A stretch of DNA of 64,000 bases, taken from sequence record MZ234025.1. One strand, 5' to 3'. Origin of the DNA: Escherichia phage vB_EcoM-172859UKE1. The translations under genes were made by a program, and so were the position numbers. The notes under the pieces were generated by a model. The model ran no database searches and was not told the DNA's origin. It was given only the letters and a program-made list of their open reading frames with translations. Shown one piece after another: positions 1 to 64,000 of this stretch (position 1 is the stretch's first letter; every line of letters begins with the position of its first letter).

Positions 1-153
1 GCTGATTGTGAATGTAATGGTTGGGTTCATTCTAAAGGCCGTGAAGGTACTGTAGGTATTTTCCTTCCAATTATTAAAGGGTTCCGTTTTGATAAAACAG
101 AAGCGGATTCGTTTGAAGACGTATTTGGACCGTGGTCCCAGACAGGTTTATAA
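1..153 (+). CDS. 30: 3' end of DNA ligase gene (gp30-like), truncated by window start
   Basis: Frame open from pos 1 to TAA 151-153; C-terminal peptide ...FEDVFGPWSQTGL resembles the T4 DNA ligase C-terminus as I recall it; stop overlaps next start (TAATG). Confidence 0.5.
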   Translation, partial: ADCECNGWVHSKGREGTVGIFLPIIKGFRFDKTEADSFEDVFGPWSQTGL

Positions 154-341
154 TGAAAGCTTATTTAGAAACAGTTATTGTAGCTAAGAAGGATGGTGGA
201 GATGTTTCCACCTCTTGTTCCCAAATTGTATTAGATTTTCCTAATAACGATTCCTATCATATTTTTATGGACAATTTCGATAAGTACGAAAAAGGCTCTA
301 ATTTTGAAGTTTATCGTACTTTGCTTCCGATTGTGGATTAA
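153..341 (+). CDS. hypothetical small protein (62 aa)
   Basis: ATG at 153 overlapping the upstream stop; track ORF 132..341 begins at a GTG; followed by a hairpin terminator. Confidence 0.45.
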   Translation: MKAYLETVIVAKKDGGDVSTSCSQIVLDFPNNDSYHIFMDNFDKYEKGSNFEVYRTLLPIVD

Positions 342-361
342 GAGCCTTCGGGCTCTTTTTG
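341..361 (+). terminator. rho-independent terminator (AGAGCC-TTCG-GGCTCT + T5)
   Basis: GC stem with UUCG loop followed by TTTTT, read directly. Confidence 0.6.
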
Positions 362-396
362 GCATAAATATAAATTATTACTAAAAGGAAAACACT

Positions 397-2484
397 ATGT
401 CTGAACAATTAAATGAAGTGTTTGAATCTGAAGGCAGTCTTCCTGTCGTCAATTTGAACCCTAAAGCTAAAGTTCCACAAGTCTGGAAAATTGGTGATAT
501 CGATACAAATATTGTAGTTCGTTTATTCTCTTACCTTTCCGAAGGCGACGCTGTAAAACAAGTTAAACTTGGCGACAAATACGCTCATGTTGTTATTATG
601 AGTCTGTCTGAAAAGGGTAATCTCGCTGAATTGAAAAATGGCCTTGGTCCTGCTCCTATTGATGCAATCAACACCATTTTCAATACAGTATATGAACAGG
701 TTAAAGCTCTTCGTATGGATGCAGTTCTATTCCGATTCCCTACCAAGAAATTGAAAGGACGTGGACAGCAGCTTCAAACTCTTCTTGCTCGTTTAGTTTC
801 TACTAAAACCGGTGGTCGTTTTAAAGTATTGTCGGCAATGTATCAATTCACAGGTAAACACACCTATGTAATGATGGTTCGTAAAAATGCCAACATTGAA
901 GATATTAAAGGCATCCCTAACATTAACACAGAGTTATACACGAAAGTAGATTCTGATGTTGGCGAAGTTTATGTGAGTAAAAAGACTGGCGAAAAGGTCA
1001 CCAAAGAAACGGCTATCGCTGGTTCTATTGCTGCTGTAGAAGAAAAACGTAAAGATAAGCCTGTTATTGCTCGTACTAAAATTTCTCGTCGTGCTATTGC
1101 AGCAAGTCAATCTTTAGAAGCTGACCGCCAAGAAGGTGAGTTATTCCAGAAATACGAAAATTCTGCTAAAGAAGTTAGTGGCCCAGCTACAGCCGAATTA
1201 CTTCCTGAAGCATATGAAATCGTACTAGCCCAAGCATCATCCACAGCAAAAGGCACTTTAGTTGCTGATATCGAAAATAAGATTTATAATCGTATTGATG
1301 AATCCTTTAGATTTGCTGATGAAGTTTCTTATGGTAGTGTTATTAAGCCAACTTTAGAAAAGTTTGCTAAGAAAATTAAAACTGAAAAAACAACATCTGT
1401 TAAAGCATTAGCTGCTTTTGTTGAAGCTGCAAACGAAATTGCAGACTCTATTAAAGACGAATGGTTTGAAGATTTTAGACGTGATAATTTCCAACTGGCC
1501 GACGATGTTTTAGCTGAAGTATCTGAAAAAACTTGGAAACAACGTAAATCAGCGTTCTTGTCTAATGTGATGTATACTTATGCACGAGAATCGGCTAGAG
1601 GCACCTTTAATATAACAATGAATCGGGACCCTAAACAATACTCTGTTGCTGAAAAACGAGCTATTCGTGAATATGCCTCTTCTGCGTATACCGATATCAA
1701 TAATATGTTGTTAGGTCGTTATAAACCAGATTTTTACGATGTTGCAGATGAAGATGAAGTTAAACGCGCTATTGATGGTCTTGATTCAGCGGTTTTAAAT
1801 GGAGATCGTTTACCTGAAGGGCTAACGTTATATAGAGCTCAGTCTATCAGAATGCCTATTTACGAAGCAATGGTTAAAAATAAGGTATTCTACTTCAGAA
1901 ACTATGTTTCCACTTCACTAGCTCCTATTATTTTCGGTGGGTTTAAAGAGAACGTTGCCCTTGGACTTGCTCCTGAAGAAGTTCGCAAAGAGCTTAACAT
2001 TGACAATAATGACGAAGGTGTTACTATTTCTCCTAGTCAAGTAAGAACAGCTATGCATGCACCAGAACAAATCCGTGTTAACGTTGGATGGGCTATTGAT
2101 GGCGCCCATAAAGTTAACGTGATTTATCCAGGACAGTTGAGTAATCACCCTAATGAGCAAGAAATTATTTTGCCTAGAGGCATTCTCTTGCAGATAAATA
2201 AAATTACAGATGCGTCATCTGACACTGGTGCAGGTTTAGAATCCAACCTTAAATTTATTCAAGCTGAAGTCATGTCCTCGGACCAGTTGGATGAAGCTGT
2301 CATTTACGATGGTGATGTTCTCATGGAAACAGGCGAGGTGGTTGCTATGACGGGTGAAATTGAATCAGATGAGCCGGTATCGTTCTCCTCATTTGTAGAA
2401 AAAACTAGTGCACCTAAAGGTTTGAAATTGTTAGCATCTTTAATGGATTTAGAATCAGTTCCGTTTAAATTTGTCCAAGGATAG
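397..2484 (+). CDS. alt: Alt-like ADP-ribosyltransferase (packaged head protein)
   Basis: 695 aa (T4 Alt 682 aa); position between ligase and gene 54; C-terminal region has R / STS / EQE (R-S-ExE) ADP-ribosyltransferase motifs (YRAQS.., YVSTSLAP, NEQEII); RBS AAAAGGAAAA. Confidence 0.8.
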   Translation: MSEQLNEVFESEGSLPVVNLNPKAKVPQVWKIGDIDTNIVVRLFSYLSEGDAVKQVKLGDKYAHVVIMSLSEKGNLAELKNGLGPAPIDAINTIFNTVYEQVKALRMDAVLFRFPTKKLKGRGQQLQTLLARLVSTKTGGRFKVLSAMYQFTGKHTYVMMVRKNANIEDIKGIPNINTELYTKVDSDVGEVYVSKKTGEKVTKETAIAGSIAAVEEKRKDKPVIARTKISRRAIAASQSLEADRQEGELFQKYENSAKEVSGPATAELLPEAYEIVLAQASSTAKGTLVADIENKIYNRIDESFRFADEVSYGSVIKPTLEKFAKKIKTEKTTSVKALAAFVEAANEIADSIKDEWFEDFRRDNFQLADDVLAEVSEKTWKQRKSAFLSNVMYTYARESARGTFNITMNRDPKQYSVAEKRAIREYASSAYTDINNMLLGRYKPDFYDVADEDEVKRAIDGLDSAVLNGDRLPEGLTLYRAQSIRMPIYEAMVKNKVFYFRNYVSTSLAPIIFGGFKENVALGLAPEEVRKELNIDNNDEGVTISPSQVRTAMHAPEQIRVNVGWAIDGAHKVNVIYPGQLSNHPNEQEIILPRGILLQINKITDASSDTGAGLESNLKFIQAEVMSSDQLDEAVIYDGDVLMETGEVVAMTGEIESDEPVSFSSFVEKTSAPKGLKLLASLMDLESVPFKFVQG

Positions 2485-2513
2485 TTTACAAACACATGGA
2501 TGTGTGATACTAT
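2484..2513 (+). promoter_or_regulatory. T4-type early promoter cassette (GTTTAC -35, TACTAT -10, flanking inverted repeat GGATG/CATCC)
   Basis: GTTTAC at 2484-2489, -10-like at 2508-2513; same architecture recurs 12+ times in window. Confidence 0.55.
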
Positions 2514-2542
2514 CATCCCATCAACAACATGAGGAAAACGTT

Positions 2543-2836
2543 ATGAAATCTATGCTTCGCTTTAATGGTCAAGAACTAGTAGTTGAAGATGCTATCCCAG
2601 CGGATGATGTTTTTAACGAAGCTGTGATTGACGAATTGAATCGAGTATTCCCAGGTGCATTCCATATTGCTATGGAACCTCTTAAAAACTTTCGTGACCC
2701 TGAGCACACTGATCAAATTTTTATCGGTGTAGTGACAGGTCATTTAGAAACAGAGGTACCAATGGTCGTATTAGTTAAATACTCTAAAGATGATACTCCA
2801 TTCCGAGCACCAGCATTCCTTTCATTCCGTAAATAA
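2543..2836 (+). CDS. hypothetical early protein (97 aa)
   Basis: ATG 2543 with GAGGAAAA RBS; track ORF 2471..2836 starts further upstream inside the promoter. Confidence 0.55.
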   Translation: MKSMLRFNGQELVVEDAIPADDVFNEAVIDELNRVFPGAFHIAMEPLKNFRDPEHTDQIFIGVVTGHLETEVPMVVLVKYSKDDTPFRAPAFLSFRK

Positions 2837-2845
2837 ACCCCTAAA

Positions 2846-2869
2846 GGGAGACGTTGTCTCCCTTTTTTT
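2846..2869 (+). terminator. rho-independent terminator (GGGAGAC-GTTG-TCTCCC + T7)
   Basis: Perfect stem plus T-run, between convergent genes. Confidence 0.65.
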
Positions 2870-2871
2870 CC

Positions 2872-3834
2872 TTATAGTCCTAAAACTCTTGACGCAGAAT
2901 TCACCACACCTGTCAATGTGTTTATATTAGACACACCTCCAGCAGTCCCACCTAATCTAGAAAGTCTTGATACTGCACTTCCTAGACCAGAATCATTCTG
3001 ATTATTTCCAAACATTCCTGAAACACTACTAATAAGTCCTGATTCCAGCCATTCTAAAGCAGCCTGTCTATTTACAGCACCTGATTGCATAACGCGATAA
3101 GCAAATGTTACATCAAAAACTGTTATCTGATTATCACCATCATACGTTAACTCAGGAGAAGAGACACTAACAGGAATACATCCGGTGAACATGACAGCGG
3201 TATGTGGTAAACCATTTCGTGCATGTAAATTAACCTGAATATCTGCTTCGACATCTTGTGGTAAAGCACGAAGACCTGTTACAGGGTCTTGGACCGAGTT
3301 TACCCAGTCTTGCATTGCTCTAAAGTTAGATGCTTCGGAATCCATTCTAAAGCTTATTACTAATGGGTCCATTTCTCGGCCGGTAATTCGGATGTTCGGT
3401 GAGTTATAGTTGAAATCCGTTTCATAAGATAATCGGTTCTCAGGCATTTTTACAGAATAAATCATTAAACCTGTATTATTATATGCCATATTGAAGAAAT
3501 CTATCAGATAAGATCCTACTGTGAACTCACCTAACAAGCTTTGTACCGTACGTTGACTCATTGCTCCAATCAGATATTTACTTATACCTGATTTTCGAAT
3601 TAATTTCTGTGTTCCTGCTGTAATCAGGGTTGTTACGCCCTGATTGATATCACCTTGAGTCAATCCTAGCCAATCGGAATCCAACCCTAAGTTATTATAA
3701 GCAAAACTACCAATTGACGAAATTAGTGAAGATGATTTGGTCGATGGCGTAGTAGCAAATACACAACTAAACATATTGTTTCGTTGGAAATCTGCATTTA
3801 TAGCTTGGTTATTAAATTCTTCTAAAGAGTACAT
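2872..3834 (-). CDS. 54: baseplate tail tube initiator gp54
   Basis: 320 aa, same as T4 gp54; synteny 54-48-29. Confidence 0.8.
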   Translation of the reverse strand: MYSLEEFNNQAINADFQRNNMFSCVFATTPSTKSSSLISSIGSFAYNNLGLDSDWLGLTQGDINQGVTTLITAGTQKLIRKSGISKYLIGAMSQRTVQSLLGEFTVGSYLIDFFNMAYNNTGLMIYSVKMPENRLSYETDFNYNSPNIRITGREMDPLVISFRMDSEASNFRAMQDWVNSVQDPVTGLRALPQDVEADIQVNLHARNGLPHTAVMFTGCIPVSVSSPELTYDGDNQITVFDVTFAYRVMQSGAVNRQAALEWLESGLISSVSGMFGNNQNDSGLGSAVSRLSRLGGTAGGVSNINTLTGVVNSASRVLGL

Positions 3835-4943
3835 TAGAAAGTCCCCGCATAAAGTGAAGAACGGTTTAATGTAATAATTTCTCGCATTGTTATCTCTAAC
3901 GTAAATGTTGATGGTAAGTTAGGAGCAACAGCGAGACCATTAAATTGTCCATTTGGAGTTTTATCAAAACGTACGCTTTGAATTTGACATGGGCCAAATA
4001 CATCAGTTAACCCGTCAAATTTAGACGTGTGTCCAAAGTTTTTAACCATCCAAATTGTAGGGTTGCTTACAACTAATACATTTGTTAATGACGCAGTAAT
4101 CTTTTCAAACAATGTCTTATTTTTTACTGCATCGTCTGGTGTCATAGGCTCAATAAACGTTGAACGGTACCATTCGTCTAAATAACTTTTAATCTCTTGG
4201 GCGTATTGTGATTTACCTGTCTCACCATATGAGAAATAGTTAAAATATTGGTAAATGTTTATAATAGCCATAAGGTCTTCAGTTGAACGTGGAGTTAAAT
4301 CCCATGTAAAGACTTTAGTACGGTTCTCAGCACCGCCATACATACTACGAGAAGTCGTATAAATCTGTTCGTTATTATCAGCCATAAGCCCTTGAGTAAT
4401 AGAATCTAATGCACCAAAAACTGCAGTAGAAGCAATGTTACTTAAAACACCCGTAGCAGTACCTCCACCTTTAGTAATAAGGCTATCACCGATATCATTA
4501 AAACGATGTGAAGTTGTATCAACGTCAGATTTGGAACGTGGCAAAAGTATATTAGCAACAGGAGTTTTATTTATAGTAGATTTATTAGCTCCAGCAGGAA
4601 GCAATCCATTTGAGAATTTAGTCACTGCATCTTTCACATTATCAGTTAAATCTGATATGATACCATTAGATGAAGTCCCGGCGTATGCCGGACGTAAATT
4701 CCTGAGGGATCCTGAATCGCGTGCAGACATATTGTACGCAGTAAATAATAATCCATTCTTATAAAGGTCTGTTACCTGGAAGTCTCCTGTGGAGTCATTT
4801 CCGGCTGCTCTTCCTGTAGGAAATTGAGCAACATAAGTTTTAGTAGTTGTTTCGGTTTTAGTGCTTTGCCCAGCACTTTCTGAGACTGGTATCGCTTTAT
4901 TTAAATCCTTTGCATCTACTACTATTTCTTTTACACTAATCAT
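3834..4943 (-). CDS. 48: baseplate tail tube cap gp48
   Basis: 369 aa (T4 gp48 about 364); synteny. Confidence 0.8.
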   Translation of the reverse strand: MISVKEIVVDAKDLNKAIPVSESAGQSTKTETTTKTYVAQFPTGRAAGNDSTGDFQVTDLYKNGLLFTAYNMSARDSGSLRNLRPAYAGTSSNGIISDLTDNVKDAVTKFSNGLLPAGANKSTINKTPVANILLPRSKSDVDTTSHRFNDIGDSLITKGGGTATGVLSNIASTAVFGALDSITQGLMADNNEQIYTTSRSMYGGAENRTKVFTWDLTPRSTEDLMAIINIYQYFNYFSYGETGKSQYAQEIKSYLDEWYRSTFIEPMTPDDAVKNKTLFEKITASLTNVLVVSNPTIWMVKNFGHTSKFDGLTDVFGPCQIQSVRFDKTPNGQFNGLAVAPNLPSTFTLEITMREIITLNRSSLYAGTF

Positions 4944-4951
4944 AATAATCC

Positions 4952-6724
4952 TTAATTAACACCGGTGGCATGGAAAATTCCAGGAGCCGTTGTACTTGTT
5001 ACAGGGGTCATATTCTGGACTACGGTATTCTTTTTGACGACATTATTTGTGTTACTAATCGCCGCTACCGGTTGCTGTTGTTTAGATTCAGAAGCACGTC
5101 CTTTCTCTATTGACTGAACTTGTTTTGCTTCCGGAGATTTAGACGAAGATTCAGGCTTAACTGTTGTCTGAGCCTTTTTGGCTTCAGCCATTTTATTATT
5201 TAGCTTTTCAAATCTAGCATCTAATTCCTTTTTAACAACAGGAGTTTTATTAAGTTCAGGGTCTTTAATAAGTTTACTTAAATCAGCATAAGACTTCTCG
5301 ACGTTTTTAGCATTTTCCGGATTAGTCATATCGATTTTATCGATATAATCCTCAAATCTAACGAGTGCCGCACGAGTTTCATTAGCTTTTATATACGCCT
5401 CTTTACGCTCCTCTTCAGGTAACTCTTTTAATTTTGCCGATTCCGCAGCACGCTCATCGCTTGTACTAAACTCTTCTTTATTGTCATTACCACGAACCCA
5501 GTTAGTAACGAATGTTTTGCCACGTTGTAACATATCAAGACCTTTAGAAACGGTTCCTAATTCCCCATCGTCACGCTTCATTTGATATTTAGCGACTTTC
5601 TCTTGGTCTTCTTTCTTTAATTTGTTCCCAGTAGTTTCTTGGAATCCTTCCAAAGCACGTCCTTCTATTTCGTCCGCGGTATCACCAAAACCTATAGCAC
5701 GCAATATAGACGCGGAGAGTTTAGCCATTCCTAATTGAATTAGTTCACCTAAGTTCATTAATGCTGTTCCTACACCTTTGACAATAGCAACGGTTAAACC
5801 ACCCCAGTCTCCAGCTTCCCACAATTGTTTTATCGAGTCAATAGAAGTGAATATATCACTTAAGAATTTACCCCACTCTTTAGCTTCATCGGAGAATTTA
5901 GTAAAGTTTTCATCAAATAAATCCCAGGCAGAAGTGAACTTGTCTGTCCAATATTTGAAATGGACTATCAATAAATCAATACCGATAACAATACCAAGAA
6001 TAAGTGCGGCCATTTTTGCTGCTTCAATAGCAGCCGTTATAGTGTATTTGAAAAGCATTCCAGCAATTCTGTCTGAAATTGATATTGATTTATTAAACCC
6101 GGCTTGAACTGTTTTGGTGAGCATTGCAATTTTATCGCTCAATTTAAAGCTAATTCCGCCTTTAGAATCGGAAGTAGAATTAGCACTTTCTTGAACCGGG
6201 GCCGGGAAGAAATCTTCGTCTGGCTTATTATCAATCTTTTCAGGTGTAGGGAATGCTTTAAACAACTCATCAGAAGTTTCATTCTCAACCACTTTAACAG
6301 GTATTGCGTTCTCAATTACTTCAAGAGAGGTGCCTCCTGTATTTTGAATAGCGGTAGATGTTTGTAATTTTTGCTCTAATAATGTAGCTAATCGGTCTAA
6401 CTTAGAGCTTATTGCACTAGAAACTTCGTTTATACTTTTAGTGACTTCAGTTTGTTTTTCAATAACTTCTGCGATAAGCTCTGTGCCTTCAGCAGTATTA
6501 TCTGTCGAATTCTTTAAGTCTCCAATTGATTCAATAATTCCATTGCCTTTATCTTCTACACTTTGTGATGTGAGTTCAGACGCGGCTTGGACATCGTCTA
6601 GTTTTGATGAAATGTCATTCAATGCTTCTAATGAATCGGTAGCTGCTGTTGCAGCTACTTTTTGTGGTTTATTATCGGCAATGACCTTATTTCTACGCAT
6701 GGATTTCATTTCTTCAGGTTTCAT
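4952..6724 (-). CDS. 29: baseplate hub / tail length determinator gp29
   Basis: 590 aa, same as T4 gp29; synteny. Confidence 0.8.
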   Translation of the reverse strand: MKPEEMKSMRRNKVIADNKPQKVAATAATDSLEALNDISSKLDDVQAASELTSQSVEDKGNGIIESIGDLKNSTDNTAEGTELIAEVIEKQTEVTKSINEVSSAISSKLDRLATLLEQKLQTSTAIQNTGGTSLEVIENAIPVKVVENETSDELFKAFPTPEKIDNKPDEDFFPAPVQESANSTSDSKGGISFKLSDKIAMLTKTVQAGFNKSISISDRIAGMLFKYTITAAIEAAKMAALILGIVIGIDLLIVHFKYWTDKFTSAWDLFDENFTKFSDEAKEWGKFLSDIFTSIDSIKQLWEAGDWGGLTVAIVKGVGTALMNLGELIQLGMAKLSASILRAIGFGDTADEIEGRALEGFQETTGNKLKKEDQEKVAKYQMKRDDGELGTVSKGLDMLQRGKTFVTNWVRGNDNKEEFSTSDERAAESAKLKELPEEERKEAYIKANETRAALVRFEDYIDKIDMTNPENAKNVEKSYADLSKLIKDPELNKTPVVKKELDARFEKLNNKMAEAKKAQTTVKPESSSKSPEAKQVQSIEKGRASESKQQQPVAAISNTNNVVKKNTVVQNMTPVTSTTAPGIFHATGVN

Positions 6725-7254
6725 TCAAGCAATCCAATAATTTCTGCTATACCCTTAATAGGGCCATTAGGGCCCGGAATAGCAATAGTTGTCGAAAGGT
6801 CTTCTGCCCATTTGATTACAAAAGCAGGCATCTCAAGGAAAGAAATTTCTTTCTCTTCGTCATTAACTTTTATTAAGCAATTTGATAGCATTTCACTGAT
6901 TGTAGCGAATTGTTCAAATTTGCCTGGGGGTCTAAAATAAAAAGTATTACCTTGAAATTGGAATTCTGTTCGTTGGCATACATAGACGTCATCTAGTTTA
7001 TAAGTGAATCCATCTTTTTCAACTTCAGACTTAAGTTTATTATTAAATTCCAATATGTGTAGACATGCAAAATCAAAATCTGCGGGACTCATATTTTTAC
7101 AAATAGAATCAGCTAAGATTTTCATGTTTTCGTCAGGACCTTTAACGTCCTTTAAAAGATTATAATGTTTGAGCCCTAATTTAGGAATCATTACCTTTTT
7201 ATTAGACTGTGGTAGAATTATTTTCTTTAGAGGTAGAATCAGATTTAAGTTCAT
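6721..7254 (-). CDS. 28: baseplate hub distal subunit gp28
   Basis: 177 aa as in T4; an alternative start at 7191 (RBS AAAGG, no overlap with gp27) is possible. Confidence 0.7.
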
Positions 7255-8374
7255 TTTTAACCTTAACTGGGTTAACAGGTTCTAACACCATTGAGTTGGT
7301 AAACATGTACAGATGAGTTTGTGAGTTGTTATTTGATAACTCATGAATAACTTCATCGACGTAAAATTCGGATTTGAATTGGTTCTTTTGGTCAACAAAT
7401 ATAATTTTAGTAGCAGGCGTTATGTTAAAATTACCTGTAGTAGTGCATTTAGCATATCCGTCATATTGGGCCATTGTCTGAAGACGACTTGCTTCTTCAA
7501 ATCCATTACGATAGGTCATTTCGGAATATCCACCGGATCTTGACACAAGAATAGCATTATCACCATCGCCTGTAACAATAACCGGAATAGATGTATCTAA
7601 AAATGAATGGGCGAATATCGTGGCGTTTTTAATAGGGTCTCTTGTAAATTGGTTAGCTTTAGTCATCCAGGTGAAATCCCATACTAATGGATACTCAAGC
7701 TCTTGAATATACTGACCTACGGTATTTGGCTCGCCTACAACCATCTTAATGCCTTCTTGACCAATAAGAGTATCGTAGTCAATCATGTTTACGCCTAAAA
7801 TATCTTGCCATACGAATACGAACTTATCACTCGCTGTAGCAAGTCCTAATTCTCTGACATATGCCAAATAATCATCAAATGTGCTTGTCCAAGGAATATC
7901 AGGAACATAAGCATTAATAGTGTTTATTGGCGGAGTAATTAACGTACGGTCTTTATATATGACACCTAACATTTCACGTATAGATTCTCCTGCGTCTGGG
8001 AAGAATGGTCGCCCAAATTTAAGGTTCTCTATAGAATGTATTGTTCCAAGCTCAATTGCAATAATATTGTCACCTTTTGAGTCCACAGACACAGAATAAT
8101 GTCTACATCCGTAAATTCGAGTTCTAACTTGGAGAGGTGTGTTTGAATTTGAAACAGAGATTTGGACTATCTGTCTACCATCCATTTTAGTGTGGATGTT
8201 TTTAGTGTCATAAAATTGAAGAATCCCTTCATTTCTTCCATATAACGAATCTCGCATGGTTAAAGTTGTTATTGTTGCCGCGAGTTCAACGTATCTATTT
8301 TCTTGCCAAGCTGAATAATCTTGGTATAATTTAACGCTTAAGTTAGGATATCCTGGACGTTGGAATACTGTCAT
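7202..8374 (-). CDS. 27: baseplate hub subunit gp27
   Basis: 390 aa (T4 gp27 391); synteny. Confidence 0.8.
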
Positions 8375-9123
8375 TTTTTATGGTCCTTTTCTACTAATGT
8401 TAAAGCAATACCACGTTCAACAGGAATCATTTGCATAATAGAATCCAATGTGTATTGACTCTTTACTAGTGAATGGTTTATCTGATAGAATGTAAAAATC
8501 TCATCAGGGTTAACTAACAATTTAAAAACCTCTAAGATATCAGTATATGTTTTAACATGACGTTCACAACAACCTAATCTAAGGGTCAAATTAATAGGGT
8601 TCATAGAAGCAATAACCTTCTCGAGCGAGTCAATGTCTATTGCTTCTATTACTTGGATTTGGTTCTCTTCAGTCAAATCATTCCATGGGTACCATTCATC
8701 ATTATAATATATTTCTTTTATGTTTTCACTTATCATTAATGCCTTGTTGTCATAAAACTTTTCAGGGAAAGAAAAACGTATTTTTATACCAGCAACATCA
8801 AGTTCAGGTTCGACTAGTTCTTTTTGATATATCTCAAATGGTGCAGTTTTTTCTTTAGAGCATTTAGGGCAAGTGAAAATAACGGGAACTTTTGTTTTGC
8901 CTATAGAGCCTGCAAAAACTTGCAGGAATATAAATGGTTGCCATGTTTTAGGGTACTCGCCAAAATAATCATCAATCAGATCGGCAATTATTTCTTTTTG
9001 TTCTTGCGGCGAACGATGTTCGATATCATTTCTAACTAGTAAAAAGTCTCTATAATCCGCCACAGTGAACGGCTTAAAACGATGAACACCATCCGGTAAT
9101 TTACAACGAATTATATTAGCCAT
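8371..9123 (-). CDS. 51: baseplate hub assembly catalyst gp51
   Basis: 250 aa (T4 249); synteny. Confidence 0.75.
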
Positions 9124-9140
9124 AATTACTCCTTTTCTAT

Positions 9141-9148
9141 TATTTATA
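9141..9148 (-). promoter_or_regulatory. late promoter TATAAATA (minus strand) for gene 51
   Basis: Plus strand TATTTATA = TATAAATA on minus, 18 nt upstream of gp51 start. Confidence 0.7.
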
Positions 9149-9152
9149 AATA
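9145..9152 (+). promoter_or_regulatory. late promoter TATAAATA for gene 26
   Basis: Exact TATAAATA 19 nt upstream of gp26 ATG; overlaps divergent gp51 promoter. Confidence 0.7.
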
Positions 9153-9170
9153 CACAATAAAGGAGTTAAC

Positions 9171-9797
9171 ATGTACAAATATACGTTTACCGTACGTTTA
9201 GGCGATAAAGAAGTGAATTGTAGAGCCTTTACTTTAAAAGAATATTTAGGACTCATAGGTGCGCGGGCTACCGGTACTATTGAATCAGCAGTGAACAATA
9301 TTATCACTAATTGCTCTAACGCTAAAAACTTGACTAAACAAGAAGCCGAGTTATTGTTGGTAAATCTGTGGGCACATTCGTTAGGTGAAGTGAATCAAGA
9401 ACACACCTGGAATTGTTCCTGTGGGCATTCATTTCAAGTCTATATGAATTTATTGCACACTCAATTAGATGAACAGGCCGATCCCTGGTATTCGTTTAGT
9501 GGTATTAAAATTAAGTTCCGTCAACCTAAATTATTTGATGATAAAAATATCGCATTAATGATTGCTTCATGTATTGAGGCTGTTTTTGTCAATGGAGAGT
9601 CCATCCCTGTTGAAGATTTAACTGAAGCAGAAATAAACGACCTTTACGGCCTTATAACAGAAGATGACATGATCAATATTAAAAATCTTTTGGTATCACC
9701 ATCAATTTATCTGGCAACCCCTATTAAATGTCCCAAATGCGGGGCGTCACACGTTCACACAATACGAGGCCTCAAAGAATTCTTTGAGTTACTATAA
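9171..9797 (+). CDS. 26: baseplate hub subunit gp26
   Basis: 208 aa as in T4; RBS AAAGGAG. Confidence 0.8.
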   Translation: MYKYTFTVRLGDKEVNCRAFTLKEYLGLIGARATGTIESAVNNIITNCSNAKNLTKQEAELLLVNLWAHSLGEVNQEHTWNCSCGHSFQVYMNLLHTQLDEQADPWYSFSGIKIKFRQPKLFDDKNIALMIASCIEAVFVNGESIPVEDLTEAEINDLYGLITEDDMINIKNLLVSPSIYLATPIKCPKCGASHVHTIRGLKEFFELL

Positions 9798-10195
9798 TGT
9801 CTAATATCAATAAACTTTATTCAGATATCGATCCAGAAATGCGTATGGATTGGAACAAGGACGTTGCTCGTTCTGTAGGACTTCGTTCTATTAAAAATAG
9901 TCTTCTTGGCATAGTGACAACTAGAAAAGGCTCACGCCCCTTCGACCCTGAATTTGGATGCGATTTGGTCGACGAACTTTTCGAGAACATGACACCGCTT
10001 ACAGCCGATACGATTGAGCGTAATATCCAGGCAGCCGTCCGTAACTATGAGCCGCGCATCGACAAACTTTCTGTAAGTGTAACGCCAGTATATGATGACT
10101 ATACAGTTATAGTAGAGATTAGATTTTCGGTCGTAGATAATCCTGATGATATCGAACAAATCAAACTTCAGTTAGCATCAAGCAATAGAGTGTAA
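9797..10195 (+). CDS. 25: baseplate wedge / sheath initiator gp25
   Basis: 132 aa as in T4; synteny. Confidence 0.85.
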   Translation: MSNINKLYSDIDPEMRMDWNKDVARSVGLRSIKNSLLGIVTTRKGSRPFDPEFGCDLVDELFENMTPLTADTIERNIQAAVRNYEPRIDKLSVSVTPVYDDYTVIVEIRFSVVDNPDDIEQIKLQLASSNRV

Positions 10196-10220
10196 TGCTT
10201 CAAGGCAACCTATGTATAAT
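10194..10220 (+). promoter_or_regulatory. middle-mode promoter: MotA box (AATGCTTCA) + TATAAT
   Basis: TGCTTCA at 10196-10202, TATAAT at 10215-10220, 12-nt spacing typical of T4 middle promoters. Confidence 0.55.
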
Positions 10221-10275
10221 GGTTTTAGGTCCTTCCGATACAGCCGGGAGATTATTAGTTAAAAGAGAGAATATT

Positions 10276-10689
10276 ATGAAGCTGGAAGATTTACAGGAAG
10301 AGTTAGACGCAGACTTAGCTATTGATACGACAAAGTTGCAATATGAGACGGCGAATAATGTTAAGTTATACAGCAAATGGCTACGTAAGCACTCATTTAT
10401 TCGTAAAGAAATGTTGCGTATAGAGACTCAGAAGAAAACTGCTCTAAAAGCAAGATTAGACTACTACTCGGGACGAGGTGACGGTGATGAATTCAGTATG
10501 GACCGATACGAGAAATCTGAAATGAAAACTGTCCTGGCTGCAGATAAAGATGTGCTTAAAATAGAGACTACTTTACAATACTGGGGAATTTTACTTGAGT
10601 TCTGTAGTGGTGCACTTGACGCAGTTAAATCTCGTAGTTTTGCACTTAAACATATCCAGGATATGCGAGAATTTGAAGCGGGGCAATAA
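10276..10689 (+). CDS. uvsY: recombination mediator UvsY
   Basis: 137 aa from ATG 10276 (MKLEDLQEELDADLAIDTTKLQYE...), matches T4 UvsY N-terminus as recalled; track ORF is N-extended. Confidence 0.85.
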   Translation: MKLEDLQEELDADLAIDTTKLQYETANNVKLYSKWLRKHSFIRKEMLRIETQKKTALKARLDYYSGRGDGDEFSMDRYEKSEMKTVLAADKDVLKIETTLQYWGILLEFCSGALDAVKSRSFALKHIQDMREFEAGQ

Positions 10690-10913
10690 TGCGTTATTCA
10701 ATTGAAGATGCCTTTAATAATGATGAAGAATTTGAAACTGAAATTAAATTCTTAATGGAAAAGTATCGTCTACGTCGTCAGGATATTCGTATCCTGGCAG
10801 ACCACCCGTGTGGTGAAGACGTCCTTTATATTAAAGGAAAATTTGCCGGATATCTTGATGAATATTTTTATTCTAAAGATATGGGCATTGATATGCATAT
10901 GAGAGTTGTATAA
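10689..10913 (+). CDS. hypothetical protein (uvsY.-1-like)
   Basis: 74 aa, TAATG-coupled to uvsY; synteny. Confidence 0.55.
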   Translation: MRYSIEDAFNNDEEFETEIKFLMEKYRLRRQDIRILADHPCGEDVLYIKGKFAGYLDEYFYSKDMGIDMHMRVV

Positions 10914-10945
10914 ATAGATATGTAATTTCAACTTAGGAGGCAATC

Positions 10946-11113
10946 ATGTCAGATAAGATTTGTGTTGTCTGTAAAACTCCAATCGATTCTGCATTGGTTG
11001 TTGAAACAGACAAAGGACCAGCACATCCTGGTCCTTGTTATAATTATGTCCAACAATTGCCGGTTTCAGAAAGTTCAGAAGAGCAATTGAACGAAACCCA
11101 ACTTTTACTATAG
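10946..11113 (+). CDS. small Cys-containing protein (uvsY.-2-like), 55 aa
   Basis: ATG with AGGAGG RBS; CVVC...C motif; below the track's 60-aa cutoff. Confidence 0.5.
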   Translation: MSDKICVVCKTPIDSALVVETDKGPAHPGPCYNYVQQLPVSESSEEQLNETQLLL

Positions 11114-11138
11114 TGTTACCTTTTTGCCTATGGTTTTT

Positions 11139-11168
11139 GGCCCTTCCAAAAAGGTCGGGCCTTTTTTT
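11139..11168 (+). terminator. rho-independent terminator (GGCCCTTCC-AAAAA-GGTCGGGCC + T7)
   Basis: Stem-loop plus T-run; member of a recurring terminator family. Confidence 0.55.
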
Positions 11169-11170
11169 AA

Positions 11171-11404
11171 TTAGAAGTCTTCTTCCACATCCTCATCATC
11201 GTCGCCTTCAAGTTCGGCACGCTTACCTGCTAAGGCATCCCTGACAGAAATATCATCTGTATCTTTTAATTCCGTTTCTTTTATACGTTTCTTATAATAA
11301 GCTTCCAATTCTTCAAGCCCTTCTAAGGTATGACAACTAGCAATTTTACCCATGAATTCGTCAATAGATGCTTCGTATAAAAATTGTTTAAATTCAAGTA
11401 CCAT
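11171..11404 (-). CDS. uvsW.1: UvsW.1-like small protein
   Basis: 77 aa immediately downstream of uvsW (T4 UvsW.1 76 aa). Confidence 0.6.
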   Translation of the reverse strand: MVLEFKQFLYEASIDEFMGKIASCHTLEGLEELEAYYKKRIKETELKDTDDISVRDALAGKRAELEGDDDEDVEEDF

Positions 11405-11414
11405 TTTTATCTCC

Positions 11415-11430
11415 TAAGGGCCGAAGCCCT
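11415..11430 (-). promoter_or_regulatory. intercistronic hairpin (AAGGGC-CGAA-GCCCTT) just upstream of uvsW.1 RBS
   Basis: Perfect 6-bp stem, tetraloop; no U-run on the coding strand. Confidence 0.4.
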
Positions 11431-12944
11431 TATAAATTAATTGTTTTCATTACATAGTTAAATTTCTCATCAGCGTAACGTTGGATACGATCAATACCGT
11501 GTTTTAACAAGTAATTAAGATGAGTATACTTCTTTTTAGTATTTAATGATTTAGGTTTTACACCTGCGTCATCTATGAGATCCCAAACTGTAGCAACAGC
11601 TTTAGAACCGTGCTTACGAAGCACACGACCTACGGTTTGAAGTACGATAATTTTTGATTTAACACCATGGGCAAAAATAACATGATGAAGATTCTTGACT
11701 GAAATACCAGTAGAGAATACTCCATATGATGCGACAATAATAATGCCTTTACCATTTTCTGCCATGACTTTAAGCGCGTTACGTGTTTCAGTATCAACTT
11801 CACCTGATACGTAATAAACTTTTTCGTATCCAAGCTCTTTAATAGCTTCAAATATTTCTTTACCGTGTGTAACGTGTTTAAACATTACAAAGGCGTTCTC
11901 GTCTTTCTTAGCCAATTTGACCGAAAGTTGAGCAATCCACTTTGTACGACGTTTTAGTCCGGTAATAATTTTAACTTCTTCTTGGTATGTTTTACCTTTT
12001 AATTTAATGGCGAATTCGTCCGGATAACGAAGGAAAATACTATTAATCTTAAGCTCAGTTACCTGTCCGTCTTCCATTAATTTAGACGTGCTAACAGGAC
12101 GGAAGATTTCGCCGAACATGCCTACGTACTGCATTACATTGGCTTTTCCGTCTCTTAATGAGCCAGATAAACCGAATTTAAACATGCAATTATTTAATCC
12201 TGAGATGATTGAAGAAATACTTTTGCCTGTTGCTAAGTGGCATTCATCGTTCATCATCATACCGAACTGAGAGAACCATTCTTTAGGCTGCTTAACTACC
12301 GTTTGCCATGTGCCAACAATAATTGGAGCGTCGTTTTTAGATTTGTCCGCTTTATCAGCACCACCGCCAATTTTCTTAATCATCGAATGACTAAACAAGC
12401 GATAATCAACAAAATCATTAGCCATCTGGGTTGTCAATGCTGTTGTAGGGACGATAATGAGAATTTTACCTTCATAGTTCTCTAGATAATACCGAGCTAA
12501 AAGTGCTTGGATTAGTGATTTACCTGCTGATGTCGGAAGGTTTAAAATTCGACGACGATTAACTAGCCCTTCATATACTGCATCTTTTTGATACCAATGT
12601 GGTTCGATTTTGGCGTTGCCTGAATAAATTTCTTGTTTAGAAAGCCATGCGTCAAAATCTTCCCTGGTAAGGTCTTCAGTCTCAAAGATTTTAGGGTCAA
12701 TCCATACAGAATAACTCATATTGTTACAGAACTTTTTTATTTGTCCTACAAGTCCATATGGTAACAAACGATTGTAATCTAAAAGTCGAATTCTACCGTC
12801 CCATTGCCCATAGCGATATTTTGGGTTAAATTTATACCCGTCAGCTTCAAAGCTAAAAAAGTCACGAAGTTCGTAAAACGTACTTTCGTCGCATTCAATG
12901 CGCACGTGACTAAAATCATGAAAATGTACTTTAATGTCAGTCAT
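11430..12944 (-). CDS. uvsW: UvsW DNA/RNA helicase
   Basis: 504 aa (T4 502); Walker A TSAGKS and DECH box present. Confidence 0.9.
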   Translation of the reverse strand: MTDIKVHFHDFSHVRIECDESTFYELRDFFSFEADGYKFNPKYRYGQWDGRIRLLDYNRLLPYGLVGQIKKFCNNMSYSVWIDPKIFETEDLTREDFDAWLSKQEIYSGNAKIEPHWYQKDAVYEGLVNRRRILNLPTSAGKSLIQALLARYYLENYEGKILIIVPTTALTTQMANDFVDYRLFSHSMIKKIGGGADKADKSKNDAPIIVGTWQTVVKQPKEWFSQFGMMMNDECHLATGKSISSIISGLNNCMFKFGLSGSLRDGKANVMQYVGMFGEIFRPVSTSKLMEDGQVTELKINSIFLRYPDEFAIKLKGKTYQEEVKIITGLKRRTKWIAQLSVKLAKKDENAFVMFKHVTHGKEIFEAIKELGYEKVYYVSGEVDTETRNALKVMAENGKGIIIVASYGVFSTGISVKNLHHVIFAHGVKSKIIVLQTVGRVLRKHGSKAVATVWDLIDDAGVKPKSLNTKKKYTHLNYLLKHGIDRIQRYADEKFNYVMKTINL

Positions 12945-12973
12945 GTCAAATTACCATGTAATAAATATAGTTA

Positions 12974-12981
12974 TATTTATA
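12974..12981 (-). promoter_or_regulatory. late promoter TATAAATA (minus strand) for uvsW
   Basis: TATTTATA on plus strand, 30 nt upstream of uvsW start. Confidence 0.6.
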
Positions 12982-12994
12982 ATGAGGAAATATC

Positions 12995-13663
12995 ATGATC
13001 GATAAAGACTATATTGAAGAGTTACGTGCTCTTTCTGATAAAAAGGAAGCCAAAGCTAAACTGTTTGAATATGCGGAACAATTTGGCATTAGTGTTAAGA
13101 AAACAAAATCATTCGATAATATTGTTATTGATATCGAAGAAGCTCTTAACGCACTGGCTGATGAACCATTACCTGAAACTGATGGATTATCTATCACTGA
13201 TTTAATTACTGCCGCAGACGATGTGGACGGTGTTAATTTCACCAACGAAGAAGTTAAAGAAGAAGCTATTCTGTTGTTTGATTCTCCAACAGAACAAGTT
13301 GAAGTATTAGAAGTTGTCGAACAAGAAAAAGAATTCGACCATGATAAATTCGAAGAAGCAATTACTCAGGTTGTTGAATCTGAAAAAGAGCCTGAGTCAG
13401 AGGTAAATAAAGAAGTAAAATTTGTTCTGCCTGAAAATTTTAGTCCTACGCTCATTAAATTAGGCAAAGGCCTAGGATATGTTACTGTTCCTTGGTGGAT
13501 TTATCAATGGATAGCCGAAACCCCAGATTGGAAATCTCGCCCAACTAGTTTTGTGCATGCTTCTGCTCACCAAACATTATTTAGCTTAATTTATTATATT
13601 AATCGCGATGGATCAGTTCTAATTCGTGAAACTCGTAATTCTTCTTTCGTAACATTAAAATAA
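12995..13663 (+). CDS. inh: acidic protein, possible Inh (prohead protease inhibitor) homolog
   Basis: 222 aa (T4 Inh 226), position between uvsW and hoc; assignment by synteny and size only. Confidence 0.5.
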   Translation: MIDKDYIEELRALSDKKEAKAKLFEYAEQFGISVKKTKSFDNIVIDIEEALNALADEPLPETDGLSITDLITAADDVDGVNFTNEEVKEEAILLFDSPTEQVEVLEVVEQEKEFDHDKFEEAITQVVESEKEPESEVNKEVKFVLPENFSPTLIKLGKGLGYVTVPWWIYQWIAETPDWKSRPTSFVHASAHQTLFSLIYYINRDGSVLIRETRNSSFVTLK

Positions 13664-13672
13664 GGATAACTT

Positions 13673-15090
13673 ATGGCTTTTACAGTTGATATAACTCCTA
13701 AAACACCTACTGGAGTTATAGATCAGACTCAGCAGTTTACTGCTACACCCAGTGGTCAAACTGGAGATGGACCTATTACATATGCTTGGACTGTAGATGA
13801 TGTTCCACAAGATGGAGCTGAAGCAACTTTTAGTTATGTACTAAAAGGACCTGCCGGTCAAAAGACTATTAAAGTAGTTGCAACAAACCCAGTCCTAGAC
13901 GCTGAAGCTGAAACAGCAGAAGCTACTACAACTATCACAGTTCAAAATAAGACACAAACGACCACCTTAGCTGTAACTCCTAATAGCCCTGACGCTGGAG
14001 TAATTGGAACAGCTATTGAATTTACTGCTACTTTAGCTTCGCAGCCATCGGGCGCAAACGCTACTTATCAATGGTATGTAGATGATTCTCCTGTGGGCGA
14101 AGCAACTAACGCTACGTTCAATTACACTCCTGCCGAAAGCGGGGTAAAAAGAATTAAGTGTGTGGCTCAAGTAACTGCGACAGATTATGATGCACTAAGC
14201 GTTACTTCTAATGAAGTATCACTGACTGTTAATAAAAAGACACAGACAACTACTTTGGCAGTAACTCCCGATAGTCCTTCAGCTGGAGTAATTGGAACCC
14301 CAGTTCAATTTACTGCTGCCTTAGCTTCTCAACCAGTTGGAGCGTCTGCTACGTATCAGTGGTATGTAGATGATTCACAAGTTGGTGGAGAAACTAACTC
14401 TACATTTAGCTATACTCCAACTACAAGTGGAGTTAAAAAATTAAATGCGTAGCCCAAGTAACCGCGGCAGATTATGATGCAAAGGAAGTTACTTCTAATG
14501 AAGTATCATTAACGGTTAATAAGAAGACAATGAATCCACAGGTTACATTGACTCCTCCTTCTATTAACGTTCAGCAAGATGCTTCAGCTACATTTACCGC
14601 TAATGTCACTGATGCTCCAGAAGAAGCGCAAATTGCGTATTCATGGAAGAAAGATTCTTCTCCTGTAGAAGGATCAACTAATGTATATACCGTTGATACC
14701 TCATCTATTGGAAGTCAAACTATTGAAGTTACTGCAACTGTTACTGCTACTGATTATGATAGCAAAACTATTACAGCAGAAGGTCAAGTTCAGGTAACTG
14801 ATAAAGTTGCTCCAGAACCAGAAGGTGAATTACCTTATGTTCATCCTCTTCCACATCGTACTTCAGCTTACATCTGGTGCGGTTGGTGGGTTATGGATGA
14901 AATCCAAAAAATGACTGAAGAAGGTAAAGATTGGAAAACTGAAGATCCAGATAGTAAATACTACCTGCATCGTTACACTCTTCAGAAGATGATGAAAGAC
15001 TACCCAGAAGTTGATGTTCAAGAATCACGTAATGGATACATCATCCATAAAACTGCTTTGGAAACTGGTATCATCTATACATATCCATAA
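13673..15090 (+). CDS. hoc: Hoc-like capsid decoration protein, Ig-like repeats, frame interrupted in A6 run (ORFs 13673..14452 and 14530..15090)
   Basis: N-terminal Ig-like repeats and C-terminal ...YLHRYTLQKMMKDYPEVDVQESRNGYIIHKTALETGIIYTYP recognised as Hoc; one-base frame difference at 14435-14440. Confidence 0.8.
13947..14517 (+). repeat. tandem duplication of an Ig-like domain coding unit inside hoc (13947..14230 and 14231..14517)
   Basis: Two consecutive about 285-nt units encoding NK(K)TQTTTLAVTP...ATYQWYVDDS...SNEVSLTV. Confidence 0.8.
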
Positions 15091-15094
15091 TTGT

Positions 15095-15123
15095 AAGGGG
15101 CTTCGGCCCCTTTCTTCGTTTTT
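15095..15123 (+). terminator. rho-independent terminator (GGGGC-TTCG-GCCCC + T-rich)
   Basis: Hairpin plus TTTCTTCGTTTTT after hoc. Confidence 0.6.
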
Positions 15124-15185
15124 AAAGCATACAAAACACAACTTGAGATTGATGTATATAATGGCACAAACCAAATAATACGGGA

Positions 15186-15386
15186 TTGATTATGAGAGCT
15201 GAAGTTGAAGTTTATACATTACATGAGGCGGGATTTTCATTCGTAGAAATTGCTCAAAAAATCGGTTTACAACCTAAAGAAGTTGGATTACTATGGACTA
15301 AAGCCGAGACAGCTCGGTCAAAGTTTAAAGCAAAAGAAAAAGTTGTATACCGTAAACGTCTGATTAATAAAAAGGTGAAGAAATGA
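15186..15386 (+). CDS. hypothetical small basic protein (66 aa)
   Basis: ORF in the hoc-rnlB interval (T4 24.2/24.3 position). Confidence 0.45.
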   Translation: MIMRAEVEVYTLHEAGFSFVEIAQKIGLQPKEVGLLWTKAETARSKFKAKEKVVYRKRLINKKVKK

Positions 15387-15634
15387 GTTTTGCACAGGAA
15401 TTAAGAGAAAGGGCTCTGGCCACTAAAGCCAATTTGTTGAGTGATTTTATTACTAACTTCTCAGTAATAGCAGAGAAAGCTGCTGACAAAGGTCAGACAC
15501 AATTCACGTACTATCCATCAAAGAATGATTTAACTATCACCGAGCAAGTCGGGCAGTGGTTACGTGATAATGGCTTTCAGTATAAAATTAATCACGACCA
15601 GCGTGATGGTCATTGGATAGAAATCAAGTTCTAA
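15383..15634 (+). CDS. hypothetical protein (83 aa)
   Basis: ATGA-coupled to previous ORF. Confidence 0.5.
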   Translation: MSFAQELRERALATKANLLSDFITNFSVIAEKAADKGQTQFTYYPSKNDLTITEQVGQWLRDNGFQYKINHDQRDGHWIEIKF

Positions 15635-15753
15635 TATGCTTTACAATTTTTGATGGTATAATGAATCTAGGTTCTATCCATTCAAATTAAACATCTGGTC
15701 AGAGACAGAGTCTCTGCTAATTATTTTGATATTATTATTTATAATGGTGATTT

Positions 15754-16752
15754 ATGTTTAAGAAATACAGCAGTCTTGAAAACCACTACAACTCTAAGTT
15801 TATTGAAAAACTCTACACTAATGGTTTGACTACTGGTGTTTGGGTAGCACGTGAGAAAATCCATGGGACCAACTTCTCGTTAATAATTGAACGTGACAAC
15901 GTCACATGCGCCAAGCGCACAGGCCCTATTCTTCCAGCAGAAGATTTTTATGGTTATGAAATCGTACTCAAGAAGTATGATAAAGCTATTAAAGCCGTTC
16001 AGGAATTCATGTACACAGCTCGAGCCGTATCATATCAAGTATTCGGTGAATTCGCTGGTGGTGGAATCCAGAAAGGTGTTGACTACGGTGAAAAAGATTT
16101 TTATGTGTTCGATATCCTTATCAATACAGAAAGTGGTGATAATACGTATTTGACTGATTACGAAATGCAAGATTTCTGTAATGAATTCGGTTTTAAAATG
16201 GCACCAATGCTTGGTCGTGGCACATTTGATGCTCTTATCATGATTCCAAACGACCTTGATTCCGTCTTAGCCGCTTATAATGCTACAGCGTCAGAAGACC
16301 TTGTCGAAGCAAATAATTGTGTATTTGATGCTAATGTTATTGGCGATAATACGGCAGAAGGTTATGTTCTGAAGCCTTGTTTCCCTAAATGGCTGCCAAA
16401 CGGTACTCGTGTAGCTATTAAGTGCAAGAACTCTAAATTCAGTGAAAAGAAAAAGTCTGATAAGCCTATTAAAACTCAGGTTCCATTAACCGAAATTGAC
16501 AAAAACTTGCTTGATGTTCTAGCTTGTTATGTTACATTAAATCGTGTTAATAATGTGATTTCTAAGATTGGGACTGTAACGCCAAAAGATTTTGGCAAAG
16601 TGATGGGATTGACTGTTCAAGATATTCTGGAAGAAACTTCTCGTGAAGGTATTGTATTAACATCATCTGATAATCCGAATCTTGTTAAGAAAGAATTAGT
16701 CCGAATGGTGCAAGATGTTCTGCGTCCTGCATGGATTGAATTAGTATCATAA
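15754..16752 (+). CDS. rnlB: RNA ligase 2 (Rnl2)
   Basis: 332 aa (T4 Rnl2 334); N-terminus [20 protein letters not shown] and ligase motif KIHGTN match recalled T4 Rnl2. Confidence 0.85.
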
Positions 16753-16754
16753 CG

Positions 16755-16781
16755 AAAAAAGGGACCTTATGGTCCCTTTTT
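16755..16781. terminator. bidirectional terminator (A6-GGGACC-TTAT-GGTCCC-T5)
   Basis: Perfect hairpin flanked by A-run and T-run between convergent rnlB and gene 24. Confidence 0.7.
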
Positions 16782-16782
16782 A

Positions 16783-18063
16783 TTAGTCTATAATAATTTT
16801 AGGCAATTTAACACCGAGTAAAACAGACAAGTCTGAACGTCCTGCCATTTTATCCATGTCCCCACCATCAATTATTCTCGCTTCTTTTTCGTCTTTTGCT
16901 ACTGTGTAAGGATTTGCTGATAAAGCATATCTAACCAATAATCCGATAGACGGTTGCAAGCTTTCTGGATCAACTACAACTTTAAAAGCACCGACATGTT
17001 CCGGGTCATCTAAATCTACTCCTTCAGTGTATGGAGCATAAAAGATTGACCCTACAATTTCTTTTTCGCCGATATTTTCTACAACACCCACAACAACATA
17101 ATCTAACGGGCTGTTGGTATCGCAGTAAAGAGGTAATCCATTTGCCAAGAATCCATAAGCATTTTGTGAAAGATACTTGTCATCTTCTGGCTTATGTTTT
17201 AACCAACCAGAAGCAGCAAGAATAGCAGCTGCACGAGCTGAGGCTACACAAAACGTTGCAGTATAAGTTGTCTCTTTTTGAATGTGTGATACCATTTCAC
17301 ACACCATTCGATATAATGAACGACCTGCTTCTGGAGCGGATGCATAACTCAAGTCAATAAATCCGGTGTCAGTAATTCCAGTAACTTTATAACGTTTCGA
17401 TACAGTAATTAAAGACTGAAGAATATCTTTATTAATTTCATCAGCCATTTCAGTAGCAAGCAAATCTTCTAAGAAGTTAGGGGCATCAAATCCATTAGCT
17501 TCCAAATCTTGCGCTAATTCAACCGTGAGGCCAGTTTTAAGTTTACGAGATTTGACTGAAGTTTGCCATTTATTAATCTGGAATCTTGCATCAGAAATTT
17601 CGCTACCAGAGCTTTCAAATTTGCTTGTTACCGCTGCATCTGAAAATAACCGTACCTTTAAATGAACGATTGCAATCTGAAGAGCTAATTCTAGATCACT
17701 TTCTTGAATATCTGCAAATGGTGCATCTTCTAACACTTTATAGACGATATTATTATATTTGAAAAAATCGCCTTTATTTAGTGTGACTTTTGATTCTTCT
17801 GTGAGTTCGGTAATTTTTTCTCGGTCTACATATCCAGCTTCACCCGCATAAGTAGCACCAGTTTTAAATGTGAATTCGTTATCCGGGTTAAGATATTTGA
17901 TACCATAAAAAGCAGCAACAGGTTGATTAGTTCTTTGTGTTGCTACAATGTCAGAATATATTAATTTAGTCGTAGCGCGAGTCAAAGCAACGAGATTTGG
18001 GCGACCAATTGAGTTGCTAGTAGACGTTGTAGATTCACGCAATAATTTTTGGATTTTACTCAT
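16783..18063 (-). CDS. 24: head vertex protein gp24
   Basis: 426 aa (T4 427); paralogous to gp23 region; synteny. Confidence 0.85.
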   Translation of the reverse strand: MSKIQKLLRESTTSTSNSIGRPNLVALTRATTKLIYSDIVATQRTNQPVAAFYGIKYLNPDNEFTFKTGATYAGEAGYVDREKITELTEESKVTLNKGDFFKYNNIVYKVLEDAPFADIQESDLELALQIAIVHLKVRLFSDAAVTSKFESSGSEISDARFQINKWQTSVKSRKLKTGLTVELAQDLEANGFDAPNFLEDLLATEMADEINKDILQSLITVSKRYKVTGITDTGFIDLSYASAPEAGRSLYRMVCEMVSHIQKETTYTATFCVASARAAAILAASGWLKHKPEDDKYLSQNAYGFLANGLPLYCDTNSPLDYVVVGVVENIGEKEIVGSIFYAPYTEGVDLDDPEHVGAFKVVVDPESLQPSIGLLVRYALSANPYTVAKDEKEARIIDGGDMDKMAGRSDLSVLLGVKLPKIIID

Positions 18064-18090
18064 TGCATTTTTTCCTTATGTGATATAGAT

Positions 18091-18098
18091 TATTTATA
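18091..18098 (-). promoter_or_regulatory. late promoter TATAAATA (minus strand) for gene 24
   Basis: TATTTATA on plus strand 28 nt upstream of gp24 start. Confidence 0.65.
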
Positions 18099-18104
18099 AA
18101 GATT

Positions 18105-18134
18105 GTTTACAACGTATTTGGTATGTGATACTAT
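18105..18134 (+). promoter_or_regulatory. T4-type early promoter cassette
   Basis: GTTTAC 18105-18110, TACTAT 18129-18134; 3' part identical to cassette at 54439..54480. Confidence 0.6.
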
Positions 18135-18170
18135 AGACTTATCAACTACAGAGGAGTAAACAAAATGACT
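18129..18170 (+). repeat. dispersed promoter/5'UTR cassette, copy 1 (ACTATAGACTTATCAACTACAGAGGAGTAAACAAAATGACT)
   Basis: Identical about 41 nt found again at 54439..54480. Confidence 0.8.
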
Positions 18171-18434
18171 AAAGCACGTTTCTTACGAGATACTTTAAAA
18201 GTTCTGGAAGCTGAAGCAGTTAAGTTAGTAGAAAAATATGGTGCAAAAGTTAATGGTAATGCCTTCAACAAAGTATGGATGAAAGTTGATTCTGAAGCTC
18301 GAGCTAAAGGTTATTGGGCCACTGATAAACTTGCATCATTCAAAAACAAAGACGGTTCTCCAGCATATGTCCAAGAAGGTATGCCTAATTGGCAAAATAT
18401 TTTGAAAACTTACATCGAAATTGCACAGAAATAA
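18165..18434 (+). CDS. hypothetical early protein (89 aa) in the 24/23 intergenic position
   Basis: ATG with GAGGAG RBS downstream of the early promoter; occupies the slot where T4 has segD. Confidence 0.55.
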   Translation: MTKARFLRDTLKVLEAEAVKLVEKYGAKVNGNAFNKVWMKVDSEARAKGYWATDKLASFKNKDGSPAYVQEGMPNWQNILKTYIEIAQK

Positions 18435-18444
18435 AACCAAAAAT

Positions 18445-18462
18445 GGGAGACCGAAGTCTCCC
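18445..18462 (-). terminator. terminator hairpin (GGGAGAC-CGAA-GTCTCCC) downstream of gene 23
   Basis: Perfect stem; U-run follows on minus strand. Confidence 0.6.
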
Positions 18463-18486
18463 AAAATAAGATTTAATCAATTAAGA

Positions 18487-20055
18487 TTAGATGCCTTTTA
18501 CATATACACGTCTAAAGTAAGCGTTCTTACCAAGGCTGTTCAGGATAGACGGCATACCGGACTGGATGCGAGCACCTGGAGCCTGCAGGGAACTTTCAGC
18601 AAACGGGTTAACACCGATACCGTAACGAGTTTTAAAGCCCATTACCGGCTGGAAGTTCTTAGGATCGGAACCACGCAGTGGGGTAAGTGCAACGTAAGGA
18701 GCATAGTAAATACCTGCATCCATTTCGTTAGCGCCTTTGTAACCAACGGTGAAGTAATCCTGTTTAGCATACTGGTCGATGTATACGCGGTATTTACCGC
18801 CAAGTACACCGGCAAATACAGACTTAGTAGTGTCGGTATTAAAACCAGAAGCCAGACCCTGTGCAGCGTAAGAAATACCAGTATCAACTGAAGCCAGTAC
18901 GTTAACTACGTTACGGGAAGCGATAATGAAGTTACCTTCACCACGACCGGTTTGACGAGCAATTTCAACTGCTTCTTTATCAATCTGGAACAACAGAGCT
19001 TTAAAGCTTTCACCGGCCCAACGAGCACCACGGATATCAATCGGGTCCTGGAAGTCGAATACACCAGCTTTAGAACCAACGATATTAGTCATACCAGATT
19101 TACCAACCTGAGCGGAGTAGTTAATCCAGTCAACAACTTCACGGTTGATTTCCAGCATAATTTCAGTAGCAAGAATACCACTCAGTTCAGCATCAGCATC
19201 CATACCGTGTACTGCACGGAGGTCTTGTGCCAATTCGATGGAGTAAGCTGCTTTCAGCTGACGAGATTTAGCTTCAATAACTTGTTTGTCGATACGGAAG
19301 CCCATTTCGTTCCACGGGTTGTCGGTAGAACCATTGAAGCCTTCCTGAAGTTCAGCGATAGAAGTAGCCATACCTTCAGCGATTTCTACCAGTACACCTG
19401 CTTCCATTTGTTTGATAATTTCTGCATCCAGCAATTCTGGGGTAGAAGCCTCAGCGCTAATGGTAACAACTTTAGTGGCCTGAAGATAAGTAGAACCAGT
19501 TTCAGCGAAGAAGTGATAATAAATGTCGCCGGCTACAGTGGACATACCAGCGGTAACAGGAGCAAATGCTTTTGCAGCACCCTGACCAGAGAACATCGCA
19601 TCTGGAGCATACATCGGATGGAAAGCTTCTTTAGCGTCAGCAGCGATAGGGTCTTTACCATATACTGCACGGAGAGCAAATACCTGACCGGTAGGGCTGT
19701 TCATAGGCTGAACACCACAAATATCAAAAGCGATCAGATTAGGAATAGCACGACGAACCATACCCATAACTGCCGGCCCAATTTGGGTTACTGCACCAGA
19801 GGTTTGACCTGCTGCGATGTTCTGAGCATTATAACCGTGGTCACCACCAATTTCAGCTTCGGTCAAGAAAGAACCAAATGCCTGAGCGATTTTCTCGTCT
19901 TTATATTCAGGGGATACTTCGAAATCTTTTTCCTGGTTTTCGAAGATTTTAGCGATAATAGCCTGCTTGCTATTAGCGATTTCCGGCAGGCCTTCACCTT
20001 CCAGCAGTTCTTTCCATTTGTCTACGAGCTGAGCTTTAGTTTTGATAGTAGTCAT
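18487..20055 (-). CDS. 23: major capsid protein gp23
   Basis: 522 aa; near-identical to recalled T4 gp23 along whole length (MT[TI]KTKA...RRVYVKGI). Confidence 0.95.
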   Translation of the reverse strand: MTTIKTKAQLVDKWKELLEGEGLPEIANSKQAIIAKIFENQEKDFEVSPEYKDEKIAQAFGSFLTEAEIGGDHGYNAQNIAAGQTSGAVTQIGPAVMGMVRRAIPNLIAFDICGVQPMNSPTGQVFALRAVYGKDPIAADAKEAFHPMYAPDAMFSGQGAAKAFAPVTAGMSTVAGDIYYHFFAETGSTYLQATKVVTISAEASTPELLDAEIIKQMEAGVLVEIAEGMATSIAELQEGFNGSTDNPWNEMGFRIDKQVIEAKSRQLKAAYSIELAQDLRAVHGMDADAELSGILATEIMLEINREVVDWINYSAQVGKSGMTNIVGSKAGVFDFQDPIDIRGARWAGESFKALLFQIDKEAVEIARQTGRGEGNFIIASRNVVNVLASVDTGISYAAQGLASGFNTDTTKSVFAGVLGGKYRVYIDQYAKQDYFTVGYKGANEMDAGIYYAPYVALTPLRGSDPKNFQPVMGFKTRYGIGVNPFAESSLQAPGARIQSGMPSILNSLGKNAYFRRVYVKGI

Positions 20056-20072
20056 TTGTGTTAACCTTTAAA

Positions 20073-20885
20073 TTAGAAACGAGATGCGACTTTCGCATAT
20101 AAACTTACATTAGAATTCTGTTCTACCTGAGTTGTGGTAGTGTCAACTGCTTCGGCAACAAAATTAAGACCGGCAGCGTCATTGTCAACTGTATTTATAC
20201 TTTCGGTAATAGCGGCTTCTTCTTTAGTAGAACCTTTAACCATTTCTACAATAGCAGTTAACTTAGTACCAAATGCGTCAGAATAATCCATACCTTCAAC
20301 CAGGCCAATAACTTTTTCTTTCTGAGATTCAGTCAGGTCTTTTACGCTTTCATTAATAGCGGTTTCACGCTGAACGTAATTGATATATGCATCACGTTTG
20401 GTAACTTCTTCGAACAAACGAGCGGTTTCTTCTTTATGTTCGGCCAGCTCTTCTTCCATTTCTGCTACAACATCTACAGATTCTTCTGGAACAACAACGT
20501 TATGTTCAACAAACAGTTCTTTCAGACCACCAAGCATGGATTCGAACAAATCAGCTTTAATGCCTTTATCAACTGCGATTTGGTTTTCTGCGAGCCATTC
20601 TTTTGCAAGATGGTCTAGGAATTTAGAAGCTTGTTCAGCCAATTTTTTATCAGCTTTCTCTTCAGCATCTTCTTTAGCCTTTTCAACTTCTTCTTCGGCT
20701 TTTTCGGCGATGGCTTTGATATGAGATTCAGCCAGTTTGACTGCTTCCTGCTTAACGGTGGCTTCGAATACAGTGCTGAAATTAGCTTTAACGTCCGGAG
20801 ACAGTTCTACTGATTCGAAAACACTATTAAGAGCAACTGAAGTCTCGATGTTCTGAGCTTCTTTCAAAAGTTGTTCTTTGATCAT
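20073..20885 (-). CDS. 22: prohead core scaffold protein gp22
   Basis: 270 aa (T4 269), acidic coiled-coil composition; synteny. Confidence 0.8.
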   Translation of the reverse strand: MIKEQLLKEAQNIETSVALNSVFESVELSPDVKANFSTVFEATVKQEAVKLAESHIKAIAEKAEEEVEKAKEDAEEKADKKLAEQASKFLDHLAKEWLAENQIAVDKGIKADLFESMLGGLKELFVEHNVVVPEESVDVVAEMEEELAEHKEETARLFEEVTKRDAYINYVQRETAINESVKDLTESQKEKVIGLVEGMDYSDAFGTKLTAIVEMVKGSTKEEAAITESINTVDNDAAGLNFVAEAVDTTTTQVEQNSNVSLYAKVASRF

Positions 20886-20915
20886 TTTAGTGTCCTGTGG
20901 TTTAGATTACATTAT

Positions 20916-20923
20916 TATTTATA
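20916..20923 (-). promoter_or_regulatory. late promoter TATAAATA (minus strand) for gene 22
   Basis: TATTTATA on plus strand 31 nt upstream of gp22 start, overlapping gp21 3' end. Confidence 0.6.
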
Positions 20924-21560
20924 ATGCTTTTAAACTCTCTGCGAGAGCTTTAAATGCTTCGTCAGCACTGTTTTTGGTGATTTCCACCGAATTTTCTGAT
21001 TCTGATATTTGTTTAGGAGTAACCCAAGCATCTGGAGCAGAAGGTCCCCATACGGCATCTACGCCGACGGTTAATTTAAATCCTTCGTTCACGATACGGT
21101 ACCCTTTATTGGTGTCGGTTAAAGAACCAAGACCACGAGAGGAAACACCTGGAATCCAACCAGCTCGTATATTAGCAGCTAATTTATCGCCGGGACCGTG
21201 GTCGCCTTCAATAATTCTAGCACGTCCATATACATCGTTTCCTTTCCACCACATATCTTCAATAATGATAGCGGCTTGCATAGGGTCAACATTTGCACGA
21301 GGTGGATGGTTTAATTCTCCAAGGGCTTGTTTGGTTGCGACTTGTTCTTTAATATAGTCACTTACTGCTTTTTCCAAAACACGTTTAGGATATAAACGTT
21401 TATTTCGGTTAACAACCTCTGCCTGAAGAAAAATACCTTCTATATAAAGCCCTGGTTTTAAGCCAGAATCTTTTCCATCATGAGATTCCAACATTGGAAC
21501 GCCATCAATAATCTCACCGGGTTGACCCCAAGTTTCAATAAGTAACTCGGGTTTATTCAT
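20919..21560 (-). CDS. 21: prohead core protease gp21
   Basis: 213 aa (T4 212); synteny. Confidence 0.85.
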   Translation of the reverse strand: MNKPELLIETWGQPGEIIDGVPMLESHDGKDSGLKPGLYIEGIFLQAEVVNRNKRLYPKRVLEKAVSDYIKEQVATKQALGELNHPPRANVDPMQAAIIIEDMWWKGNDVYGRARIIEGDHGPGDKLAANIRAGWIPGVSSRGLGSLTDTNKGYRIVNEGFKLTVGVDAVWGPSAPDAWVTPKQISESENSVEITKNSADEAFKALAESLKAL

Positions 21561-21985
21561 TAGCTTAATCCTAATGCTTTACGACGTTTAAGAGCCTTTT
21601 TACGCTTACGCAAGCCTTTAACTTGGCCTGAAGGGTTAGCTTTTTTAGCTTTAACGACCTTACGAGCGATTTGTCTACGTTTTGCTTTAGAAAGACCAGT
21701 TGTTTGGAACGCGTTACGTTCACGAGTTTTACGGTCTTTAGTGCGGGTGACTTCACCACGAGAAGAAACATGTTTAACGATAAACTCATTTAACTGTTCT
21801 TCATTAATAATGGAAGCCATTGCAACAGCTAAATCCGTTTCAGTTTCAAGCATGTTCTCGATAATAGTATTTATATCGTCAATATCGAGAGCAGAAGACA
21901 ATGCATCGATTCGGCCCTGTGCTTCAGGAATAAGTGCTTCGACATTTTCGAGTACCAATTCATAAGATTCAGGGATAAGATACAT
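21560..21985 (-). CDS. 68: prohead core protein gp68
   Basis: 141 aa as in T4; basic C-terminus. Confidence 0.65.
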
Positions 21986-22221
21986 TATTCATCGTCCTCA
22001 TCATCTTCGTCTTCGTCGTCATCGCCTTCATCAGCGTCGTCTTCCGAAGCTTTAGCTTTCTTTTCTTCTTCAGGTTCTTCGCCTTCAATCAAAAATTGAG
22101 AAGCGATTTCTGCTTTGCGTGCTTCAATCAAACAAACCGTTTTTTCTGCCATTGCACTTTCAAAAAACTTTCGAGTAGCAACGAGGTCGTTTGATTTAAT
22201 AGCTTGAATTAAATCGTCCAT
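21985..22221 (-). CDS. 67: prohead core protein gp67
   Basis: 78 aa, poly-acidic C-terminus; synteny. Confidence 0.65.
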
Positions 22222-23792
22222 TAAAAATCCTCTTGTTCTTGGTCGGGGTCTTGGAAACGAGCCTCTTTCGACTCTTCTTCAATTTGCTTAGCCTCTTGTT
22301 CAATTTCCTCATCAGACATCTGAAGAATATCTTTCATAGCTGTTCTGTGAGAAATATATTTACCAATAAATGGTTCGGCCATCTGAAGCATATTAATGCG
22401 ACGCTCCAGAATCTCAGCATCCTTTAATTCCGAGAAATAACTATCCCGATGAAATTTTATCTTAATATTATTTATTTCATCATTCCACTCATCTTCTGTA
22501 ATAATTCCTTTAAGAATTAAATTAGTTTTAAGCGGGTCTAGGAATATCTCTTCAAATTTATGTTGCAGCTCACGAATAAATTTACCAAATGACAATTCAT
22601 CTCGTGTAATAGAAGTACCAGCATCAAACTGTATACCACCTTGGTCACTTGGAATACGGGTAATAGGAATACGTAAAGCCATATAAAGCGCATTACGGAA
22701 CCAACGTACATCTTCCATATTTCCAGTATTATCTGCACCTGGTAATGTGTCAACTTCTGTTACTGCTTTACCATCACGTCGTTGTAACCAATAATCTTCG
22801 GTCATCGACATAATATGCTGCTGGTTTTTAATCTTGCCTGTAGTAGCATCATATGCAATACGGTTTTTCATCGTATTCATAACATGTTGCATATGTTCTG
22901 CTGCTTTTCTTGAAGGCATATTACCTGTATCAACGTACCATACACGACGATCGGGAGCACGAGTAATACGATAAATTACGACGGCATCTTCAAGAAGTTT
23001 TAATTGGTTCGCTGGCTTAATAGCCCGATGCAAATAACCGATGATATTTTTACCACAACAATCAACTAAACCAGAATGGGCATAAACAATCGCGGCTTTA
23101 GGGATTTTTATTTTTGTGCCAGCTTCATATATGCGACCATCACAAGCATAAGATTCGTGTGATGTGTCATAAATGAAATATTCTTTATAACCCTTGACTA
23201 TTTTAACACCGGCTTCAGTGGTTGTAATAACTTCACGGACATATTGAACTTGACGTGGGTCTAAACGACGAAGCTCTTTAATACCTTCTTTAGGGCGTTT
23301 AGGGTCAATAATTTTATGGAAGAAAATTCGAGAATCTACATACCAACGCCTAAAATGGTCTGAACCTTTACGTTGGAAAGATAAATGATTCAACACTTCG
23401 TTAAATTCATCCAACATCATTGATTTGATATTTGGACTAAATTTTGTGTTGTCTAAATTTATAGAAACGACTTCTGTATCATCTTCATACACGATAGCAT
23501 CAGAAACTATTTCAGAGACCGCGTTATCCACTTCATAGTTCGTCATCAAATTTCGATACGTATCGATTAATTCACGGGTTGATTTAAGCCCCGGTTCTTG
23601 ACTACCGAACATTCTCTGAAACATAGCATTATATGTTTGCTGTGCTTCATTTTCAGATACTTCGTATTCTTTAGCGCCGTCGTCTAATTTTGGTGCGGTG
23701 ATAGATTCTAAATTTTCTTTTTCTTGGTCTTTGTAATCACGTTCGTCCATTTTTGCCCATGGAGCAAACAAACTTAAGATATTAAATTTCAT
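22221..23792 (-). CDS. 20: portal vertex protein gp20
   Basis: 523 aa (T4 524); synteny. Confidence 0.9.
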
Positions 23793-23820
23793 TGTATTCT
23801 CCGAATGGGAATTATAGTTA

Positions 23821-23828
23821 TATTTATA
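23821..23828 (-). promoter_or_regulatory. late promoter TATAAATA (minus strand) for gene 20
   Basis: TATTTATA on plus strand 29 nt upstream of gp20 start. Confidence 0.65.
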
Positions 23829-23876
23829 TGGACTTCTCCGTCATCACGGGAAGCTGGGGATTTCTCCCCAACCAGA

Positions 23877-24368
23877 TTATTCCCACCAATCAAGAGCAAG
23901 AGTTACTTCGAACGTTTCAATCTCGTTATTCGAATCCCAATCAAGAGATACTTCACCGACGTTAGTAGGCCACAAGCCAACAATTTCAACTTCTTTAGTG
24001 ACCGTTTTAGCATCACGAGCAAATTGACGAACGATAGCAGACTTTTTATATTCAGCAGGTTTACCACCGGTAATTTCATTACCTTGTCCTGCTGCAATAC
24101 CTTGCCAATCAACAAATTTCTGACGAATGCTATGAGCATCATCGTTCATTACTGTAATAGTCCAATCATCGAATGTACGATCACCGGCCACGTTAATTTT
24201 ACGGTTCATATAAGAAACAGGAACCTTTTCAACGATCGCAGCAGGAAGAGCCGTAGCACGACACTGGAAGCTAAAGTTTTGCCCAAGATAAGAGATTTCT
24301 ACTTCGAACAGGTTAGGGCGAGCGAAATCACCTGATTCGAAGGCACGAGTTACGTCATCTACAAACAT
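23877..24368 (-). CDS. 19: tail tube protein gp19
   Basis: 163 aa as in T4. Confidence 0.9.
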   Translation of the reverse strand: MFVDDVTRAFESGDFARPNLFEVEISYLGQNFSFQCRATALPAAIVEKVPVSYMNRKINVAGDRTFDDWTITVMNDDAHSIRQKFVDWQGIAAGQGNEITGGKPAEYKKSAIVRQFARDAKTVTKEVEIVGLWPTNVGEVSLDWDSNNEIETFEVTLALDWWE

Positions 24369-24440
24369 ATTAGCCTCTGTAGTAATATGGGCTTAGGATT
24401 AACCTGATGCCCATAGAATTAATTTTTAAACGATATAGTA

Positions 24441-24448
24441 TATTTATA
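24441..24448 (-). promoter_or_regulatory. late promoter TATAAATA (minus strand) for gene 19
   Basis: TATTTATA on plus strand in the 18/19 intergenic region. Confidence 0.65.
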
Positions 24449-24480
24449 TGGGCTACCGAAATAGCCCATCAGGCGTCTTA

Positions 24481-26463
24481 TTAGGCACCTACAGCACCAA
24501 TTAGTTCGTCGAAATCGGCACCAGTTGCTGTTGCTACAAAGTTCAACGTAATATAATTTATCGAGCGGGCAGGTTGTAAGTAGAAAGTAGCTACAAATTC
24601 ATTACGGTCGATAACTGCTGGTGTGTTATTGGTAGTATCACAAACAACTTTAAAGTTATATACACCACCGAGAGCTTTAATACCCTGTAGATATTGAGAA
24701 GTCTCTGTACGGAAAGAAGAACGGGTAAATGCGTTGTTCAATTCAAACAGGCGATATTTAGATGCTGAACCAATGTTCGTTTTAACCATATTGAACAAAC
24801 GACGAACGTTAATACGGTCAAATGGTGAAGGAACAGAAGTGGCAGTTTTATCACCATACAGAACATACCCATCACCACCGGTACCAGTAACAGGGTTAAT
24901 AGCTTCCTGGTACAAACGATCACGCTGCGCTTGGCGAGTTTCAATTGCAAGCTTAATAACGTTAAGAATTTGCCCACGGTTATAACCGGCAGGAGACATC
25001 CAAGGCTGAGAAATATTGTCTGTGCGAGCACAAAGACCGGCAATATCAGCAGCTAATGGAACCCAACGATTCACATCATTATATTTGTCATATTGATATT
25101 TATAGTTACCGTCAATAGCAGCATAAGTAGAACTTACATTAAAGTTATTATCAGTGTAAGTTCCTGACGCAGTACGCCAATCAACCAGATTATCAACTGC
25201 ACGATTAACAGGAATACCGACTATAGTTGCACGTGGTGGTGAGCAAAGAACCAAGCAATCTTGGCGAGAATCACCAATTGCTACAACATGTTTCTGAACT
25301 GTAGAAGCAACTTCTAAAGATTCACCTGCACAAGAACCAGCAATAAACAACTGCGCATTAACAGATTCACGGTCAGCAAACAAATCCCAAGCTTCCATTA
25401 AATCACCAGCGTCAACAGTTTCATTAGATGATAAGCCGCCGCCCAGTTTGATTACGCCAGAGAAACCTTTTGGCCAACCTTGTGCAGTAGCGAAAATATA
25501 ATTGCTTGCGCCTTTAGCAAAGAAATCATCAATAAAGATATTACTACCATAAATATCGCGTTCACCACGTTTAGTAGAAAGAACTACACTCTGGACTACA
25601 GCATCGTTACGACGAACGATAATTGCATATTGGTCATCAGTTTGTGGACCATACCCAAAGATTGCTTTAGCCGTAGATGCACGAGTACCACCATCAGGAT
25701 AAATTTTTAACTGGGCTGAAGCACCTTTGTCATAGTCTGCTTTAGATACGATTTCAATTTCGAGCTGGTCGCCAAGTTCACCAGGATAAAGAGCAACTAC
25801 GCCTGGGACACCATATTTTTTAATAGATTCTTGGAAAGTTAGAGAAGTAATAGCTTCTTCAGAAGTTTCAACTTCAGTTAACAAAATACCCGAATCGGTT
25901 ACGATAGAACCAATTGTAATAACGCCAGAGAGACCAGAAGAAGAACTGGCAACTTCGGCGGTCCAGTTAGAACCCAATGCCGGATATTCATTAATTTCTT
26001 TTGCACGAGCAATAATTTTACCGGTTGGGATATAAATGTTACGAATTTTACCATCGACATCAACTGAAGTGACATAACCATCTGCTTCAACAGTTTCGGT
26101 CAAATACTTAACGATAATTTTATCACCAACTGCATAGTTACTACCAGCAGCAGAGATTGTGAATTCAATATTGCCTGCTACAGGAGATGAGTTCTTAGCA
26201 GTATCACGATCAACTGCGCGTACAACACGAAGGTCATTACCATATTGAAGGAAGTTCATAGCAGACATGAAATAATCTGCTGTATCCGTATTAGGAGTAC
26301 CAAACATATCAACCAATGCAACTTCATCAGTGATTTGTTTAATCTGGAATGCAGGTCCCCATTGGAATTTTCCAGCCAGGGCAGCAGTACCAGTGGAGTT
26401 ATTAACTACAGTACTCTGTACGGTAGTTTCTTTGAGCTCAACGCCCGGAGAGAGAAGTGCCAT
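24481..26463 (-). CDS. 18: tail sheath protein gp18
   Basis: 660 aa (T4 659). Confidence 0.9.
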   Translation of the reverse strand: MALLSPGVELKETTVQSTVVNNSTGTAALAGKFQWGPAFQIKQITDEVALVDMFGTPNTDTADYFMSAMNFLQYGNDLRVVRAVDRDTAKNSSPVAGNIEFTISAAGSNYAVGDKIIVKYLTETVEADGYVTSVDVDGKIRNIYIPTGKIIARAKEINEYPALGSNWTAEVASSSSGLSGVITIGSIVTDSGILLTEVETSEEAITSLTFQESIKKYGVPGVVALYPGELGDQLEIEIVSKADYDKGASAQLKIYPDGGTRASTAKAIFGYGPQTDDQYAIIVRRNDAVVQSVVLSTKRGERDIYGSNIFIDDFFAKGASNYIFATAQGWPKGFSGVIKLGGGLSSNETVDAGDLMEAWDLFADRESVNAQLFIAGSCAGESLEVASTVQKHVVAIGDSRQDCLVLCSPPRATIVGIPVNRAVDNLVDWRTASGTYTDNNFNVSSTYAAIDGNYKYQYDKYNDVNRWVPLAADIAGLCARTDNISQPWMSPAGYNRGQILNVIKLAIETRQAQRDRLYQEAINPVTGTGGDGYVLYGDKTATSVPSPFDRINVRRLFNMVKTNIGSASKYRLFELNNAFTRSSFRTETSQYLQGIKALGGVYNFKVVCDTTNNTPAVIDRNEFVATFYLQPARSINYITLNFVATATGADFDELIGAVGA

Positions 26464-26490
26464 TTTAATTCCTCTTAATTTGCTTTATTT

Positions 26491-28816
<2,326 letters not shown>

Positions 28817-29641
28817 TTATTGTTTTCTAGGACCAGGAGGGGTTGGTGGAGTCGGGATTGGAATATCATGAGTATAAGTTTGTTCAACTTCACCATTCCA
28901 ATCTTGTGCTTCAACGTCTCTCGGTTTAATTTCTGTATCAACTGATTCAAAAACGCTGGCGGCTGTTTGAAGGTCTCGTTCATTAGCATGAAAATCAAGA
29001 TAAGTCGTTTTAATAAGGCCTTCAGCTGCGCCTACCGGAGGATACATCCATCCATTTACTTCAAATGTTAATGACCACTCTAAACGTCGACGAGATAAAT
29101 TATCACCGTCTATTTGTTCATCCATTGCTGCTGCCATCCATACGACTTTAATATCCCTTTCAAATGGAATATCCTGCCCATATTGCTCAATCATAGTCGT
29201 ATTAAAATGCGGCTGAAAATATGGAATAATTTGCTCAACGATTTGGAACATATCATCTTCATAACGAGTAAAGATGCTCAGTTCAAAAATCATTTTAATT
29301 GGTGATGGGTTGTATTGGTCTACAATATCCTTAGTCGATTTACTCAAAAGAGAGTTATTCAATATATTCGTTTTAAACGTTGGGTTATAAACGAAATCTA
29401 CCATTTGGAGATTTATACGCGGTAGAATAGTTTCGACTTTAGCCACATCTTCTTGTGAGTTTATAGAGGTCCATTTATTAAGTTTCATCATAAAGTGCTC
29501 TTTAGATGCATACGTAATAGGAACTCTAATTAATTTATTGCCTGTAGACAATTGACGGTTAACTTGGATATTTGAAAACAAATCGCCCATCATTGTGATA
29601 TATCGCCTGAACGACGAGTTGTAAAAATAGCCAAACATCAT
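28817..29641 (-). CDS. 15: tail sheath stabilizer / completion protein gp15
   Basis: 274 aa (T4 272). Confidence 0.85.
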   Translation of the reverse strand: MMFGYFYNSSFRRYITMMGDLFSNIQVNRQLSTGNKLIRVPITYASKEHFMMKLNKWTSINSQEDVAKVETILPRINLQMVDFVYNPTFKTNILNNSLLSKSTKDIVDQYNPSPIKMIFELSIFTRYEDDMFQIVEQIIPYFQPHFNTTMIEQYGQDIPFERDIKVVWMAAAMDEQIDGDNLSRRRLEWSLTFEVNGWMYPPVGAAEGLIKTTYLDFHANERDLQTAASVFESVDTEIKPRDVEAQDWNGEVEQTYTHDIPIPTPPTPPGPRKQ

Positions 29642-29648
29642 TTCTCCT

Positions 29649-29666
29649 AACCGGCCTTTCGACCGG
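29649..29666 (-). promoter_or_regulatory. intercistronic hairpin upstream of gene 15 RBS
   Basis: ACCGG-N8-CCGGT inverted repeat between gp14 stop and gp15 RBS. Confidence 0.35.
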
Positions 29667-29690
29667 TGTTTGCTTTATCTTATCTATTTA

Positions 29691-30455
29691 TTAATTCATA
29701 AACCCATCGTCAAATGGTGAATTTTGTCTACCACGGTTGTTAACTACTACATACGGCTCAACGTATTCACTTGCCTCTGAATTGATTTGCTCAACTTCAG
29801 AATATTCATCGATATTAATGTCATGGATACCGTCAAGATTTCTAACAGGGTTAAGTTCCAAGTCACTAAATTCAGGTATATTGATACCTTCATTTTTCTG
29901 AAGCACCGGATTGATTTCTTCGCCAGAGTAAATAAACTTGCCTGCAGTAATTTTACGAATCGCATTTTTACCTACTTGATAGAATGGGTCATATGGTTCA
30001 ACCCAGTTAATCTCAAACAAACTGTTGTCCATTGGGAAGTATATTAAATCACCTTCCTTGGGCTCCTGATTGTTGACCTGGTGTTTGAAAAGACCCGGGT
30101 TAATAGATAATGTAACTTCGTCTTGAACTTGCATTCCGAAGTTGCTGAAGAACGATTTCGCTCCTTCATAACCTTCAAATGAGTTCAGATATGCCGCAAA
30201 TTTCCATGCTTTAGTAAATTTATTTTTAAGGTCCTCACCAAAGATAAGGTCCACAGCAACATATTCACGTGGAACATAAAAACATTCAATACCGCGCATT
30301 TGTATGCTTTCTGCCACTAGAACATCGGCTAATGTCTGACTATTCTCATAATTATTAAAATTGACAAATGGATTGAGGATTTCGGTCTCATTTGTCTGAG
30401 AATACCCACCACGATTTTCTAGCTTGGCGAAAAGATTTTTATCATAAGTTGCCAT
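29691..30455 (-). CDS. 14: neck protein gp14
   Basis: 254 aa (T4 256). Confidence 0.85.
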
Positions 30456-30456
30456 A

Positions 30457-31383
30457 TTAACCTACCAAAATACCTGCAGGAGGGTCCAGTAAATATAACT
30501 CTTCTCGTAAAGCTTCTTTCTCTAAACGAGCTTCTTCAATTAATCGAACACCATCAACAGTGACGCCACCCGGTAACATCATACCTTGATGTTTAGCAAG
30601 AATTTGTCCATTAAGCTCTTTAGCTAATGCAGTTGCATAATCTTTAACCCAGCGGTTGTTATATGCGCCTTGTTTGGTTGCAGGATCTTCACCAACTCGA
30701 CGTCCGACCAAATTATGGTCTGGATTATCATAACGTTCAGAAATAGACCATGAATCACGAGGACCGACCTGTCCATACCCTACTGTATTTCCTACCATCT
30801 TATGGGTCTCGATATAAGAGCGAACATACGATTCAACGATAATGACATCTTTCTGTCTAAAGTTACCCATTACTTTTAATTGCTCGTTTGCAGAGTTAAA
30901 CCAAAAATCTGGAAGAGGAGCAATCATATCTTGAAGCATACCCATATAAGATACTAATTGAGAATAATACCCGAGGTCAGCGCCAAAAGCGTTCGGGCCG
31001 TAGAATTTACCACAATTACTACCCATACCACCTGAAACACCAGCCATTCCTAAAAGGAAATCAGTGAACCATGGATAAGTTGCATTACCATCCATTGAAG
31101 TAATAGAGCCAACATTTGTTCTTATAATTCTTGTTACAGCAAATACGTTAGAACCGCGCATATCAAATACGCCATGACGGTATTTTTCTTCGTCATCAAC
31201 AAAAAATACATGGAAACCTTTATTCAACCCGTCAAAATGGTATTCGCCATAAAGTTCTAACGCTCGTGAAATACAATCATAAATTTGGTCTGTAGTTAAT
31301 TCAACATTTACAATAGGAGCGCCTAAACGACGTAATATTACGTCCTTTAATTCTTTAGGGTTTTGTGCATTATAACCTGACAT
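30457..31383 (-). CDS. 13: neck protein gp13
   Basis: 308 aa (T4 309). Confidence 0.85.
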
Positions 31384-31394
31384 ATAAATCCTTT

Positions 31395-31410
31395 AGGGCC
31401 CGAAGGCCCT
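31395..31410 (-). promoter_or_regulatory. intercistronic hairpin (AGGGCC-CGAA-GGCCCT) between wac and gene 13
   Basis: Perfect 6-bp stem with tetraloop, immediately upstream of gp13 RBS. Confidence 0.4.
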
Positions 31411-31415
31411 TTTCA

Positions 31416-32864
31416 TTAAGCTGTAGGAAGTTCAACCCATGCACCATCTTTGCGAACATAGAATTTACCGTCTGAAGGAGCATCTTCAATATATCCAGCG
31501 TCCTTAAGAGTTTGGATTTCAGCTTCTGCAGCGGCCAAATCAGTTTCAAGAGTAGCAATTCTAGAAGTTAAACCATTAATTGTCGTATCATGACTTTTAA
31601 CTGTAGGCAATATACCTCGTTCTTCAACAGTCGAACCATTTGGGTTGGTGCCATTTATAAGAGTATTTAATGTGTTTACAGAACCCTTAATTCCTGTGGA
31701 ATTAGTCCCAACATCAGTTTGAATGTTCTGAATGTCATTACTCAGCCCACCGATAGTTCCTTCGAGCTCTCGAGTACGATAAAGCAAAGAGCCGTCTGGT
31801 TCCGGTTTCCCACCTGAAGCGTCAACACCGACTACGTTATTTAACCATGACACATTAAAACGCAATCCTGACGAAGAATCAGAGCCGACAACAGTGTTCA
31901 ATGCTCCGATAGCATCAGTATTGAGTTTAATACGTCCTTGGATTGTAGTAGGCAAATCATCGGCGCCAATGGCAGTTTCTACCGTAGTCAAACGAGGTTT
32001 AATACCGCCTGATTGATTGAGCTCAAGATTAATGTCATTTATTGCTGAACTATTCGCATTAGTTGTAGTAATAATAGAAGTCGTATTAGGATACCCAATA
32101 GACTGTTTAATGCCATCCAAGTCAGCATTTTGACGCGACAAAGTTAAATCAATACTAGAAAGACGACTAAACACTGGGGTAGTGAAAGAAGTACGAGGTC
32201 CCATTTCTTCGCGCAAGTGTTCGACTTCAAGAGTTAAAGAGCCAACATCAGAATCAGCAAATTTAGTTTCTAAATCAGTTAATCGAACACCGTGGTCAAC
32301 AATTACGGAGCTATTAGTCATAATACGGCGTTTCATACCAGTGCTATCATTTCCTGGAGTAGGAACCCCATTAATATCTTGACCAGTATATTGTCCTAAT
32401 TCGTTTTTAATCCAAAGCAGGTCGTTACGAACAGTTCTATAAACTGAATCTGTTTCCTGATTATAAACACCAATATCATCAGTATTCGCATCAATATGTT
32501 CATTCAAATCATTCAATTCACTAGCGTGGGTTTGAACTGTGACTTTAATGACATCTATATCTTGGGTGTTCTGGCCTATCTGTGCAAGAGCATCAACATC
32601 CCCAGAAACATCTAAAATACCTTGAATAACTTTGATATCTTCATTGGCTGTATTCAAAGAAGATGCTATAGTTTTAATATTAACATCTAACGCTTCTACA
32701 TTACGTTGAACTTCAACAATAGGACGGTTCATTACACCTTCAGAACCGTATTTTGTGTCAGCACCTGTTATTTCTTCATCGTTTTTAATCCATTCAATAC
32801 GACTCTGACCCGCGTCTGGCGGGCCGTCAACATATGGTAAATCTACCAGAGTTATATCAGCCAT
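31416..32864 (-). CDS. wac: fibritin (whisker) Wac
   Basis: 482 aa; C-terminal foldon-like GYIEDAPSDGKFYVRKDGAWVELPTA. Confidence 0.9.
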   Translation of the reverse strand: MADITLVDLPYVDGPPDAGQSRIEWIKNDEEITGADTKYGSEGVMNRPIVEVQRNVEALDVNIKTIASSLNTANEDIKVIQGILDVSGDVDALAQIGQNTQDIDVIKVTVQTHASELNDLNEHIDANTDDIGVYNQETDSVYRTVRNDLLWIKNELGQYTGQDINGVPTPGNDSTGMKRRIMTNSSVIVDHGVRLTDLETKFADSDVGSLTLEVEHLREEMGPRTSFTTPVFSRLSSIDLTLSRQNADLDGIKQSIGYPNTTSIITTTNANSSAINDINLELNQSGGIKPRLTTVETAIGADDLPTTIQGRIKLNTDAIGALNTVVGSDSSSGLRFNVSWLNNVVGVDASGGKPEPDGSLLYRTRELEGTIGGLSNDIQNIQTDVGTNSTGIKGSVNTLNTLINGTNPNGSTVEERGILPTVKSHDTTINGLTSRIATLETDLAAAEAEIQTLKDAGYIEDAPSDGKFYVRKDGAWVELPTA

Positions 32865-34447
32865 TATTTTACCTTAATGATATAGTTTAAAGAAATATTC
32901 CATGGACGAGTTTCATTTCCAATTAATTCTGGACGATTCATGGTATATTTAGAGTTACGCTGAGACGCTGGATCAATTTCATATCCCTCGTTAGTAAAAT
33001 ATGAACGGTTATCCCAGTCAAGTCCTTTACGAGTACCAACAAAGTTTGAACGACGAGTATTACCAAATGCACCGGAATCGTCATGTTCACCAAAACCACC
33101 AGCATGCTTATGATATGACATCTGTTGTTTTTGCACTTCACCAACATATCCACCGGTACAACCTACCGCTAGACGAGGCTTACCGAATTGGTCATTACCA
33201 TTAACATTAGGGTTAGTTAAATGGTTACCACGACCTGAGCCACGAACAAATAATCCACGCATATCAGGCAAGCCTGGGTTAGAAGAACTACCACCATATC
33301 GTGTCCCAATTCTAGAAGCATATACCGGACATTCTGAAGCAGAAACGGTCCCACCGTGGCAGAAGCGCCAGTCAGAACTCGGTAAACTATCTGCAGCCCA
33401 CATTGTAATAGCGCCAACTGGAAGAATTCGGTCTAATTCATTTTGAGTCACAATACGATTGCCTTGAATATAACCGCCGGTCATATTGACATTACCAGTT
33501 ATATTAGCGCCACCAGAACCAACCGTCAACGTATTATTAATGCGAAGCGTGCCATTAATAGTTTGTCCGCCTCGTTGGTGGATAACATCAGCATTCCAAG
33601 CAAGGGCAGAAGAACCATCACCACCTGATTGGCTACCCGCTTGTGTAGTTAAACGAACAACTCCACGTAAAGAAGTTGTAGCCCCACGCCCGTTTAATGT
33701 TGCGCCGGTCACTACAACTGAAGAGTTGTTACTATTTACTTCAGTCTGTGTCCCTAGTTTAACGACACCTTTATTAGTTTCTGATGCTACTGAATTCATA
33801 AAGGTATAAGGTGAAATTGCATAGCCTTCACGCAGGGTGCCTTGTTGTGCTTGAGCAACTGTAGCTAAACGAACAACACCTGTAATAGATTCGGTGGCGT
33901 CACTATTATTTGGAGCAATTTGTGAAATAAGTTTAATTGCTAATTGTTGTGTTTTTAACGGGGTCATTGCCGTTGTATCGTCAGAACCAGCTAATGCCGC
34001 AGCAGAAGTTGAAATTTTAATTACACCATTTGTTGCTTCTGTTGACACTTTTGTCTGAAATACATTGTCTATTTTTTGATTCAATTTAAGCGGAGTAATT
34101 GATGCATCGTCAATAGTTCCTGTTACTGCTTCATCTTCAGTAGCATAACGAGTTAAGCCATATTGAGTTTCGGTTGCATTAGGATATTGTAGACGAGCAT
34201 TCAGTGTTGCCGGAGTAACAGCTTTACTATTATCTAATCCATCAATAACTTCTTGTGGAGTAGCTATTTGAATAATTCCTGGTGTAGTAGTTGTTGCTTC
34301 CGGTACACCATTAACACCTGAAGGAGAAATAGCAGCTAATGCGGCTTGGACATTAGTGACTGTATCTGGAAAATTCGACCCCGTAGGGTCGAATTCAACG
34401 TAAATGGATTCGTTTGAAACGTGTTGGTATGTATTGTTATTACTCAT
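32864..34447 (-). CDS. 12: short tail fiber gp12
   Basis: 527 aa, same as T4 gp12. Confidence 0.9.
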
Positions 34448-35103
34448 GAGGCTCTCACAAAGTGGTAGAAAACGGTAGGAGTATCATGGTTATCAAGAGT
34501 AACCGTTTGGGCACCCAATAAATTCCATGTTCCGTATCCGGATTTTGCTTCAGACAAAATTTCTTGCGAAATTGTTACACCAAACGAAGCATATGTTGGC
34601 AACACATGACGTTGGTTATCTAAATATGTCACCTGAAGTTTATTACCTTCAGACGGATGGTCTTTATAAGAAGAAATAGCGATTTGATTAGCAATGGCTT
34701 CTTGTAAAGCTATACGAACTTGTGCCGTTAATTCGTTATCAGTCATACCGATTGTTGCTTTAACAGCAAGTCCAAATACGTTAATAACGACCGGCGTTCC
34801 AGGGGCCAAAGTATCGTCGAGAACATCACCAGAAAAAGTCCAATAATCAACTTGTGCTGTACCTTCAGGCGATACGCCTGAAGTATTTGTGACAACAGTA
34901 CCAATATCAGCTCGTGCCATATTATGGACATCATTTATTGCAGATTCTACGTTAGCATCATAAAAACCGCGAGCTAACTGAGAAATAGTCACGGAACCTA
35001 CAGCTTGGTTGTTTAAAACATCAATTTGAGCTGGATTTTTTCTGTAATTCAAAAAATCAGCATGACGGGAAATAACTCCCGCCTTTGTATTAAGTACAGT
35101 CAT
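34444..35103 (-). CDS. 11: baseplate wedge protein gp11
   Basis: 219 aa from second Met ([10 protein letters not shown]..), matches recalled T4 gp11 start; track ORF N-extended. Confidence 0.85.
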
Positions 35104-36908
35104 TATGCAATCCTTACCCAACGGTATACAGTTATAGATGGCTGAATATTAGTTATAGAACGCGCTGGAACATGAGATTCATTAGTCTTTGCATGGTCTT
35201 CACGATATTTAGTGTAAATAGGACCTTCTGCATCTGGGTCGTATTGACAACCGCCTATAATTACTGTACCATTATCATCAGAAATAAGAACCTTTTCATC
35301 GGTTTGTGTAGCTGGTAAATCAGCATTTTCTAATGTGATGGTTGTTACACCAACGGTACCACCTGCGGTATGAGTAGGGTTACCATTGACGTCAAGGTCA
35401 TTATTATTTAATGCAAAATTAGGATCCGACGCGTCGTCATTCCAACCTGCTAATACTTTGCCTTGTCCCCAAATTTTCCACGAACCAAAACCTAAATAAG
35501 TGGCCGGATTATTAGGGTTAACCGCATTTTCGTAAATAGTCCCGACAGGATAAATTGTATCAAATATTGCTGAAATAGTCGAGAATTCACGTTCATACTT
35601 AGGAACAGGTTCTACATTAGGCCATCCAATTTTATCGAAATCGGTTAATGCAACGTCACCAGTAATTTCAATGTTAGACCCTTGAGAAACATATTTCTCG
35701 TCAGCGACATCAAGGATTTCTTCCATTTCAAGAAGAGTTCCTAAATCGTTATTAAACCATGTGATGGTAATAATGTCTTGGTCTTCAAATTGACGGTCAA
35801 ACAGAATTGCGCTAGGGATATTATCGGTATATTCAATCGCATAATCTGTATACGATTGAGTCCATGTCCCACCGAGATTAGCGCATGACTCTTCAGAATC
35901 AGCATCCACGCCTTCACAACGGAAAATAGGAGTTCCAACAGTACCAGCTAATTCTTGGAGAATACCATTGAAGCGAACTTCTAATGAATTCGGGTTAGGT
36001 GGTTCTGTAGGATTAATACCAAATGCTGTAAATGGAATAGACCTGAATGTACTCAAATCAGTGACGTAAATACTTCCGTCAATAGACTTTTTAGCAGTCA
36101 ATTTACTATCTAAAATGCGAACTTGGCGACGAGTATATGAACTACGCCACTGAGAAACACCATCTAGGAATGTTTCAATTTGTACAGTGTCTCCAACATT
36201 ACATGGTTGGCGTAATCTAATATTAAATCCATCAAGTGCAACCAGTTCACCAGGATTAGCGCCTGGAGAACCAAAATCACTATTATCACTGAATACATCA
36301 CCATAATACAATTCGTTGCCACGATGTTTTACGCGAATGTTGTTAACGTTATAAGAGGTCCCGTTAAAAACATCCATGAAATCGGTCTGACCTTGGGTTT
36401 CAACCAGATATTCTCTACGAGCAACATTACTAATGTCAGAGCTAACTATTTTATCAATTTGTTTGTTCTTGATGTATTCCCAACGTCCAGGAGCACAATA
36501 AACTAATTCTAAGTCAGAGAACTGAACGTTAATTTCTACCGGAGATGAAGAACCTTTAATCGTGTCTCCGTTTGCCGGAATTAAAGTAACAGGGTTAATG
36601 TTCCAAGTTGCAAATACGTCACGAGCACGAATAACTTTATTATAGTCTGCAATTGTCCCTTTAGGAAGATTTACTGAAACTCGTCCAGAAGTAGTATTAA
36701 TTGCATAAGATTTACCCCAAGCAGCCTTAAGATTAAGACCATCAGCCGCATCATAAGTCTTCCACGCACCAGCGGCGTAAGGAACTTCACCATCACCTAA
36801 TTCATAATAGATTTCGTCAAAGTTCTCATTTATTTTTTCACCACCTCGACGAAGGTAATCGCCTTGTCCGTCATCAACGACGTTACCAATTTTAATATTT
36901 TGTTTCAT
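35103..36908 (-). CDS. 10: baseplate wedge protein gp10
   Basis: 601 aa (T4 602). Confidence 0.85.
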
Positions 36909-37780
36909 TATTGAGCGACCCCAATTTTCTGAGTTGAGATAATTTTAACTGCTGAACGTAATCCAATAATATCGGATGTAATCGTCATAGTAGCAAAGTT
37001 GTTAATAATACTAAAGCTAATATTAGCAATCTCGTCGGTTTCATCTACATTACCAACTCGCATTACTGCAAATTCGGTAGAAAGAACTTCTGAGTTAATT
37101 GTATCTATTAGAATATTTATTTCGCATGTTTTTATTTTTCTACCGTCGGCGGATTGGCATGTAACAAGCAATTTAGCCATGTTATAATCTGTGCGATAAA
37201 ACAGAGGAATAGAAACTGTGTTTCCTGTAAGACCCCAAGTCCCATCGACGGGAGATTCTTTCTGCCCAAACATGCTATCAGTAGAATAATTCCATACTGA
37301 AGTTGGCCCATTAATTTCAACACAACGAAGAACAACATGGGTATAAGGGGTGGAAATAACAAGATTATTAAGAACACCTTTAATCGAACCATCGGTTACT
37401 TGGATACTTAAAGGATTGTTAACAGAAATAGACCCATTAGAGTTTATGAATTCCACAGAGTCACCTAATTCAGGACGGTCAATAATAACAATCACACCGC
37501 CATCAGAAGCATCAATATCATGCATGGTGCCGGGTTTAATAGGAGTTTGATAATCGACCGCCTTTCCTTTTTGATAATAACCTGTGGCATGAATAGTTTG
37601 ACCTGTAGGTCCGGTTCCATCTGCTACGGCCATTTTACGTTGATCGCCAAATGCATTGTAAATAGCGTTGATATCGTCATTTATTTTATTACCACCGTCG
37701 AATAAGATATCACCTGTTGAGGCATTACCAATTTCGCCGGTATCGATTAATTGTTTAGGAGTTTGCTTAAAAAATGCCAT
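36908..37780 (-). CDS. 9: baseplate wedge / long tail fiber socket gp9
   Basis: 290 aa (T4 288). Confidence 0.85.
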   Translation of the reverse strand: MAFFKQTPKQLIDTGEIGNASTGDILFDGGNKINDDINAIYNAFGDQRKMAVADGTGPTGQTIHATGYYQKGKAVDYQTPIKPGTMHDIDASDGGVIVIIDRPELGDSVEFINSNGSISVNNPLSIQVTDGSIKGVLNNLVISTPYTHVVLRCVEINGPTSVWNYSTDSMFGQKESPVDGTWGLTGNTVSIPLFYRTDYNMAKLLVTCQSADGRKIKTCEINILIDTINSEVLSTEFAVMRVGNVDETDEIANISFSIINNFATMTITSDIIGLRSAVKIISTQKIGVAQ

Positions 37781-37812
37781 AATTCTGCCTTTTGTTGTCC
37801 GATATTATATTC

Positions 37813-37820
37813 TATTTATA
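37813..37820 (-). promoter_or_regulatory. late promoter TATAAATA (minus strand) for gene 9
   Basis: TATTTATA on plus strand between gp8 terminator and gp9 start. Confidence 0.7.
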
Positions 37821-37821
37821 G

Positions 37822-37849
37822 ATACAAAAATGGGAGCCCGAAGGCTCCC
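37822..37849 (-). terminator. terminator after gene 8 (GGGAGCC-TTCG-GGCTCCC + AUUUUUG)
   Basis: Perfect 7-bp stem, UUCG loop, U-run on minus strand. Confidence 0.6.
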
Positions 37850-37852
37850 TAA

Positions 37853-38857
37853 TTAAAACATAAACAAAATGTTAATTTCTTCTGTTTGGTCCATTGCCAT
37901 AATAACAGGTGGTCGGTTTTCCATATAAATCATTTCACCAGAATGACGCTGCAGGTCTCTAGGGTCGTAATAATCCTTTTCTGCTTTAACATTAGGGTCA
38001 TTTGGATTTTTCTTAGCTTCTAACGGGTTTGCGATAATTGATATCTGTCTAAAACCCTTGTTACCAGGCAAAGCTGCCTCAGGGAAATAAACCGAATCAA
38101 AATATGCTTTAAACCGCATCGTATTGGCTTTAACACGGTAAATCAAGCCATAGTCGTCTTGTTGCCAAGTTAAGTTATTTTCGTATCCCCAACGCGTAGG
38201 GTCTTCTTTAATTTCTTCCGGCCATGGAACTACAAGATATTCGTTAGTGCAACGGTTAATTGACACATCGGCAGGAATCTCATAAAGATATTCCCAAATA
38301 TATCCATCACCGGTTTCGATAACCCCATTAGCATCGCCTCTGCCTTCAGGAGGAGACATAGAACGAACAGACGGGGTCCATTTACCACCCAATTTAAGAC
38401 ATTCATCTTTATTATCTAAAGATTCTATTGAACAGAGCCCTACGTCAGGGACATCTAAACAACGGTAAATTAACCAACCGGCTCCAACTTCTGTCGCGTT
38501 GTACGGAGCAGTATTACATGCGACTATATCGTTAATTCTAAACGTGTAAGGGTCTGGATATCGCACATCTCCCCAATCACGCCTAGGAATAACAGAATCT
38601 AACATTGAAGGTAAAACTTTAACGGTACCCATCATATGGGTCCACATATCAGTAACACCAAGAACAGAATCTGTAGGATAAGGTGGGGCGAAGCCCACCT
38701 CATTTTCATTTGACGCCCAAGGCTCTGAACGCCCAAATGTAATATAAATGGAGTTCTTATCGTCTCCATCCCCAACTGAATTGTAAAAATTCAGCATTTT
38801 CTCTGTTCTAAATTTTGATGTAACTATTGCACGATAGATAACACTTGAATCATTCAT
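37853..38857 (-). CDS. 8: baseplate wedge protein gp8
   Basis: 334 aa as in T4. Confidence 0.85.
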   Translation of the reverse strand: MNDSSVIYRAIVTSKFRTEKMLNFYNSVGDGDDKNSIYITFGRSEPWASNENEVGFAPPYPTDSVLGVTDMWTHMMGTVKVLPSMLDSVIPRRDWGDVRYPDPYTFRINDIVACNTAPYNATEVGAGWLIYRCLDVPDVGLCSIESLDNKDECLKLGGKWTPSVRSMSPPEGRGDANGVIETGDGYIWEYLYEIPADVSINRCTNEYLVVPWPEEIKEDPTRWGYENNLTWQQDDYGLIYRVKANTMRFKAYFDSVYFPEAALPGNKGFRQISIIANPLEAKKNPNDPNVKAEKDYYDPRDLQRHSGEMIYMENRPPVIMAMDQTEEINILFMF

Positions 38858-41800
38858 CTAATTTAACCTGTGGTGGATTCACGGGGTCTCTTGGATTTCC
38901 TACATTATCGATTAACCGCTGTTCAACCAAATCTCTAAATCTAGAGAATGTTGTTCCGGACGCATCAAATAATGGGCTCATCAGTTTACGTCGTTCCGAT
39001 GGAAGTTGACCTTGAAATATGGAGTTATTGTTTTCAGCGTTATAATCTTCAGGTAATGGATAATCTTGACCAGCCATAGGGCCTATTTCATATATCGCTT
39101 TACCTGTAATAGGGTCAAACTCAACATTTCCTTGTGGGTCTAATTTAGCCACTCGGTCTGCATATTTAGTCGGTAATCCAGAATCCCACTTATAGTTTTT
39201 GTATTTATTAATAATGGTTTCAACATGTTTAAGTGTTAATCCGGTGTTAATAAACATTGTGAGAAGGGTAATTGCGATAAATCCAAATCCAACCGGATGA
39301 ACAAAACGTAATACGTCTGATTTCCAACGAGATGATGGAAGTTTAGATTTAATCTTCATTACGTAGTATGCTCTACCACGATTTATGTAATCGATGTTGT
39401 TCTGAGAAAGCTCTTTACCTTTAATACCACGAACAATTTCACCTTCAAAACCAGGGAGTCTTTCAGCTTTAACTTCCTGTCCTTGGATTAAACGACCTAA
39501 GAGGTTGTGAATTGTTACAGCCCATTGTAATTTACCTTTAGAGTAACTTCTCTCGATATACGTCACATTACAACGTCCTGTAGCGGTGTATATGGTTTGT
39601 CCGACCAAATCTTCTGTCAACGAATCAGATTCAATGATGATATCATATTCAGTCCCGGAACTAGATTCAATTTCAATTTCAACATCTTCGTTATAAAGCA
39701 CTTTAAACAAGAATTTATATGATGCTTCAGTTCCTTTAGTTGAATAGAAGTCATAACTTCTTGATTCAAAGAAACGAGACACTAAATCGCGTTTTTCGGC
39801 GTTTAAGTAAATGTTTCGTTTATAAATCTCAGACCATAAGTATTCCCACGCATGTTCTTCGCGCGGATATTGATTTTTAATAAGATTTAAAAGGTTGTTA
39901 TAATGAGTCCCATAACCGTCAGAAAGATACCGAATATAAGCCTCGCAGAATGCTTCGAAGTTTGTATTATCTAAAAGATAAGACTCTGGCATCATTGTAG
40001 TGAGCAATGGTCGTAAATCTGGGTCCGCAATACCATTCTCTTCCACAGGAGTCCATGTGGTATCTTTTTCTTGGTTTTGTAACGATGCTGTTAAGAATAT
40101 ATTAGTAGGCTTCCAAATTATAGAAACATTATCTCTAACACGATAACTAAAATCATAATAAGAAATAATCTCACCTGATGCTTTATAGAAAATCATGCCA
40201 GATGCATATTTTTTAAATCCGGTGAAATCTACGTTAGGCATAACTATTGTACAGTCACCGTCCTTCCAATATTCATGAACTTCACGGTCTGAAGAACTAA
40301 GTGGATGATTCTCAATAACCTTAGTGTAAAGTAAATCAGAATAAATTACAACGGCCTTGTCTGAGTTATTAATCCAACAACGAGTACCAGACTTTCTAGA
40401 ATAACTAAAGAATGGCTCAGCATAGTATTCCATTGGTTGAGGAGTGAACGATTCCCATTGAGAGTCTTCAGTTGAAATAAATGCCATCATATGATAATGT
40501 TTATCAGCCAACCATTCGCGAGGATACTCATATTTAACAGCACCGATTAAACCGTACTTGACTTGTGTTTTTGGGTCATCAACAATATCCGATTCTAGAA
40601 ATTTAAAATTACTAGATGAAATAGATAACTCAACACCATCAGTAGACATACTGGTGTACCCAGGTTCAATACGACGGCGTTCTTCTTCAGTATTACCAAA
40701 CACACGTTTAAATGTGCCAGCATCATGGTCTAGAACGTAAATACCCTTATCAACAGAATCAACAATAGGAGTAGTCCTCGGGTCATCGTTAAGATTAACA
40801 ACTTCACCGATAATCAGTGCAAATATTTTACCACCGACAGAATCCATTTTATAGCAAACTGCCTTAGGGTTACCTGTGATGTTAAATGTTTCTTGTTCAA
40901 ACAAACGTTCGGAATACGTCGGAGATAACGGGTCTGAATCAATAGGGGCATTACTAGTTTTAATAAAACGAACTTTATCTCGAGCAGCAACGTATACATA
41001 ATCGTCATTGCAAACGATAGCTTCTGCAATACGTGACACGTTAGCAGGTAATGATGCGTAGTTACCAAATATTTCTACATCAAATCCTAAATTTAACTGG
41101 TCACCAATTTTAGCAAATGTTATATCTTGAGAACTAAATCTCACATCATCAGCAGACCAACGAACGTCAGTTGATTTACGCCCGTAAAATAATTTATCAT
41201 ACCCAAGAACATACGTGGTATAATCTGTCTGGTAATACACTGTTCTTGATACAGGGTACCCTACACGGTCATTAAACAATTTAACCGATTTCCAGGTTTG
41301 TCCCTTATCATTAGAGACTTTAACCACAGGCTGATACCGTTCAAACAAATAAAGAATTCCTTCGGATTCCATCAAATAAACACGGTTTATATCATGACAC
41401 ACCTGTTGAATCGAACCTTGAATTTCATGATACTCATTTTCGCCAATAATGAAATTTTTAATAGATGAAATATCCGCATAAGCAGGGCTAAATTGGAACG
41501 ATTCATTCATTAGAGCTGCCATTATAGTGTCGTTATTAAAATCGACATAAGCCATGTTGTTATTTGTAAATTTTTCTCTAATAAAAGTGTTAGCCAATTG
41601 CATTTCAATCATATGTTGAAATGTATACGCGTTAGTCTGAAATGATTCAAATATTTCGGTGTATACCCAATCAGATCTCTCGAAGCCTTCGGCTGCAGTT
41701 GATACACGAATAATATAAGAAGTTAATGGGTCTAAGCTACTTTCGAACCAGTTGCTATTAGGAGTATATCCTAAATTTATCCATCTGTAGCTGGCAGGGG

Positions 41801-41948
41801 GAATTATTTCCCCGTCTGCCGTTTTAGTCTCAGCGATTTCTACGAAATAGTAGAAATTAGCACCAACGTCATCCCAGCGTATTTGAACTTGGTTAGCGGA
41901 CAACTTGGATATTCTGAGACTTGTGACTGCTGGCGCTTTTACTGTCAT
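38850..41948 (-). CDS. 7: baseplate wedge initiator gp7
   Basis: 1032 aa as in T4. Confidence 0.9.
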   Translation of the reverse strand: MTVKAPAVTSLRISKLSANQVQIRWDDVGANFYYFVEIAETKTADGEIIPPASYRWINLGYTPNSNWFESSLDPLTSYIIRVSTAAEGFERSDWVYTEIFESFQTNAYTFQHMIEMQLANTFIREKFTNNNMAYVDFNNDTIMAALMNESFQFSPAYADISSIKNFIIGENEYHEIQGSIQQVCHDINRVYLMESEGILYLFERYQPVVKVSNDKGQTWKSVKLFNDRVGYPVSRTVYYQTDYTTYVLGYDKLFYGRKSTDVRWSADDVRFSSQDITFAKIGDQLNLGFDVEIFGNYASLPANVSRIAEAIVCNDDYVYVAARDKVRFIKTSNAPIDSDPLSPTYSERLFEQETFNITGNPKAVCYKMDSVGGKIFALIIGEVVNLNDDPRTTPIVDSVDKGIYVLDHDAGTFKRVFGNTEEERRRIEPGYTSMSTDGVELSISSSNFKFLESDIVDDPKTQVKYGLIGAVKYEYPREWLADKHYHMMAFISTEDSQWESFTPQPMEYYAEPFFSYSRKSGTRCWINNSDKAVVIYSDLLYTKVIENHPLSSSDREVHEYWKDGDCTIVMPNVDFTGFKKYASGMIFYKASGEIISYYDFSYRVRDNVSIIWKPTNIFLTASLQNQEKDTTWTPVEENGIADPDLRPLLTTMMPESYLLDNTNFEAFCEAYIRYLSDGYGTHYNNLLNLIKNQYPREEHAWEYLWSEIYKRNIYLNAEKRDLVSRFFESRSYDFYSTKGTEASYKFLFKVLYNEDVEIEIESSSGTEYDIIIESDSLTEDLVGQTIYTATGRCNVTYIERSYSKGKLQWAVTIHNLLGRLIQGQEVKAERLPGFEGEIVRGIKGKELSQNNIDYINRGRAYYVMKIKSKLPSSRWKSDVLRFVHPVGFGFIAITLLTMFINTGLTLKHVETIINKYKNYKWDSGLPTKYADRVAKLDPQGNVEFDPITGKAIYEIGPMAGQDYPLPEDYNAENNNSIFQGQLPSERRKLMSPLFDASGTTFSRFRDLVEQRLIDNVGNPRDPVNPPQVKLDE

Positions 41949-43918
41949 TGTGAAATAGGCTCCAAATCTATAGTTAAGTACTGAGGACGTAAGTCATTTT
42001 CGAATACAATTAAAGAACCATCCTTTGTAAAAATAATATCATCTGCAGGGTCGGAATAAAGTTCAATTGTTTGAACTTCAAAACGGTCTGAAGTGAGGTC
42101 AATTTTAGCAATGTTCCAATAAATCGAATCGGCAGGATAATTCACTTCACCAATTGAATAGTATTTGTTTCGTCCGTCAGTAACAGTAAGTTTATTAAAA
42201 TCATTACCTGTATAAGGTTGTATATTTTCGTTTTCAACAACATCACCGTCTGCAAATGGACCAATAATAACTTGACCTATGCCACGGTCATTACGGTCAG
42301 AAGATACTATGCGAACACCGTATTTAATAGTTTCGTTTGCATTTTCTGGATTAGGTCTGTGCGAATCAAACGAGAATATATTAGATTCCATCGATCTATC
42401 TTTAATCTGATTATTGTATTTAATACCGGCCTCAGGCGTTTTATAGAAGTTTTGTACTTCGCGAACCATTTGAATAGTAGCTGAAGAACCAATAATAGAA
42501 ATATCTGCATCATCGACATAAGTTAGCATTTTAGATTTTGCAAACGATGAGTTAAAAATTTCTACATCTTCAATATAATAACGGTCTATTTTATTAATAA
42601 TCTGCCCTTCAAGATATTGTTCTGATTCTTGGAGTTTATTCAACGCGTATGTAACTTTGATATTCATTTTGATAAACAAATAATCAGGCGAAATAACAAC
42701 AGGTGTAATAGTCCCTAAGTTATAATCATTCAAATAGTTTTTGATATCATCACGTTGAACAGAAGTCAAATACAATCCAGATTTAGGCTTAGCAGCAATA
42801 TATGCGTACCCTGGTTTAGATGAATCTGTGAATGTTTGAACCGCTTGAATAATAGAACCAAACCGCTCAGAGACGAATGTGTCATAGTCGGAAGCAGTTA
42901 CACAACGTTGTTGAGTTTCGCGTTTAATTGTGCCTAATTCGCGGATACGTTCAATATCTTCAGGGTCACCACCGCCGTCAGCCCCAACAAAGTCTGGGTT
43001 ATTGCTAGGGTTCTCGTTAATATCGATTACCGTGATATTAGCTAATGTATCAGCATAAGAAAATCCTACAGCACCGTTAGCATCTGCGCCATTAGTAGAA
43101 ATATACTCAATTACGATTTTAGAACCCTGAACAGGTTTAAGGCCACCAATATAGTTAGATGTTAACGCACCTTCTGACGTGTTAATAGAGATTTCGCCTT
43201 CACCAAAATAAAATTCGGTGTTCCCATCAACTGTTTCACGCATATAATAGATTGTTGACGTAGAACCAGCGTGAACCATCGACTTACGAGTCCAGTTAAT
43301 CCATTCTGCTCCGTCAACATACAACTTAACCAAATTACGGTCAATATTCTTATCACGAATAATGATAGGTTTTAATCTATCAAATGTTAATTCAGTGCGA
43401 ACAATACGTCCTTGAGCTAATCGAAGACGTGGAAAATATTGGTTATTTTTGTCTTTAACTACAATGACATCTTCAGTAGAAACAAAGTTATACGGGTTAA
43501 CAGAAGTATCTTTAGCGTATGCTAAGAAACGAGTGCCACGTGGAATGGTGATATAGTTTCTATTTAATGCATCTGTACATGTGAGCATAATTTCTGTTTG
43601 TGCTGCTGATTTAGATGAAGGCAGATATCCGTTATCTTGAGCCGCTTGTACAACAGAACTACGCAAGTTTGCAGTACGCATAAAACTTTCATACACTGCA
43701 CTATTACTGAACTGTTGGATGTAAAGAGTGTTATATGCTAAAAGGTCACACAATACGTTTAAACGCGAACCTTCAAAATCATAATCAAGAAATTCATTCT
43801 GCCCATTGAGCCATTCAATAATGTTCTGTTTGATTTCGGCAAATGTGCCCCCGATAAAAATCTCGGGAATAGCATTCGCTGTTCGGGTTAATTGATAATT
43901 TACAGGAGTGTTTGGCAT
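41945..43918 (-). CDS. 6: baseplate wedge protein gp6
   Basis: 657 aa from MPNTPVNYQLTRTANA.. (T4 gp6 starts similarly); track ORF N-extended. Confidence 0.9.
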   Translation of the reverse strand: MPNTPVNYQLTRTANAIPEIFIGGTFAEIKQNIIEWLNGQNEFLDYDFEGSRLNVLCDLLAYNTLYIQQFSNSAVYESFMRTANLRSSVVQAAQDNGYLPSSKSAAQTEIMLTCTDALNRNYITIPRGTRFLAYAKDTSVNPYNFVSTEDVIVVKDKNNQYFPRLRLAQGRIVRTELTFDRLKPIIIRDKNIDRNLVKLYVDGAEWINWTRKSMVHAGSTSTIYYMRETVDGNTEFYFGEGEISINTSEGALTSNYIGGLKPVQGSKIVIEYISTNGADANGAVGFSYADTLANITVIDINENPSNNPDFVGADGGGDPEDIERIRELGTIKRETQQRCVTASDYDTFVSERFGSIIQAVQTFTDSSKPGYAYIAAKPKSGLYLTSVQRDDIKNYLNDYNLGTITPVVISPDYLFIKMNIKVTYALNKLQESEQYLEGQIINKIDRYYIEDVEIFNSSFAKSKMLTYVDDADISIIGSSATIQMVREVQNFYKTPEAGIKYNNQIKDRSMESNIFSFDSHRPNPENANETIKYGVRIVSSDRNDRGIGQVIIGPFADGDVVENENIQPYTGNDFNKLTVTDGRNKYYSIGEVNYPADSIYWNIAKIDLTSDRFEVQTIELYSDPADDIIFTKDGSLIVFENDLRPQYLTIDLEPISQ

Positions 43919-43926
43919 TTTAATTC

Positions 43927-44220
43927 CTATTTTATAAAGACTTTTGACGAGGCCTGAGAAACAGTATCCCCGCATGAAATTGGGTCAGCCATTTGAACGG
44001 CCTTTTTACCGGTGACGTATACTTTAGATGTACGAGGTTCAGTAACACCTCCATGAGTCTCGTATGGTTTTTTAATTTCTGTATGAGGTGTTATTTGGTC
44101 TCCTGCCACAAGAACAGGAATACCGCCGGTGAACACTTTAGATTGGGAAGCATTTATTACAGTAGGAGGCCATGCTTCATGACCTGTTGTAACGCACTTG
44201 TCGTAACTTAAGCCAGACAT
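43927..44220 (-). CDS. 5.4: PAAR-repeat spike tip protein gp5.4
   Basis: 97 aa from MSGLSYDKC..; size and position match T4 gp5.4; Gly/Thr-rich PAAR-like repeats. Confidence 0.75.
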
Positions 44221-44222
44221 TT

Positions 44223-44738
44223 TCACGGCCTCACATAAACATAGTTTCGTAATTGATGAGCCCATTTGCTCCAATTTCCTACTATAGTTTTTGTATAAAC
44301 CTTAGTAAGAGTTTTTTGTACTGGAGCCGGTGGAGGTTCTGTACCAGAGTCACTTCTAGAACCGCCTGATGAACTTTCTTCTTGGTAGTTATAAATCATT
44401 TCAACCGTATAACTAAACACTTTACGAAGATTCTGAGGAGCTCTCCACAAATATAACTGTGTGGACTCATCTTTTGGTAAATCATCCCATGAAGATGCGG
44501 TTTCAAAATCATCATTTAATCGGTATTTCAATGCGTCCGAAGAAAAGCTAAACACACTTTCATATGTTCCATATAAACGATTACCATCTACCGTAATGCC
44601 TTGTGTCGGTTCATAATCTGTTATATTTATTGACACTAAAGTTTCGGTTGTTTCTAACTGTGGAGTAAAAAGGACGTCAATAGACGCCCCTTCCATGTCT
44701 TCTCCTAAGTCGGTATTTAAAGGAAGTATTTGTGCCAT
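44223..44738 (-). CDS. hypothetical protein (gp5.1-like)
   Basis: 171 aa between gene 5 and 5.4. Confidence 0.5.
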
Positions 44739-44741
44739 ATA

Positions 44742-46475
44742 TTACCCAATATCAATACGAGATCCGTCAACGGTGTATTGTCCTGAAGCTACTGAGCTCA
44801 TTGTAGACATTGTTTCTGCCCAATCCCCGGCAACAGTCATATCAACATTACCATTAACAGTCCATTTAACGTTTCCGTTGACGGTGTAATCATGATTCCC
44901 TTCGACCTGAGTTTTAGCATCACCTTTAACAAGAATATCTGCATTTCCGTCAACAACTATTTTGATATTACCCTTAACGTAAAGAGTTCCATCGCCTTCA
45001 ACAGTTTTAGATTGGTTACCACGAATAAAGATTGTGTCATTGCCGTCTATTTGATGGAGGCGGTCTGCCATGTTATAATATATTTCATTAGCACCAACGT
45101 TAACAAGCTTATCGCCAGAAATCAAGAAGTTCCCATCGCCATTAGTGATGTCAAAAAGGTCTTCTACAGTTTTACGAGTACGACGGCCGGATGGAGAAAC
45201 TTCCTCATATGACCCTGTTGGATGAACTAAGCGATAACGTTCATTACCTGGAGTATCGTCAAATTCTTGGATATGACCACTTTCTGTTTCCATAGCATGA
45301 ACGTATGGATACTCACCACGATAACTTGATTCCGGTTCTTTAAAAAGGATACGTGAATCTAATGGAACAGGAGGACCAGCCGGGTCTTCTGGATCGGTAT
45401 TTCTAGTAACTAAATCGGCACCAACTCCTGGTGAAGGTGGTGTTTTAACAGGAACACCGTATGATTCCATGTTACCTGTTAAAATAATTGTTGTTACACG
45501 TGAAGCGCGTCCTTTAGTCTGTTGGAACCATAATGAATCGCGTCCAGATTTGTATGCAGTTTTCCAATCGCCTGCGGCCATTGCTTTAAGCATAGTATTG
45601 AATTTTGCTACACCACCAACGCCCATTTGGAAACACATGTTTTCTAATGCCATTTGACGAGACCTGTTCATTTTAGCATAAACAGGACCTACTTTAGAAT
45701 TAGAACGAATGTCTTTCTGCATCTTAGCAAGGTCTTTCTCAAATAACGCTGTTGCTTCTTCTAATGTAATAGTTCCGGGATTTCCTGTTACTTCACGCCC
45801 TACTTGATCAGATAACAATTTATTAATTCGAGACATATCTCGGGTCTTTTCCATTACGATAAGGTGTCCAATACCTACTGTAGGATACCCAAGATGGTCC
45901 CAATACACTTTATCACGAAGACCTTCGTCACGACGTAACATTTCTGTTATTGTAAAATTAGGGTCGTCATCTTCTGGAATATTTGCTAAATCTGTATCGT
46001 CTGGGTTTATACCGTAATCCAAGTTGTTATCTTGAATTACGTTAGAGTTCGAATAATAACCAGCTTCACCACCTTGGTTTAATACGTTCGTATCATTACC
46101 TAAACGTCGCGGATACTGGCCTGTCGGGTCTGAAAAACCTTCAAGTCTATTAGGCTTTTCACGTACGATTCCGCCGTATGTACCAAGTACGATCCCGTTT
46201 GTTTTCCATTTGTCTAAGAAATGACCATATACTCGAGTTCCTTCAACAGGACCTGTAACAGAACCACCAATACCTGACATTGATGCAGACGTAATAGGTT
46301 GAATAACAGTCATCCATGGAAGTTTTTCTGTAGGAATACCTTGTACATCACCTTGTGCTCTCTGTGCCGGATGAAGACCAACGACTCGAACTCGAACTCG
46401 CCCTTGTTTTAATGGGTCCATTCTGTCTTCGACAACACCCACGAACCAATTAAGACTACTGCTAATCATTTCCAT
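44742..46475 (-). CDS. 5: baseplate hub + tail lysozyme gp5
   Basis: 577 aa (T4 575); internal lysozyme domain paralogous to gene e (ITEMLRRDEGLRDKVYWDHLGYPTVGIGHL); C-terminal beta-helix VxGxxxxx repeats. Confidence 0.9.
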   Translation of the reverse strand: MEMISSSLNWFVGVVEDRMDPLKQGRVRVRVVGLHPAQRAQGDVQGIPTEKLPWMTVIQPITSASMSGIGGSVTGPVEGTRVYGHFLDKWKTNGIVLGTYGGIVREKPNRLEGFSDPTGQYPRRLGNDTNVLNQGGEAGYYSNSNVIQDNNLDYGINPDDTDLANIPEDDDPNFTITEMLRRDEGLRDKVYWDHLGYPTVGIGHLIVMEKTRDMSRINKLLSDQVGREVTGNPGTITLEEATALFEKDLAKMQKDIRSNSKVGPVYAKMNRSRQMALENMCFQMGVGGVAKFNTMLKAMAAGDWKTAYKSGRDSLWFQQTKGRASRVTTIILTGNMESYGVPVKTPPSPGVGADLVTRNTDPEDPAGPPVPLDSRILFKEPESSYRGEYPYVHAMETESGHIQEFDDTPGNERYRLVHPTGSYEEVSPSGRRTRKTVEDLFDITNGDGNFLISGDKLVNVGANEIYYNMADRLHQIDGNDTIFIRGNQSKTVEGDGTLYVKGNIKIVVDGNADILVKGDAKTQVEGNHDYTVNGNVKWTVNGNVDMTVAGDWAETMSTMSSVASGQYTVDGSRIDIG

Positions 46476-47050
46476 TATGCAATCTCCATCTCACGAATCA
46501 AATCTGTGATAAACGAGTTTATATCTTCTTTTGCAACAATTTTTATTTTACGAAGTTTTTCATTATCTAATACTGCCGCTTCATAAGTATCTACCGCAGC
46601 TAAAGGTCCTTTATATTGCGGATACTTACGAGCTTCATCACCTTTATCGTACCACACTAAAGGCTCATCCGGATATGAAACCAAATTGTAAAATTTCTCA
46701 CGGTTCTCGTTAATATGATAAAGAATTTGGTCGCCGCCTGCATTAGCATATTTCTGAATAGAAGCTTGATACGCTGCTTCCTGAGATGTAATCCAACCAT
46801 AATACGGGTCGTAGTTGTCATTACACATCAAAAGGACCCAGTATAATTGAGGGTTGCCATAAATGATATTCGCTAGTTCTTCAGGACGCGGAGAGCCTTT
46901 AATATAATAAGAACGTAATCTATAATTGGCAGCAACACGCTTAAAGTACTCTTTATAGTTACGAAATATGTCTGTCATAGGAATAGTAGGTGCATTCTTA
47001 TCAACTGTTTTAGCACTATATCCTATTGGGTCGAAGAATGTAAATAACAA
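46475..47050 (-). CDS. 53: baseplate wedge protein gp53
   Basis: 191 aa, MLFTFFDP.. as recalled for T4 gp53; first codon is TTG with AAGGAG SD 8 nt upstream. Confidence 0.8.
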   Translation of the reverse strand: MLFTFFDPIGYSAKTVDKNAPTIPMTDIFRNYKEYFKRVAANYRLRSYYIKGSPRPEELANIIYGNPQLYWVLLMCNDNYDPYYGWITSQEAAYQASIQKYANAGGDQILYHINENREKFYNLVSYPDEPLVWYDKGDEARKYPQYKGPLAAVDTYEAAVLDNEKLRKIKIVAKEDINSFITDLIREMEIA

Positions 47051-47077
47051 GATAGTCTCCTTCCAATATGAAATTGG

Positions 47078-47085
47078 TATAAATA
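47078..47085 (+). promoter_or_regulatory. late promoter TATAAATA for gene 4
   Basis: Exact octamer 26 nt upstream of gp4 ATG. Confidence 0.65.
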
Positions 47086-47092
47086 ATAATAC

Positions 47093-47100
47093 TATTTATA
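47093..47100 (-). promoter_or_regulatory. late promoter TATAAATA (minus strand) for gene 53
   Basis: TATTTATA on plus strand upstream of gp53 start; divergent pair with the gene 4 promoter. Confidence 0.6.
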
Positions 47101-47111
47101 AGGAGGACAAC

Positions 47112-47561
47112 ATGGCCTACTCTGGTAAATGGGTCCCAAAAAATTTAAAAAAATACCGTGGAGACCATACCAAAATAACGTATCGTTCAAACTGGGAAAA
47201 ATTCTTTTTCGAATGGTTGGATAAAAATCCAGAAATTATTGCATGGGGTAGTGAAACAGCAGTAATTCCATATTTTTGTAATGCTGAAGGTAAGAAACGT
47301 CGATACTATATGGACATATGGATGAAAGATGCATCAGGTCAAGAGTTCTTTGTAGAAATAAAACCAAAGAAAGAAACTCAGCCACCTATTAAGCCTGCAA
47401 ATCTTACTACCGCAGCAAAGAAACGTTATATGAATGAAATATATACCTGGTCTGTGAACTGCGACAAATGGAAAGCTGCCTCAGCTGTTGCTGAAAAGAG
47501 AAATATAAAATTTCGAGTTCTAACCGAAGATGGTCTTAGAAAACTCGGATACAAGGGGTAA
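47112..47561 (+). CDS. 4: head completion protein gp4
   Basis: 149 aa from [11 protein letters not shown].. (T4 gp4 150 aa); SD AGGAGG. Confidence 0.8.
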
Positions 47562-47563
47562 TT

Positions 47564-48385
47564 ATGAGCATATTCCAAATTATATCTGAAGGCGTACAAG
47601 CCCCTAAGATTGCTCAGTCTATGAATGAAAGAAAATGGATTGAGATAGGATTAGAATACAAGAAAGCTAAAGAGAAAGGAATCACTGCAAAAGCATTTGC
47701 AGAATCAAAAGGAATAAAATACTCGTCGTTTACATCTGCAATGTCTAGATATGCATCATCTATTAAAACTGCACAGAAAATTGAAACGCTTGAATCTAAA
47801 CCTAAAAATAAACTCAATAAGCAAGAACGTCAACTTCTGATGATAAACTCGTTTCGCAGTTCAATACGAGAAAAGATTAGAAATGAAGGCGCAGCAGTAA
47901 ACAATAAATCATCTAAGTGGTTTGTTGAAACAATTAAGAAAAGTGTAAAAGGTCATAAAGTAGTCAAGCCTACGCCAGGCAAAATTTATACTTACGTGTA
48001 TGATGCTAAACATAAAGATACTCTGCCGTATTGGGACAGATATCCTTTGATTATTTATTTAGGATTAGGTAAACATAATTTGATGTATGGGTTAAACTTG
48101 CACTATATCCCACCTAAAGCACGACAACAGTTTCTTGAAGAATTGCTGAAGCAATATGCTAGCACAACCACTATTACTAATAACACAAAGTTGAAGATAG
48201 ACTGGAGCAAGGTGAAAGGATTTCAAGGTGCTGACAAAATGATTAAAGCATACCTGCCAGGCCACATTAGAGGAACAATAACAGAAATAGCTCCTAAAGA
48301 CTGGGCTAACATAATCATGTTACCTACTCAGCAGTTTATGTCAAAAGGAAAACGTTTCTCTGCGAATACTGTTTGGAAATCTTAA
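47564..48385 (+). CDS. 2: DNA end protector protein gp2
   Basis: 273 aa (T4 274); synteny 4-2-3-1. Confidence 0.8.
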
Positions 48386-48487
48386 TTCTATTCTCTTCCG
48401 TTCTTCTGATATTCTGTTGAACCGGATTAATGGAAGAGACCTAAAACCATTATACTGCATTTTTATTAAAGCGTTTTTGAGGTGCTT

Positions 48488-49072
48488 ATGACTCGTCCAG
48501 CGAGACAGATTTTTAACCAAACAAATATAACAAACTTTGTTGTGGATATCCCAGATAGTACACGAACTTCAGGTTTTGTGCTCAATGCCCAAACGGCTCC
48601 ATTGCCAGGTGTGAGAATTCCTGTTGTTGAAACTGTGACAGGCACGATGGGGTTAGGACGTGCAATGCGCGCAGGCACTACATTTGAATATGACCCTTTT
48701 ATTGTACGCTTTATAGTTGATGAAGACATGACGTCCTGGATGAACATGTATAAATGGATGCTCAGCACTAATAACTATATAACCGGTCATAATACAGCCC
48801 ACTCCGATGGTCCTGAGTTTGTTACTTTGCACATTTTAAACAACAATAAGACTGAAGTAGTTTTGACGGCGAATTTCTATAAACCATGGATTTCTGATTT
48901 GAGTGAAATTGAATTTAGTTACACTGAAGACTCTGACCCTGCCGTTACGTGCGTAGCAACTATTCACTATGCGTATATGACGATAGAAAAAGATGGTGAA
49001 GTCATTGTATCTCAACAACCACGTCAAACGGTCGAATCTAAATCCATTTCTAGACACCCTTCCTTGCGTTAA
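48488..49072 (+). CDS. 3: tail completion / sheath stabilizer gp3
   Basis: ATG 48488 with GAGGTG SD (track starts at GTG 48482). Confidence 0.75.
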   Translation: MTRPARQIFNQTNITNFVVDIPDSTRTSGFVLNAQTAPLPGVRIPVVETVTGTMGLGRAMRAGTTFEYDPFIVRFIVDEDMTSWMNMYKWMLSTNNYITGHNTAHSDGPEFVTLHILNNNKTEVVLTANFYKPWISDLSEIEFSYTEDSDPAVTCVATIHYAYMTIEKDGEVIVSQQPRQTVESKSISRHPSLR

Positions 49073-49125
49073 TCGCTTCTAGCTCCGTATGTTATAATCA
49101 CTCATAAATTATATGAGGAAAACCT

Positions 49126-49860
49126 ATGGAGCTAATCTTTTTAAGTGGCATCAAACGTAGTGGCAAAGATACTACTGCTGATTACATCAATTCAAACTTT
49201 AAATCCGTAAAATACCAATTGGCATATCCGATTAAAGACGCTCTAGCAATAGCCTGGGGGCGTAAACATGCTGAAAACCCTGATGTATTCACCGAGTTGA
49301 AATACGAATACTTTGAAGGCATTGGATACGACCGTGAAACACCATTAAATCTCAATAAGTTGGATGTTATTGAATTATTGGAAGAAGCGCTAATTTATTT
49401 GCAAAGTCAATATTTACCGATTAATAATGTTAAAGTATTATCATCGTTAGAAGGTGGATATTCGTATCTAGATATTAAACCATATGAAGCCCTGCGTGAA
49501 GCTATAAATAATATCAACGACACATGGTCAATCCGCCGTCTTATGCAAGCCCTCGGTACGGATGTTGTCGTTAATTTATTTGACCGTATGTATTGGGTTA
49601 AGCTTTTTGCATTAAACTATATGGATTATATTGGAAGTGATTTCGATTACTATGTTGTAACCGATACACGTCAAGTCCATGAAATGGAAACCGCTAGAGC
49701 GATGGGTGCTACAGTTATTCATGTGGTTCGCTCTGGTACGGAATCCACCGATAAACATATTACAGAAGCTGGGTTGCCTATTGAAGAAGGCGATTTAGTT
49801 ATTACAAACGACGGCTCTTTAGAAGAGCTTTATTCTAAAATTGAAACAATCTTAAGGTAA
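49126..49860 (+). CDS. 1: deoxynucleoside monophosphate kinase gp1
   Basis: 244 aa (T4 241); P-loop GIKRSGKDT at N-terminus. Confidence 0.85.
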   Translation: MELIFLSGIKRSGKDTTADYINSNFKSVKYQLAYPIKDALAIAWGRKHAENPDVFTELKYEYFEGIGYDRETPLNLNKLDVIELLEEALIYLQSQYLPINNVKVLSSLEGGYSYLDIKPYEALREAINNINDTWSIRRLMQALGTDVVVNLFDRMYWVKLFALNYMDYIGSDFDYYVVTDTRQVHEMETARAMGATVIHVVRSGTESTDKHITEAGLPIEEGDLVITNDGSLEELYSKIETILR

Positions 49861-49864
49861 TAAA

Positions 49865-50550
<686 letters not shown>

Positions 50551-50563
50551 TTTTCACAAAACA

Positions 50564-50594
50564 GTTTACATAAGGATGATGGTGTGTTACTATC
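50564..50594 (+). promoter_or_regulatory. T4-type early promoter cassette with inverted repeat (GATGAT/ATCATC)
   Basis: AAAACAGTTTACA -35 region, -10 GTTACTAT. Confidence 0.6.
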
Positions 50595-50627
50595 ATCCTA
50601 TCAAATAAACAACCTCAAGGAAATAAA

Positions 50628-50915
50628 ATGAAAACTTATCAAGAGTTTATATCACCTATTGCTAACGTTTCTACTCTGACCGAAGCAACCCTTACTTCCG
50701 AAGTTATTAAAGCAAATAAAGGACGTGAGGGTAAACCAATGATTAGTCTGGCTGACGGCGAAGAAGTAAAAGGTACTGTTTACTTAGGGGATGGATGGTC
50801 TGCTAAGAAAGACGGCGCTACTATTGTTATCTCTCCGGCTGAAGAGACCGCACTGTTTAAAGCTAAGCATATTTCTGTAGCTCAGCTTAAAATTATTGCA
50901 AAAACTCTTCTGTAA
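50628..50915 (+). CDS. internal-protein-like protein with capsid targeting sequence (MKTYQEFISP..)
   Basis: 95 aa; N-terminal MKTYQEF matches the T4 IPI/IPII/IPIII capsid targeting sequence; occupies the ipI position next to 57B. Confidence 0.6.
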   Translation: MKTYQEFISPIANVSTLTEATLTSEVIKANKGREGKPMISLADGEEVKGTVYLGDGWSAKKDGATIVISPAEETALFKAKHISVAQLKIIAKTLL

Positions 50916-50918
50916 GTA

Positions 50919-50948
50919 GTTTACACGCTGATAGGACTATGTTATAGT
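50919..50948 (+). promoter_or_regulatory. T4-type early promoter cassette with inverted repeat (GGACTA/TAGTCC)
   Basis: GTTTAC 50919-50924, TATAGT 50943-50948. Confidence 0.6.
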
Positions 50949-50952
50949 AGTC

Positions 50953-50988
50953 CTATCAAAACAAATGAGTAAATGGAGAAATAAAATG
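50953..50988 (+). repeat. conserved 5'UTR cassette copy (CTATCAAAACAAATGAGTAAATGGAGAAATAAAATG)
   Basis: Nearly identical to 59056..59092. Confidence 0.7.
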
Positions 50989-51171
50989 AAACGCGCTGAA
51001 CTGATTCGTAATGTTGCTGTAGTAATTGCTTCAATGGCTTTTAGTTTTTCGATGTTTGTAGGATTCATTTGTGGACTACTGACAACAACTGAAAACTCTA
51101 ACTCATTGGTAGTAGCATTTCTAATCGGCTTAATCGCTATCGTTATGGATAAAATTGCAAAAGGTGAGTAA
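50986..51171 (+). CDS. small hydrophobic (2-TM) protein, 61 aa
   Basis: ATG 50986 downstream of early promoter; two hydrophobic stretches. Confidence 0.5.
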   Translation: MKRAELIRNVAVVIASMAFSFSMFVGFICGLLTTTENSNSLVVAFLIGLIAIVMDKIAKGE

Positions 51172-51172
51172 A

Positions 51173-51535
51173 ATGAAATATCACGTATATGCGGATTTTG
51201 AAGCAAATCCTTCTAAAGACCCTGATTGTCGTTTGATACGCAGACCATTTGATTCGGCAGCTCAAGCATGGGCTTGGATTAAAACTTGTACTCCTTCTTA
51301 CATTTTCTTTGAAGTGGTAGACGATAACGGTGTTCTGCATCCAGAACCCACAGAAACTATTAATTTCCTTCTGTTTGCTGGTTACGACTGTTATCCTCTT
51401 GGCGGTATCGATGATCTTGTTGCTACAGGAAAAACTGTTGAAGCTCTTCGCGAAATTTATAAAAACGCGGAAGAAAATTTTGACTGGTATCATATTGTTG
51501 ATGCTCATACCTTTGAAGTGGTGGAACACTCATGA
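51173..51535 (+). CDS. hypothetical protein (120 aa)
   Basis: ATG 51173 with AAGGTGAG SD; track ORF N-extended. Confidence 0.5.
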   Translation: MKYHVYADFEANPSKDPDCRLIRRPFDSAAQAWAWIKTCTPSYIFFEVVDDNGVLHPEPTETINFLLFAGYDCYPLGGIDDLVATGKTVEALREIYKNAEENFDWYHIVDAHTFEVVEHS

Positions 51536-51822
51536 TTCTTTATGCTAAAGTAAAATCTGTCGAGAATGGATATGAAAGCGATCAACGTGCAGCTAAAGCA
51601 CTAGTCGATGACTACGGTATTCTGACTAACTTTGAGGTTGAAAAGGTTTATATCGACCGTTCATCTTCACAGGTTAAATTACTCTGCGAAGACAATAAAT
51701 TTAACACAGTTAACTTTGATTTCTTTATTGAAACAGAAAAAGGCCCTCTTGAATATGATATTTTCAAGAATCCTTTGAAATTACGTTGCATTGAATATAA
51801 TTACATTAATATGGTACGGTGA
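51532..51822 (+). CDS. hypothetical protein (96 aa)
   Basis: ATGA-coupled ORF. Confidence 0.5.
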   Translation: MILYAKVKSVENGYESDQRAAKALVDDYGILTNFEVEKVYIDRSSSQVKLLCEDNKFNTVNFDFFIETEKGPLEYDIFKNPLKLRCIEYNYINMVR

Positions 51823-51826
51823 GTAA

Positions 51827-52342
51827 ATGAATATTTGTTTAGGCAGTACAATTCCTAAGGGTTACGTAATTGATGTCACTACTTGGGAAAATGACGGCGA
51901 CAACTATAAAACCAAAACATTATTTGGTGTGGAAGAGCATGAGCTCCAACAGTTTAAATATCTCTTGAAGAAATTTAAGAGTCGTCATTCTAGCACTAAA
52001 GCTGAACGTTACTGTGGTAATACACCATTCAGTGATTGCTCGCTTTTAATCTATGAATACTTGGTTGAAGGACTGTTCTCAGACCAGCTTTATCCAGAAT
52101 TCATTAAAAAGGTCTTTGGTATTGAAGTCGACCTTGGTGATAAATCTGAAGAAGACGAAGCCCGCGTATTCGACCTGTTCTTTGTGAAAGGCGATGAGAT
52201 ATCTCAAGGACTTATTGATATTCTTGGCTATGCTTCTGAATACTACGACTATGATTTCTTGCGTGTAGTTGAACGTGTTGAATTCGCTTATATTGAAGAA
52301 GAAATTGTTTTGCCAACTGTTAAAATGATTGATTTGCTTTAA
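51827..52342 (+). CDS. hypothetical protein (171 aa)
   Basis: ORF with GGTGAG SD. Confidence 0.5.
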   Translation: MNICLGSTIPKGYVIDVTTWENDGDNYKTKTLFGVEEHELQQFKYLLKKFKSRHSSTKAERYCGNTPFSDCSLLIYEYLVEGLFSDQLYPEFIKKVFGIEVDLGDKSEEDEARVFDLFFVKGDEISQGLIDILGYASEYYDYDFLRVVERVEFAYIEEEIVLPTVKMIDLL

Positions 52343-52421
52343 GAATTATGTGGTATTATTAATTCATACCCTCTATTACCAAAGGTGCTCTAAAGTGCCT
52401 TTCATAATAGAAAGTTATTTA

Positions 52422-52496
52422 GGCCCTGTAGCTCAATGGGAGAGCTGTCAGCTCATAACTGATAGGTAGCTGGATCGAAACCAGCCAGGGTCACCA
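52422..52496 (+). tRNA. tRNA, anticodon CAU (Met, or Ile if C34 is modified), CCA encoded
   Basis: Manual cloverleaf: acceptor GGCCCTG/CAGGGTC, D-stem GCTC/GAGC, anticodon loop CTCATAA, T-stem GCTGG/CCAGC, 75 nt. Confidence 0.8.
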
Positions 52497-52499
52497 ATC

Positions 52500-52576
<77 letters not shown>

Positions 52577-52594
52577 ACTTTAAGTGAGGAAAAT

Positions 52595-52939
52595 ATGAAA
52601 GGCAATATTTATCTGGTAGTTCATGACTTAACGTTTTATTTTAACGAACGTGAAACAGTTATTTCCGACCGGTTGATTAATTCGTTATATCAACACGCTG
52701 ATTACGTTTATTTCCAAAATGAATTTGGCCATTGGAAGTTTCTTAAAAACCGTTCAGGGTTAACTAGTTTTGAATACTTTGACCGTAAAGACCTTTTAAA
52801 CGAAATTCCATTACAACATCGGTTCCAGAAACGCGAATCACTATACTATTGTCGTCATATACCAAATGCTGAATGTGTTAATGAAGCGATTAATCTATGG
52901 CGGCGGCGTCGAGAGCAAATTGATGATATGCCAAAATAA
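52595..52939 (+). CDS. hypothetical protein (114 aa)
   Basis: ATG 52595 with GAGGAAAA SD just after tRNA-Arg; track ORF overlaps the tRNA and is rejected in favour of this start. Confidence 0.5.
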   Translation: MKGNIYLVVHDLTFYFNERETVISDRLINSLYQHADYVYFQNEFGHWKFLKNRSGLTSFEYFDRKDLLNEIPLQHRFQKRESLYYCRHIPNAECVNEAINLWRRRREQIDDMPK

Positions 52940-53099
52940 GAAGCCGGGTCGCTACCGGCAAGTCGTCGGACTGATGTTCCCTGAGTAAGGACTGGTCTTA
53001 ATAAATCTTTACGATTTGTTAATATCCCCTTACATCACAGCAGAAACGGCGCACCGAATTATCGATTCGAGGAAATATCTTTGCCGTAAGCCGAGTAGC

Positions 53100-53200
53100 G
53101 TTTTTGACGGAACGTTCGGATATGGTCGAGATATGGCCTTTTAAAAATATTGAGTAGCGTCAACTGCTTAATAACCGGGTTCGAATCCCGGCGTTTCGTA
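53100..53200 (+). ncRNA. tRNA-like structured RNA (canonical T-arm CCGGG-TTCGAAT-CCCGG; possible small stable RNA or degenerate tRNA)
   Basis: Perfect T-arm at 53175-53191 with putative acceptor pairing CGGAACG(53108)/CGTTTCG(53192) giving 92 nt, but no convincing D or anticodon arm. Confidence 0.3.
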
Positions 53201-53250
53201 CAAACACTTGCCTTAGCAGGTGGAACCCCGACAAGGTTGCCGCAAGGCTT

Positions 53251-53278
53251 AGCCCCTTCCGAAAGGTCGGGGCTTTTT
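53251..53278 (+). terminator. rho-independent terminator (AGCCCCTTCC-GAAA-GGTCGGGGCT + T5)
   Basis: Stem with GNRA loop plus T-run; same family as 11139 and 53795. Confidence 0.6.
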
Positions 53279-53323
53279 GGCATAATAATAAATAGATAAG
53301 TTAATTAACTTAGGAAAAGCAAC

Positions 53324-53788
53324 ATGAAATCATACGCTGAATTTTTGACTGAACAATCTAGTTCAGATGTAAAAGCCGCTGCGATTGCAGCAATTCAAGC
53401 AGGTAAATATTCTTACAAAGACGCCTCTGATGAAGAACGTTTCCGTTTTATTAGAGATTTTAAAGCCGAAGGTTTTACTAATGCTAATACTGTTAGCCGA
53501 GTTTTTAAAAGCCTAGCTGCATCAGGTGAATTGTTCCAGAAAGCTACAGGTAAAGCACCTGCGCCAAAAACAGACCCTAAAGCAGCTCAAGAAAAAAATA
53601 TCGCCAAAGGAATTATTTCTAAGTATGAAGCAATTCTTAAAGAGCTTTTAGTAATCAAAACAGAAGGCCAGAAACTGGCACGAGCACATAGCTTCAAAGA
53701 TAATCCTCACGCTCATAGCCTTGAGTATGTTGAAGATATCCAAAAACTTATTAAAGACCGTATCTGGTCTGCTAAACAAATTAAATAA
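53324..53788 (+). CDS. internal-protein-like protein with CTS-like N-terminus (MKSYAEFLTEQ..)
   Basis: 154 aa; N-terminus resembles the capsid targeting sequence with an L-x-E site. Confidence 0.5.
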   Translation: MKSYAEFLTEQSSSDVKAAAIAAIQAGKYSYKDASDEERFRFIRDFKAEGFTNANTVSRVFKSLAASGELFQKATGKAPAPKTDPKAAQEKNIAKGIISKYEAILKELLVIKTEGQKLARAHSFKDNPHAHSLEYVEDIQKLIKDRIWSAKQIK

Positions 53789-53794
53789 TAGAAT

Positions 53795-53823
53795 GCCCCT
53801 TCCTTATGGTTGGGGCCTTTTGG
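53795..53823 (+). terminator. rho-independent terminator (GCCCCTTCC..GGTTGGGGC + TTTTGG)
   Basis: Hairpin plus T-run after the 53324 gene. Confidence 0.55.
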
Positions 53824-53854
53824 TATCTAGGGCATAAAAATATTTCATAAAGAT

Positions 53855-53883
53855 GTTTACTTCTTCTAAGGACATGATACTAT
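53855..53883 (+). promoter_or_regulatory. T4-type early promoter cassette
   Basis: GTTTAC 53855-53860, TACTAT 53878-53883 (17-nt spacer). Confidence 0.6.
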
Positions 53884-53911
53884 AGACTTATCAACCATAG
53901 AGGAAAATGTT

Positions 53912-54415
53912 ATGAGTCTTTACACTGAACTGAATAAAAAATCTGAAGAATCTGCTGAAACTATTTTTAAAAACGTGCAAAAGCGTATTTTGGAAAAGAT
54001 GTATGATGCAGCATCTAAAGGTGAAAAATCTTGCCGGTTTCCGATGAGGTGTTCTTCTGATTTATGCGCAAATACTATTGAATGGCTGGAAAGTGAAGGT
54101 CTTACGGTAGAGAAAAACCCGGCGACTTCTATTGACGGCGAATCATATATTAGTATTTCTTGGGATAAATCAAGGGTAGAAGAGAAAGATGGTGATTGGG
54201 TTGTAGATGTTAAAACTTCTGATGGTGGACGTTCTGTTGAAGTTTCGGCTGTAGTTAAAGGTACCCACGAACAAAGGACTTGGGGTTGGGGTGGTGAAGA
54301 AAAAGAAATTGTTCTTAGTGTGATTGCCAGGTCAACTAGTAATAAAATTGCACAAAGCATCATTGACGCTGCAATTGCTGAAGCAGAAAAAATTTGCAAA
54401 ATTAAAAATAAATGA
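53912..54415 (+). CDS. hypothetical protein (167 aa)
   Basis: ATG with GAGGAAAA SD. Confidence 0.5.
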   Translation: MSLYTELNKKSEESAETIFKNVQKRILEKMYDAASKGEKSCRFPMRCSSDLCANTIEWLESEGLTVEKNPATSIDGESYISISWDKSRVEEKDGDWVVDVKTSDGGRSVEVSAVVKGTHEQRTWGWGGEEKEIVLSVIARSTSNKIAQSIIDAAIAEAEKICKIKNK

Positions 54416-54444
54416 TGTACAAACGCCAAGGATGGTGGTACTAT
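54416..54444 (+). promoter_or_regulatory. early promoter cassette (variant -35 TGTACA)
   Basis: TGTACA 54416-54421, TACTAT 54439-54444. Confidence 0.45.
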
Positions 54445-54480
54445 AGACTTATCAACTACAGAGGAGTAAACAAAATGACT
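54439..54480 (+). repeat. dispersed promoter/5'UTR cassette, copy 2
   Basis: Identical to 18129..18170. Confidence 0.8.
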
Positions 54481-54639
54481 ACTTTAATTATTTGGTTCGA
54501 TGAAAATGAAGAAACATACTGTGTGAATATTGGTGAAAGTCCAATGCCTGAATTTGAATCCTCGGATAAAAACTCTGTTGTATCTTGGGCTGAAGGTTAT
54601 AAAGCAGCTAAAGGTGACGTTGAAATAATTTACATCTAA
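54475..54639 (+). CDS. hypothetical small protein (54 aa)
   Basis: ATG 54475 with GAGGAG SD; track ORF 54412..54639 starts inside the promoter. Confidence 0.45.
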   Translation: MTTLIIWFDENEETYCVNIGESPMPEFESSDKNSVVSWAEGYKAAKGDVEIIYI

Positions 54640-54658
54640 GTAAGTTTATGTTATAGTA
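54628..54658 (+). promoter_or_regulatory. truncated early promoter cassette (ATTTAC ... TATAGT + TAGTCC arm)
   Basis: Contains the 3' half of the GGACTA/TAGTCC cassette only. Confidence 0.4.
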
Positions 54659-54685
54659 GTCCTATCAAATCAAGAGGAAAACAAA

Positions 54686-54913
54686 ATGGCTAAAGTTAGT
54701 ATTGATGTCGTTGATTATGAATACACAGAAGAAGTTATTCGCAACCGCCACCCTGAAGTTCGTATCGATTCAGTCCAAGATTCCAAGTTCTGGACAACTG
54801 AGCTTAATCTGAGTGGTCCTTATGAAGCTGTTAAGAAGTTCATGGTTGAAGAATACTGCGAAGGCATGCACCCCGAAGACGCCAAGTTTTATGTCAATTT
54901 GATTAAAAAATAA
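54686..54913 (+). CDS. hypothetical small protein (75 aa)
   Basis: ATG with GAGGAAAA SD. Confidence 0.5.
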   Translation: MAKVSIDVVDYEYTEEVIRNRHPEVRIDSVQDSKFWTTELNLSGPYEAVKKFMVEEYCEGMHPEDAKFYVNLIKK

Positions 54914-54942
54914 TTTACAAACTCTTGAGAGCAGAGTATAAT
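54913..54942 (+). promoter_or_regulatory. early promoter (ATTTAC-N18-TATAAT) with inverted repeat GAGAGC/GCTCTC around -10
   Basis: Read directly. Confidence 0.55.
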
Positions 54943-54983
54943 GCTCTCGTTGGATAATAAACCACCAATTGAAAGGTAATAAT

Positions 54984-55577
54984 ATGAACACACTGAAGAA
55001 ACTTGTTGAATTCATCCGCACTAAACTTGGTACTGCTATGGCTAAAAATCTGACTGTCGAAGAACAGTATAACGCAGCTGCAGATAAGTTGATTACCCAA
55101 ATCAAAGAACTAAAAACGGCTTCTGTTAAATCTATTAATGAAGAAAAACGTATTCGCGAACTTGTTAATGAAAAGAACAAACAAGCCGCTTCTAAGGAAC
55201 GTGAAATTCGTAAGCTCTTGGCTGAAGGACAAGATGTTACCATGCATGCTAAGCTTGGTCTTCTGTATCGTCGAACTGCCGAACAACTTAATACAAAAGC
55301 TGACGGGTATGCCGCTATGCGAATTGAAATTGCTCGTAAGGTGGTTGAACTTGATGATGCTCGTCAGAATCTGGCAATCAAACTCGAATACATTCGTGAA
55401 ACTCGAGCAGCCAACGCCCTTGGTATCTCTACGGCTGATGATGTAATTGAAATCGCTGCACTGACTAAGGTTGATATCGAAGACACTCTGACTCGTGTTG
55501 AAACGTTCAATGGCACTCCAGCCGGCGTCGAAACCACTTCTGCTGATGTACAAGAATATATTAACTCTTTGAAATAA
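54984..55577 (+). CDS. coiled-coil protein (197 aa), first gene of an early operon of unknowns
   Basis: ATG 54984 with GAAAGG SD; Lys/Glu/Ala-rich heptad-like composition. Confidence 0.55.
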
Positions 55578-55586
55578 AATAATACG

Positions 55587-55608
55587 GAGGACTCCGGTCC
55601 TCCTTTTG
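55587..55608 (+). terminator. hairpin (GGAGGAC-TCCG-GTCCTCC) + TTTT, probably an attenuating terminator
   Basis: Perfect 7-bp stem followed by short T-run; next gene starts 19 nt later. Confidence 0.45.
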
Positions 55609-55626
55609 GATAATAAAGGAGTTAAC

Positions 55627-56229
55627 ATGCGAAACCAAAATAATGATATTGACTCAATGTTCGAAGAGTTCCGAGATAAGGTAAATCCACCTACGTCTTT
55701 AGTTGATTCATTACGATATGTTGCAACCGGACGTAAATGGTACTGGTCGTCTTCTTATGAGACTACTGAGAAAACGGCTAGCCATAGCAGAAAATCTTTA
55801 TTAGCCCCAGGTATTATGATTCATGATATCGGAGCTATTGCTAAACTAGTTGCAGACCATGATATTAGATTCACTGATTTCGTTGCTCCTACATGGTCTG
55901 TTTGTTGTTTAAACACTGAATTGGAATATATCAGCGAACGCTCTGAAGATTATTATGGTTTTAGAGATAAGCTTCTGAGGTCTAATATGTTTTATATCGA
56001 TACAGAAGTTCTAGTCGATAATAAAAAATATTACTTTACGTTAATCATCGATTCTGAAACTATGTATGAAGGCAAGCCTTTGCTTAAAAGAGTTGATGCT
56101 TTAAGTGCTATTGATGCGCTTTATGAAACTATGGTTGTTAGTCCTAATTTCACTAACAATTTAATCCTTGAGCAATTTATTATGGAATGTAGAGAATATG
56201 TCAAAGCCAACCCTGTACATGCCAATTAA
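55627..56229 (+). CDS. hypothetical protein (200 aa) with junction motif FIMECR near the C-terminus
   Basis: ATG 55627 with AAAGGAG SD. Confidence 0.55.
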   Translation: MRNQNNDIDSMFEEFRDKVNPPTSLVDSLRYVATGRKWYWSSSYETTEKTASHSRKSLLAPGIMIHDIGAIAKLVADHDIRFTDFVAPTWSVCCLNTELEYISERSEDYYGFRDKLLRSNMFYIDTEVLVDNKKYYFTLIIDSETMYEGKPLLKRVDALSAIDALYETMVVSPNFTNNLILEQFIMECREYVKANPVHAN

Positions 56230-56593
56230 GCCCTGGGCGTATGAATACAAGCGTAAATTAATCCCAAACGAAGTACTATTTGGCCCTATTTTAGCTTTAG
56301 CATTTTTAATCTTTATGATTGTAGGAGCTGTTTTAGATTCTAGTGAAGTTATATCGTCTGATGCAGTGTTTTTACTTATTATAGCCGGGTCGTTTATTGT
56401 GCCATTTTTATTAATGCCTATTAACTGGGTGGGATATTGGTACCAAGGCCGTCATCACAGAGCTCGAGTTCGTGAATGGAAAGTTCAGTGCGCAAAAGCC
56501 AAAGCTCAGTATGATGAAGCTGTTAAAAAGTATGAATATGAAGAAGCTATGGAATTCGTTAAGGAAATAAGATGCAAAAGCCTCAACTCTTAA
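56198..56593 (+). CDS. small 2-TM membrane protein (131 aa), C-terminal ..EFVKEIRCK..
   Basis: ATG 56198 (track starts at TTG 56168); two hydrophobic helices; overlaps upstream gene by 32 nt. Confidence 0.5.
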   Translation: MSKPTLYMPIKPWAYEYKRKLIPNEVLFGPILALAFLIFMIVGAVLDSSEVISSDAVFLLIIAGSFIVPFLLMPINWVGYWYQGRHHRARVREWKVQCAKAKAQYDEAVKKYEYEEAMEFVKEIRCKSLNS

Positions 56594-56931
56594 CCGTATG
56601 GCCTTCTCTTGGTGAGAACATTCTAATTTTTATTATGAGTATTGGCATGGGATTTGCCTTTGGATTAGTTGGATTTCTTATTGACGGCGTTGTGTTAGGA
56701 TTTATAGGGAACACTGGTGGATTCACAGACCAATGGCAGGACTTACGATATACTCAAGCCTTTGCATCAATCGCATCCTTTTGTACAGTAGTCTATTTTT
56801 ACTACGATTTTATAAACCATAACAAGAAAAATAAAAAGGTTTACGCTTCTCAAATGATTAGTTATAATGAACTCCTAGCTAGACGTGAAAATGAAACAAT
56901 CGAAAACTTTATTAAGGAATGTAGAAAATGA
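56572..56931 (+). CDS. small multi-TM membrane protein (119 aa), C-terminal ..ENFIKECRK
   Basis: ATG directly after the upstream junction motif. Confidence 0.5.
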   Translation: MQKPQLLTVWPSLGENILIFIMSIGMGFAFGLVGFLIDGVVLGFIGNTGGFTDQWQDLRYTQAFASIASFCTVVYFYYDFINHNKKNKKVYASQMISYNELLARRENETIENFIKECRK

Positions 56932-57233
56932 GTAAGATTATTGAAATTAAAGTACCAGAGTTTAATGATGCCAAATCCGCTTCAGATGCAATTTATAAAC
57001 TTCTGAATCAAGCTGAACGTATCGAAGAAGAAGCAACAAAGATCGCAGACCAATATGCCGTATCATTTTCTGTAGGTGATTATGGTAGCGGTCGTACTTA
57101 TTATCCTAAGGGTGAAATCGTATCCCAGTGGATGAAAGATGAAATTGAAAATAATGGTGGCGATGTTAAGCGTGAAGGTAATGGTTACGTTATTACTGAA
57201 GGTGCTTGGGTTTCGTCTTCTGCGTTGTGCTAA
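56928..57233 (+). CDS. paralog A of tandem family ending GAWVSSSALC (101 aa)
   Basis: ATGA-coupled; shares C-terminal G-x-W-V-x-S-S-x-x-C with the next two genes. Confidence 0.55.
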   Translation: MSKIIEIKVPEFNDAKSASDAIYKLLNQAERIEEEATKIADQYAVSFSVGDYGSGRTYYPKGEIVSQWMKDEIENNGGDVKREGNGYVITEGAWVSSSALC

Positions 57234-57242
57234 GGAATCATT

Positions 57243-57515
57243 ATGTCTAAAGAACAAACCGAACTGGCTGAAGCTGTAGCAAAAATCTATGCAGCTATTG
57301 AGGCTGCCAAAGAAATTGCTGATAAACAAAACACAACATTCGACTTGTATCCAGCTTATGGTATGGGTGGAACCTATCATTCACCCGGACATCTTAAAGC
57401 CGATCTTGAACGTTGTACAAAAAACGGTTATGCTGAATGGGCTGATGTTTATCAATACGACTACAACCTGAGCCTTGAAGATGGTGGTTGGGTTGCATCT
57501 TCACACACTTGCTAA
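57243..57515 (+). CDS. paralog B of tandem family ending GGWVASSHTC (90 aa)
   Basis: SD TAAGGAA; conserved junction TGC-TAA-GGAA. Confidence 0.55.
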   Translation: MSKEQTELAEAVAKIYAAIEAAKEIADKQNTTFDLYPAYGMGGTYHSPGHLKADLERCTKNGYAEWADVYQYDYNLSLEDGGWVASSHTC

Positions 57516-57524
57516 GGAAACCAT

Positions 57525-57722
57525 ATGTCTCGTGAATTAGATTGTGCTGTACGTACCGCGGTAGCTGCTCTAGAAAACCTGTTCCAAATTGCAACAGAAG
57601 AACGCGAAGAAGTTACATTATGGATTGAAGATAACGCAGGTCTGAATCTCCAGGACGCGATCTCATTATCTAATAATAGCATTACTGTTCAAGGCTGGGT
57701 ATCGTCTAGTTATTCTTGCTAA
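57525..57722 (+). CDS. paralog C of tandem family ending QGWVSSSYSC (65 aa)
   Basis: SD AAGGAAA; conserved junction TGC-TAA-GGAA. Confidence 0.55.
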   Translation: MSRELDCAVRTAVAALENLFQIATEEREEVTLWIEDNAGLNLQDAISLSNNSITVQGWVSSSYSC

Positions 57723-57726
57723 AACA

Positions 57727-57756
57727 GTTTACAATAAGATAGGACTATGTTATAGT
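57727..57756 (+). promoter_or_regulatory. T4-type early promoter cassette with GGACTA/TAGTCC inverted repeat
   Basis: GTTTAC 57727-57732, TATAGT 57751-57756. Confidence 0.6.
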
Positions 57757-57784
57757 AGTCCTATCAAATTAAATGGAGTCCGCA

Positions 57785-58024
57785 ATGATTTATTACGAAA
57801 GTATCGGAACCAAAGTGATTGGTAAAACCATTACTCGTGAAAAGTTTGCAAAGATATTCGATATGCGTTATAAAAAATCTGAACACAAAGGCATCCGATT
57901 CGAAGATGCGCACTGTACAATTTGCCCTTATAATGAAGACATAAATGGTACAATCGTTCCATTGGTAGAGGCTTCACATGATGACCTCTGGGATGAATAT
58001 AATATCGCATGTCGTGAAATTTAA
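57785..58024 (+). CDS. hypothetical protein (79 aa)
   Basis: ATG 57785 with GGAG 6 nt upstream. Confidence 0.5.
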   Translation: MIYYESIGTKVIGKTITREKFAKIFDMRYKKSEHKGIRFEDAHCTICPYNEDINGTIVPLVEASHDDLWDEYNIACREI

Positions 58025-58052
58025 GTTAATGAATTAATCCGAGGAAAATATT

Positions 58053-59009
58053 ATGATGTTAGTTATTGGTTCTCGTGCACTTCACTATCATGGTCTTATT
58101 GATTCTAGCGCTATCAAAAATAGTGATTGGGACTTTATTGCGGACCAAGGTTCTTGGAATGCATTCAAAAATCAAATGATGGGTGTATATGTTCACCAAG
58201 ATAACCCTGATGTCCAAGTTTTCAAATGCTTCCATAATGGACGCGAAACTCATTTTGAAGCATATATTGTTCCGGCGATCACTAATGTCCGTGAATTAGT
58301 CGGTGAACTCACTCCTGAAGATTTCACGTCTTCTTATGACCTTTTAAAATACGCCAAGAAAAATTTGACTAAAGACCGTTTGACCGGGTTTTACTGGGCA
58401 ACTCCTGAGATATGTCTTGCAATTAAAATGTCTCATCGTTTCAAGAAAAATAATCCATTCTTTTTAAAGACTATGAACCATATTCAGTATCTTCGCGGTA
58501 AAGGTGTTACACTGAACGATGAACTTACTGAAATTATGCTGAAACGCCAGAAAGAAACTTTGAACTATGCTCACCCGGTTCTTGACACTTCTAAAAGTGC
58601 GTTCTTTAAAGATGACATCTATACATATGACCATGATACTATTCATGAAGCCATTGCACTAACTGACCAGCCTGCTTATAAGTTTTATATGAAAGAAGGC
58701 TCAGAAGTTATGACATCACGCGAGAAGTTCGAATCATTACCAGAAATGGTTAAATTAGCCGGTGTATATGAAGAAGCTTGTGTATTAGCTCTTGAACGTT
58801 CACAGATTCCTAACGACTTTAAAATCCATCCGAGTGATAGTTTTATGATGGCCCTTGAAAAGGTCTGTACATCAATCACATCAGGATGGTTCCGTGAGTT
58901 CGCTTGGGAAAATTATAGCAAAGTAGTAAGTATGTACCAAAGCTTAGGACATGACGATTACGTCAAGCGTTTCAAACAAAACTTTCATATGGTAAAACCT
59001 TTCAAATAA
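58053..59009 (+). CDS. hypothetical 318-aa protein; N-terminus has a GS...DxD pattern weakly reminiscent of Pol-beta-type nucleotidyltransferases
   Basis: ATG with GAGGAAAA SD; VIGSRALHYHGLIDSSAIKNSDWDFIAD; functional call is inference only. Confidence 0.55.
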   Translation: MMLVIGSRALHYHGLIDSSAIKNSDWDFIADQGSWNAFKNQMMGVYVHQDNPDVQVFKCFHNGRETHFEAYIVPAITNVRELVGELTPEDFTSSYDLLKYAKKNLTKDRLTGFYWATPEICLAIKMSHRFKKNNPFFLKTMNHIQYLRGKGVTLNDELTEIMLKRQKETLNYAHPVLDTSKSAFFKDDIYTYDHDTIHEAIALTDQPAYKFYMKEGSEVMTSREKFESLPEMVKLAGVYEEACVLALERSQIPNDFKIHPSDSFMMALEKVCTSITSGWFREFAWENYSKVVSMYQSLGHDDYVKRFKQNFHMVKPFK

Positions 59010-59021
59010 TTTCACAAAACA

Positions 59022-59051
59022 GTTTACAAGGTCTGTAGTTGTTGATACTAT
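59022..59051 (+). promoter_or_regulatory. T4-type early promoter cassette
   Basis: AAAACAGTTTACA, TACTAT 59046-59051. Confidence 0.6.
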
Positions 59052-59055
59052 AGAC

Positions 59056-59092
59056 CTATCAAAACAAATGAGTGAATGGAGATATAAAAATG
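59056..59092 (+). repeat. conserved 5'UTR cassette copy (CTATCAAAACAAATGAGTGAATGGAGATATAAAAATG)
   Basis: Nearly identical to 50953..50988. Confidence 0.7.
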
Positions 59093-59290
59093 ACTACTTT
59101 GAATAAACGTTTCGGTAAAGCTAAACCTGGTTGTGCAGCAGAACGTCGTTATGTTTTCGCTCAGTTAGAAGATGTAGAGTATCAGATTAATCAAGTTCAC
59201 ATTACTGGTATCGAGCCTATGTGTGGCCTTGAAGCTCTTCGTGAAGTTCGTGATGGGTATCGTCGTGACATCGAAGAAATGTCAAAATAA
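59090..59290 (+). CDS. hypothetical small protein (66 aa)
   Basis: ATG 59090; track ORF N-extended. Confidence 0.5.
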   Translation: MTTLNKRFGKAKPGCAAERRYVFAQLEDVEYQINQVHITGIEPMCGLEALREVRDGYRRDIEEMSK

Positions 59291-59320
59291 GTGTACAAAC
59301 TGATAGGGCTATGTTATAGT
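59291..59320 (+). promoter_or_regulatory. early promoter cassette (variant -35 GTGTAC) with inverted repeat
   Basis: GTGTAC 59291-59296, TATAGT 59315-59320. Confidence 0.5.
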
Positions 59321-59346
59321 AGTCCTATCAACTTGAGGAGAATATT

Positions 59347-59652
59347 ATGAAATTAACAGAAACCAACCGAATCGGTCTTTTTACAATATTTGCATCGCTT
59401 TTTTACGCAGCTCTTTCTGTTGCAGTATTACAAAAGGCTTACGATATGGATGGTGTTCCTGGTTGTATATTTTTATCACCGTTTTTATTATTCGTCGGAG
59501 CTTTGATATTATATGCCACGTCCGGTTTAGACCATAATGTCTGGGTCAATTATAAACGTAAATTGTCCGAAGAAGAACACGCAGAAGCTCGTAAAAAAGC
59601 TATTGAATCTACCAATCTAGAAAATTTCATTAAAGAATGTCGAGGAAAATAA
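59347..59652 (+). CDS. small 2-TM membrane protein (101 aa), C-terminal ..ENFIKECRGK
   Basis: SD GAGGAG; hydrophobic helices. Confidence 0.55.
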   Translation: MKLTETNRIGLFTIFASLFYAALSVAVLQKAYDMDGVPGCIFLSPFLLFVGALILYATSGLDHNVWVNYKRKLSEEEHAEARKKAIESTNLENFIKECRGK

Positions 59653-59653
59653 T

Positions 59654-60340
59654 ATGAATAGTTCTAAAGTGTTTAATAGTCAAGCTCGTGCAGTAGGTGG
59701 TTTTGCCGGCGGTATTTCTAATGATAAAATCAAGAACGAGCCTATGTTCTTCAACTGTAGTTTAGAATTTGCTTATAATAACGGCGGTCCTATTACTCGC
59801 TCTTTCATTATGAACTTGCCGGATGATTGGAACACCGACCAGGTTGTATTTGATTCACGAGTCCACATGCTGATGCCTGGTTGGTATCCTGCAATCCCAG
59901 GCTATCACCATGATGACGTACCACGCCCAGATATTCCAGTTGGTCAACACTTTATTACTGCAGGACAACCTGACTATGACAACCCTCGTTACCATTCTGA
60001 ACATATTCTTGGTCTTGTTAACGCTGATGTGTGTCCTACTCATTTTGCAACAGGAACTGCGGAGTTCAGTCAGATTCCTTATGGCGAACTTATCTATCGC
60101 CAGTGGCACAAAGAAGTCCTCGAAAAAATTGAAAAAGGTGAACTAGAGAAATGGGAAGCTCCAGATCGTACTCTTCTTCAGTTTGATTGGCAAACATGGC
60201 ACACTGGTTCTCGTGCAATTAGTAACGGATGGCGTTGGTTCGGACGTGTATCTCGTAATACAGACCGAGTTAAAAAGATTACCAATGAAATTCGTGTCAA
60301 TGCTCAAGTTTATCTGGAATTCCCTATGGAAGGCTGGTAA
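59654..60340 (+). CDS. hypothetical protein (228 aa), His/Asp-rich
   Basis: Starts 1 nt after previous stop, directly after the junction motif. Confidence 0.55.
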   Translation: MNSSKVFNSQARAVGGFAGGISNDKIKNEPMFFNCSLEFAYNNGGPITRSFIMNLPDDWNTDQVVFDSRVHMLMPGWYPAIPGYHHDDVPRPDIPVGQHFITAGQPDYDNPRYHSEHILGLVNADVCPTHFATGTAEFSQIPYGELIYRQWHKEVLEKIEKGELEKWEAPDRTLLQFDWQTWHTGSRAISNGWRWFGRVSRNTDRVKKITNEIRVNAQVYLEFPMEGW

Positions 60341-60831
60341 TGATACATAAAATTCACTGGGCAAACATGGACGATGACGACGAAGGTACTTCATATTATT
60401 CTATAGATTGGACAGGATGTCCATCCTACTTAGTGAAACGTCATTGTCAAGCATTTAAAATCGACCAGCCAGCAGGTATTATTGTGAACAGATACATTAA
60501 CGGATATCAACCTATCGATGAAGTAATACGAACAACTCAAGCTGAGCTTGAAAAGTTTTTCAATAAGTGCCAATGGATAACAGGATGGATTATATTTGTA
60601 CCGTCAGTGTGGTTTTTTAGTACTAAGGTGAGTTCTTTCGGTTTTGTTGATATTATTGCTATCTTATTAGCATCTAGTATCATAAGTGTTGTTGGTGGCA
60701 TCATTGGCGGCGGTACCGCCGCCATCATTATTAATCTTATTAAAAGTAGTTTACAAGAACATAAAGACAAGATAAAAGCCAAGAATAATGAAGTTGAACG
60801 TTTTATTACCGAATGCAGGAATTTGAGATGA
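60340..60831 (+). CDS. membrane protein (163 aa): soluble N-domain ending ..LEKFFNKCQ fused to TM segment, C-terminal ..ERFITECRNLR
   Basis: TAATG-coupled; internal and terminal copies of the junction motif. Confidence 0.55.
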   Translation: MIHKIHWANMDDDDEGTSYYSIDWTGCPSYLVKRHCQAFKIDQPAGIIVNRYINGYQPIDEVIRTTQAELEKFFNKCQWITGWIIFVPSVWFFSTKVSSFGFVDIIAILLASSIISVVGGIIGGGTAAIIINLIKSSLQEHKDKIKAKNNEVERFITECRNLR

Positions 60832-61064
60832 GTATAGCAATTTACATTAAATCAGAATCATGTGATAGTTATCTGTACACATATGATAAAGATGTGTCAG
60901 AAGAAAAAATCAAAGACGATCTTAATATGGACCTTGATTTGTTCCGTCCTATTGCAGATTACAAACTTGCGGTCTCTAATAGTGAAAGTCCATCTAAAGA
61001 AACGCGCATTGAAGAATTTATGTCAGAATTAATGGCCAAATCATGGGACCGAGATGATGAGTAA
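60828..61064 (+). CDS. hypothetical small protein (78 aa)
   Basis: ATGA-coupled at 60828. Confidence 0.5.
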   Translation: MSIAIYIKSESCDSYLYTYDKDVSEEKIKDDLNMDLDLFRPIADYKLAVSNSESPSKETRIEEFMSELMAKSWDRDDE

Positions 61065-61512
61065 GAAAAATAAAGTGAAAGAACTATCAGCCGGTATTAT
61101 CTTCATGACAAAAGATAAAGAGTTATTCATGGGGCGTGTAACTGGTTCTCGTCCTAAAGGTGCATTAGCTCATCGGTGGGATATTCCTAAAGGCCGTGTC
61201 GAACCCGGCGAATCTCCTATTGAAGCCGCTATTCGTGAATGCGAAGAAGAAACTGGGTTTACACAATATGACCCTGCCTTCCTGAAAGACCTAGGTGAAC
61301 ATAATTACTCAGACAATAAGAATATTCATCTGTTCCTATATACCATCCCTGTAGAGCACGAGCAATTCAGAAACAGTGTTTGTAATTCTTATCATACATT
61401 CCCAGACGGACGACAGATTCCTGAATTTGATGCATTCGCTTTAATTAAACCTTCTCAATGGGAATATGTAATGGGCAAATCATTATATAAGGTGCTCACT
61501 ACCCTCCTATAA
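61057..61512 (+). CDS. nudE: Nudix hydrolase NudE
   Basis: 151 aa; Nudix box GRVEPGESPIEAAIRECEEETGF; immediately upstream of e as in T4. Confidence 0.8.
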   Translation: MSKKNKVKELSAGIIFMTKDKELFMGRVTGSRPKGALAHRWDIPKGRVEPGESPIEAAIRECEEETGFTQYDPAFLKDLGEHNYSDNKNIHLFLYTIPVEHEQFRNSVCNSYHTFPDGRQIPEFDAFALIKPSQWEYVMGKSLYKVLTTLL

Positions 61513-61521
61513 GTAATAAAT

Positions 61522-61543
61522 ACCTCCTATAAACGTGGGAGGT
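61522..61543 (+). promoter_or_regulatory. RBS-sequestering hairpin of gene e (ACCTCC...GGAGGT) with embedded late-promoter-like AT box
   Basis: 5' arm ACCTCC pairs with SD GGAGGT 4 nt before the e ATG; loop TATAAACGTGG; upstream AATAAATA at 61514-61521. Confidence 0.5.
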
Positions 61544-61546
61544 ATT

Positions 61547-62035
61547 ATGAATATATTTGAAATGCTTCGTAATGACGAAGGTCTTAGACTGACTTTATAC
61601 AAAGACACTGAAGGCTTTTGGACGATTGGCATAGGCCATTTAGTAACAAAGAACCCGTCTTTAGCCGTAGCTAAAGCTGAACTTGACAGAATGATCGGTC
61701 GTAAATGCAACGGTACAATTACCCTTGATGAGGCTGAAAAGCTATTTAATGAAGACGTTGATAAAGCCGTTCGCGGAATCTTGGGTAATGCTAAACTTAA
61801 ACCGGTATACGATTCTTTAGATGCGGTTCGTCGATGTGCATTGGTCAATATGGTCTTCCAAATGGGTGTAGCAGGCGTCGCCGGTTTTACTAATTCTCTT
61901 CGTATGCTTCAACAGAAACGTTGGGACGAAGCGGCAGTAAATCTAGCCCAATCTAAATGGTATCGTCAGACACCTAATCGCGCGAAACGCGTAATCTCAA
62001 CATTTAAAACAGGAACTTGGAAAGCGTATATATGA
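61547..62035 (+). CDS. e: endolysin (T4 lysozyme e)
   Basis: 162 aa; near-identical to recalled T4 lysozyme ([27 protein letters not shown]; catalytic E11, D20, T26 present); track ORF starts 12 nt upstream. Confidence 0.95.
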
Positions 62036-62313
62036 AAACATATAGTGAATTTTTATCAGAATCTATTCTTAGCGAAGCTACTGACACATTTGCAACTAAG
62101 CTAGGTGCAGCTTTGGTTGAAGCTGAAAGTCTATTAGCACGTATTTCTGAACTTGCTAGTAAGATAGATACTCGCAAATTTGAGCGCACTAGTGATATCG
62201 TTAAGCTTGAAGCATTGTTGCGCATGTGCGATAAACCGGAAGAAATCGCTAAGAACGGCTCTCTAATGAAACAACGTCTTGAAAAATATATTTCAGGCGC
62301 TTCAGAAAAATAG
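62032..62313 (+). CDS. internal-protein-like protein with CTS ([11 protein letters not shown]..)
   Basis: 93 aa; ATGA-coupled to e; N-terminal capsid targeting sequence. Confidence 0.6.
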
Positions 62314-62314
62314 T

Positions 62315-62344
62315 GTTTACTTCCTCCAAGAGTTTTGATACTAT
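62315..62344 (+). promoter_or_regulatory. T4-type early promoter cassette upstream of denV
   Basis: GTTTAC 62315-62320, TACTAT 62339-62344. Confidence 0.6.
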
Positions 62345-62371
62345 ACATTCATCAACTACTTGGAGGAAATT

Positions 62372-62785
62372 ATGACCCGTATCAATTTAACACTTGTTTC
62401 TGAACTGGCCGACCAACATCTTATGGCTGAGTATCGTGAATTACCTCGTGTATTCGGTGCAGTCCGTAAACATGTCCAAAACGGTAAACGTGTAAAAGAT
62501 TTTAAAATCTCTCCAACATTTATCTTAGGCACAGGTCACGTAACATTCTTTTACGACAAACTCGAATTTTTACGTTTACGACAAATCGAGCTAATCGCTG
62601 AATGTTTGAAACGTGGTTTCAAAATCAAGGACACGACAGTCCAGGATATTTCCGACATCCCTGCCGAATTTCGTAATAATTATGTCCCGTCCGAAGCGTC
62701 CATTGCGATAAGTCAAGCACGCTTAGATGAAAAAATTGCTCAACGTCCGACTTGGTACAAATACTATGGTAAATCAATTTACTAA
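62372..62785 (+). CDS. denV: endonuclease V (pyrimidine dimer DNA glycosylase) DenV
   Basis: 137 aa; near-identical to recalled T4 DenV ([34 protein letters not shown]...). Confidence 0.9.
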
Positions 62786-62791
62786 GGAAAA

Positions 62792-62908
62792 ATGAAAATG
62801 TATCAAGAATTTATCATTGAAGCAGATGCCAAAGGTCCTAAAGTAGATGTTGACGATATTGGATACGATTTTAACAACTTCGGAATTATTTCTGGCGGTA
62901 AAGCTTAA
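62792..62908 (+). CDS. mini internal-protein-like ORF (38 aa) with CTS-like start MKMYQEFIIE
   Basis: ATG 62792 with GGAAAA SD; below track cutoff; could be a remnant. Confidence 0.35.
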   Translation: MKMYQEFIIEADAKGPKVDVDDIGYDFNNFGIISGGKA

Positions 62909-62911
62909 ATT

Positions 62912-62941
62912 GTTTACGCTTAAGTATTAATATGGTATAAT
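62912..62941 (+). promoter_or_regulatory. early promoter (GTTTAC-N18-TATAAT)
   Basis: GTTTAC 62912-62917, perfect TATAAT 62936-62941. Confidence 0.6.
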
Positions 62942-62971
62942 TACTCTATCAAAACAAACAAGGAAACAAAA

Positions 62972-63286
62972 ATGAAAACGTATAAAGAATTTATTGCAGA
63001 ATCCGCCAACCAACGCGTTGAAGGCGGTTATATTTGGATTGAACAAGTTGAACCACCGAGCCGCACTTCTACAGGTAAATGGAAAATTACTGTTGATGGT
63101 CCTGGTGGTAAACGTAGGACCCTTAAAGAAATTAATGGGTACTATGAAGAAGCTCTTTCGGATGCAGGAACTTACATGATGCAAATCATGATTAAAAACC
63201 CTGAAAACCGTTTTGCAGCTAAAGTCTTCCGTCGCATCGGTAATAAACTTTATGATGCATACTCTAAAAACTTCCCTAAAGAATAA
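62972..63286 (+). CDS. internal-protein-like protein with CTS (MKTYKEFIAES..)
   Basis: 104 aa; N-terminus matches the T4 IP capsid targeting sequence. Confidence 0.6.
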   Translation: MKTYKEFIAESANQRVEGGYIWIEQVEPPSRTSTGKWKITVDGPGGKRRTLKEINGYYEEALSDAGTYMMQIMIKNPENRFAAKVFRRIGNKLYDAYSKNFPKE

Positions 63287-63311
63287 CATAAATTAAAACA
63301 ATAGGAACAAA

Positions 63312-63641
63312 ATGAAAACGTATCAAGAGTTTATCACTGAAGTTACATTATCTGCGGAACAGAAAGCTGCTATCGAAGAAGGTAAAAATCCCAAAGTAAC
63401 ATATAAAGTAAATAGTAAAGGCGTTTTTGATGGTTTGGTTCAAGACCCTGAATTGAAAAAAGCTCTTTCTAAAACTAATGCGTACTTTGCTCCTAAATTT
63501 AACACAGCCGGTGTACTTATTGGATTGGATGTATTCAACTCTAAAGGTGTTCTATCTAGTGCCTTTGGTTATGCCGCTAACAAAATTACCAAAGCTGCAT
63601 GGGAATCCAATACCAAACAAGCTCAAAAGCCTAGAGTATAA
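63312..63641 (+). CDS. internal-protein-like protein with CTS (MKTYQEFITEV..)
   Basis: 109 aa; CTS N-terminus. Confidence 0.6.
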   Translation: MKTYQEFITEVTLSAEQKAAIEEGKNPKVTYKVNSKGVFDGLVQDPELKKALSKTNAYFAPKFNTAGVLIGLDVFNSKGVLSSAFGYAANKITKAAWESNTKQAQKPRV

Positions 63642-63814
63642 TTCTTGCCTAATAAAGGGAAACGCAACCTCTCCTCATGAACGTCGAGTCCTCTGAGTGA
63701 TGTACCTTTTCCAACCTGTAATAAGGTCGAGCCCAAGTGCGGTAATGGGTTTACATAGCGAGTCGAAGGACCTAACATGTGCCACGGAATGGCCCCAACC
63801 TTAAGAGAAACTAA

Positions 63815-64000
63815 ATGAGAACATTTTTAACCGGACCTTATCTATCCCTGATGAATGCTTTTACACACCATTCTGATGCTAGAGTAGAAGAAATTTGTAA
63901 GAACGGTTATGCCCCACCGTTTGAAGACGTACTCAAGCAGTACTGTACACTTCGTTTAGACGGCGGCAGACAATCCGGTAAATCAATTGCTGTGACTAAT
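63815..64000 (+). CDS. 5' part of a gene encoding a P-loop protein (..LDGGRQSGKS..), truncated by window end
   Basis: ATG 63815; Walker-A-like GGRQSGKS; frame open to window end. Confidence 0.4.
   Translation, partial: MRTFLTGPYLSLMNAFTHHSDARVEEICKNGYAPPFEDVLKQYCTLRLDGGRQSGKSIAVTN

What the first reader, a model, noticed from the sequence alone, without database searches (positions are those of the whole stretch)
13673..15090. hoc has an extra Ig-like domain and a frame break in an A6 homopolymer
ORFs 13673..14452 and 14530..15090 together encode a Hoc-like capsid decoration protein; the C-terminal tail is the capsid-binding part as I recall it from T4. The Ig-like unit NK(K)TQTTTLAVTP...SNEVSLTV is present twice in tandem (13947..14230, 14231..14517), one more domain than T4 Hoc (about 472 aa if read through, vs 376). 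The frame breaks in the second copy: copy 1 reads GTA AAA AGA ATT AAG TGT (VKRIKC), copy 2 reads GTT AAA AAA TTA AAT GCG TAG; one extra A in the run at 14435..14440 restores ..VKKIKCVAQVTAADYD.. in frame with the downstream ORF. As written, the product is a 259-aa Ig-only protein without the capsid anchor. This is either a homopolymer sequencing error, a genuine inactivation, or a slippage-prone on/off switch for surface display.
Basis: partly seen in the sequence, partly recalled or inferred. Interest (0 to 1): 0.7.

Follow-up and report, generated by a model that had tools for sequence, protein, structure and literature searches.

The report
Frameshifted hoc capsid-decoration gene
This T4-like coliphage carries a four-Ig-domain version of the dispensable head-decoration gene hoc that is broken by loss of one A from a run of seven; the loss is most likely a real mutation at a spot where hoc has broken repeatedly in other T-even phages, including classical T6, so the phage probably has a bare, Hoc-less head.

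Summary
ORFs 13673..14452 and 14530..15090 are the two halves of hoc. Adding one A to the A6 run at 14435-14440 restores a 472-aa Hoc, which is T4 Hoc (376 aa) plus a tandem copy of Ig domain 2.

The extra domain is ordinary. Forms of 376, 472 and 568 aa are all common in relatives.

The window is Escherichia phage vB_EcoM-172859UKE1 (Mosigvirus). It was sequenced on Illumina MiSeq and assembled with SPAdes, and both fragments are already annotated in GenBank. Hoc is the only conserved gene truncated in the 64 kb, and the other 1-nt indels against the closest genome are all intergenic.

The same codons, SGV-K-K/R-I-K-C of the domain-2-type repeat, are frameshifted in at least seven other lineages or sites:
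- NHEP10 has A8.
- 101117BS1 and its progeny have A6.
- UPWr_E2 has A6.
- ECCR664 has a -1 change.
- FriedrichMiescher has G4 to G5.
- PM105 has a +1 change.
- Phage T6 has a +1 change, identical in two separately deposited records.

Best reading (about 0.65): a genuine, recent A7-to-A6 slippage mutation in a dispensable gene, giving a Hoc-null stock. Sequencing error (about 0.15) and a functional switch or recoding site (about 0.1) remain open without reads or virion protein data. There is no canonical slippery heptamer, no stimulatory RNA structure and no conservation of the broken state.

The parts
12995..13663 (+). inh (inhibitor of prohead protease), the upstream neighbour of hoc as in T4
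   Evidence: 222-aa ORF. The exact protein is named 'inhibitor of prohead protease' in phage 172859UKE1. The gene order matches T4 and moskry.
13673..14452 (+). hoc 5' fragment: Ig domain 1, Ig domain 2 copy 1 and about two thirds of copy 2, then 3 out-of-frame codons and a stop (259 aa)
   Evidence: ORF. phrog_1149 'Hoc-like head decoration', E 6e-59. Equals QZI80110.1. Aligns to T4 Hoc.
13947..14230 (+). Ig-like repeat copy 1 (domain-2 type)
   Evidence: Direct repeat families D1 and D2, spacing 288. PKD and Ig Pfam hits.
14145..14156 (+). Homologous site in copy 1, GTA AAA AGA ATT. The A-run is interrupted by G and the site is in frame.
   Evidence: Sequence. In other phages this site carries A7 (48 records) or a frameshifted A6 (101117BS1, PM107, PM108, UPWr_E2).
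14231..14517 (+). Ig-like repeat copy 2 (domain-2 type), containing the frame break
   Evidence: Direct repeats, with spacing changing from 288 to 287 across the A-run.
14435..14440 (+). A6 homopolymer, one base short of the in-frame A7 allele
   Evidence: A7 in mobillu, BEU50 and ECO111 5-P; A8 in NHEP10; AAAAAGA (with GTA) in T4, moskry and hundreds of others.
14450..14452 (+). Premature TAG stop reached in the shifted frame
14441..15090 (+). hoc 3' part in the restored frame: rest of copy 2, the last Ig domain and the C-terminal domain. It contains the 186-aa ORF 14530..15090.
   Evidence: The frame is open from the A-run to the stop. phrog_1149 E 4e-78. Equals QZI80111.1. Synonymous to non-synonymous changes 12:3 against mobillu.
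14800..15087 (+). C-terminal capsid-binding domain (equivalent to T4 Hoc residues 281-376)
   Evidence: Alignment offset of 96 residues to T4 Hoc. Domain boundaries and function from PMC10385173.
15095..15112 (+). Terminator-like hairpin followed by a T-run, after hoc

Best explanation
The hoc gene of this Mosigvirus isolate (vB_EcoM-172859UKE1) carries a genuine, recent -1 frameshift. Its ancestor had the in-frame allele GTT AAA AAA ATT (A7), as in mobillu. One A was lost by replication slippage (Streisinger-type misalignment in a monotonic run). Translation from the hoc start now ends after 259 residues at TAG 14450-14452.

The product has two complete Ig-like domains and a truncated third. 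[quoted passage not shown]

Hoc is dispensable for growth, so the mutation is neutral in culture and could be fixed by plaque purification. The same dozen nucleotides in each domain-2-type repeat are a recurrent frameshift hot spot in T-even phages.

Shown here: the sequence state, the homology, the hot-spot recurrence, and the cleanliness of the rest of the assembly. Inferred: that the reads really say A6, and that the virions lack Hoc.
For: 1. Platform and assembly quality.
- The genome was sequenced on Illumina MiSeq 2x300 and assembled with SPAdes (PMC8614997). Consensus homopolymer errors at 6-7 bases are rare on that platform (general knowledge).
- Against the closest genome, moskry (98% identical), hoc is the only conserved annotated gene truncated in 64 kb.
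- The four other isolated single-base changes in short A or T runs (11126, 16760, 51173, 54412) all lie between genes. That pattern is expected of selection-filtered real mutations, not of random base-calling errors in a largely coding genome.

2. The A6 allele appears in a second assembly.
- PM105, from the same study, carries a 466-nt stretch (window 14270-14735) identical to the window, A6 included. It is the only exact stretch of 120 nt or more in 50 kb that is otherwise 74-80% identical.

3. Frameshifts at this site are demonstrably real elsewhere.
- T6 has a +1 change (GTTAAAAAGAATT against T4 GTAAAAAGAATT) that is identical in two separately deposited records, AP018814.1 and MH550421.1.
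- The A6 of 101117BS1 at the copy-1 site is inherited by its bred progeny PM107 and PM108, which are separate GenBank records.

4. The site is a hot spot.
- Further events at it or within 3 nt: NHEP10 A8, UPWr_E2 A6, ECCR664 -1, FriedrichMiescher G4 to G5.
- At the copy-2 site, uninterrupted-run alleles are A7 in 3 records, A6 in 2 (the window and PM105) and A8 in 1. Only 1 frameshift (ECCR664) was identified among the 60 rows listed out of 547 matching records, most of which carry the G-interrupted allele.
- A rough Fisher test gives p = 3e-6, with a denominator of about 520 estimated's record count. It is not corrected for relatedness or for the window-PM105 link.

5. The run was the longest homopolymer in the gene, and A7 or T7 runs are rare in the window (four in 64 kb).

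6. Hoc null mutants are fully viable (PMC3012670).
Against: - No raw reads are available. No other assembly of this phage was seen: its exact Inh protein is listed from NCBI only, on one contig. The base call itself therefore cannot be checked.
- PM105 comes from the same laboratory, and 172859UKE1 was not a declared parent of the breeding mix. The shared segment could reflect cross-contamination of stocks or libraries rather than an independent observation.
- Everything downstream of the break is intact, with mostly synonymous differences from relatives. That fits a very recent mutation but fits a simple error equally well.
- Several of the other broken records are of unknown or low quality. 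ECCR664 is a 134-kb 'complete' genome.
Confidence: 0.65

Rival explanations
1. Sequencing or assembly artefact: the phage really has A7 and an intact 472-aa hoc, and one A was lost in consensus calling or in assembly of the tandem repeat.
For: - The break is a single-base change in a homopolymer, the classic error mode.
- The downstream frame is perfectly preserved.
- The closest hoc, in mobillu, is identical over the 91 nt around the site except for having A7.
- Nextera libraries involve 13 PCR cycles.
Against: - Illumina MiSeq data assembled with SPAdes rarely miscall A7 in a consensus (general knowledge).
- No other conserved gene in 64 kb is frameshifted, and the other 1-nt indels are intergenic.
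- The two repeat copies are only 73-82% identical, so repeat collapse is unlikely.
- The same A6 segment is present in PM105.
- Equivalent frameshifts are reproduced in separate records for T6 and for the 101117BS1 lineage.
Confidence: 0.15
2. Functional switch or recoding. Either the A-run is a contingency tract that reversibly toggles Hoc display in the population (A6, A7, A8), or the A6 allele still yields some full-length Hoc. Full-length Hoc could arise by -1 P-site slippage of tRNA-Lys on AAA AAA, or by transcriptional slippage. A one-Ig 'mini-Hoc' might also be made from the internal start at 14530.
For: - Tract lengths of 6, 7 and 8 are all seen at the same site in different isolates.
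- A -1 slip on the second AAA would read AUU and regenerate exactly ...VKKIKC....
- The downstream ORF encodes one Ig domain plus the capsid-binding domain. That architecture exists naturally: the PG7 233-residue Hoc (PMC10385173).
- An AAGAAG purine stretch lies 4 nt upstream of the ATG at 14530.
- Ig-like domains in phages are sometimes attached through programmed frameshifts (Fraser et al. 2006, cited; content from my own knowledge).
Against: - The zero-frame heptamer is U AAA AAA, not the canonical X XXY YYZ.
- There is no stable structure downstream (z = -0.63).
- The broken arrangement is not conserved. The great majority of relatives have one continuous ORF, and most carry a G-interrupted, non-slippery allele.
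- In the A7 alleles seen here the preceding valine codon is GTT rather than GTA, which keeps the run at 7.
- Six A's are too few for efficient RNA polymerase slippage (general knowledge).
- No within-population length variation could be examined.
Confidence: 0.1
3. Mixed stock: the sequenced lysate contained both A6 and A7 genomes, and the consensus happened to report A6.
For: Slippage at A-runs is frequent in T4 replication (Streisinger and Owen 1985, from my own knowledge). Neutral variants can reach appreciable frequency in unselected lysates.
Against: Isolates were plaque-derived, and no ambiguity is recorded in the deposited sequence. This cannot be assessed without reads.
Confidence: 0.1

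Closest known systems
Bacteriophage T4 Hoc (highly immunogenic outer capsid protein; NP_049793.1; PDB 5VF3 chain Z)
   Same: - Same locus between inh and the 24.3/24.2/rnlB genes.
- 78% identity over the whole T4 protein.
[quoted passage not shown]
   Different: - Four Ig-like domains rather than three, through tandem duplication of domain 2.
- The reading frame is broken 31 codons before the end of the third Ig-like domain, so the anchor is not translated with the Ig string.
hoc of classical phage T6 (AP018814.1, NC_054907.1, MH550421.1)
   Same: - hoc is split by a single-base frameshift at the very same codons (SGV-K-R-I-K-C) of the domain-2 repeat.
- The frameshift is identical in two separately deposited records.
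   Different: - T6 has the three-Ig form.
- Its change is +1 (GTTAAAAAGAATT), not -1 in a pure A-run.
Spontaneous frameshift hot spots at A-runs in T4 (rII and lysozyme genes; Streisinger slippage model)
   Same: - Changes of plus or minus one base in a monotonic run of A.
- Recurrent at the same run in independent lineages.
- More frequent in the uninterrupted A7 allele than in the G-interrupted allele.
   Different: - Those hot spots were defined by genetics in the laboratory. Here the evidence is comparative, from deposited genomes.
- No mutation rate was measured.
Homopolymeric-tract phase variation (contingency loci) of surface proteins
   Same: - A coding homopolymer whose length differs by one base between isolates.
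- The length switches a surface-exposed, immunogenic, adhesin-like protein on or off.
   Different: - No evidence of within-population switching.
- No evidence of selection maintaining the tract.
- No evidence of reversion.
- Most relatives lack the pure tract altogether.
Hoc domain-number variants (for example PhiPNJ-9 Hoc lacking domain 3; Muldoon Hoc with 10 Ig domains)
   Same: Modular gain and loss of 96-residue Ig units. Forms of 376, 472 and 568-570 aa, and in-frame deletion forms of 283-341 aa, occur among close relatives (PMC11853027; PMC10385173).
   Different: Those variants are in frame and functional. The window's four-Ig form is additionally frameshifted.

Membership tests
Hoc (T4-type head outer capsid decoration protein) | Sequence homology to T4 Hoc over both the Ig-like domains and the C-terminal domain | tested here: met
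   BLASTP: 78% identity over T4 residues 2-376. phrog_1149 for both fragments. PDB 5vf3_Z, E 1e-219.
Hoc (T4-type head outer capsid decoration protein) | [quoted passage not shown] | tested here: met
   Window 14800-15087 aligns almost identically to the T4 C-terminus. Domain definition from PMC10385173.
Hoc (T4-type head outer capsid decoration protein) | Genomic position downstream of inh and upstream of the 24.3/24.2/rnlB genes | tested here: met
Hoc (T4-type head outer capsid decoration protein) | One continuous ORF joining the Ig string to the capsid anchor | tested here: not met
   The frame breaks at A6 14435-14440, with a stop at 14450-14452.
Hoc (T4-type head outer capsid decoration protein) | Protein present at gp23 hexamer centres on the virion | not testable with these tools
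   Needs virion proteomics or cryo-EM.
Programmed -1 ribosomal frameshift site | Canonical X XXY YYZ slippery heptamer in the zero frame | tested here: not met
   The zero frame is GUU AAA AAA UUA, so the heptamer is U AAA AAA. Only single-tRNA slippage would be possible.
Programmed -1 ribosomal frameshift site | Stimulatory downstream hairpin or pseudoknot | tested here: not met
   The 90 nt downstream fold at -14.2 kcal/mol, z = -0.63 against shuffles.
Programmed -1 ribosomal frameshift site | Two-frame arrangement conserved among relatives | tested here: not met
   Relatives have single 1419-nt or 1131-nt ORFs. Most carry a non-slippery allele.
Homopolymeric-tract contingency (phase-variation) locus | Coding homopolymer whose length variants put the gene in or out of frame | tested here: met
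   A6 (window, PM105), A7 (mobillu, BEU50, ECO111 5-P) and A8 (NHEP10) at the same site.
Homopolymeric-tract contingency (phase-variation) locus | Length heterogeneity and reversion within one strain or population | not testable with these tools
   No reads or population data are available.
Homopolymeric-tract contingency (phase-variation) locus | Tract maintained by selection across the lineage | tested here: not met
   Only about 6 records (counting the window) carry an uninterrupted run at the copy-2 site, against 547 records matching that site. The listed rest have GTA AAA AGA.
Streisinger-type replication-slippage frameshift hot spot | Recurrent changes of plus or minus one base in a monotonic run, in independent lineages, more often in longer runs | tested here: met
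   About eight events at or next to the site in hoc repeats. Frameshifts are enriched in uninterrupted-run alleles (rough Fisher p = 3e-6). UPWr_E2 and 101117BS1 differ at 9% of hoc positions, arguing for independent events.

The most novel reading that the evidence does not exclude
The codons for SGV-K-K/R-I-K-C in each domain-2-type Ig repeat of hoc act as a natural, reversible on/off (or dimmer) switch for capsid decoration in T-even phages.

- Slippage between A6, A7 and A8 toggles display of the immunogenic, mucus-binding Hoc fibre.
- Off-state genomes may keep low-level full-length Hoc through -1 slippage, or a one-Ig mini-Hoc from the internal start.
- Populations would thereby hedge between adherent and immunogenic particles and bare ones.

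The recurrence of breaks at this one spot, including in T6, would then reflect selection as well as mutational bias.
Probability: 0.1. Interest if true: 0.7.

Novelty: new member of a known kind. Interest (0 to 1): 0.35.

Why it matters
Hoc is the protein behind the 'bacteriophage adherence to mucus' model. It is also the main display scaffold for T4 nanoparticle vaccines and a major determinant of phage immunogenicity.

This phage was isolated for therapy of urinary-tract infections. Whether it carries Hoc therefore bears on its behaviour on mucosal surfaces and on its clearance.

More generally, a small fraction of deposited T-even genomes, including T6, have hoc broken at one and the same short sequence.
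- Natural hoc-plus and hoc-minus pairs therefore exist for testing what Hoc does outside the laboratory.
- Annotators should treat split hoc genes as possible real alleles rather than silently repairing or ignoring them.

If the A6 is only a sequencing error, the finding has no biological weight.

Tried and rejected
- Exact-word megablast with a 38-nt A7 probe returned nothing because of the low-complexity filter. I switched to 58-61-nt blastn probes.
- IMG/VR pattern and protein scans and the single metagenome scan found few close relatives. No uninterrupted-run allele was seen among those checked. The one metagenome hit, L034, gave no match to my follow-up pattern and was not examined further.
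- The exact look-up of the 259-aa product among assemblies found no contig. The cluster look-up identified the source record.
REP4's hoc match lies at bases 108-284 of the record and is unannotated there, so I did not count it as a frameshift.
- The C-terminal Hoc 'fragments' of 283, 292 and 341 aa turned out to be in-frame domain deletions that keep the true N-terminus, not frameshifts.
- Literature searches for hoc frameshifts or truncations returned nothing specific. The Sathaliyawala 2010 paper is not held.
- A programmed frameshift was considered and rejected. There is no canonical heptamer, no downstream structure and no conservation.
- Repeat-collapse misassembly was considered and rejected, because the two copies are only 73-82% identical.
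- A general low-quality assembly was considered and rejected.
Full report
**What is there**

The window is part of Escherichia phage vB_EcoM-172859UKE1.
- It is a Mosigvirus of 168,667 bp, accession MZ234025, isolated from wastewater on a uropathogenic E. coli strain.
- Its Inh protein and both hoc fragments match that record exactly: QZI80109.1, QZI80110.1 and QZI80111.1 (Table 1 of PMC8614997).
- The record itself is not in the phage collection searched. The best genome-wide matches are moskry, vB_Eco_F31 and vB_EQ1 at about 98%.

- An ORF at 13673..14452 encodes 259 aa and ends ...TSGVKKLNA*. A second ORF at 14530..15090 encodes 186 aa.
- A 288-nt unit is present twice in tandem. The two halves of the repeat show 73% and 82% nucleotide identity.
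- The repeat spacing drops from 288 to 287 exactly across the run AAAAAA at 14435-14440.
- Copy 1 reads GTA AAA AGA ATT AAG TGT. Copy 2 reads GTT AAA AAA TTA AAT GCG TAG.
- Adding one A gives an uninterrupted 472-codon frame.

**It is hoc**

- The repaired protein aligns with all of T4 Hoc (376 aa) at 78% identity. Its first 190 residues also align with the first 190 of T4. It is therefore T4 Hoc plus a second copy of Ig domain 2.
- Both fragments hit the PHROG family 'Hoc-like head decoration'.
- Pfam finds PKD and Ig domains.
- The only strong PDB match is T4 Hoc, 5vf3 chain Z, E 1e-219.
- The gene lies between inh and the 24.3/24.2/rnlB genes, as in T4 and moskry. A terminator-like hairpin follows at 15095-15112.
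- T4 Hoc residues 281-376 form the conserved capsid-binding domain (PMC10385173). They correspond to window 14800-15087, wholly downstream of the break. The 259-aa product therefore has no anchor, and its third Ig domain is cut short.

**The extra domain is ordinary**

- Protein searches return large clusters of 472-aa Hoc, with representatives standing for 58-167 member sequences. Many 376-aa forms and several 568-570-aa forms also appear.
- In-frame deletion forms of 283, 292 and 341 aa occur too.
- Thirty-seven of the 40 closest phage records span the full four-Ig length in a single piece.
- Variation in the number of Hoc Ig domains is already published (PMC11853027; PMC10385173).

**Is the frame break real?**

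No reads are available, so this rests on indirect evidence.

First, the platform. The genome was sequenced on Illumina MiSeq 2x300 and assembled with SPAdes. That platform does not have the homopolymer problem of pyrosequencing, Ion Torrent or Nanopore (general knowledge).

Second, the rest of the assembly is clean.
- Aligned to moskry, the window has 37 gap events. Most lie in divergent patches with compensating gaps, in a 3-bp T-run difference at 2868, a 3-bp repeat difference at 11202, or in non-coding stretches.
- The isolated single-base changes in short A or T runs are at 11126, 14439 (hoc), 16760, 51173 and 54412.
- Mapped onto moskry's annotation, all but the hoc one fall between genes.
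- An ORF-by-ORF comparison shows hoc as the only conserved annotated gene truncated in the window. The other flagged cases are spurious antisense ORFs, genes absent from one genome, or locus edges.
- Random errors would fall mostly in coding sequence. This distribution looks like mutations filtered by selection, with hoc tolerated because it is dispensable. [quoted passage not shown]

Third, the A6 allele appears in a second genome.
- vB_EcoM-PM105 is a bred Tequatrovirus from the same study. Its hoc is a mosaic.
- It matches its parent CHD16UKE1 up to the copy-1 A-run. It then matches the window perfectly for 466 nt (14270-14735), including A6, and then returns to parental type.
- That is the only exact stretch of 120 nt or more between the two genomes in 50 kb that is otherwise 74-80% identical.
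- 172859UKE1 was not one of the four declared parents. The patch may be real recombination with a contaminating phage, or cross-contamination of libraries. It supports A6 but is not fully independent evidence.

**A recurrent hot spot**

While checking relatives I found that the same codons of the domain-2-type repeat, SGV-K-K/R-I-K-C, are broken repeatedly.

In-frame alleles:
- GTA AAA AGA ATT in T4, moskry and most of the records listed.
- GTT AAA AAA ATT or ATC (A7). At the copy-2 site this is carried by mobillu, BEU50 and ECO111 5-P. At the copy-1 site, 48 records match the exact 61-mer.

Frameshifted states:

| Phage | Site | State |
|---|---|---|
| Window | copy 2 | A6 |
| PM105 | copy 2 | A6, same segment as the window |
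| NHEP10 (India) | copy 2 | A8, gene annotated in two parts |
| 101117BS1, with progeny PM107 and PM108 | copy 1 | A6 |
| UPWr_E2 | copy 1 | A6 |
| PM105 | copy 1 | GTTAAAAAGAATT, +1 at the mosaic junction |
| ECCR664 | domain-2 site | GTAAAAGAATT, -1 |
| FriedrichMiescher (BASEL collection) | 3 nt upstream of the copy-2 A-run | G4 to G5, +1, annotated 'Hoc part 1/part 2' |
| T6 | domain 2 | GTTAAAAAGAATT, +1 against T4 |

- UPWr_E2's hoc differs from that of 101117BS1 at 129 of 1418 positions, so the two A6 events may be independent.
- The T6 frameshift is identical in two separately deposited records, AP018814.1 and MH550421.1, so it is not a one-off error.
- The A6 of 101117BS1 recurs in the separate records of its progeny PM107 and PM108.
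- The list of C-terminal Hoc fragments returned by the cluster look-up was not chosen by me. Every frameshift-type fragment I could examine maps to this site: 186, 221, 240 and 278 aa. The 283, 292 and 341-aa members are in-frame deletions. REP4 could not be resolved.
- At the copy-2 site, uninterrupted-run alleles are in frame in three records and out of frame in three (two if PM105 is not counted separately). Among the 60 rows listed out of 547 matching records, only one other frameshift (ECCR664) was identified.
- A rough Fisher test gives p = 3e-6. Its denominator of about 520 was estimated's record count, and the test is not corrected for relatedness.
- The A7 run is the longest homopolymer in the gene. 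It is one of very few runs of that length in the region: two A7 and two T7 in the window's 64 kb.

This is the behaviour expected of Streisinger-type slippage hot spots. They were first defined in T4 itself, at A-runs of the rII and lysozyme genes (established knowledge, not retrieved here). Such breaks are visible in hoc because the gene is dispensable.

**Mechanism and rivals**

The best-supported account is a genuine, recent A7-to-A6 deletion.
- It yields a hoc-null or strongly Hoc-depleted stock.
- 'Recent' follows because the frame downstream is completely open and differs from relatives mainly by synonymous changes: 12:3 against mobillu, and 10:5 against moskry.
- I give this about 0.65.

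A plain consensus error remains possible at about 0.15. It would look identical in the sequence.

A functional reading gets about 0.1. This covers a phase-variable tract, or recoding that still produces Hoc.
- For it: tract lengths of 6, 7 and 8 all occur.
- For it: a -1 P-site slip on the second AAA would regenerate the exact wild-type peptide.
- For it: the downstream ORF has the architecture of natural one-Ig Hoc proteins.
- Against it: the heptamer is not canonical.
- Against it: there is no downstream structure (z = -0.63).
- Against it: the broken arrangement is not conserved, and most relatives carry a G-interrupted allele that cannot slip.
- A mixed stock is a further possibility that only reads can address.

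**Comparison with known systems**

- The gene is a member of the Hoc family by sequence, domain architecture and synteny. It fails the 'single continuous ORF' criterion, so it is a frameshifted allele or pseudogene of a known gene.
- It behaves like the classical T4 A-run frameshift hot spots. It resembles bacterial contingency loci only superficially.
- It is not a programmed frameshift site by any of the three criteria tested.
- The closest specific precedent is T6, whose hoc is split at the same codons.

**Novelty and score**

- The split is already annotated in GenBank, hoc is known to be dispensable, and domain-number variation is published. The finding in the window is a new member of a known kind.
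- I could not find any description of recurrent hoc breaks at one short sequence across laboratories, T6 included.
- That recurrence is a modestly interesting by-product. It offers natural hoc-plus and hoc-minus comparisons, and it matters for therapeutic phages whose mucosal behaviour depends on Hoc.
- Interest 0.35.

Noticed in passing
window 14155-14735, against L009/L040 (PM105, MZ234041.1, 114324-115252): The bred phage PM105 has a hoc mosaic. Its middle matches this window perfectly for 466 nt (14270-14735, A6 included) and closely from about 14155. The left junction sits in the copy-1 A-run and is 1 nt out of register. Yet 172859UKE1 was not among the four declared parents of the breeding mix. 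This suggests an undeclared parent, a contaminating phage, or cross-sample reads in that study.
   Followed up: partly
L043 (T6, AP018814.1, 106703-107834) and MH550421.1 107284-107464: Classical phage T6 has hoc split by a +1 frameshift (GTTAAAAAGAATT against T4 GTAAAAAGAATT) at the same codons. The sequence is identical in two separately deposited T6 records. In one of them hoc is simply not annotated under the match.
   Followed up: yes
L038 (101117BS1), L036 (PM107), L042 (UPWr_E2), L041 (FriedrichMiescher), L004 (NHEP10), L010 (ECCR664): Six further phage records have hoc frameshifted at or within 3 nt of the homologous site in one of the Ig repeats (A6, A8, -1, and G4 to G5). Together these make a recurrent hot spot that I did not find described in the literature searched.
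   Followed up: yes
P0010, P0012, P0016 and P0033-P0040: Hoc also varies by whole or partial Ig units in frame. Forms of 283, 292 and 341 aa keep the true N-terminus, and 568-570-aa forms carry five Ig domains. This is consistent with unequal recombination between the 288-nt repeats.
   Followed up: partly
window 30448-30457 (junction of the 254-aa and 308-aa ORFs on the minus strand): The closest genome, moskry, has a 211-aa 'putative endonuclease' gene inserted between the two neck-protein genes. The window lacks it, and its two genes abut directly.
   Followed up: partly
window 19078-19495 (minus-strand major capsid protein gene, about 18489-20057): A roughly 400-nt patch of the major capsid protein gene is much more divergent from moskry than its surroundings. 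It contains several compensating small indels, yet the ORF stays intact. It looks like a mosaic patch in gp23.
   Followed up: no
window 53299-53849 and 62792-62908: These are variable regions relative to moskry. A 210-aa hypothetical gene of moskry has no counterpart, and a small gene near 62.8 kb is replaced or diverged. tRNA-Met (52422-52496) and tRNA-Arg (52500-52576) lie just upstream, and the tRNA-Met sequence differs from moskry's around 52441.
   Followed up: partly
window 14432-14443, and the homologous sites in L001, L035 and L004: In every uninterrupted-run allele seen (K-K, AAA AAA), the preceding valine codon is GTT. In the G-interrupted alleles it is GTA (T4, moskry, vB_EQ1) or GTT (101117BS1 and FriedrichMiescher, copy 2). 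GTA before AAA AAA A would make an A8 run, so this pairing keeps the run at 7. The sample is too small and too related to say whether this is selection.
   Followed up: no

Follow-up and report, generated by a model that had tools for sequence, protein, structure and literature searches.

The closest described relatives of the element analyzed here are the promoter-early stem-loop (PeSL) cassettes of T4-type phages (Arbiol 2010, PMC2839356; Comeau 2014, PMC4122927). The early promoter consensus in the PeSLs of PST and T4 is TTTACW-N17-TAYWAT (Arbiol 2010, PMC2839356; Comeau 2014, PMC4122927), and the junctions of PeSL mini-circles map between the -10 box and the ATG (Arbiol 2010, PMC2839356). 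In T4, the joints of deletions, amplifications and swaps lie at homologies of 2-10 bp, or somewhat more (Srikant 2022, PMC9391042, and work cited there). For RB69 the early promoters Pe:109605, Pe:72567 and Pe:72354 (frd.3) and the late promoter Pl:109573 are among the elements already predicted (Nolan 2006, PMC1524935, additional file 3). In T4 the slot between capsid genes 24 and 23 is occupied by segD, for which a review of T4 mobile elements (2010) noted that bioinformatic searches had found no specific promoter.

A preliminary description of a 64-kb stretch of phage DNA (the window, i.e. the whole stretch analyzed) had reported an identical promoter/leader cassette at two loci 36 kb apart. 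The window belongs to a Mosigvirus, that is an RB69/JS09-like T-even phage; its capsid region is 96-97% identical to those of phages such as vB_EcoM-ZQ3, phi25-307 and PhAPEC2, and the second locus has up to 99.6% identity to phage moha. The presence of the cassette at both loci was borne out. The two copies appear to be T-even early promoter/translation-initiation region (TIR) cassettes which behave like PeSLs and are not canonical PeSLs, and their common leader most probably goes back to an old ectopic transfer between two resident early promoters.

Extent and anatomy of the repeat

The exact direct repeat is 43 nt long, TACTATAGACTTATCAACTACAGAGGAGTAAACAAAATGACTA, and lies at 18129-18171 and 54439-54481, on the + strand in both cases. 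The coordinates had been given correctly for the repeat; the 41-mer quoted with them begins one base later and is found at exactly two sites in the window (18130-18170 and 54440-54480, + strand), each flanked by one identical base on either side, which brings the exact identity to 43 nt. In 100 dinucleotide-preserving shuffles the 41-mer had no match at three or fewer mismatches. No other exact direct repeat in the window is as long. Just one other exact repeat of at least 25 nt was detected there, a pair of early promoter cassettes of the ATAGGACTATGTTATAGTAGTCCTATCAAA type sharing ~31 nt at 50932-50962 and 57740-57770. The window also contains tandem repeats of ~288 nt (13937-14529, 73-82% identity), which lie in a Hoc-like head decoration gene and correspond to Ig-like domain repeats.

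Copy 1 is situated between genes 24 and 23, on the strand opposite to both. Copy 2 is situated in the e/tRNA early region, which matches T4 e.8-e.6, and adjoins tRNA genes and internal-protein genes. The features of the two loci are listed below.

16783-18063, - strand: gene 24 (capsid vertex protein), left border of the slot
18091-18098, - strand: late promoter of gene 24, TATAAATA, back to back with the early -35 (sequence read directly; RB69 Pl:109573)
18106-18134, + strand: predicted early promoter of the slot ORF, with -35 TTTACA (18106-18111), 17-nt spacer, TG (18126-18127) and -10 TACTAT (18129-18134), from consensus and conservation
18129-18171, + strand: repeat copy 1 (-10 box, start region, 5'UTR, SD, ATG, codon 2 and one further base), exact match
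18151-18156, + strand: SD GAGGAG, containing GGAG, 8 nt before the ATG at 18165; crossover point in LF82-33 (from sequence)
18165-18434, + strand: 89-aa ORF (PHROG 6003; RB69 ORF188c/189c family), antisense to the late genes
18444-18463, no strand assigned: 8-bp GC-rich hairpin, intrinsic terminator for gene 23, with a U-run on the - strand and none on the + strand
18487-20055, - strand: gene 23 (major capsid protein), right border of the slot
54416-54444, + strand: predicted early promoter of the 54-aa ORF, with -35 TGTACA, 17-nt spacer and -10 TACTAT; orthologous to RB69 Pe:72567 and to the PST ORF130 promoter
54439-54481, + strand: repeat copy 2, exact match, offset from copy 1 by 36,310 nt
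54475-54639, + strand: 54-aa ORF (PHROG 5461; RB69 ORF145c / PST ORF130)
54629-54688, + strand: next early cassette, with TTTACA, 17-nt spacer, TATAGT, SD and ATG at 54686, driving the frd.3 homologue (54686-54913)

GC-rich terminator hairpins similar to that of gene 23 are reused at several gene ends in the window (18431-18480 / 37818-37867 and 11137-11166 / 53249-53278 / 53793-53822). About 2 kb upstream of copy 2 two adjacent tRNA genes are present at 52422-52573, tRNA-Met and tRNA-Arg by synteny with RB69 and JK45; an Rfam search of the window returned these two tRNAs only, with nothing at either copy of the repeat. Starts resembling the capsid-targeting sequence of internal proteins were seen at 50628, 62792, 62972 and 63312 (MKTYQEF-like) and at 53324 (MKSYAEF). 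Such starts indicate that these small genes may be a group coding for internal head proteins, in which every gene has an early cassette of its own.

Judged from its sequence, the 43-nt repeat would comprise the downstream half of a T-even sigma70-type early promoter together with a complete translation-initiation region: the -10 hexamer TACTAT, the initial transcribed bases, a ~24-nt 5'UTR, the SD GAGGAG, the ATG and codon 2. The designation as a promoter/leader cassette was therefore apt, the full module being of the T-even early type (TTTACA or TGTACA, 17-nt spacer, TG-extended TACTAT, SD GAGGAG, ATG). At both copies the -35, the 17-nt spacer, the -10, the orientation, the spacing of the SD and the conservation in relatives are those of T-even early promoters, and A/T-rich UP-like regions could be read directly upstream of the -35, ATTATTTATAAAGATT at 18089-18104 and AAAATTAAAAATAAATGA at 54398-54415. 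A scan with a simple promoter consensus gave no enrichment over shuffles in either region. The start site of the slot promoter is predicted near 18141, and the early timing of both promoters is deduced from the consensus. The RB69 promoters Pe:109605 and Pe:72567 are orthologous to the window promoters at the slot and 54-aa ORF loci, respectively; RB69 differs in that its slot copy has three SNPs and its slot ORF is frameshifted in the reference. The passages searched of the text and supplement of Nolan 2006 (PMC1524935) did not remark that the two leaders are nearly identical.

The two ORFs behind the repeat are indeed unrelated, encoding proteins of 89 and 54 aa without detectable similarity, and both begin with ATG ACT (Met-Thr), as had been described. 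According to their sequence, both promoters would be fired by host sigma70 RNA polymerase immediately after infection, and the two proteins would be translated from the same open, strong ribosome-binding site. No significant RNA structure was predicted in the leaders (z = 0.17 and 0.67). The leader also bears some resemblance to sites for RegB: GGAGTAAACAA has GGAG and is unstructured, and 4/7 of the following positions fit GG*AGRAYARAA, a partial match to the strong-site consensus. With GGAG and an A-rich leader both mRNAs could be RegB targets, at that partial match.

A search of GenBank phages found the 41-mer in 135 records at 197 places, with a maximum of two per record. The slot version with its own flanks was present in 120 records and the early-locus version with its own flanks in many, and both copies, each with its own flanks, were found together in ~62 independent Mosigvirus assemblies, while JS09-like phages also have both. 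That the repeat is an artefact of assembly, produced by duplicated or collapsed reads, had been named as the condition that would overturn the description; these assemblies, the unique flanks of both copies and the RB69 reference rule it out and leave it a negligible probability.

The 24/23 slot and the 54-aa gene locus

The 24/23 intergenic region was compared across T4-like phages. A small ORF is present there in Mosigvirus, Dhakavirus and Gaprivervirus, segD in T4, and the region is empty in T2. tblastn with the 89-aa ORF returned ~120 near-identical copies and ~119 distant ones at 31-38% identity, and every homologue examined is located between 24 and 23 in the antisense orientation. Slot homologues with 31-71% identity include those of Gaprivervirus VR20 and Dhakavirus WG01, other Mosigvirus alleles and three metagenomic phages, the last with alleles at 71, 70 and 61% identity. 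IMG/VR scans gave three contigs with the start of the ORF and one with the leader core, all in the known context. The proteins of the slot family align with conserved motifs, and the family is therefore real. A large protein search with the 89-aa protein yielded eight relatives without names or domains; Pfam gave nothing above threshold and only a sub-threshold match to DUF4859, and an AlphaFold model (pLDDT 68) had no PDB fold match at E <= 0.001. Neither PHROG 6003 nor PHROG 5461 has a known function, and the 54-aa protein likewise had no above-threshold Pfam match.

Eight diverged slot alleles, T4 included, have retained the -35, the -10, the TG and a spacing of exactly 17 nt, and differ in spacer sequence and leader. 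As the same slot and the same promoter are combined with differing leaders across genera, the gene and its promoter are old residents of the slot, and only ~20-25 nt of leader are specially common to the slot ORF and the 54-aa gene. This bears on the origin of the shared cassette. The preliminary description had taken it as the footprint of a cassette-mediated insertion, for example of a PeSL mini-circle, which carried the early 89-aa gene into the late capsid cluster. Some data speak for such an event: the T2 slot is empty (LC348380.1, 2001-2085; 83 bp with only the late promoter of gene 24 and the terminator hairpin of gene 23), so that early promoter and ORF are an insertion relative to T2, and cassettes do mediate gain and loss of an ORF at the 54-aa locus and a swap of ORFs in the slot (see below). 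However, at least three genera and metagenomic relatives have the ORF family and the orthologous early promoter at this syntenic position, with leaders that are all different, and in the empty T2 slot there is no resident early promoter with which to recombine. We consider insertion unlikely, and this part of the earlier interpretation was not upheld.

The placement of the 18165 ORF at the position of T4 segD proved correct as far as T4 is concerned, since both genes occupy the same intergenic slot on the same strand, antisense to the capsid genes. The T4 locus differs in that it contains the gene of a GIY-YIG endonuclease and no small ORF. Directly upstream of T4 segD, at a position orthologous to the slot promoter, we found TTTACA-N17-TATTAT with an upstream TG (10/12 matches; 882->854 on the - strand of the 106400-109000 segment of NC_000866.4). 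The 89-aa gene is nevertheless not a substitute for segD: in the relatives with a second Mosigvirus slot allele (JK45, ATK47 and LF82-33) segD follows downstream of the small ORF in the same orientation. The slot ORF of these three phages is a Dhakavirus-like allele with 31% identity to that of the window, in genomes that are otherwise ~96% identical; the slot allele plus segD are located at 1501-2494 in LF82-33, 39892-40821 in JK45 and 1534-2622 in ATK47. This suggests that segD, a homing endonuclease gene, and the slot allele may have been transferred together. On its left side the exchanged tract ends at different points, at the SD in LF82-33 and at the start of gene 24 in JK45. JK45 and the window differ throughout the intergenic region and become homologous again inside gene 24 and at the terminator. 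Such a pattern indicates ordinary exchange through the flanking genes and counts against insertion of the ORF by way of its cassette, as the differences of the JK45 allele end in genes 24 and 23.

Compared with the intact 89-aa gene, the slot ORF of the RB69 reference (NC_004928.1, 43292-43532) contains one +1 and one -1 frameshift, and for this reason it was annotated as ORF188c and ORF189c. These frameshifts and the three SNPs in the leader reflect either degeneration of the laboratory strain or mistakes in an old sequence.

The 54-aa ORF takes the place of T4 e.7 and is present or absent among Mosigviruses. Comparison of the window and PST versions revealed 12 synonymous and two non-synonymous codon differences; it is therefore a real gene under purifying selection. 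The Tequatroviruses PST, EP01 and GEP001 have the same gene behind a homologous -35/spacer/-10 and TATCAA, with a different leader.

Cassettes as crossover points

Three chimeric junctions were located inside cassettes, in LF82-33, in ZQ3/AV117 and in ATK47. Two of them concern the loss or gain of the 54-aa ORF, in which the 54439 cassette had the 54629-54688 cassette as its partner (ZQ3, AV117, ATK47). In ZQ3 and AV117, which are without the 54-aa ORF, a single cassette, ...TACTATAGAC(C/T)TATCAACTACAGAGGAG-AAACAAAATGGCT, directly drives the frd.3 homologue; the crossover between the 54439 and 54652 cassettes is at GAGGAG/AAACAAAATG. ATK47 is also without the ORF, and its junction is farther upstream, at CTATCAA; the event in ATK47 is separate from that in ZQ3/AV117. 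The third junction is in the slot: the promoter and leader of LF82-33 are 100% identical to the window through GAGGAG (18100-18156) and are followed by the other ORF allele and segD. An equally good reading of this junction is that a SegD-driven co-conversion tract ended there, which requires no special property of the cassette. All three junctions fall in the zone between the -10 and the ATG. As read from the aligned genomes, the comparison shows cassettes of this early-promoter family to be real crossover points in this lineage. Recombination at the level of cassettes, as the preliminary description had assumed, thus does occur, the slot included, but the cassette shared by the two loci is not the trace of an ORF insertion.

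The likeness to PeSLs is considerable. An AT-rich upstream region, a sigma70-like early promoter, an SD and an ATG recur together as a module, of which at least 14 copies with shared subtypes are found on the + strand of the window, nearly all in early regions. The cassettes flank small variable ORFs, whose gain or loss between close relatives leaves a single chimeric cassette, and the junctions of the indels and replacements (ZQ3/AV117, ATK47, LF82-33) are inside the cassette. The ORF130/e.7 position itself differs between PST and T4, and the 54439 copy is located in the hyperplastic region, where adjoining ORFs are variable among close relatives. On the other hand, neither copy has the stem-loop that defines PeSLs upstream of the promoter, as an inverted-repeat search found nothing at or upstream of either copy, and the 18129 copy lies antisense inside the conserved capsid block, not in a hyperplastic region, although the slot itself is polymorphic. 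Several other early promoters of the window (57733-57770, 59296-59335, ~50925-50962 and 59031-59059) contain inverted repeats of 10-16 nt, e.g. GATAGGACTA..TAGTCCTATC, with the arms in the spacer and the start region and the -10 box in the loop; such repeats are absent from both copies of the 43-mer. They enclose the -10, whereas the published PeSL stem-loop is upstream of the promoter.

The junctions at GAGGAG, AAACAAAATG and CTATCAA also fit the pattern of short-homology recombination (Srikant 2022, PMC9391042). Compared with that process in T4, the homologies here are functional promoter/TIR motifs, so the downstream gene stays expressed.

Origin of the shared leader

To see how unusual the repeat pair is, the 14 cassettes were aligned at the -10 box and at the ATG and all 91 pairs were compared, with the following identities.

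-10 to +24 segment: family mean 58%; best other pairs, several at 92%; repeat pair 100%
TIR, -22 to +6 around the ATG: family mean 48% (sd 11%); best other pair 75%; repeat pair 100% (28/28 positions)
-35 and spacer: family mean 50%; best other pair 73%; repeat pair outside the six most similar pairs

The exceptional part of the repeat pair is the translation-initiation part only. Base by base, the -35/spacer of the two copies is ~50% identical. The repeat begins with ~18 nt, TACTATAGACTTATCAAC, that are in essence the family consensus and are shared at 92% with the cassettes at 53878 and 59046, and all early leaders in the window are A-rich with GGAG-type SDs; both facts would be expected if the two loci had arrived at an optimal -10 and ribosome-binding site by convergent or parallel selection, with no DNA passing between them. 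Against this stand the 28/28 identity of the TIR, where the next best pair reaches 75%, the other alleles of both genes, which work with different leaders, and the abrupt end of the identity on both sides (after ATGACTA on the right). A shared tract so short and sharply bounded points to DNA transfer, not to convergence, which we regard as very unlikely.

The two leaders might also be kept identical, either by ongoing gene conversion or through a leader-specific regulator (RegB, RegA or another RNA-binding protein) acting on proteins that need co-regulation. In favor of this, the 41-mer is unchanged in most of the ~197 copies although the surrounding genomes differ by ~4%, and GGAG followed by an A-rich tract resembles RegB sites. 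Nevertheless, each SNP is confined to one locus: in RB69 the copy before ORF145c is the exact 41-mer and the slot copy has three SNPs, HX01 has an exact slot copy and one SNP in the early copy (GAGGAG -> GTGGAG), and no SNP common to both loci was seen in the genomes inspected for concerted evolution. The two copies therefore evolve independently after the founding event, which would predate the radiation of the sampled Mosigviruses. Moreover, many phages have only one of the two genes or cassettes, the slot ORF of LF82-33 is a different allele behind half of the leader, and only four of the seven positions after GGAG agree with the RegB consensus. Active maintenance of the identity is accordingly quite improbable in our view.

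A further proposal goes beyond the leader itself. The proteins of PHROG 6003 (slot) and PHROG 5461 (e region) would be a co-regulated pair, with the shared leader recognized by a phage factor. In addition, the slot promoter is antisense and its strand has no U-run terminator; early transcripts from it could therefore run into gene 23 in antisense, which would help to time capsid gene expression. We regard this combination as highly doubtful.

Under the preferred explanation, in which the leader passed ectopically from one resident early promoter to another long ago, each locus would have had its own early promoter before the event. In an ancestor of Mosigvirus, ectopic recombination or gene conversion would then have given one locus the leader of the other. 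The left bound of the transferred tract may be the family-wide -10/TATCAA motif and the right bound ATGACT, perhaps already present in both genes; after the transfer each copy would have been conserved independently. Efficient homologous recombination in T4 reportedly requires ~50 bp, a figure attributed to Singer et al. 1982, and 43 nt is short for that. The 19-nt core of the leader scores 8.0 both against the leader of Tequatrovirus ORF130 and against that of the 71% slot allele, and 8.5 against an unrelated leader from the window, so neither candidate source aligns better. Transfer from the 54-aa gene to the slot was at one point argued from codon 2 (MNK in most slot alleles, MTK here). This was dropped, as the 71% allele, which has another leader, also starts ATGACTAAA; ATGACT may thus have been present in both genes beforehand.

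The repeat pair is real but ordinary, one more example of the known early promoter cassettes at which T-even phages recombine, and it reveals no new kind of element or mechanism. For the RB69 group, no previous account in which these cassettes serve as recombination joints is known to us. It provides a clean, well-bounded example of how T4-like phages shuffle small accessory genes at early promoter/ribosome-binding cassettes, and such a cassette works even inside the most conserved block of capsid genes, where a small early gene, antisense between 24 and 23, has been kept in several genera and exchanged together with segD.

Follow-up and report, generated by a model that had tools for sequence, protein, structure and literature searches.

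The window analyzed here, a 64,000-nucleotide stretch of Escherichia phage vB_EcoM-172859UKE1 (sequence record MZ234025.1), comes from a Mosigvirus, an RB69-like T-even phage with 98% identity to Mosigvirus phage moha and a matching gene order (synteny 57B-ipI-tRNA-e-denV). At all 13 positions listed in the original prediction, it contains a promoter-like cassette on the + strand with an ORF directly downstream (Table 1); these ORFs code for 54 to 197 aa.

The 5' half of the cassette consists of an A-rich upstream tract, the -35 element GTTTAC(A/T), and a 17-bp spacer. It is followed by TGn and the -10 element TA(C/T)(T/A)(A/G)T, usually with (C/T)TATCAA at the predicted start, which lies about 7 nt past the -10. 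An unstructured, A-rich leader of 20 to 35 nt then leads to the SD sequence and ATG; the leaders of the cassettes' own transcripts fold with 0 to -3.5 kcal/mol. The exact pattern GTTTAC-N16-19-TAYWAT has nine matches, on the + strand only, versus 0.34 expected from shuffles. Seven of these are among the 13 predicted starts, and in the two others (15265 and 56839), the 3' half of the cassette is missing. The consensus as first proposed holds at those seven starts, whereas the other six are degenerate, with ATTTAC, GTGTAC, or TGTACA as the -35 or TATAGT as the -10. The CTATCAA said to follow the -10 has to be relaxed to (C/T)(T/A)ATCAA, found in 12 of the 13 cassettes; the one at 54913 has GTTGGA. 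A position matrix run over both strands of the window returned the same 13 sites and no further ones. A generic sigma70 scan ranks the cassettes at the top, with TG preceding the -10, and an independent repeat finder reports them as direct-repeat families D1, D3, and D4, the top families of the window.

Table 1. Early-promoter cassettes and the cassette-plus-ORF module in the window
Feature	Position	Strand	Context	-35	-10 (start)	Predicted +1	Pairing across the -10	z
Cassette	2484..2545	+	Downstream of alt, upstream of 97-aa ORF		TACTAT (2508)		Hairpin not significant	+0.18
Cassette	18105..18167	+	Before 89-aa ORF (+) between late genes 24 and 23 (both -)	GTTTAC (18105-18110)	18129		No -10 hairpin	
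Cassette	50564..50630	+	Before ipI-like internal protein gene		50588	50600	50573-50584 + 50588-50599	-4.8
Cassette	50919..50988	+	Before trna.4-like membrane protein gene		TATAGT (50943)	50955	50929-50940 + 50947-50958	-6.3
Cassette	53855..53914	+	Preceded by canonical terminator		53878		No -10 hairpin	
Cassette	54416..54477	+	Family D4	TGTACA (degenerate)	54439		No hairpin	
Cassette	54628..54688	+		ATTTAC	TATAGT (54652)		3' arm TAGTCCTATC kept, 5' arm lost; 0 kcal/mol	
Cassette	54913..54986	+	Without TATCAA	ATTTAC	TATAAT (54937)	54949	54926-54933 + 54942-54949	-2.6
Cassette	57727..57787	+			TATAGT (57751)	57763	57738-57748 + 57755-57765	-5.7
Cassette	59022..59092	+	Left border of 269-bp module		59046	59058	59029-59039 + 59047-59057	-5.2
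Cassette	59291..59349	+	Right border of 269-bp module	GTGTAC	TATAGT (59315)	59327	59301-59312 + 59319-59330, one G.U pair	-5.5
denV cassette	62315..62374	+			62339	62351	No local hairpin; anti-SD pairing instead	
Cassette	62912..62974	+	Before internal-protein gene; MKTY(K/Q)EFI block (repeat family D5) comes next		TATAAT (62936)		No hairpin	
Cassette-plus-ORF module, 269 bp	59029..59297	+	Delimited by alignment with "empty" alleles					

Relation to known early promoters

By their sequence, the 13 cassettes belong to a kind of element that is already known, the T-even early promoters published as PeSLs. PMC2839356 defines PeSLs as intergenic cassettes that occur dispersed and combine an AT-rich tract with a sigma70-type early promoter, a stem-loop, and an SD sequence plus start codon. 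The original likening to them was apt, as the cassette parts and consensus agree with the descriptions in PMC2839356 and PMC4122927. Like the PeSLs of RB49 and phi1, the cassettes are concentrated in hyperplastic regions before small ORFs, at indel and replacement junctions (PMC2839356). However, the promoter has the T-even GTTTAC in place of TTGACA, and the stems are AT-rich, varied, and present in only about half of the copies, in contrast to the polyG/polyC stems of RB49 and phi1. [quoted passage not shown] 2010, PMC2839356). Terminator activity and mini-circles belong to the description of those PeSLs, not to that of the present cassettes.

The PeSLs of T4 and PST have the consensus TTTACW-N17-TAYWAT and stems of the form AGNA..TCNT (Comeau, Arbiol, Krisch 2014, PMC4122927). 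The cassettes share this promoter consensus, the genome region (loci of IP, e, and denV), and the tie to ORF exchanges, and the AGGA..TCCT found here fits the stem form. However, the legend in that paper puts the stem-loops immediately before the promoter, whereas here the stem encloses the -10 and the start site. The early promoters (Pe) of T4 and RB69, as described in PMC1524935 and PMC2988021, likewise have an UP-like A tract, a -35 GTTTAC, TGn, a -10, and a C-rich stretch at positions -3 to -1. RB69 has 57 predicted Pe, many before novel ORFs (Nolan et al. 2006, PMC1524935). Unlike the hairpin cassettes described here, those promoters are presented in a text from which the terms "stem-loop," "hairpin," and "palindrom" are absent; the early-promoter passages of Hinton 2010 (PMC2988021) do not mention such pairing either. 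For T-even phages, repeats at the loci of internal-protein (IP) genes were described by Repoila et al. 1994, a study cited in PMC2839356. The arrangement here resembles them, with cassette-flanked IP genes sharing an N-terminal MKTY(Q/K)EFI block, but the present cassettes are also found before denV, membrane-protein genes, and the ORF between genes 24 and 23.

With a probability of about 0.8, the cassettes represent the usual immediate-early promoters of a T-even-type phage, copied before many small early genes and each joined to a short translation-initiation leader. Their activity in this phage is a prediction. Host sigma70 RNA polymerase would recognize these elements, from the A-rich UP-like tract and the -35 GTTTAC(A/T) through the 17-bp spacer and TGn to the -10, and would start about 7 nt past the -10, at the A of TATCAA, to produce the unstructured A-rich leader of 20 to 35 nt with its strong SD. 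This start and leader are proposed because of the cassette sequence and of the experimentally characterized T4 early promoters with the same consensus.

Cassettes and the borders of gene exchange

The variable region (50.5 to 63 kb) contains 11 cassettes; for 9 of them, comparison with relatives places a breakpoint inside the footprint or within 25 nt of it, and the cassettes thus coincide with exchange borders. At least one end lies at cassettes in 23 of the 39 distinct indel or replacement alleles, and both ends do so in 11. The cassette footprints cover 10% of the region, yet 15 of the 40 breakpoint clusters fall within 25 nt of them (P = 3e-6 versus uniform). The predicted match with breakpoints holds to this extent, but it does not exceed that of gene junctions generally: 7 of 10 cassette junctions are affected versus 18 of 28 others (Fisher P = 0.53). 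Breakpoints occur at 5 of the 6 hairpin cassettes and 4 of the 5 hairpin-less cassettes of this region. With no excess at cassette junctions and both kinds struck equally, the data do not demonstrate that cassettes or hairpins cause the exchanges, a role that we infer for the cassettes.

The 269-bp module, missing in 7 of the 13 relatives, ends exactly at two -35 hexamers. It comprises the spacer, -10, and leader of the cassette at 59022, followed by a 66-aa ORF and then by the upstream tract with the -35 of the cassette at 59291. The "empty" alleles in relatives L001, L003, L004, and L007 contain a single hybrid cassette, and L002 carries a third allele with a 662-bp insert. The cassette/ORF module between genes 24 and 23 is missing from Tequatrovirus relatives, and relatives exchange IP alleles at breakpoints located where the MKTY(Q/K)EFI block ends (50650 and 63000) and at the next cassette. 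Copies of the cassette share blocks of 30 to 47 nt and may therefore serve as portable homology at gene borders, where cassette-plus-ORF units would be gained, lost, and swapped among relatives.

It is possible, if somewhat unlikely, that the cassettes are alike merely as strong promoters under a common constraint and play no special role in recombination, with breakpoints found there since viable indels end at gene borders. The frequency of breakpoints at cassette-free junctions is in line with this, and some events have their ends elsewhere, at start-codon overlaps (60831/61051), inside the tRNA cluster, or at homing-endonuclease inserts. However, the identity extends over positions that promoter function does not need: 46 of 47 nt, including the leader and the first codons, are identical between 54435-54481 and 18125-18171, which are 36 kb apart, and 31 nt between 50929 and 57738. 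In addition, the junctions lie precisely within shared blocks, and the trna.4-like gene is preceded by a GGACTA-type or a GGGTA-type cassette, depending on the phage.

The hairpin across the -10 element

An inverted repeat flanking the -10 had been ascribed to every cassette. Significant hairpins are found in 6 of the 13 (-11.9 to -17.7 kcal/mol, z of -2.6 to -6.3), whereas the remaining 7 have z values of -0.9 to +0.9, and the GGATG..CATCC claimed at 2484 amounts to a 5-bp stem that does not outperform shuffles. In the six, complementarity between the spacer and the -10/start-site region gives a predicted hairpin centered on the -10, with an AT-rich stem of 8 to 13 bp and a loop of 3 to 8 nt, located 12 to 24 nt past the stop codon of the upstream gene. 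As 7 cassettes are hairpin-less, the hairpin appears dispensable both for promoter function and for breakpoint location.

Cognate arms pair better than arms swapped among cassettes (permutation P = 0.0017). The window and 13 relatives together yield 74 distinct cassettes, of which 38 have a stem score of at least 7.5, while 5% of spacer shuffles reach 7. In-register pairing is seen in 85% of cells versus 32 to 54% after sliding, and 8 of the 13 stem pairs vary on both sides in a cassette alignment chosen largely from hairpin-bearing copies. The T4 promoters of ipI, trna.4, and e.7 form hairpins with other stem sequences that likewise enclose the -10 and the start site, and IMG/VR contigs provide additional stems. 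In total, at least 13 different stem sequences, in three registers, occupy the same position in the 13 relatives, T4, and metagenomic contigs, and this recurrence indicates that the pairing is selected. Non-Watson-Crick stem positions on the sense strand comprise 15 G.T and 5 A.C, a ratio that drops to 10 versus 5 (not significant) once pairs with their 3' partner inside the -10 hexamer are left out.

Because its 5' arm lies upstream of +1, neither this hairpin nor the anti-SD pairing described below can form in the promoter's own transcript; both would form only in read-through RNA from upstream. With moderate-to-low confidence, the -10 hairpin is most likely an RNA element of such transcripts, either an insulator/attenuator or an end-protecting inter-cistron hairpin. 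Termination or attenuation of upstream transcription, insulating each cassette-plus-ORF module as proposed for the RB49/phi1 PeSLs, is an unlikely function. An RB49 PeSL stem-loop inserted between a promoter and lacZ cut expression about as much as rrnB T1 (PMC2839356), and the position shortly past a stop codon and the restriction to read-through RNA would suit such a role. However, the stems tested in RB49 were G/C rich, not AT rich, and the hairpins here are followed not by a U-tract but by (A)TCAAA and the A-rich leader. A terminator scan of the + strand calls none of them, although it finds canonical terminators with a GC-rich stem and T-run at 53257 and 55586. Thus, the -10 hairpin is not a canonical terminator, and the terminator part of the PeSL definition lacks sequence support here. 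A third terminator of the GC-rich type is visible by eye at about 53790.

The inverted repeat might instead work in DNA, as a cruciform or single-strand hairpin that switches the promoter off or is cut or bound by structure-specific recombination proteins, creating exchange hot spots. This is improbable. In its favor, a repeat centered on the -10 would abolish the promoter on extrusion, PMC3014915 and PMC2988021 give no mechanistic explanation for the shut-off of T4 early promoters, and Arbiol et al. speculated about a protein binding the stem-loop. However, the G.T variants of the sense strand would correspond to A.C mismatches in the opposite strand of a cruciform, the stems and loops are short for extrusion, cassettes with and without hairpins are found at breakpoints equally often, and half of the promoters have no repeat, although early shut-off is described as general (PMC3014915). 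An operator for a dimeric phage or host DNA-binding regulator is highly improbable: dyad symmetry over the -10 is a classic repressor position, but with at least 13 arm sequences in three registers it is complementarity that is kept, not sequence, which is the signature of a nucleic acid structure.

Pairing with the SD sequence

Among the 7 cassettes without a -10 hairpin, an anti-SD sequence adjacent to the -35 pairs with the SD of the same gene, clearly at denV and weakly at 53855. In the denV cassette, the anti-SD occupies 62321-62330 (TTCCTCCAAG) and its partner, the SD arm, 62359-62368 (CTTGGAGGAA). With -20 kcal/mol and a z of -4.8, this pairing, missed in the original prediction, encloses the entire promoter and sequesters the SD. 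At 53855, 53861-53868 (TTCTTCTA) pairs with 53898-53905 (TAGAGGAA; z of -1.6). The denV gene of T4 has the same arrangement with different arms, CTCCTGTA and TACAGGAG (z of -3.2), and regB shows it in both T4 (z of -4.8) and Mosigvirus (z of -4.2); the arm sequences differ among all four.

In T4 e, soc, 49, and I-TevI, the SD is masked only on read-through RNA, and the proximal transcript is translatable (PMC3014915). As in these RBS hairpins, the inhibitory 5' arm at denV lies upstream of the start of the proximal promoter. By this established logic, denV and, weakly, the gene at 53855 might be translatable from their own promoter's transcript and masked on read-through RNA. However, the T4 hairpins embed a late promoter, so that their read-through RNA is early, whereas denV and regB embed an early one. 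In the cassette at 18105, the -35 itself can pair with GTAAAC (18156-18161) immediately past the SD.

Early promoter cassettes of the PeSL kind

Over 50.4-56.4 kb the window shows 98% identity to Escherichia phage moha and other genomes of Mosigvirus (RB69-like Tevenvirinae), whose phages are in wide use for phage therapy work. The annotated gene order comprises gene 1, 57A, 57B, an ipI-like gene, small ORFs, tRNA-Met, tRNA-Arg, many hypothetical ORFs, nudE, e (lysozyme), denV, and internal-protein (IP) genes. This is the ipI-tRNA-e-denV hyperplastic region familiar from T4, and its early genes lie on the + strand.

Cassettes consisting of an early promoter and a leader with a Shine-Dalgarno (SD) sequence and ATG are found at 13 positions, starting at 2484, 18105, 50564, 50919, 53855, 54416, 54628, 54913, 57727, 59022, 59291, 62315, and 62912. 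Their occurrence is real and strongly non-random. The exact motif GTTTAC-N16-19-TAYWAT has 9 matches in the window, all on the + strand, versus 0.34 expected from dinucleotide shuffles. Seven of these correspond to starts in the original prediction, whose six other cassettes are degenerate but real, with ATTTAC, GTGTAC, or TGTACA at -35 or TATAGT at -10. The exact motif was rejected as a cassette definition: 6 of the 13 true cassettes fail it, and its other two matches, at 15265 and 56839, lack the 3' half of the cassette. A position matrix finds only these 13 sites when both strands of the window are scanned, with scores inflated by its having been trained on the cassettes themselves, and in an independent repeat finder the cassettes make up the top direct-repeat families (D1, D3, and D4).

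Anchored at the -10 element, the cassette runs through an A-rich tract, GTTTAC(A/T), a 17-bp spacer, TG at -15/-14, TA(C/T)(T/A)(A/G)T, five bases, (C/T)(T/A)ATCAA, an A-rich leader, the SD, and ATG. The spacer from the TTTACA-like to the TAnnnT hexamer measures 17 bp except in 53855 (16 bp), and the TG is present in 12 of the 13 cassettes, with AG in 54913. Transcription is predicted to start at the A of TATCAA, and each cassette leads, 20 to 35 nt past this position, into an ORF of 54 to 197 aa. The leader of such own-promoter transcripts is essentially unstructured (0 to -3.5 kcal/mol); the cassette sequence combines complete T-even early-type sigma70 recognition elements with an optimal unstructured translation leader. 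Eleven cassettes lie within 50.5-63 kb. The two outliers are 2484, directly after alt and before a 97-aa ORF, and 18105, ahead of a + strand ORF of 89 aa that sits between the late genes 24 and 23.

In their -35, spacer, TGn, -10, and A-rich upstream tract, the cassettes agree with the sequence of T-even early promoters. T4 promoters of this design, with UP, -35, TGn, and -10 elements together, are described as very strong and as serving the unmodified host polymerase right after infection (PMC2988021). In RB69, 57 such promoters have been predicted, many preceding novel ORFs (PMC1524935). A literature search aimed at phage T4 returned no Mosigvirus 5'-end data and no usable T4 map of transcription starts, and the T4 record NC_000866 carries no promoter features that could confirm the T4 counterparts. 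The coordinates of 13 probable early promoters are now exact.

The original prediction likened these elements to promoter-early stem-loop (PeSL) cassettes. They fit the definition of Arbiol et al. 2010 (PMC2839356) and the T4/PST consensus of Comeau et al. 2014 (PMC4122927); this interpretation is essentially right, yet already published. All 13 have the PeSL composite of AT-rich tract, early promoter, SD, and downstream start codon, and they are repeated and dispersed, preferring hyperplastic regions in which they precede small, functionally unassigned ORFs. Repeats at IP loci, reported earlier, agree with them as well (Repoila 1994, as cited in PMC2839356). In contrast to the RB49 PeSL, the cassettes have a T-even -35 element, their stems are AT-rich, varied, and limited to roughly half the copies, and their predicted stem-loops have no U-tract and are not called as terminators on the + strand. 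They are classified here as Mosigvirus examples of T-even early promoters belonging to the PeSL kind. The result is mainly confirmatory: the architecture of RB49/phi1, T4/PST, and KVP40/nt-1 also organizes the Mosigvirus variable early region. Two points go slightly beyond the literature consulted, namely selection for -10 pairing with unrelated arms and covariation of the anti-SD pairing at denV and regB.

Hairpins across the -10 element

According to the original prediction, each cassette has an inverted repeat flanking the -10. Folding of 36 nt per cassette, from just past the -35 to about +6, bears this out for 6 of the 13, which form a strong -10-spanning hairpin (see the table); in this respect the cassettes had been partly mis-described, as the other seven have no significant hairpin over this span (z between -0.9 and +0.9). 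All six hairpins fall below the first percentile of window-wide 36-mers. Among all 13, the -10-spanning hairpin occurs in six cassettes and an anti-SD helix enclosing the promoter in two (strong in one, weak in the other), which leaves five with neither. The 5' and 3' halves of a cassette pair better with each other than halves mixed between cassettes (permutation P = 0.0017). The loop always contains either the extended -10 or the 5' portion of the hexamer, and the 3' arm extends from within or just past the -10 to about +3. Because of this placement, a cassette's own promoter never transcribes the 5' arm. The presence of a hairpin shows no clean pattern with respect to an upstream terminator or divergent gene.

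Predicted pairings in cassettes of the window and in the denV/regB set
Feature	Position	Free energy (kcal/mol)	z
-10 hairpin	-10 start 50588	-15.4	-4.8
-10 hairpin	-10 start 50943	-17.7	-6.3
-10 hairpin	-10 start 54937	-11.9	-2.6
-10 hairpin	-10 start 57751	-16.6	-5.7
-10 hairpin	-10 start 59046	-15.5	-5.2
-10 hairpin	-10 start 59315	-17.1	-5.5
Anti-SD helix, denV cassette (62315)	window 62321-62368	-20	-4.8
Anti-SD helix, weaker	cassette 53855		-1.6
denV/regB helices	T4 (L014) 13501-13566 and 16110-16172; Mosigvirus relative L002 18190-18252		-3.2 to -4.8 across the set

Cassettes gathered from the window and 13 Mosigvirus relatives comprise 74 distinct sequences, 38 of which have a contiguous stem score of at least 7.5 (only 5% of spacer shuffles reach 7); the score distribution is bimodal. 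The stems belong to several unrelated families in three registers: GATAGGACTAT/GTAGTCCTATC, GATAGGGTAGTG/TATTACCCTATC, AGGATGATGGTG/TACTATCATCCT, AGGTCTGTAGT/ACTATAGACCT, and TGAGAGCA/TGCTCTCA. In orthologous promoters of the same gene, e.g., before the trna.4-like gene, the arms differ between phages yet stay complementary. In an ungapped alignment of 32 one-register cassettes, 85% of cells pair, a percentage inflated because most were picked for having a hairpin, versus 32 to 54% with the partner slid by 1 to 3 columns. Both sides have changed in 8 of 13 pairs of this alignment, with double changes in 33 cells versus 9 expected. In T4, -10-spanning hairpins are found at the promoters of ipI (TGATGAGGTA/TACCTCATCA, -17.4 kcal/mol) and e.7 (ATAGGCTCAT/ATGAGCCTAT, -18.0 kcal/mol), with a weaker one at trna.4; their arm sequences differ again from those of Mosigvirus. 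A pattern scan of viral contigs was used just for a rough control and for additional stem variants: among the matches listed, further stems occur, e.g., TTTGATAAGACTATTG/TAATAGTCTTATCAAA, and most of these matches are probable chance matches, which almost never had a stem.

Across genera, the -10 stem is preserved by a wide range of unrelated arms, and the comparison thus indicates that the pairing itself is under selection. Among single non-Watson-Crick stem positions, G.T on the sense strand outnumbers A.C by 15 to 5, which weakly favors a sense-strand RNA over a duplex cruciform; a re-count without pairs that have a partner in the -10 hexamer, where promoter function fixes the sequence, gives 10 to 5 (not significant), and the excess is only suggestive. 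A protein operator was rejected, as complementarity is conserved while the arm sequence is not, which points to a nucleic-acid structure. By its sequence features, the selected stem is not a canonical intrinsic terminator either: no cassette hairpin precedes a T-run (U-tract) on the + strand, nor is any called there by a terminator scan that detects GC-rich terminators of the canonical type at 53257 and 55586, and the cassette stems are AT-rich, whereas the RB49 stem-loop shown to terminate is G/C-rich (PMC2839356). A similar stem with a T-run at ~53790 is visible in the sequence and absent from the scan list. An Rfam scan of 49-64 kb returned two tRNAs only, with no family for the hairpins. 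In sense RNA made by read-through, the -10 hairpin may serve between cistrons as an insulator or attenuator, or protect RNA ends.

Anti-SD helices at denV and regB

In the denV cassette, TTCCTCCAAG, located directly past the -35, is predicted to pair with the SD-containing CTTGGAGGAA, enclosing the whole promoter; 53855 has a weaker helix of this type. Corresponding helices are found at T4 denV (z -3.2), with arms that differ from those in the window, and at regB in both T4 (z -4.8) and Mosigvirus (z -4.2), again with different arms. As in T4 gene e, the SD of denV and regB is predicted to pair with a segment upstream of the proximal start, and the arms covary between T4 and Mosigvirus, so that this anti-SD pairing is conserved. 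Read-through RNA of these genes would mask its SD; own-promoter RNA has no means to do so. On the model of T4 e, soc, 49, and I-TevI (PMC3014915), the denV helix may limit translation to own-promoter transcripts. GGAG sites are reportedly shielded from RegB by RNA secondary structure (PMC3014915); masked read-through copies might, as a speculation, escape RegB.

It is unlikely, although conceivable, that the embedded pairings represent a general system marking transcripts by origin. In such a system, a 5' arm placed between the -35 and +1 would put the hairpin or masked SD on read-through RNA only, and the hairpin would be a stability, processing, or insulation signal that own-promoter RNA never has. 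Reviews leave the abrupt shut-off of T-even early promoters unexplained (PMC3014915 and PMC2988021), which gives a small chance to a more radical variant, in which the -10-centered dyad contributes to this shut-off as a DNA structure.

Upstream of the lysozyme gene e, at 61510-61550, ATACCTCC...GGGAGGTAT could pair across the SD; by eye only, this pairing looks like the published RBS-sequestering hairpin of T4 gene e.

Breakpoints and exchange in the early region

Alignment of 49-64 kb of the window with the 13 relatives, in which BLAST pieces were chained with a large overlap tolerance because the cassette repeats make them overlap, yielded 40 breakpoint clusters and 39 different alleles, each an insertion, deletion, or replacement. 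Taken from -30 to +45 relative to the -10 start, cassette footprints cover 10% of this region, and 15 of the 40 clusters lie within 25 nt of one (binomial P = 3e-6). At least one end of 23 of the 39 alleles, and both ends of 11, fall within this distance of a footprint. Breakpoints occur at 9 of the 11 regional cassettes, with none at 57727 and 62315. The cassettes thus coincide with synteny breakpoints as originally predicted, and that interpretation survives. Like the published PeSL, they sit at indel and replacement junctions of close relatives, though without enrichment over other gene junctions: breakpoints are found at 18 of 28 cassette-free and 7 of 10 cassette junctions (Fisher P = 0.53). 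Cassettes with and without a hairpin are hit by breakpoints equally (5 of 6 and 4 of 5, respectively). The breakpoint data fit equally well the view that viable indels end at gene borders; the association is no stronger than at gene borders generally, which tempers the claim that cassettes drive shuffling.

Alleles with both ends at or next to cassette footprints include replacements of the IP gene from the end of its conserved N-terminal MKTYQEFI block (50650) to the next cassette (50917-50975), inserts at 50917-50991 that add a cassette together with an IP gene, changes at 54477-54908 and 54481-54649, and an indel at 59028-59291. The "empty" alleles of this indel (relatives L001, L003, L004, and L007) have a single cassette whose left side is that of 59022 and whose right side is that of 59291, so that the 269-bp module of the window is bounded exactly at two -35 hexamers. 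Such a module between two cassettes is a footprint compatible with mini-circle recombination. The third allele, in L002, has a 662-bp insert that is interpreted, on its translation alone, as a homing-endonuclease-like ORF. The gene 24/23 module is found in Mosigvirus and is missing from Tequatrovirus relatives; in one phage, a SegD endonuclease replaces or expands it.

Positions 18125-18171 and 54435-54481 are identical at 46 of 47 nt, through functionally unconstrained positions and ending just past the ATG, which suggests cassette copying or gene conversion. This block includes the -10, start site, leader, SD, and ATG plus four bases (ATGACTA), and precedes two unrelated ORFs 36 kb apart. 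Because of such identity at unconstrained positions, and because one cassette type is replaced by another at the same locus in relatives, the sequences suggest that the cassettes themselves have been copied or converted.

Four internal-protein-like genes have a common leader and N-terminal MKTY(Q/K)EFI block (repeat family D5; 50612-50657, 62776-62821, 62956-63001, and 63296-63341), and IP alleles of relatives show swap breakpoints exactly at the block end (50650 and 63000). A 38-aa ORF at 62792-62908, starting with MYQEFI, resembles an internal-protein gene that has been truncated; 10 of the 13 relatives have ~136 to 157 additional bases at 62822-62842.

About 150 nt at 63646-63798, upstream of an ORF starting at 63816, match many Klebsiella T4-like phages at ~88% and are the sole part of the 14 kb to do so. 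Part of this stretch aligns to the 5' end of the T4 vs.8 coding sequence, and its fold is not unusual (z +1.6); the stretch may represent a conserved leader, or the gene start may be wrongly placed. The non-coding segment 52940-53283 shows 93.6% identity to the rnaD/rnaC small stable RNA region of T4 and ends in a canonical terminator; Rfam has no family for it.

The tRNA cluster (52422-52576) is highly variable compared with relatives L005, L010, L004, and L009. The window has 2 tRNAs (Met and Arg), versus 10 in AV112 and p000y; AV111 has an additional tRNA-Asn and is ~800 bp longer at the cluster, and in VIPECOMC06 a homing endonuclease sits between tRNAs. A promoter-like GTTTACG-N17-TATAAT without the TATCAA block (56839-56868), within the 3' end of ORF 56572-56931, coincides with the right end of two kinds of change, a deletion of 250 bp (three relatives) and a replacement of 145 bp (one relative). 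This ORF and those at 59347-59652 and 60340-60831 are possible paralogues, as they have similar terminal ...(N/R)FI(K/T)ECR... tails.

Follow-up and report, generated by a model that had tools for sequence, protein, structure and literature searches.

The species 1 and species 2 RNAs of phage T4 were first found in the 1970s, some fifty years ago; p2Sp1 is an older name for the precursor of species 1. The two RNAs are encoded by rnaC (species 1) and rnaD (species 2). A review of post-transcriptional events in T4 gives the roles of RNAC and RNAD as unknown (PMC3014915). In a 2022 omics study both were seen by RNA-seq and confirmed by northern blot, again with unknown function (PMC9697503). In a 2025 evolution study, which likewise assigned no function, one convergent SNP in rnaD was found in a T4-like phage adapting to the host ECOR34 (PMC12685909). 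Another article describes a middle promoter just upstream of the T4 tRNA cluster, from which one transcript runs through all the tRNAs, and states, citing Broida and Abelson, that this transcript ends after the species I gene (PMC2330249). Our literature search found no comparative structure of T4 RNAC.

In tmRNA and in the bacterial Y-like RNA YrlA, the tRNA-like domain is an acceptor/T-arm minihelix attached to a body unlike a tRNA, and maturation is presumably carried out by tRNA enzymes. Such a minihelix, formed by the acceptor stem and the T-arm, is the element that RNase P recognises.

Here we analysed a 64,000-nucleotide stretch of phage DNA (the window), in which an earlier note had flagged about 340 nt downstream of a pair of tRNA genes as a structured, tRNA-like region. 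This region is very probably the 3' end of the tRNA operon, consisting of rnaD, a tRNA-shaped, non-decoding rnaC, a trailer and a terminator.

Results

Alignment to T4 rnaD and rnaC

The window comes from a Mosigvirus (RB69-like T-even phage). Megablast of 52300-53700 returned 810 phage records; the best match was Escherichia phage moha (99.8% identity), followed by other Mosigvirus (RB69-like) phages. A sensitive BLAST search with 52940-53300 returned 806 records, and the matches in RB3 and RB59 are annotated as rnaC and rnaD. In the Mosigvirus ATK47 and in ATK48, an rnaC feature is annotated under the match. The ends of the RNAs in the window were set by alignment to T4, RB3 and ATK47 and by mapping of the annotated ends. 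The operon then has the following features.

52333-52359, plus strand: T4 middle-promoter-like site by sequence match (MotA box TTTGCTTTA, 12-nt spacer, TATTAT)
52422-52496, plus strand: tRNA-Met (CAU), from ARAGORN; Rfam tRNA score 59.4 bits
52500-52576, plus strand: tRNA-Arg (UCU), from ARAGORN; Rfam tRNA score 71.1 bits
52595-52939, plus strand: 114-aa ORF, RB69ORF150c-like, PHROG 3355, between tRNA-Arg and rnaD
52936-53055, plus strand: orthologue of rnaD (species 2 RNA), 120 nt, aligned to the T4 and RB3 rnaD features
53062-53200, plus strand: orthologue of rnaC (species 1 RNA), 139 nt, by alignment to T4 and RB3; same as the ATK47 rnaC coordinates
53201-53285, plus strand: 3' trailer with a hairpin at 53205-53222, two small hairpins and an intrinsic terminator
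53251-53278, plus strand: predicted intrinsic terminator from a terminator scan (stem 53251-53274, GAAA loop, T-run 53274-53278)

Judged by alignment, the flagged stretch carries orthologues of T4 rnaD and rnaC. Homology to the T4 rnaC gene spans the full length of the window copy, which is identical at 137 of 139 positions to T4 (NC_000866) and at all 139 to RB3. Homology to T4 rnaD is also full-length, and the window rnaD sits directly upstream of rnaC. A covariance model, built from sequences that include this one, found a single rnaC copy in the window (169.9 bits). The flagged 340 nt, treated in the earlier note as one element, thus divide into two RNAs and a trailer: rnaD, a 6-nt spacer, rnaC and 85 nt of trailer align end to end with the T4 features, bearing out the note's suggestion that the region is the counterpart of the T4 small stable RNAs. 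The element is therefore already known: the RB69 group has its own copy of the two T4 RNAs, and some related genomes carry the annotation.

In T4 (NC_000866, where rnaC and rnaD are T4s001 and T4s002), the order of rnaD, 6-nt spacer, rnaC, trailer and terminator is the same as in the window, and in both phages the two genes lie at the end of the tRNA operon. There are also differences. In T4 and RB3 rnaD follows tRNA-Arg directly, whereas in the window the 114-aa ORF, which has no Pfam match, intervenes, with a stop codon that overlaps the start of rnaD. The 3' end of rnaD reads CCG in the window and CCA in T4. The ends of the window rnaD are otherwise conserved with T4, and its centre represents one of four or more variant sequences.

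The promoter-like site at 52333-52359, upstream of the tRNA genes, is probably the start of the operon transcript, as judged from its sequence. The terminator reported in the earlier note was recovered by the terminator scan; it is a G+C-rich hairpin followed by a U-run, as expected of an intrinsic (rho-independent) terminator. Its stem contains one compensatory pair in the consensus fold, and the trailer hairpin at 53205-53222 is conserved. The window rnaC thus lies inside the tRNA operon and upstream of the operon terminator. A promoter-like site upstream and a terminator downstream match the single-transcript arrangement described for T4 (PMC2330249).

A conserved four-way junction in rnaC

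We folded 30 rnaC sequences (28 distinct) with RNAalifold, and later added seven to give an expanded set of 35 distinct sequences from about 10 genera. RNAalifold returned a four-way junction unprompted from the 30 sequences, with compensatory changes in 21 of 36 pairs. In the 28 distinct sequences, 99.0% of the cells of the model, including a kissing helix, can pair, compared with 36-47% when the partners are slid. Changes on both sides were found in 22 rnaC pairs, and none of 500 shuffles reached the observed values, a control that overstates the significance because many rows are close relatives and the independent events come from about 3-5 lineages. The outcome was the same in the expanded set (98.9% paired). 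The window rnaC alone folds into the same junction (minimum free energy, MFE, -50.2 kcal/mol; z=-4.55; 0 of 200 shuffles), and single-sequence folding reached the complete architecture in 21 of the 28 distinct sequences. The structural elements are:

53063-53069, plus strand: acceptor-stem 5' strand CGAUUCG, paired with 53192-53198 (RNAalifold)
53070-53072, plus strand: P2 5' strand AGG, paired with CCU 53137-53139 (RNAalifold and MFE)
53075-53134, plus strand: long rod capped by the hexaloop UUGACG 53104-53109 (RNAalifold, covariation and MFE)
53104-53163, plus strand: kissing pairing between UUGACG 53104-53109 and CGUCAA 53158-53163 (covariation count)
53135-53136, plus strand: conserved unpaired GG, 5' of the P2 3' strand; candidate analogue of G18/G19
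53148-53173, plus strand: hairpin H4 in the anticodon-arm position, hexaloop CGUCAA 53158-53163 (covariation and MFE)
53175-53191, plus strand: T-arm with stem CCGGG/CCCGG and loop UUCGAAU; the loop agrees with the tRNA consensus
53192-53200, plus strand: acceptor 3' strand CGUUUCG 53192-53198, discriminator-position U 53199, and A 53200

The acceptor stem has seven positions, of which the two central U.U mismatches are invariant. Its third pair stays intact throughout: 14 distinct sequences, the T4 and Mosigvirus types, have A-U, and the 21 others have G-C. A53200 is the last base of the annotated RNA. In the earlier note the acceptor 3' strand had been tentatively paired with CGGAACG (53108-53114). 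These strands can indeed form 7 bp with one G.U, but the pairing is not conserved: it shows no compensatory changes, and pairs 52:141 and 53:140 are broken in 13 and 7 of the 28 distinct sequences. CGGAACG instead runs from the final two bases of the loop through the 3' strand of the rod terminal hairpin, and the conserved partner of 53192-53198 is the 5' end of rnaC itself, at 53063-53069.

The T-arm described at 53175-53191 is present, and its middle pair is G-C in 16 and U-A in 16 of the sequences in the expanded set (35 distinct). A second T-loop-like 11-mer at 27401 lies within a 611-aa ORF without a flanking stem and was set aside as a chance match.

P2 takes the place of the D-stem and closes off the inserted rod. 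Of its three pairs, one is invariant and two depart by single unpaired cells only; P2 stands as a predicted helix that covariation neither backs nor contradicts. Support for the rod and H4 comes from changes on both sides in all five terminal-stem pairs and seven of eight outer pairs of the rod, and in eight of nine pairs of H4. The direct repeat GAGTAGCGT forms the 5' side of two hairpins: its first copy lies, together with CGGAACG, in the rod terminal hairpin and its second in H4. The repeat had been reported before; these are its only two copies in the 64-kb window, and the second starts at 53152 rather than 53153. Local hairpins (AUAU/AUAU and GGUC/GGCC) around 53125-53138 were considered and rejected, as they are not kept in LC53 or in contig L026; the model has the rod in their place.

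Loop-loop pairing and a candidate elbow

All six pairs of the kissing helix are Watson-Crick in 35 of 35 distinct sequences. Marfavirus has UUGGCG and CGCCAA as its loops, a two-sided change seen in five distinct sequences of one lineage. With a single covarying position, confined to the Marfavirus lineage, this covariation counts as one evolutionary event. In T4-type copies the rod, at ~27 bp, far exceeds H4 in length, so that a kiss within one molecule would need a sharp bend, and the model equally allows an intermolecular kiss that would form a dimer.

The GG at 53135-53136 is suggestive of an analogue of tRNA G18/G19 that would touch T-loop positions 55 and 56 (53181-53182). The first of these contacts is G.U in 30 sequences and C-G in four, and the second is G-C in 35 of 35. 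The C-G variants belong to LC53, with Kc304 and Virsaitis27, and to CIP9-like contigs, which are lineages with altered T-loops: here the first G is replaced by C and T-loop position 55 is G. The GG falls at the G18/G19 location if the rod is counted as a D-loop insertion.

Comparison with tRNA and tmRNA

The earlier note had allowed that a tRNA might have been missed in folding by hand; ARAGORN and Rfam made no such call. ARAGORN found tRNA-Met and tRNA-Arg as the only tRNAs in the region and no tRNA or tmRNA in rnaD or rnaC, and at gathering score Rfam also returned the two tRNAs and nothing in the flagged stretch. A permissive scan of 52850-53350 gave no Rfam family for rnaC or rnaD even at E<=10. 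All matches of the permissive scan were sub-threshold; the best of tRNA type was tRNA-Sec (RF01852; 16.6 bits, cut-off 47, E=1.6), in a register that relied on the unsupported acceptor pairing. rnaC thus scores below the gathering score of the canonical tRNA family (RF00005) and is called by no tRNA finder.

The likeness to a canonical tRNA lies in the acceptor stem built from both ends of the RNA, the T-arm with GGUUCGAAUCC (a 5-bp stem and a 7-nt TPsiC-type loop, followed by the acceptor 3' strand paired to the 5' end), the discriminator position, the tRNA-gene-like spacing in clusters and a possible elbow contact between the GG and T-loop positions 55-56. In contrast to a canonical tRNA, rnaC is 139 nt long, carries two U.U in its acceptor stem and has a ~60-nt rod in place of the D-loop, and a D-arm and a 7-nt anticodon loop are missing; in its 'anticodon' hairpin a stem of 9-10 bp carries a 6-nt loop, which is paired with the loop of the rod. 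In having an acceptor and T-arm minihelix on a non-tRNA body, rnaC resembles tmRNA and YrlA. However, pair 3:70 is A-U or G-C rather than the G3.U70 of tmRNA, and, as judged by ARAGORN only, rnaC has no tmRNA call, tag frame or pseudoknot ring. The tmRNA and YrlA families gave no Rfam match in the rnaC region even at E<=10.

Structure of rnaD

The 5' 45 nt and the 3' 25 nt of rnaD are nearly invariant and flank a hypervariable centre with at least four different sequences. Its consensus fold is 97.9% paired in 19 sequences, compared with 28-51% for slid controls, and the window rnaD has an MFE of -38.1 kcal/mol (z=-3.27; 0 of 200 shuffles). Comparative folding with related phages, which the earlier note had proposed, thus points to structure beyond chance in both RNAs. 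Two elements define the rnaD fold:

52943-52959, plus strand: 5' hairpin, with stem strands CCGG and CCGG around the loop GUCGCUA and a purine-pyrimidine basal pair (consensus fold)
52962-53054, plus strand: long-range closing stem, 52962-52968 paired with 53047-53054, C53052 bulged

The basal pair of the 5' hairpin covaries (A-U in 10 sequences, G-C in 7 and G-U in 2) and the other four pairs are invariant. This hairpin is the CCGG-GTCGCTA-CCGG structure seen before at the 5' end of the flagged region; it is present at 52944-52958 and belongs to rnaD. All seven pairs of the closing stem are invariant among the 19 sequences, so the stem has no compensatory change, and four pairs in the inner stems that it encloses are changed on both sides.

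A tRNA-like reading of rnaD was rejected: its 3' GCGCACC(A) resembles a tRNA end, but there is no complementary 5' strand and no T-arm, and the consensus fold pairs part of the 3' 'CCA'. In the predicted fold rnaD is a separate, non-tRNA-like RNA with a 5' hairpin and a stem that closes its 3' end. We also rejected a pairing of the rnaD loop CGCUA with UAGCG in the rnaC repeat, which covers only 5-6 nt, is expected at ~0.4 chance matches and is uncorrelated with the presence of rnaD.

Distribution of rnaC and rnaD

rnaC occurs without rnaD in five genera, and phage C6 (Dhakavirus) has rnaD and the trailer without rnaC, whose absence was confirmed with the covariance model. The two are therefore independent modules. 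The rnaC part alone is found in EcS1 (Kagamiyamavirus), KM16 and NM4.3 (Moonvirus), myPSH1140 and VPA32 (Karamvirus), Melville (Gelderlandvirus), LC53 (Winklervirus), PEi20, Kosakonia 305 (Kanagawavirus), Ursula and the Klebsiella Marfavirus group. Among phages with annotated or predicted tRNAs, rnaC lies between two tRNA genes in Kagamiyamavirus, Moonvirus, Karamvirus, Gelderlandvirus and Winklervirus. There it fills a gap of ~150 nt (Phe/Trp or Trp/Gly), with spacers of ~5-7 nt. The base preceding the acceptor stem is U in most copies. At the discriminator site Marfavirus rnaC encodes U-CCA, whereas T4-type rnaC has U-ACA and no encoded CCA.

Pattern scans of viral, metagenome and genome collections gave T4-like contigs and otherwise only G+C-rich chance matches. 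The genome scan returned G+C-rich actinobacterial matches and the metagenome scan two more (L033, L038, L041 and L042), and a relaxed viral scan added nine on G+C-rich or unrelated contigs; the covariance model rejects all of them.

Discussion

The comparative data suggest that rnaC is tRNA-derived and has kept the tRNA shape and lost decoding. The rod in the place of the D-loop and the hairpin in the place of the anticodon arm would kiss, which would leave the anticodon-equivalent loop occupied. Because this loop has six bases and is paired, rnaC cannot decode. A covariation-backed fold of rnaC appears to be absent from the literature that we searched.

The tRNA-gene-like borders of rnaC suggest that host tRNA-maturation enzymes release it from a polycistronic transcript. 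RNase P is predicted to cut at C53063, one base inside the annotated rnaC start, and the 3' end of rnaD would be the trimmed product left upstream of this cut. In T4 the annotated 5' end likewise lies one base upstream of the predicted canonical RNase P site. To form the 3' end of rnaC, an endonuclease may first cut the single-stranded ACAAAC that precedes the trailer hairpin, after which 3' exonucleases would trim the product. The CCA-adding enzyme possibly acts on this end, since Marfavirus encodes U-CCA where T4-type rnaC has U-ACA.

What a tRNA-shaped RNA that does not decode would do is a matter for tentative proposals. The earlier note had raised a tRNA mimic, with which the fold of rnaC is consistent and that of rnaD, which is not tRNA-like, is not. 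It is possible, though we hold it with some reserve, that rnaC has no part in translation and instead occupies a tRNA-binding protein, for instance a processing enzyme or a host defence nuclease that targets tRNAs. A more specific version is more doubtful: the rod would lock the anticodon-equivalent loop through the 6-bp kiss, or dimerise rnaC, and leave the acceptor, T-arm and elbow free, so that rnaC could serve as an anti-defence decoy or sponge in T4-like enterobacterial phages. The targets of such a decoy would be tRNA-targeting host nucleases or tRNA-sensing immunity. The only hint near a decoy function is the convergent SNP, which is in rnaD and not in rnaC (PMC12685909).

Other explanations place the function, if any, elsewhere. 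The two RNAs could be parts of a cis-acting module which shields the 3' end of the operon transcript from exonucleases and offers entry sites for RNase P and RNase E, the stable RNAs being by-products that persist owing to their good folding. The element is always found at or within a tRNA cluster, a trailer and terminator form its end, T4 deletions spanning the tRNA region are viable, and no trans function was reported in the literature searched. However, five genera have rnaC inside the cluster, with a tRNA on either side and the terminator far away, so that it has no role as a 3' cap there, and the invariant loops, invariant U.U mismatches and conserved T-loop exceed what a stability element needs; we regard this explanation as unlikely. 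Trans-acting regulation, in which rnaC, rnaD or both would base-pair with phage or host mRNAs, fits the label 'small regulatory RNAs', applied without evidence in the omics study (PMC9697503), the convergent rnaD SNP during host adaptation (PMC12685909) and an isrK match on the other strand that stays below threshold (16.5 bits, cut-off 50). It is nevertheless improbable in our view, as the two most conserved single-stranded loops of rnaC complement each other rather than being free as seeds, and the review states that T4 has no characterised trans-acting sRNA (PMC3014915).

An aminoacylated rnaC acting in translation, as an unusual decoding tRNA or a tmRNA-like rescue RNA, would account for the acceptor/T-arm minihelix, the discriminator base, the CCA encoded in Marfavirus copies and the 16.6-bit match to the tRNA-Sec model. 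That match, far under its cut-off of 47, depends on an unsupported acceptor register; there is no tRNA or tmRNA call from ARAGORN, the anticodon-position loop has 6 nt engaged in loop-loop pairing instead of 7, and the 3:70 pair differs from the G.U that tmRNA needs for charging with alanine, all of which make charging very improbable. Scarcely credible is a decaying tRNA pseudogene without function, as the earlier note had also proposed. The T-arm and acceptor are the only parts retained and tRNA finders fail on rnaC, but it occurs in about 800 phage records, is conserved in about 10 genera, with 99% pairing and with each variable helix showing compensatory changes, and is a stable RNA detected in T4 (PMC9697503). 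We give least credence of all to small proteins encoded in the stretch, as several GenBank records annotate (F48 gp274, VR7ORF148c and a CDS in NM4.3). The ORFs here are short (42 aa and 49 aa on the plus strand, 74 aa on the minus strand) and none is credible, as had been said from the letters; homologues differ by single-base indels in the family alignments, their substitutions appear compensatory for RNA pairing, and the alignments suggest that the ORFs are not conserved between genera. Both the pseudogene and the small-protein readings are contradicted by the covariation and the indels in the aligned sequences.

For the possible function as a tRNA mimic, the decoy version, if true, would explain why rnaC is strictly conserved although it is dispensable in laboratory strains. 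The comparative model corrects the acceptor stem drawn by eye and presents rnaC as a tRNA-shaped RNA under strong constraint, in which a loop-loop pairing is conserved. With no Rfam family for these RNAs and spurious small proteins in many GenBank records, a curated model would improve phage annotation. The covariation-backed fold names exact bases, which makes the old question of what rnaC and rnaD do easier to test.

Genomic context of rnaC and rnaD

The two small RNAs, rnaC (species 1 RNA) and rnaD (species 2 RNA), occur independently of each other among the homologous phage sequences compared (L-numbers). Phage C6 (Dhakavirus, L008 1199-1406) keeps rnaD and the trailer, and rnaC is cleanly absent. 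In five other genera (L003, L005, L006, L007 and L011), rnaC lies between tRNA genes without rnaD.

The border upstream of rnaD also differs between phages. In T4 and RB3 the tRNA-Arg gene directly abuts rnaD, whereas in the window an ORF lies in between:

52595-52939: 114-aa ORF, RB69ORF150c-like (PHROG 3355), between tRNA-Arg and rnaD

The stop codon of this ORF overlaps the start of rnaD. The ORF ends in the codons ATG CCA AAA TAA, and this stretch lines up with the tRNA 'CCA' junction in T4 and RB3. No Pfam match to the ORF was found. It resembles a cassette that was inserted where the tRNA meets rnaD.

A promoter-like site lies 63 nt upstream of tRNA-Met:

52333-52359: T4 middle-promoter-like site, MotA-box (TTTGCTTTA), 12-nt spacer and TATTAT

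One T4 study assigned RNAC and RNAD to the late RNAs, although the late-promoter motif TATAAATA (up to 1 mismatch) does not occur within 52200-53100.

Neither RNA matches an Rfam family, and most public records leave them without annotation. Many GenBank records carry 'hypothetical protein' CDSs across one or the other:

L010 416-553: F48 gp274
L043 242-415: CDS in NM4.3
L045 404-532: CDS in Kosakonia 305
VR7ORF148c
Ursula CDS0182

In some Mosigvirus records (moha, RB69, ChristianSchoenbein and mar005p1), part of the query matches at a second site; the window yielded no second copy. In L021, the last 37 nt of the trailer recur ~600 nt downstream (1114-1150) as a second, terminator-like copy. 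A second T-loop-like 11-mer, GGTTCAAATCC at 27401-27411, falls within a 611-aa minus-strand ORF and lacks a flanking stem; it is a chance match.

Possible alternative pairings and lineage variants

The invariant rnaD hairpin loop GUCGCUA (52948-52954) is complementary over 5-6 nt to GUAGCG in both copies of the rnaC repeat:

53095-53100: GUAGCG, first repeat copy
53154-53159: GUAGCG, second repeat copy

Chance alone would give ~0.4 such matches, and the rnaC repeat is also found in phages lacking rnaD.

When the rnaC copies of VPA32 (L009 403-549) and the Marfavirus group are folded with nested pairs only, the 5' half of the rod hairpin and the 3' half of the H4 hairpin come together as one long helix (~17 bp in VPA32). 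Because their halves are joined in this way, the two hairpins could swap strands, and such strand exchange is a possible alternative conformer of rnaC. In the Marfavirus-group copies (L010, L023, L024, L039 and L046), the acceptor stem is followed by an encoded U-CCA in place of the U-ACA of T4-type copies, and these are the only copies with both kissing loops altered (UUGGCG and CGCCAA).

The T-loop is non-canonical (UGCAUCC and UGCAUGC) in two further lineages, represented by L011 (LC53), L048, L056 and L059 (CIP9-like). Both of these lineages have CG in place of the conserved, unpaired GG that precedes the 3' strand of P2. The window equivalents are:

53135: GG variant position
53181: T-loop variant position

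This joint change is consistent with a tRNA-elbow-like contact between the GG and the T-loop.
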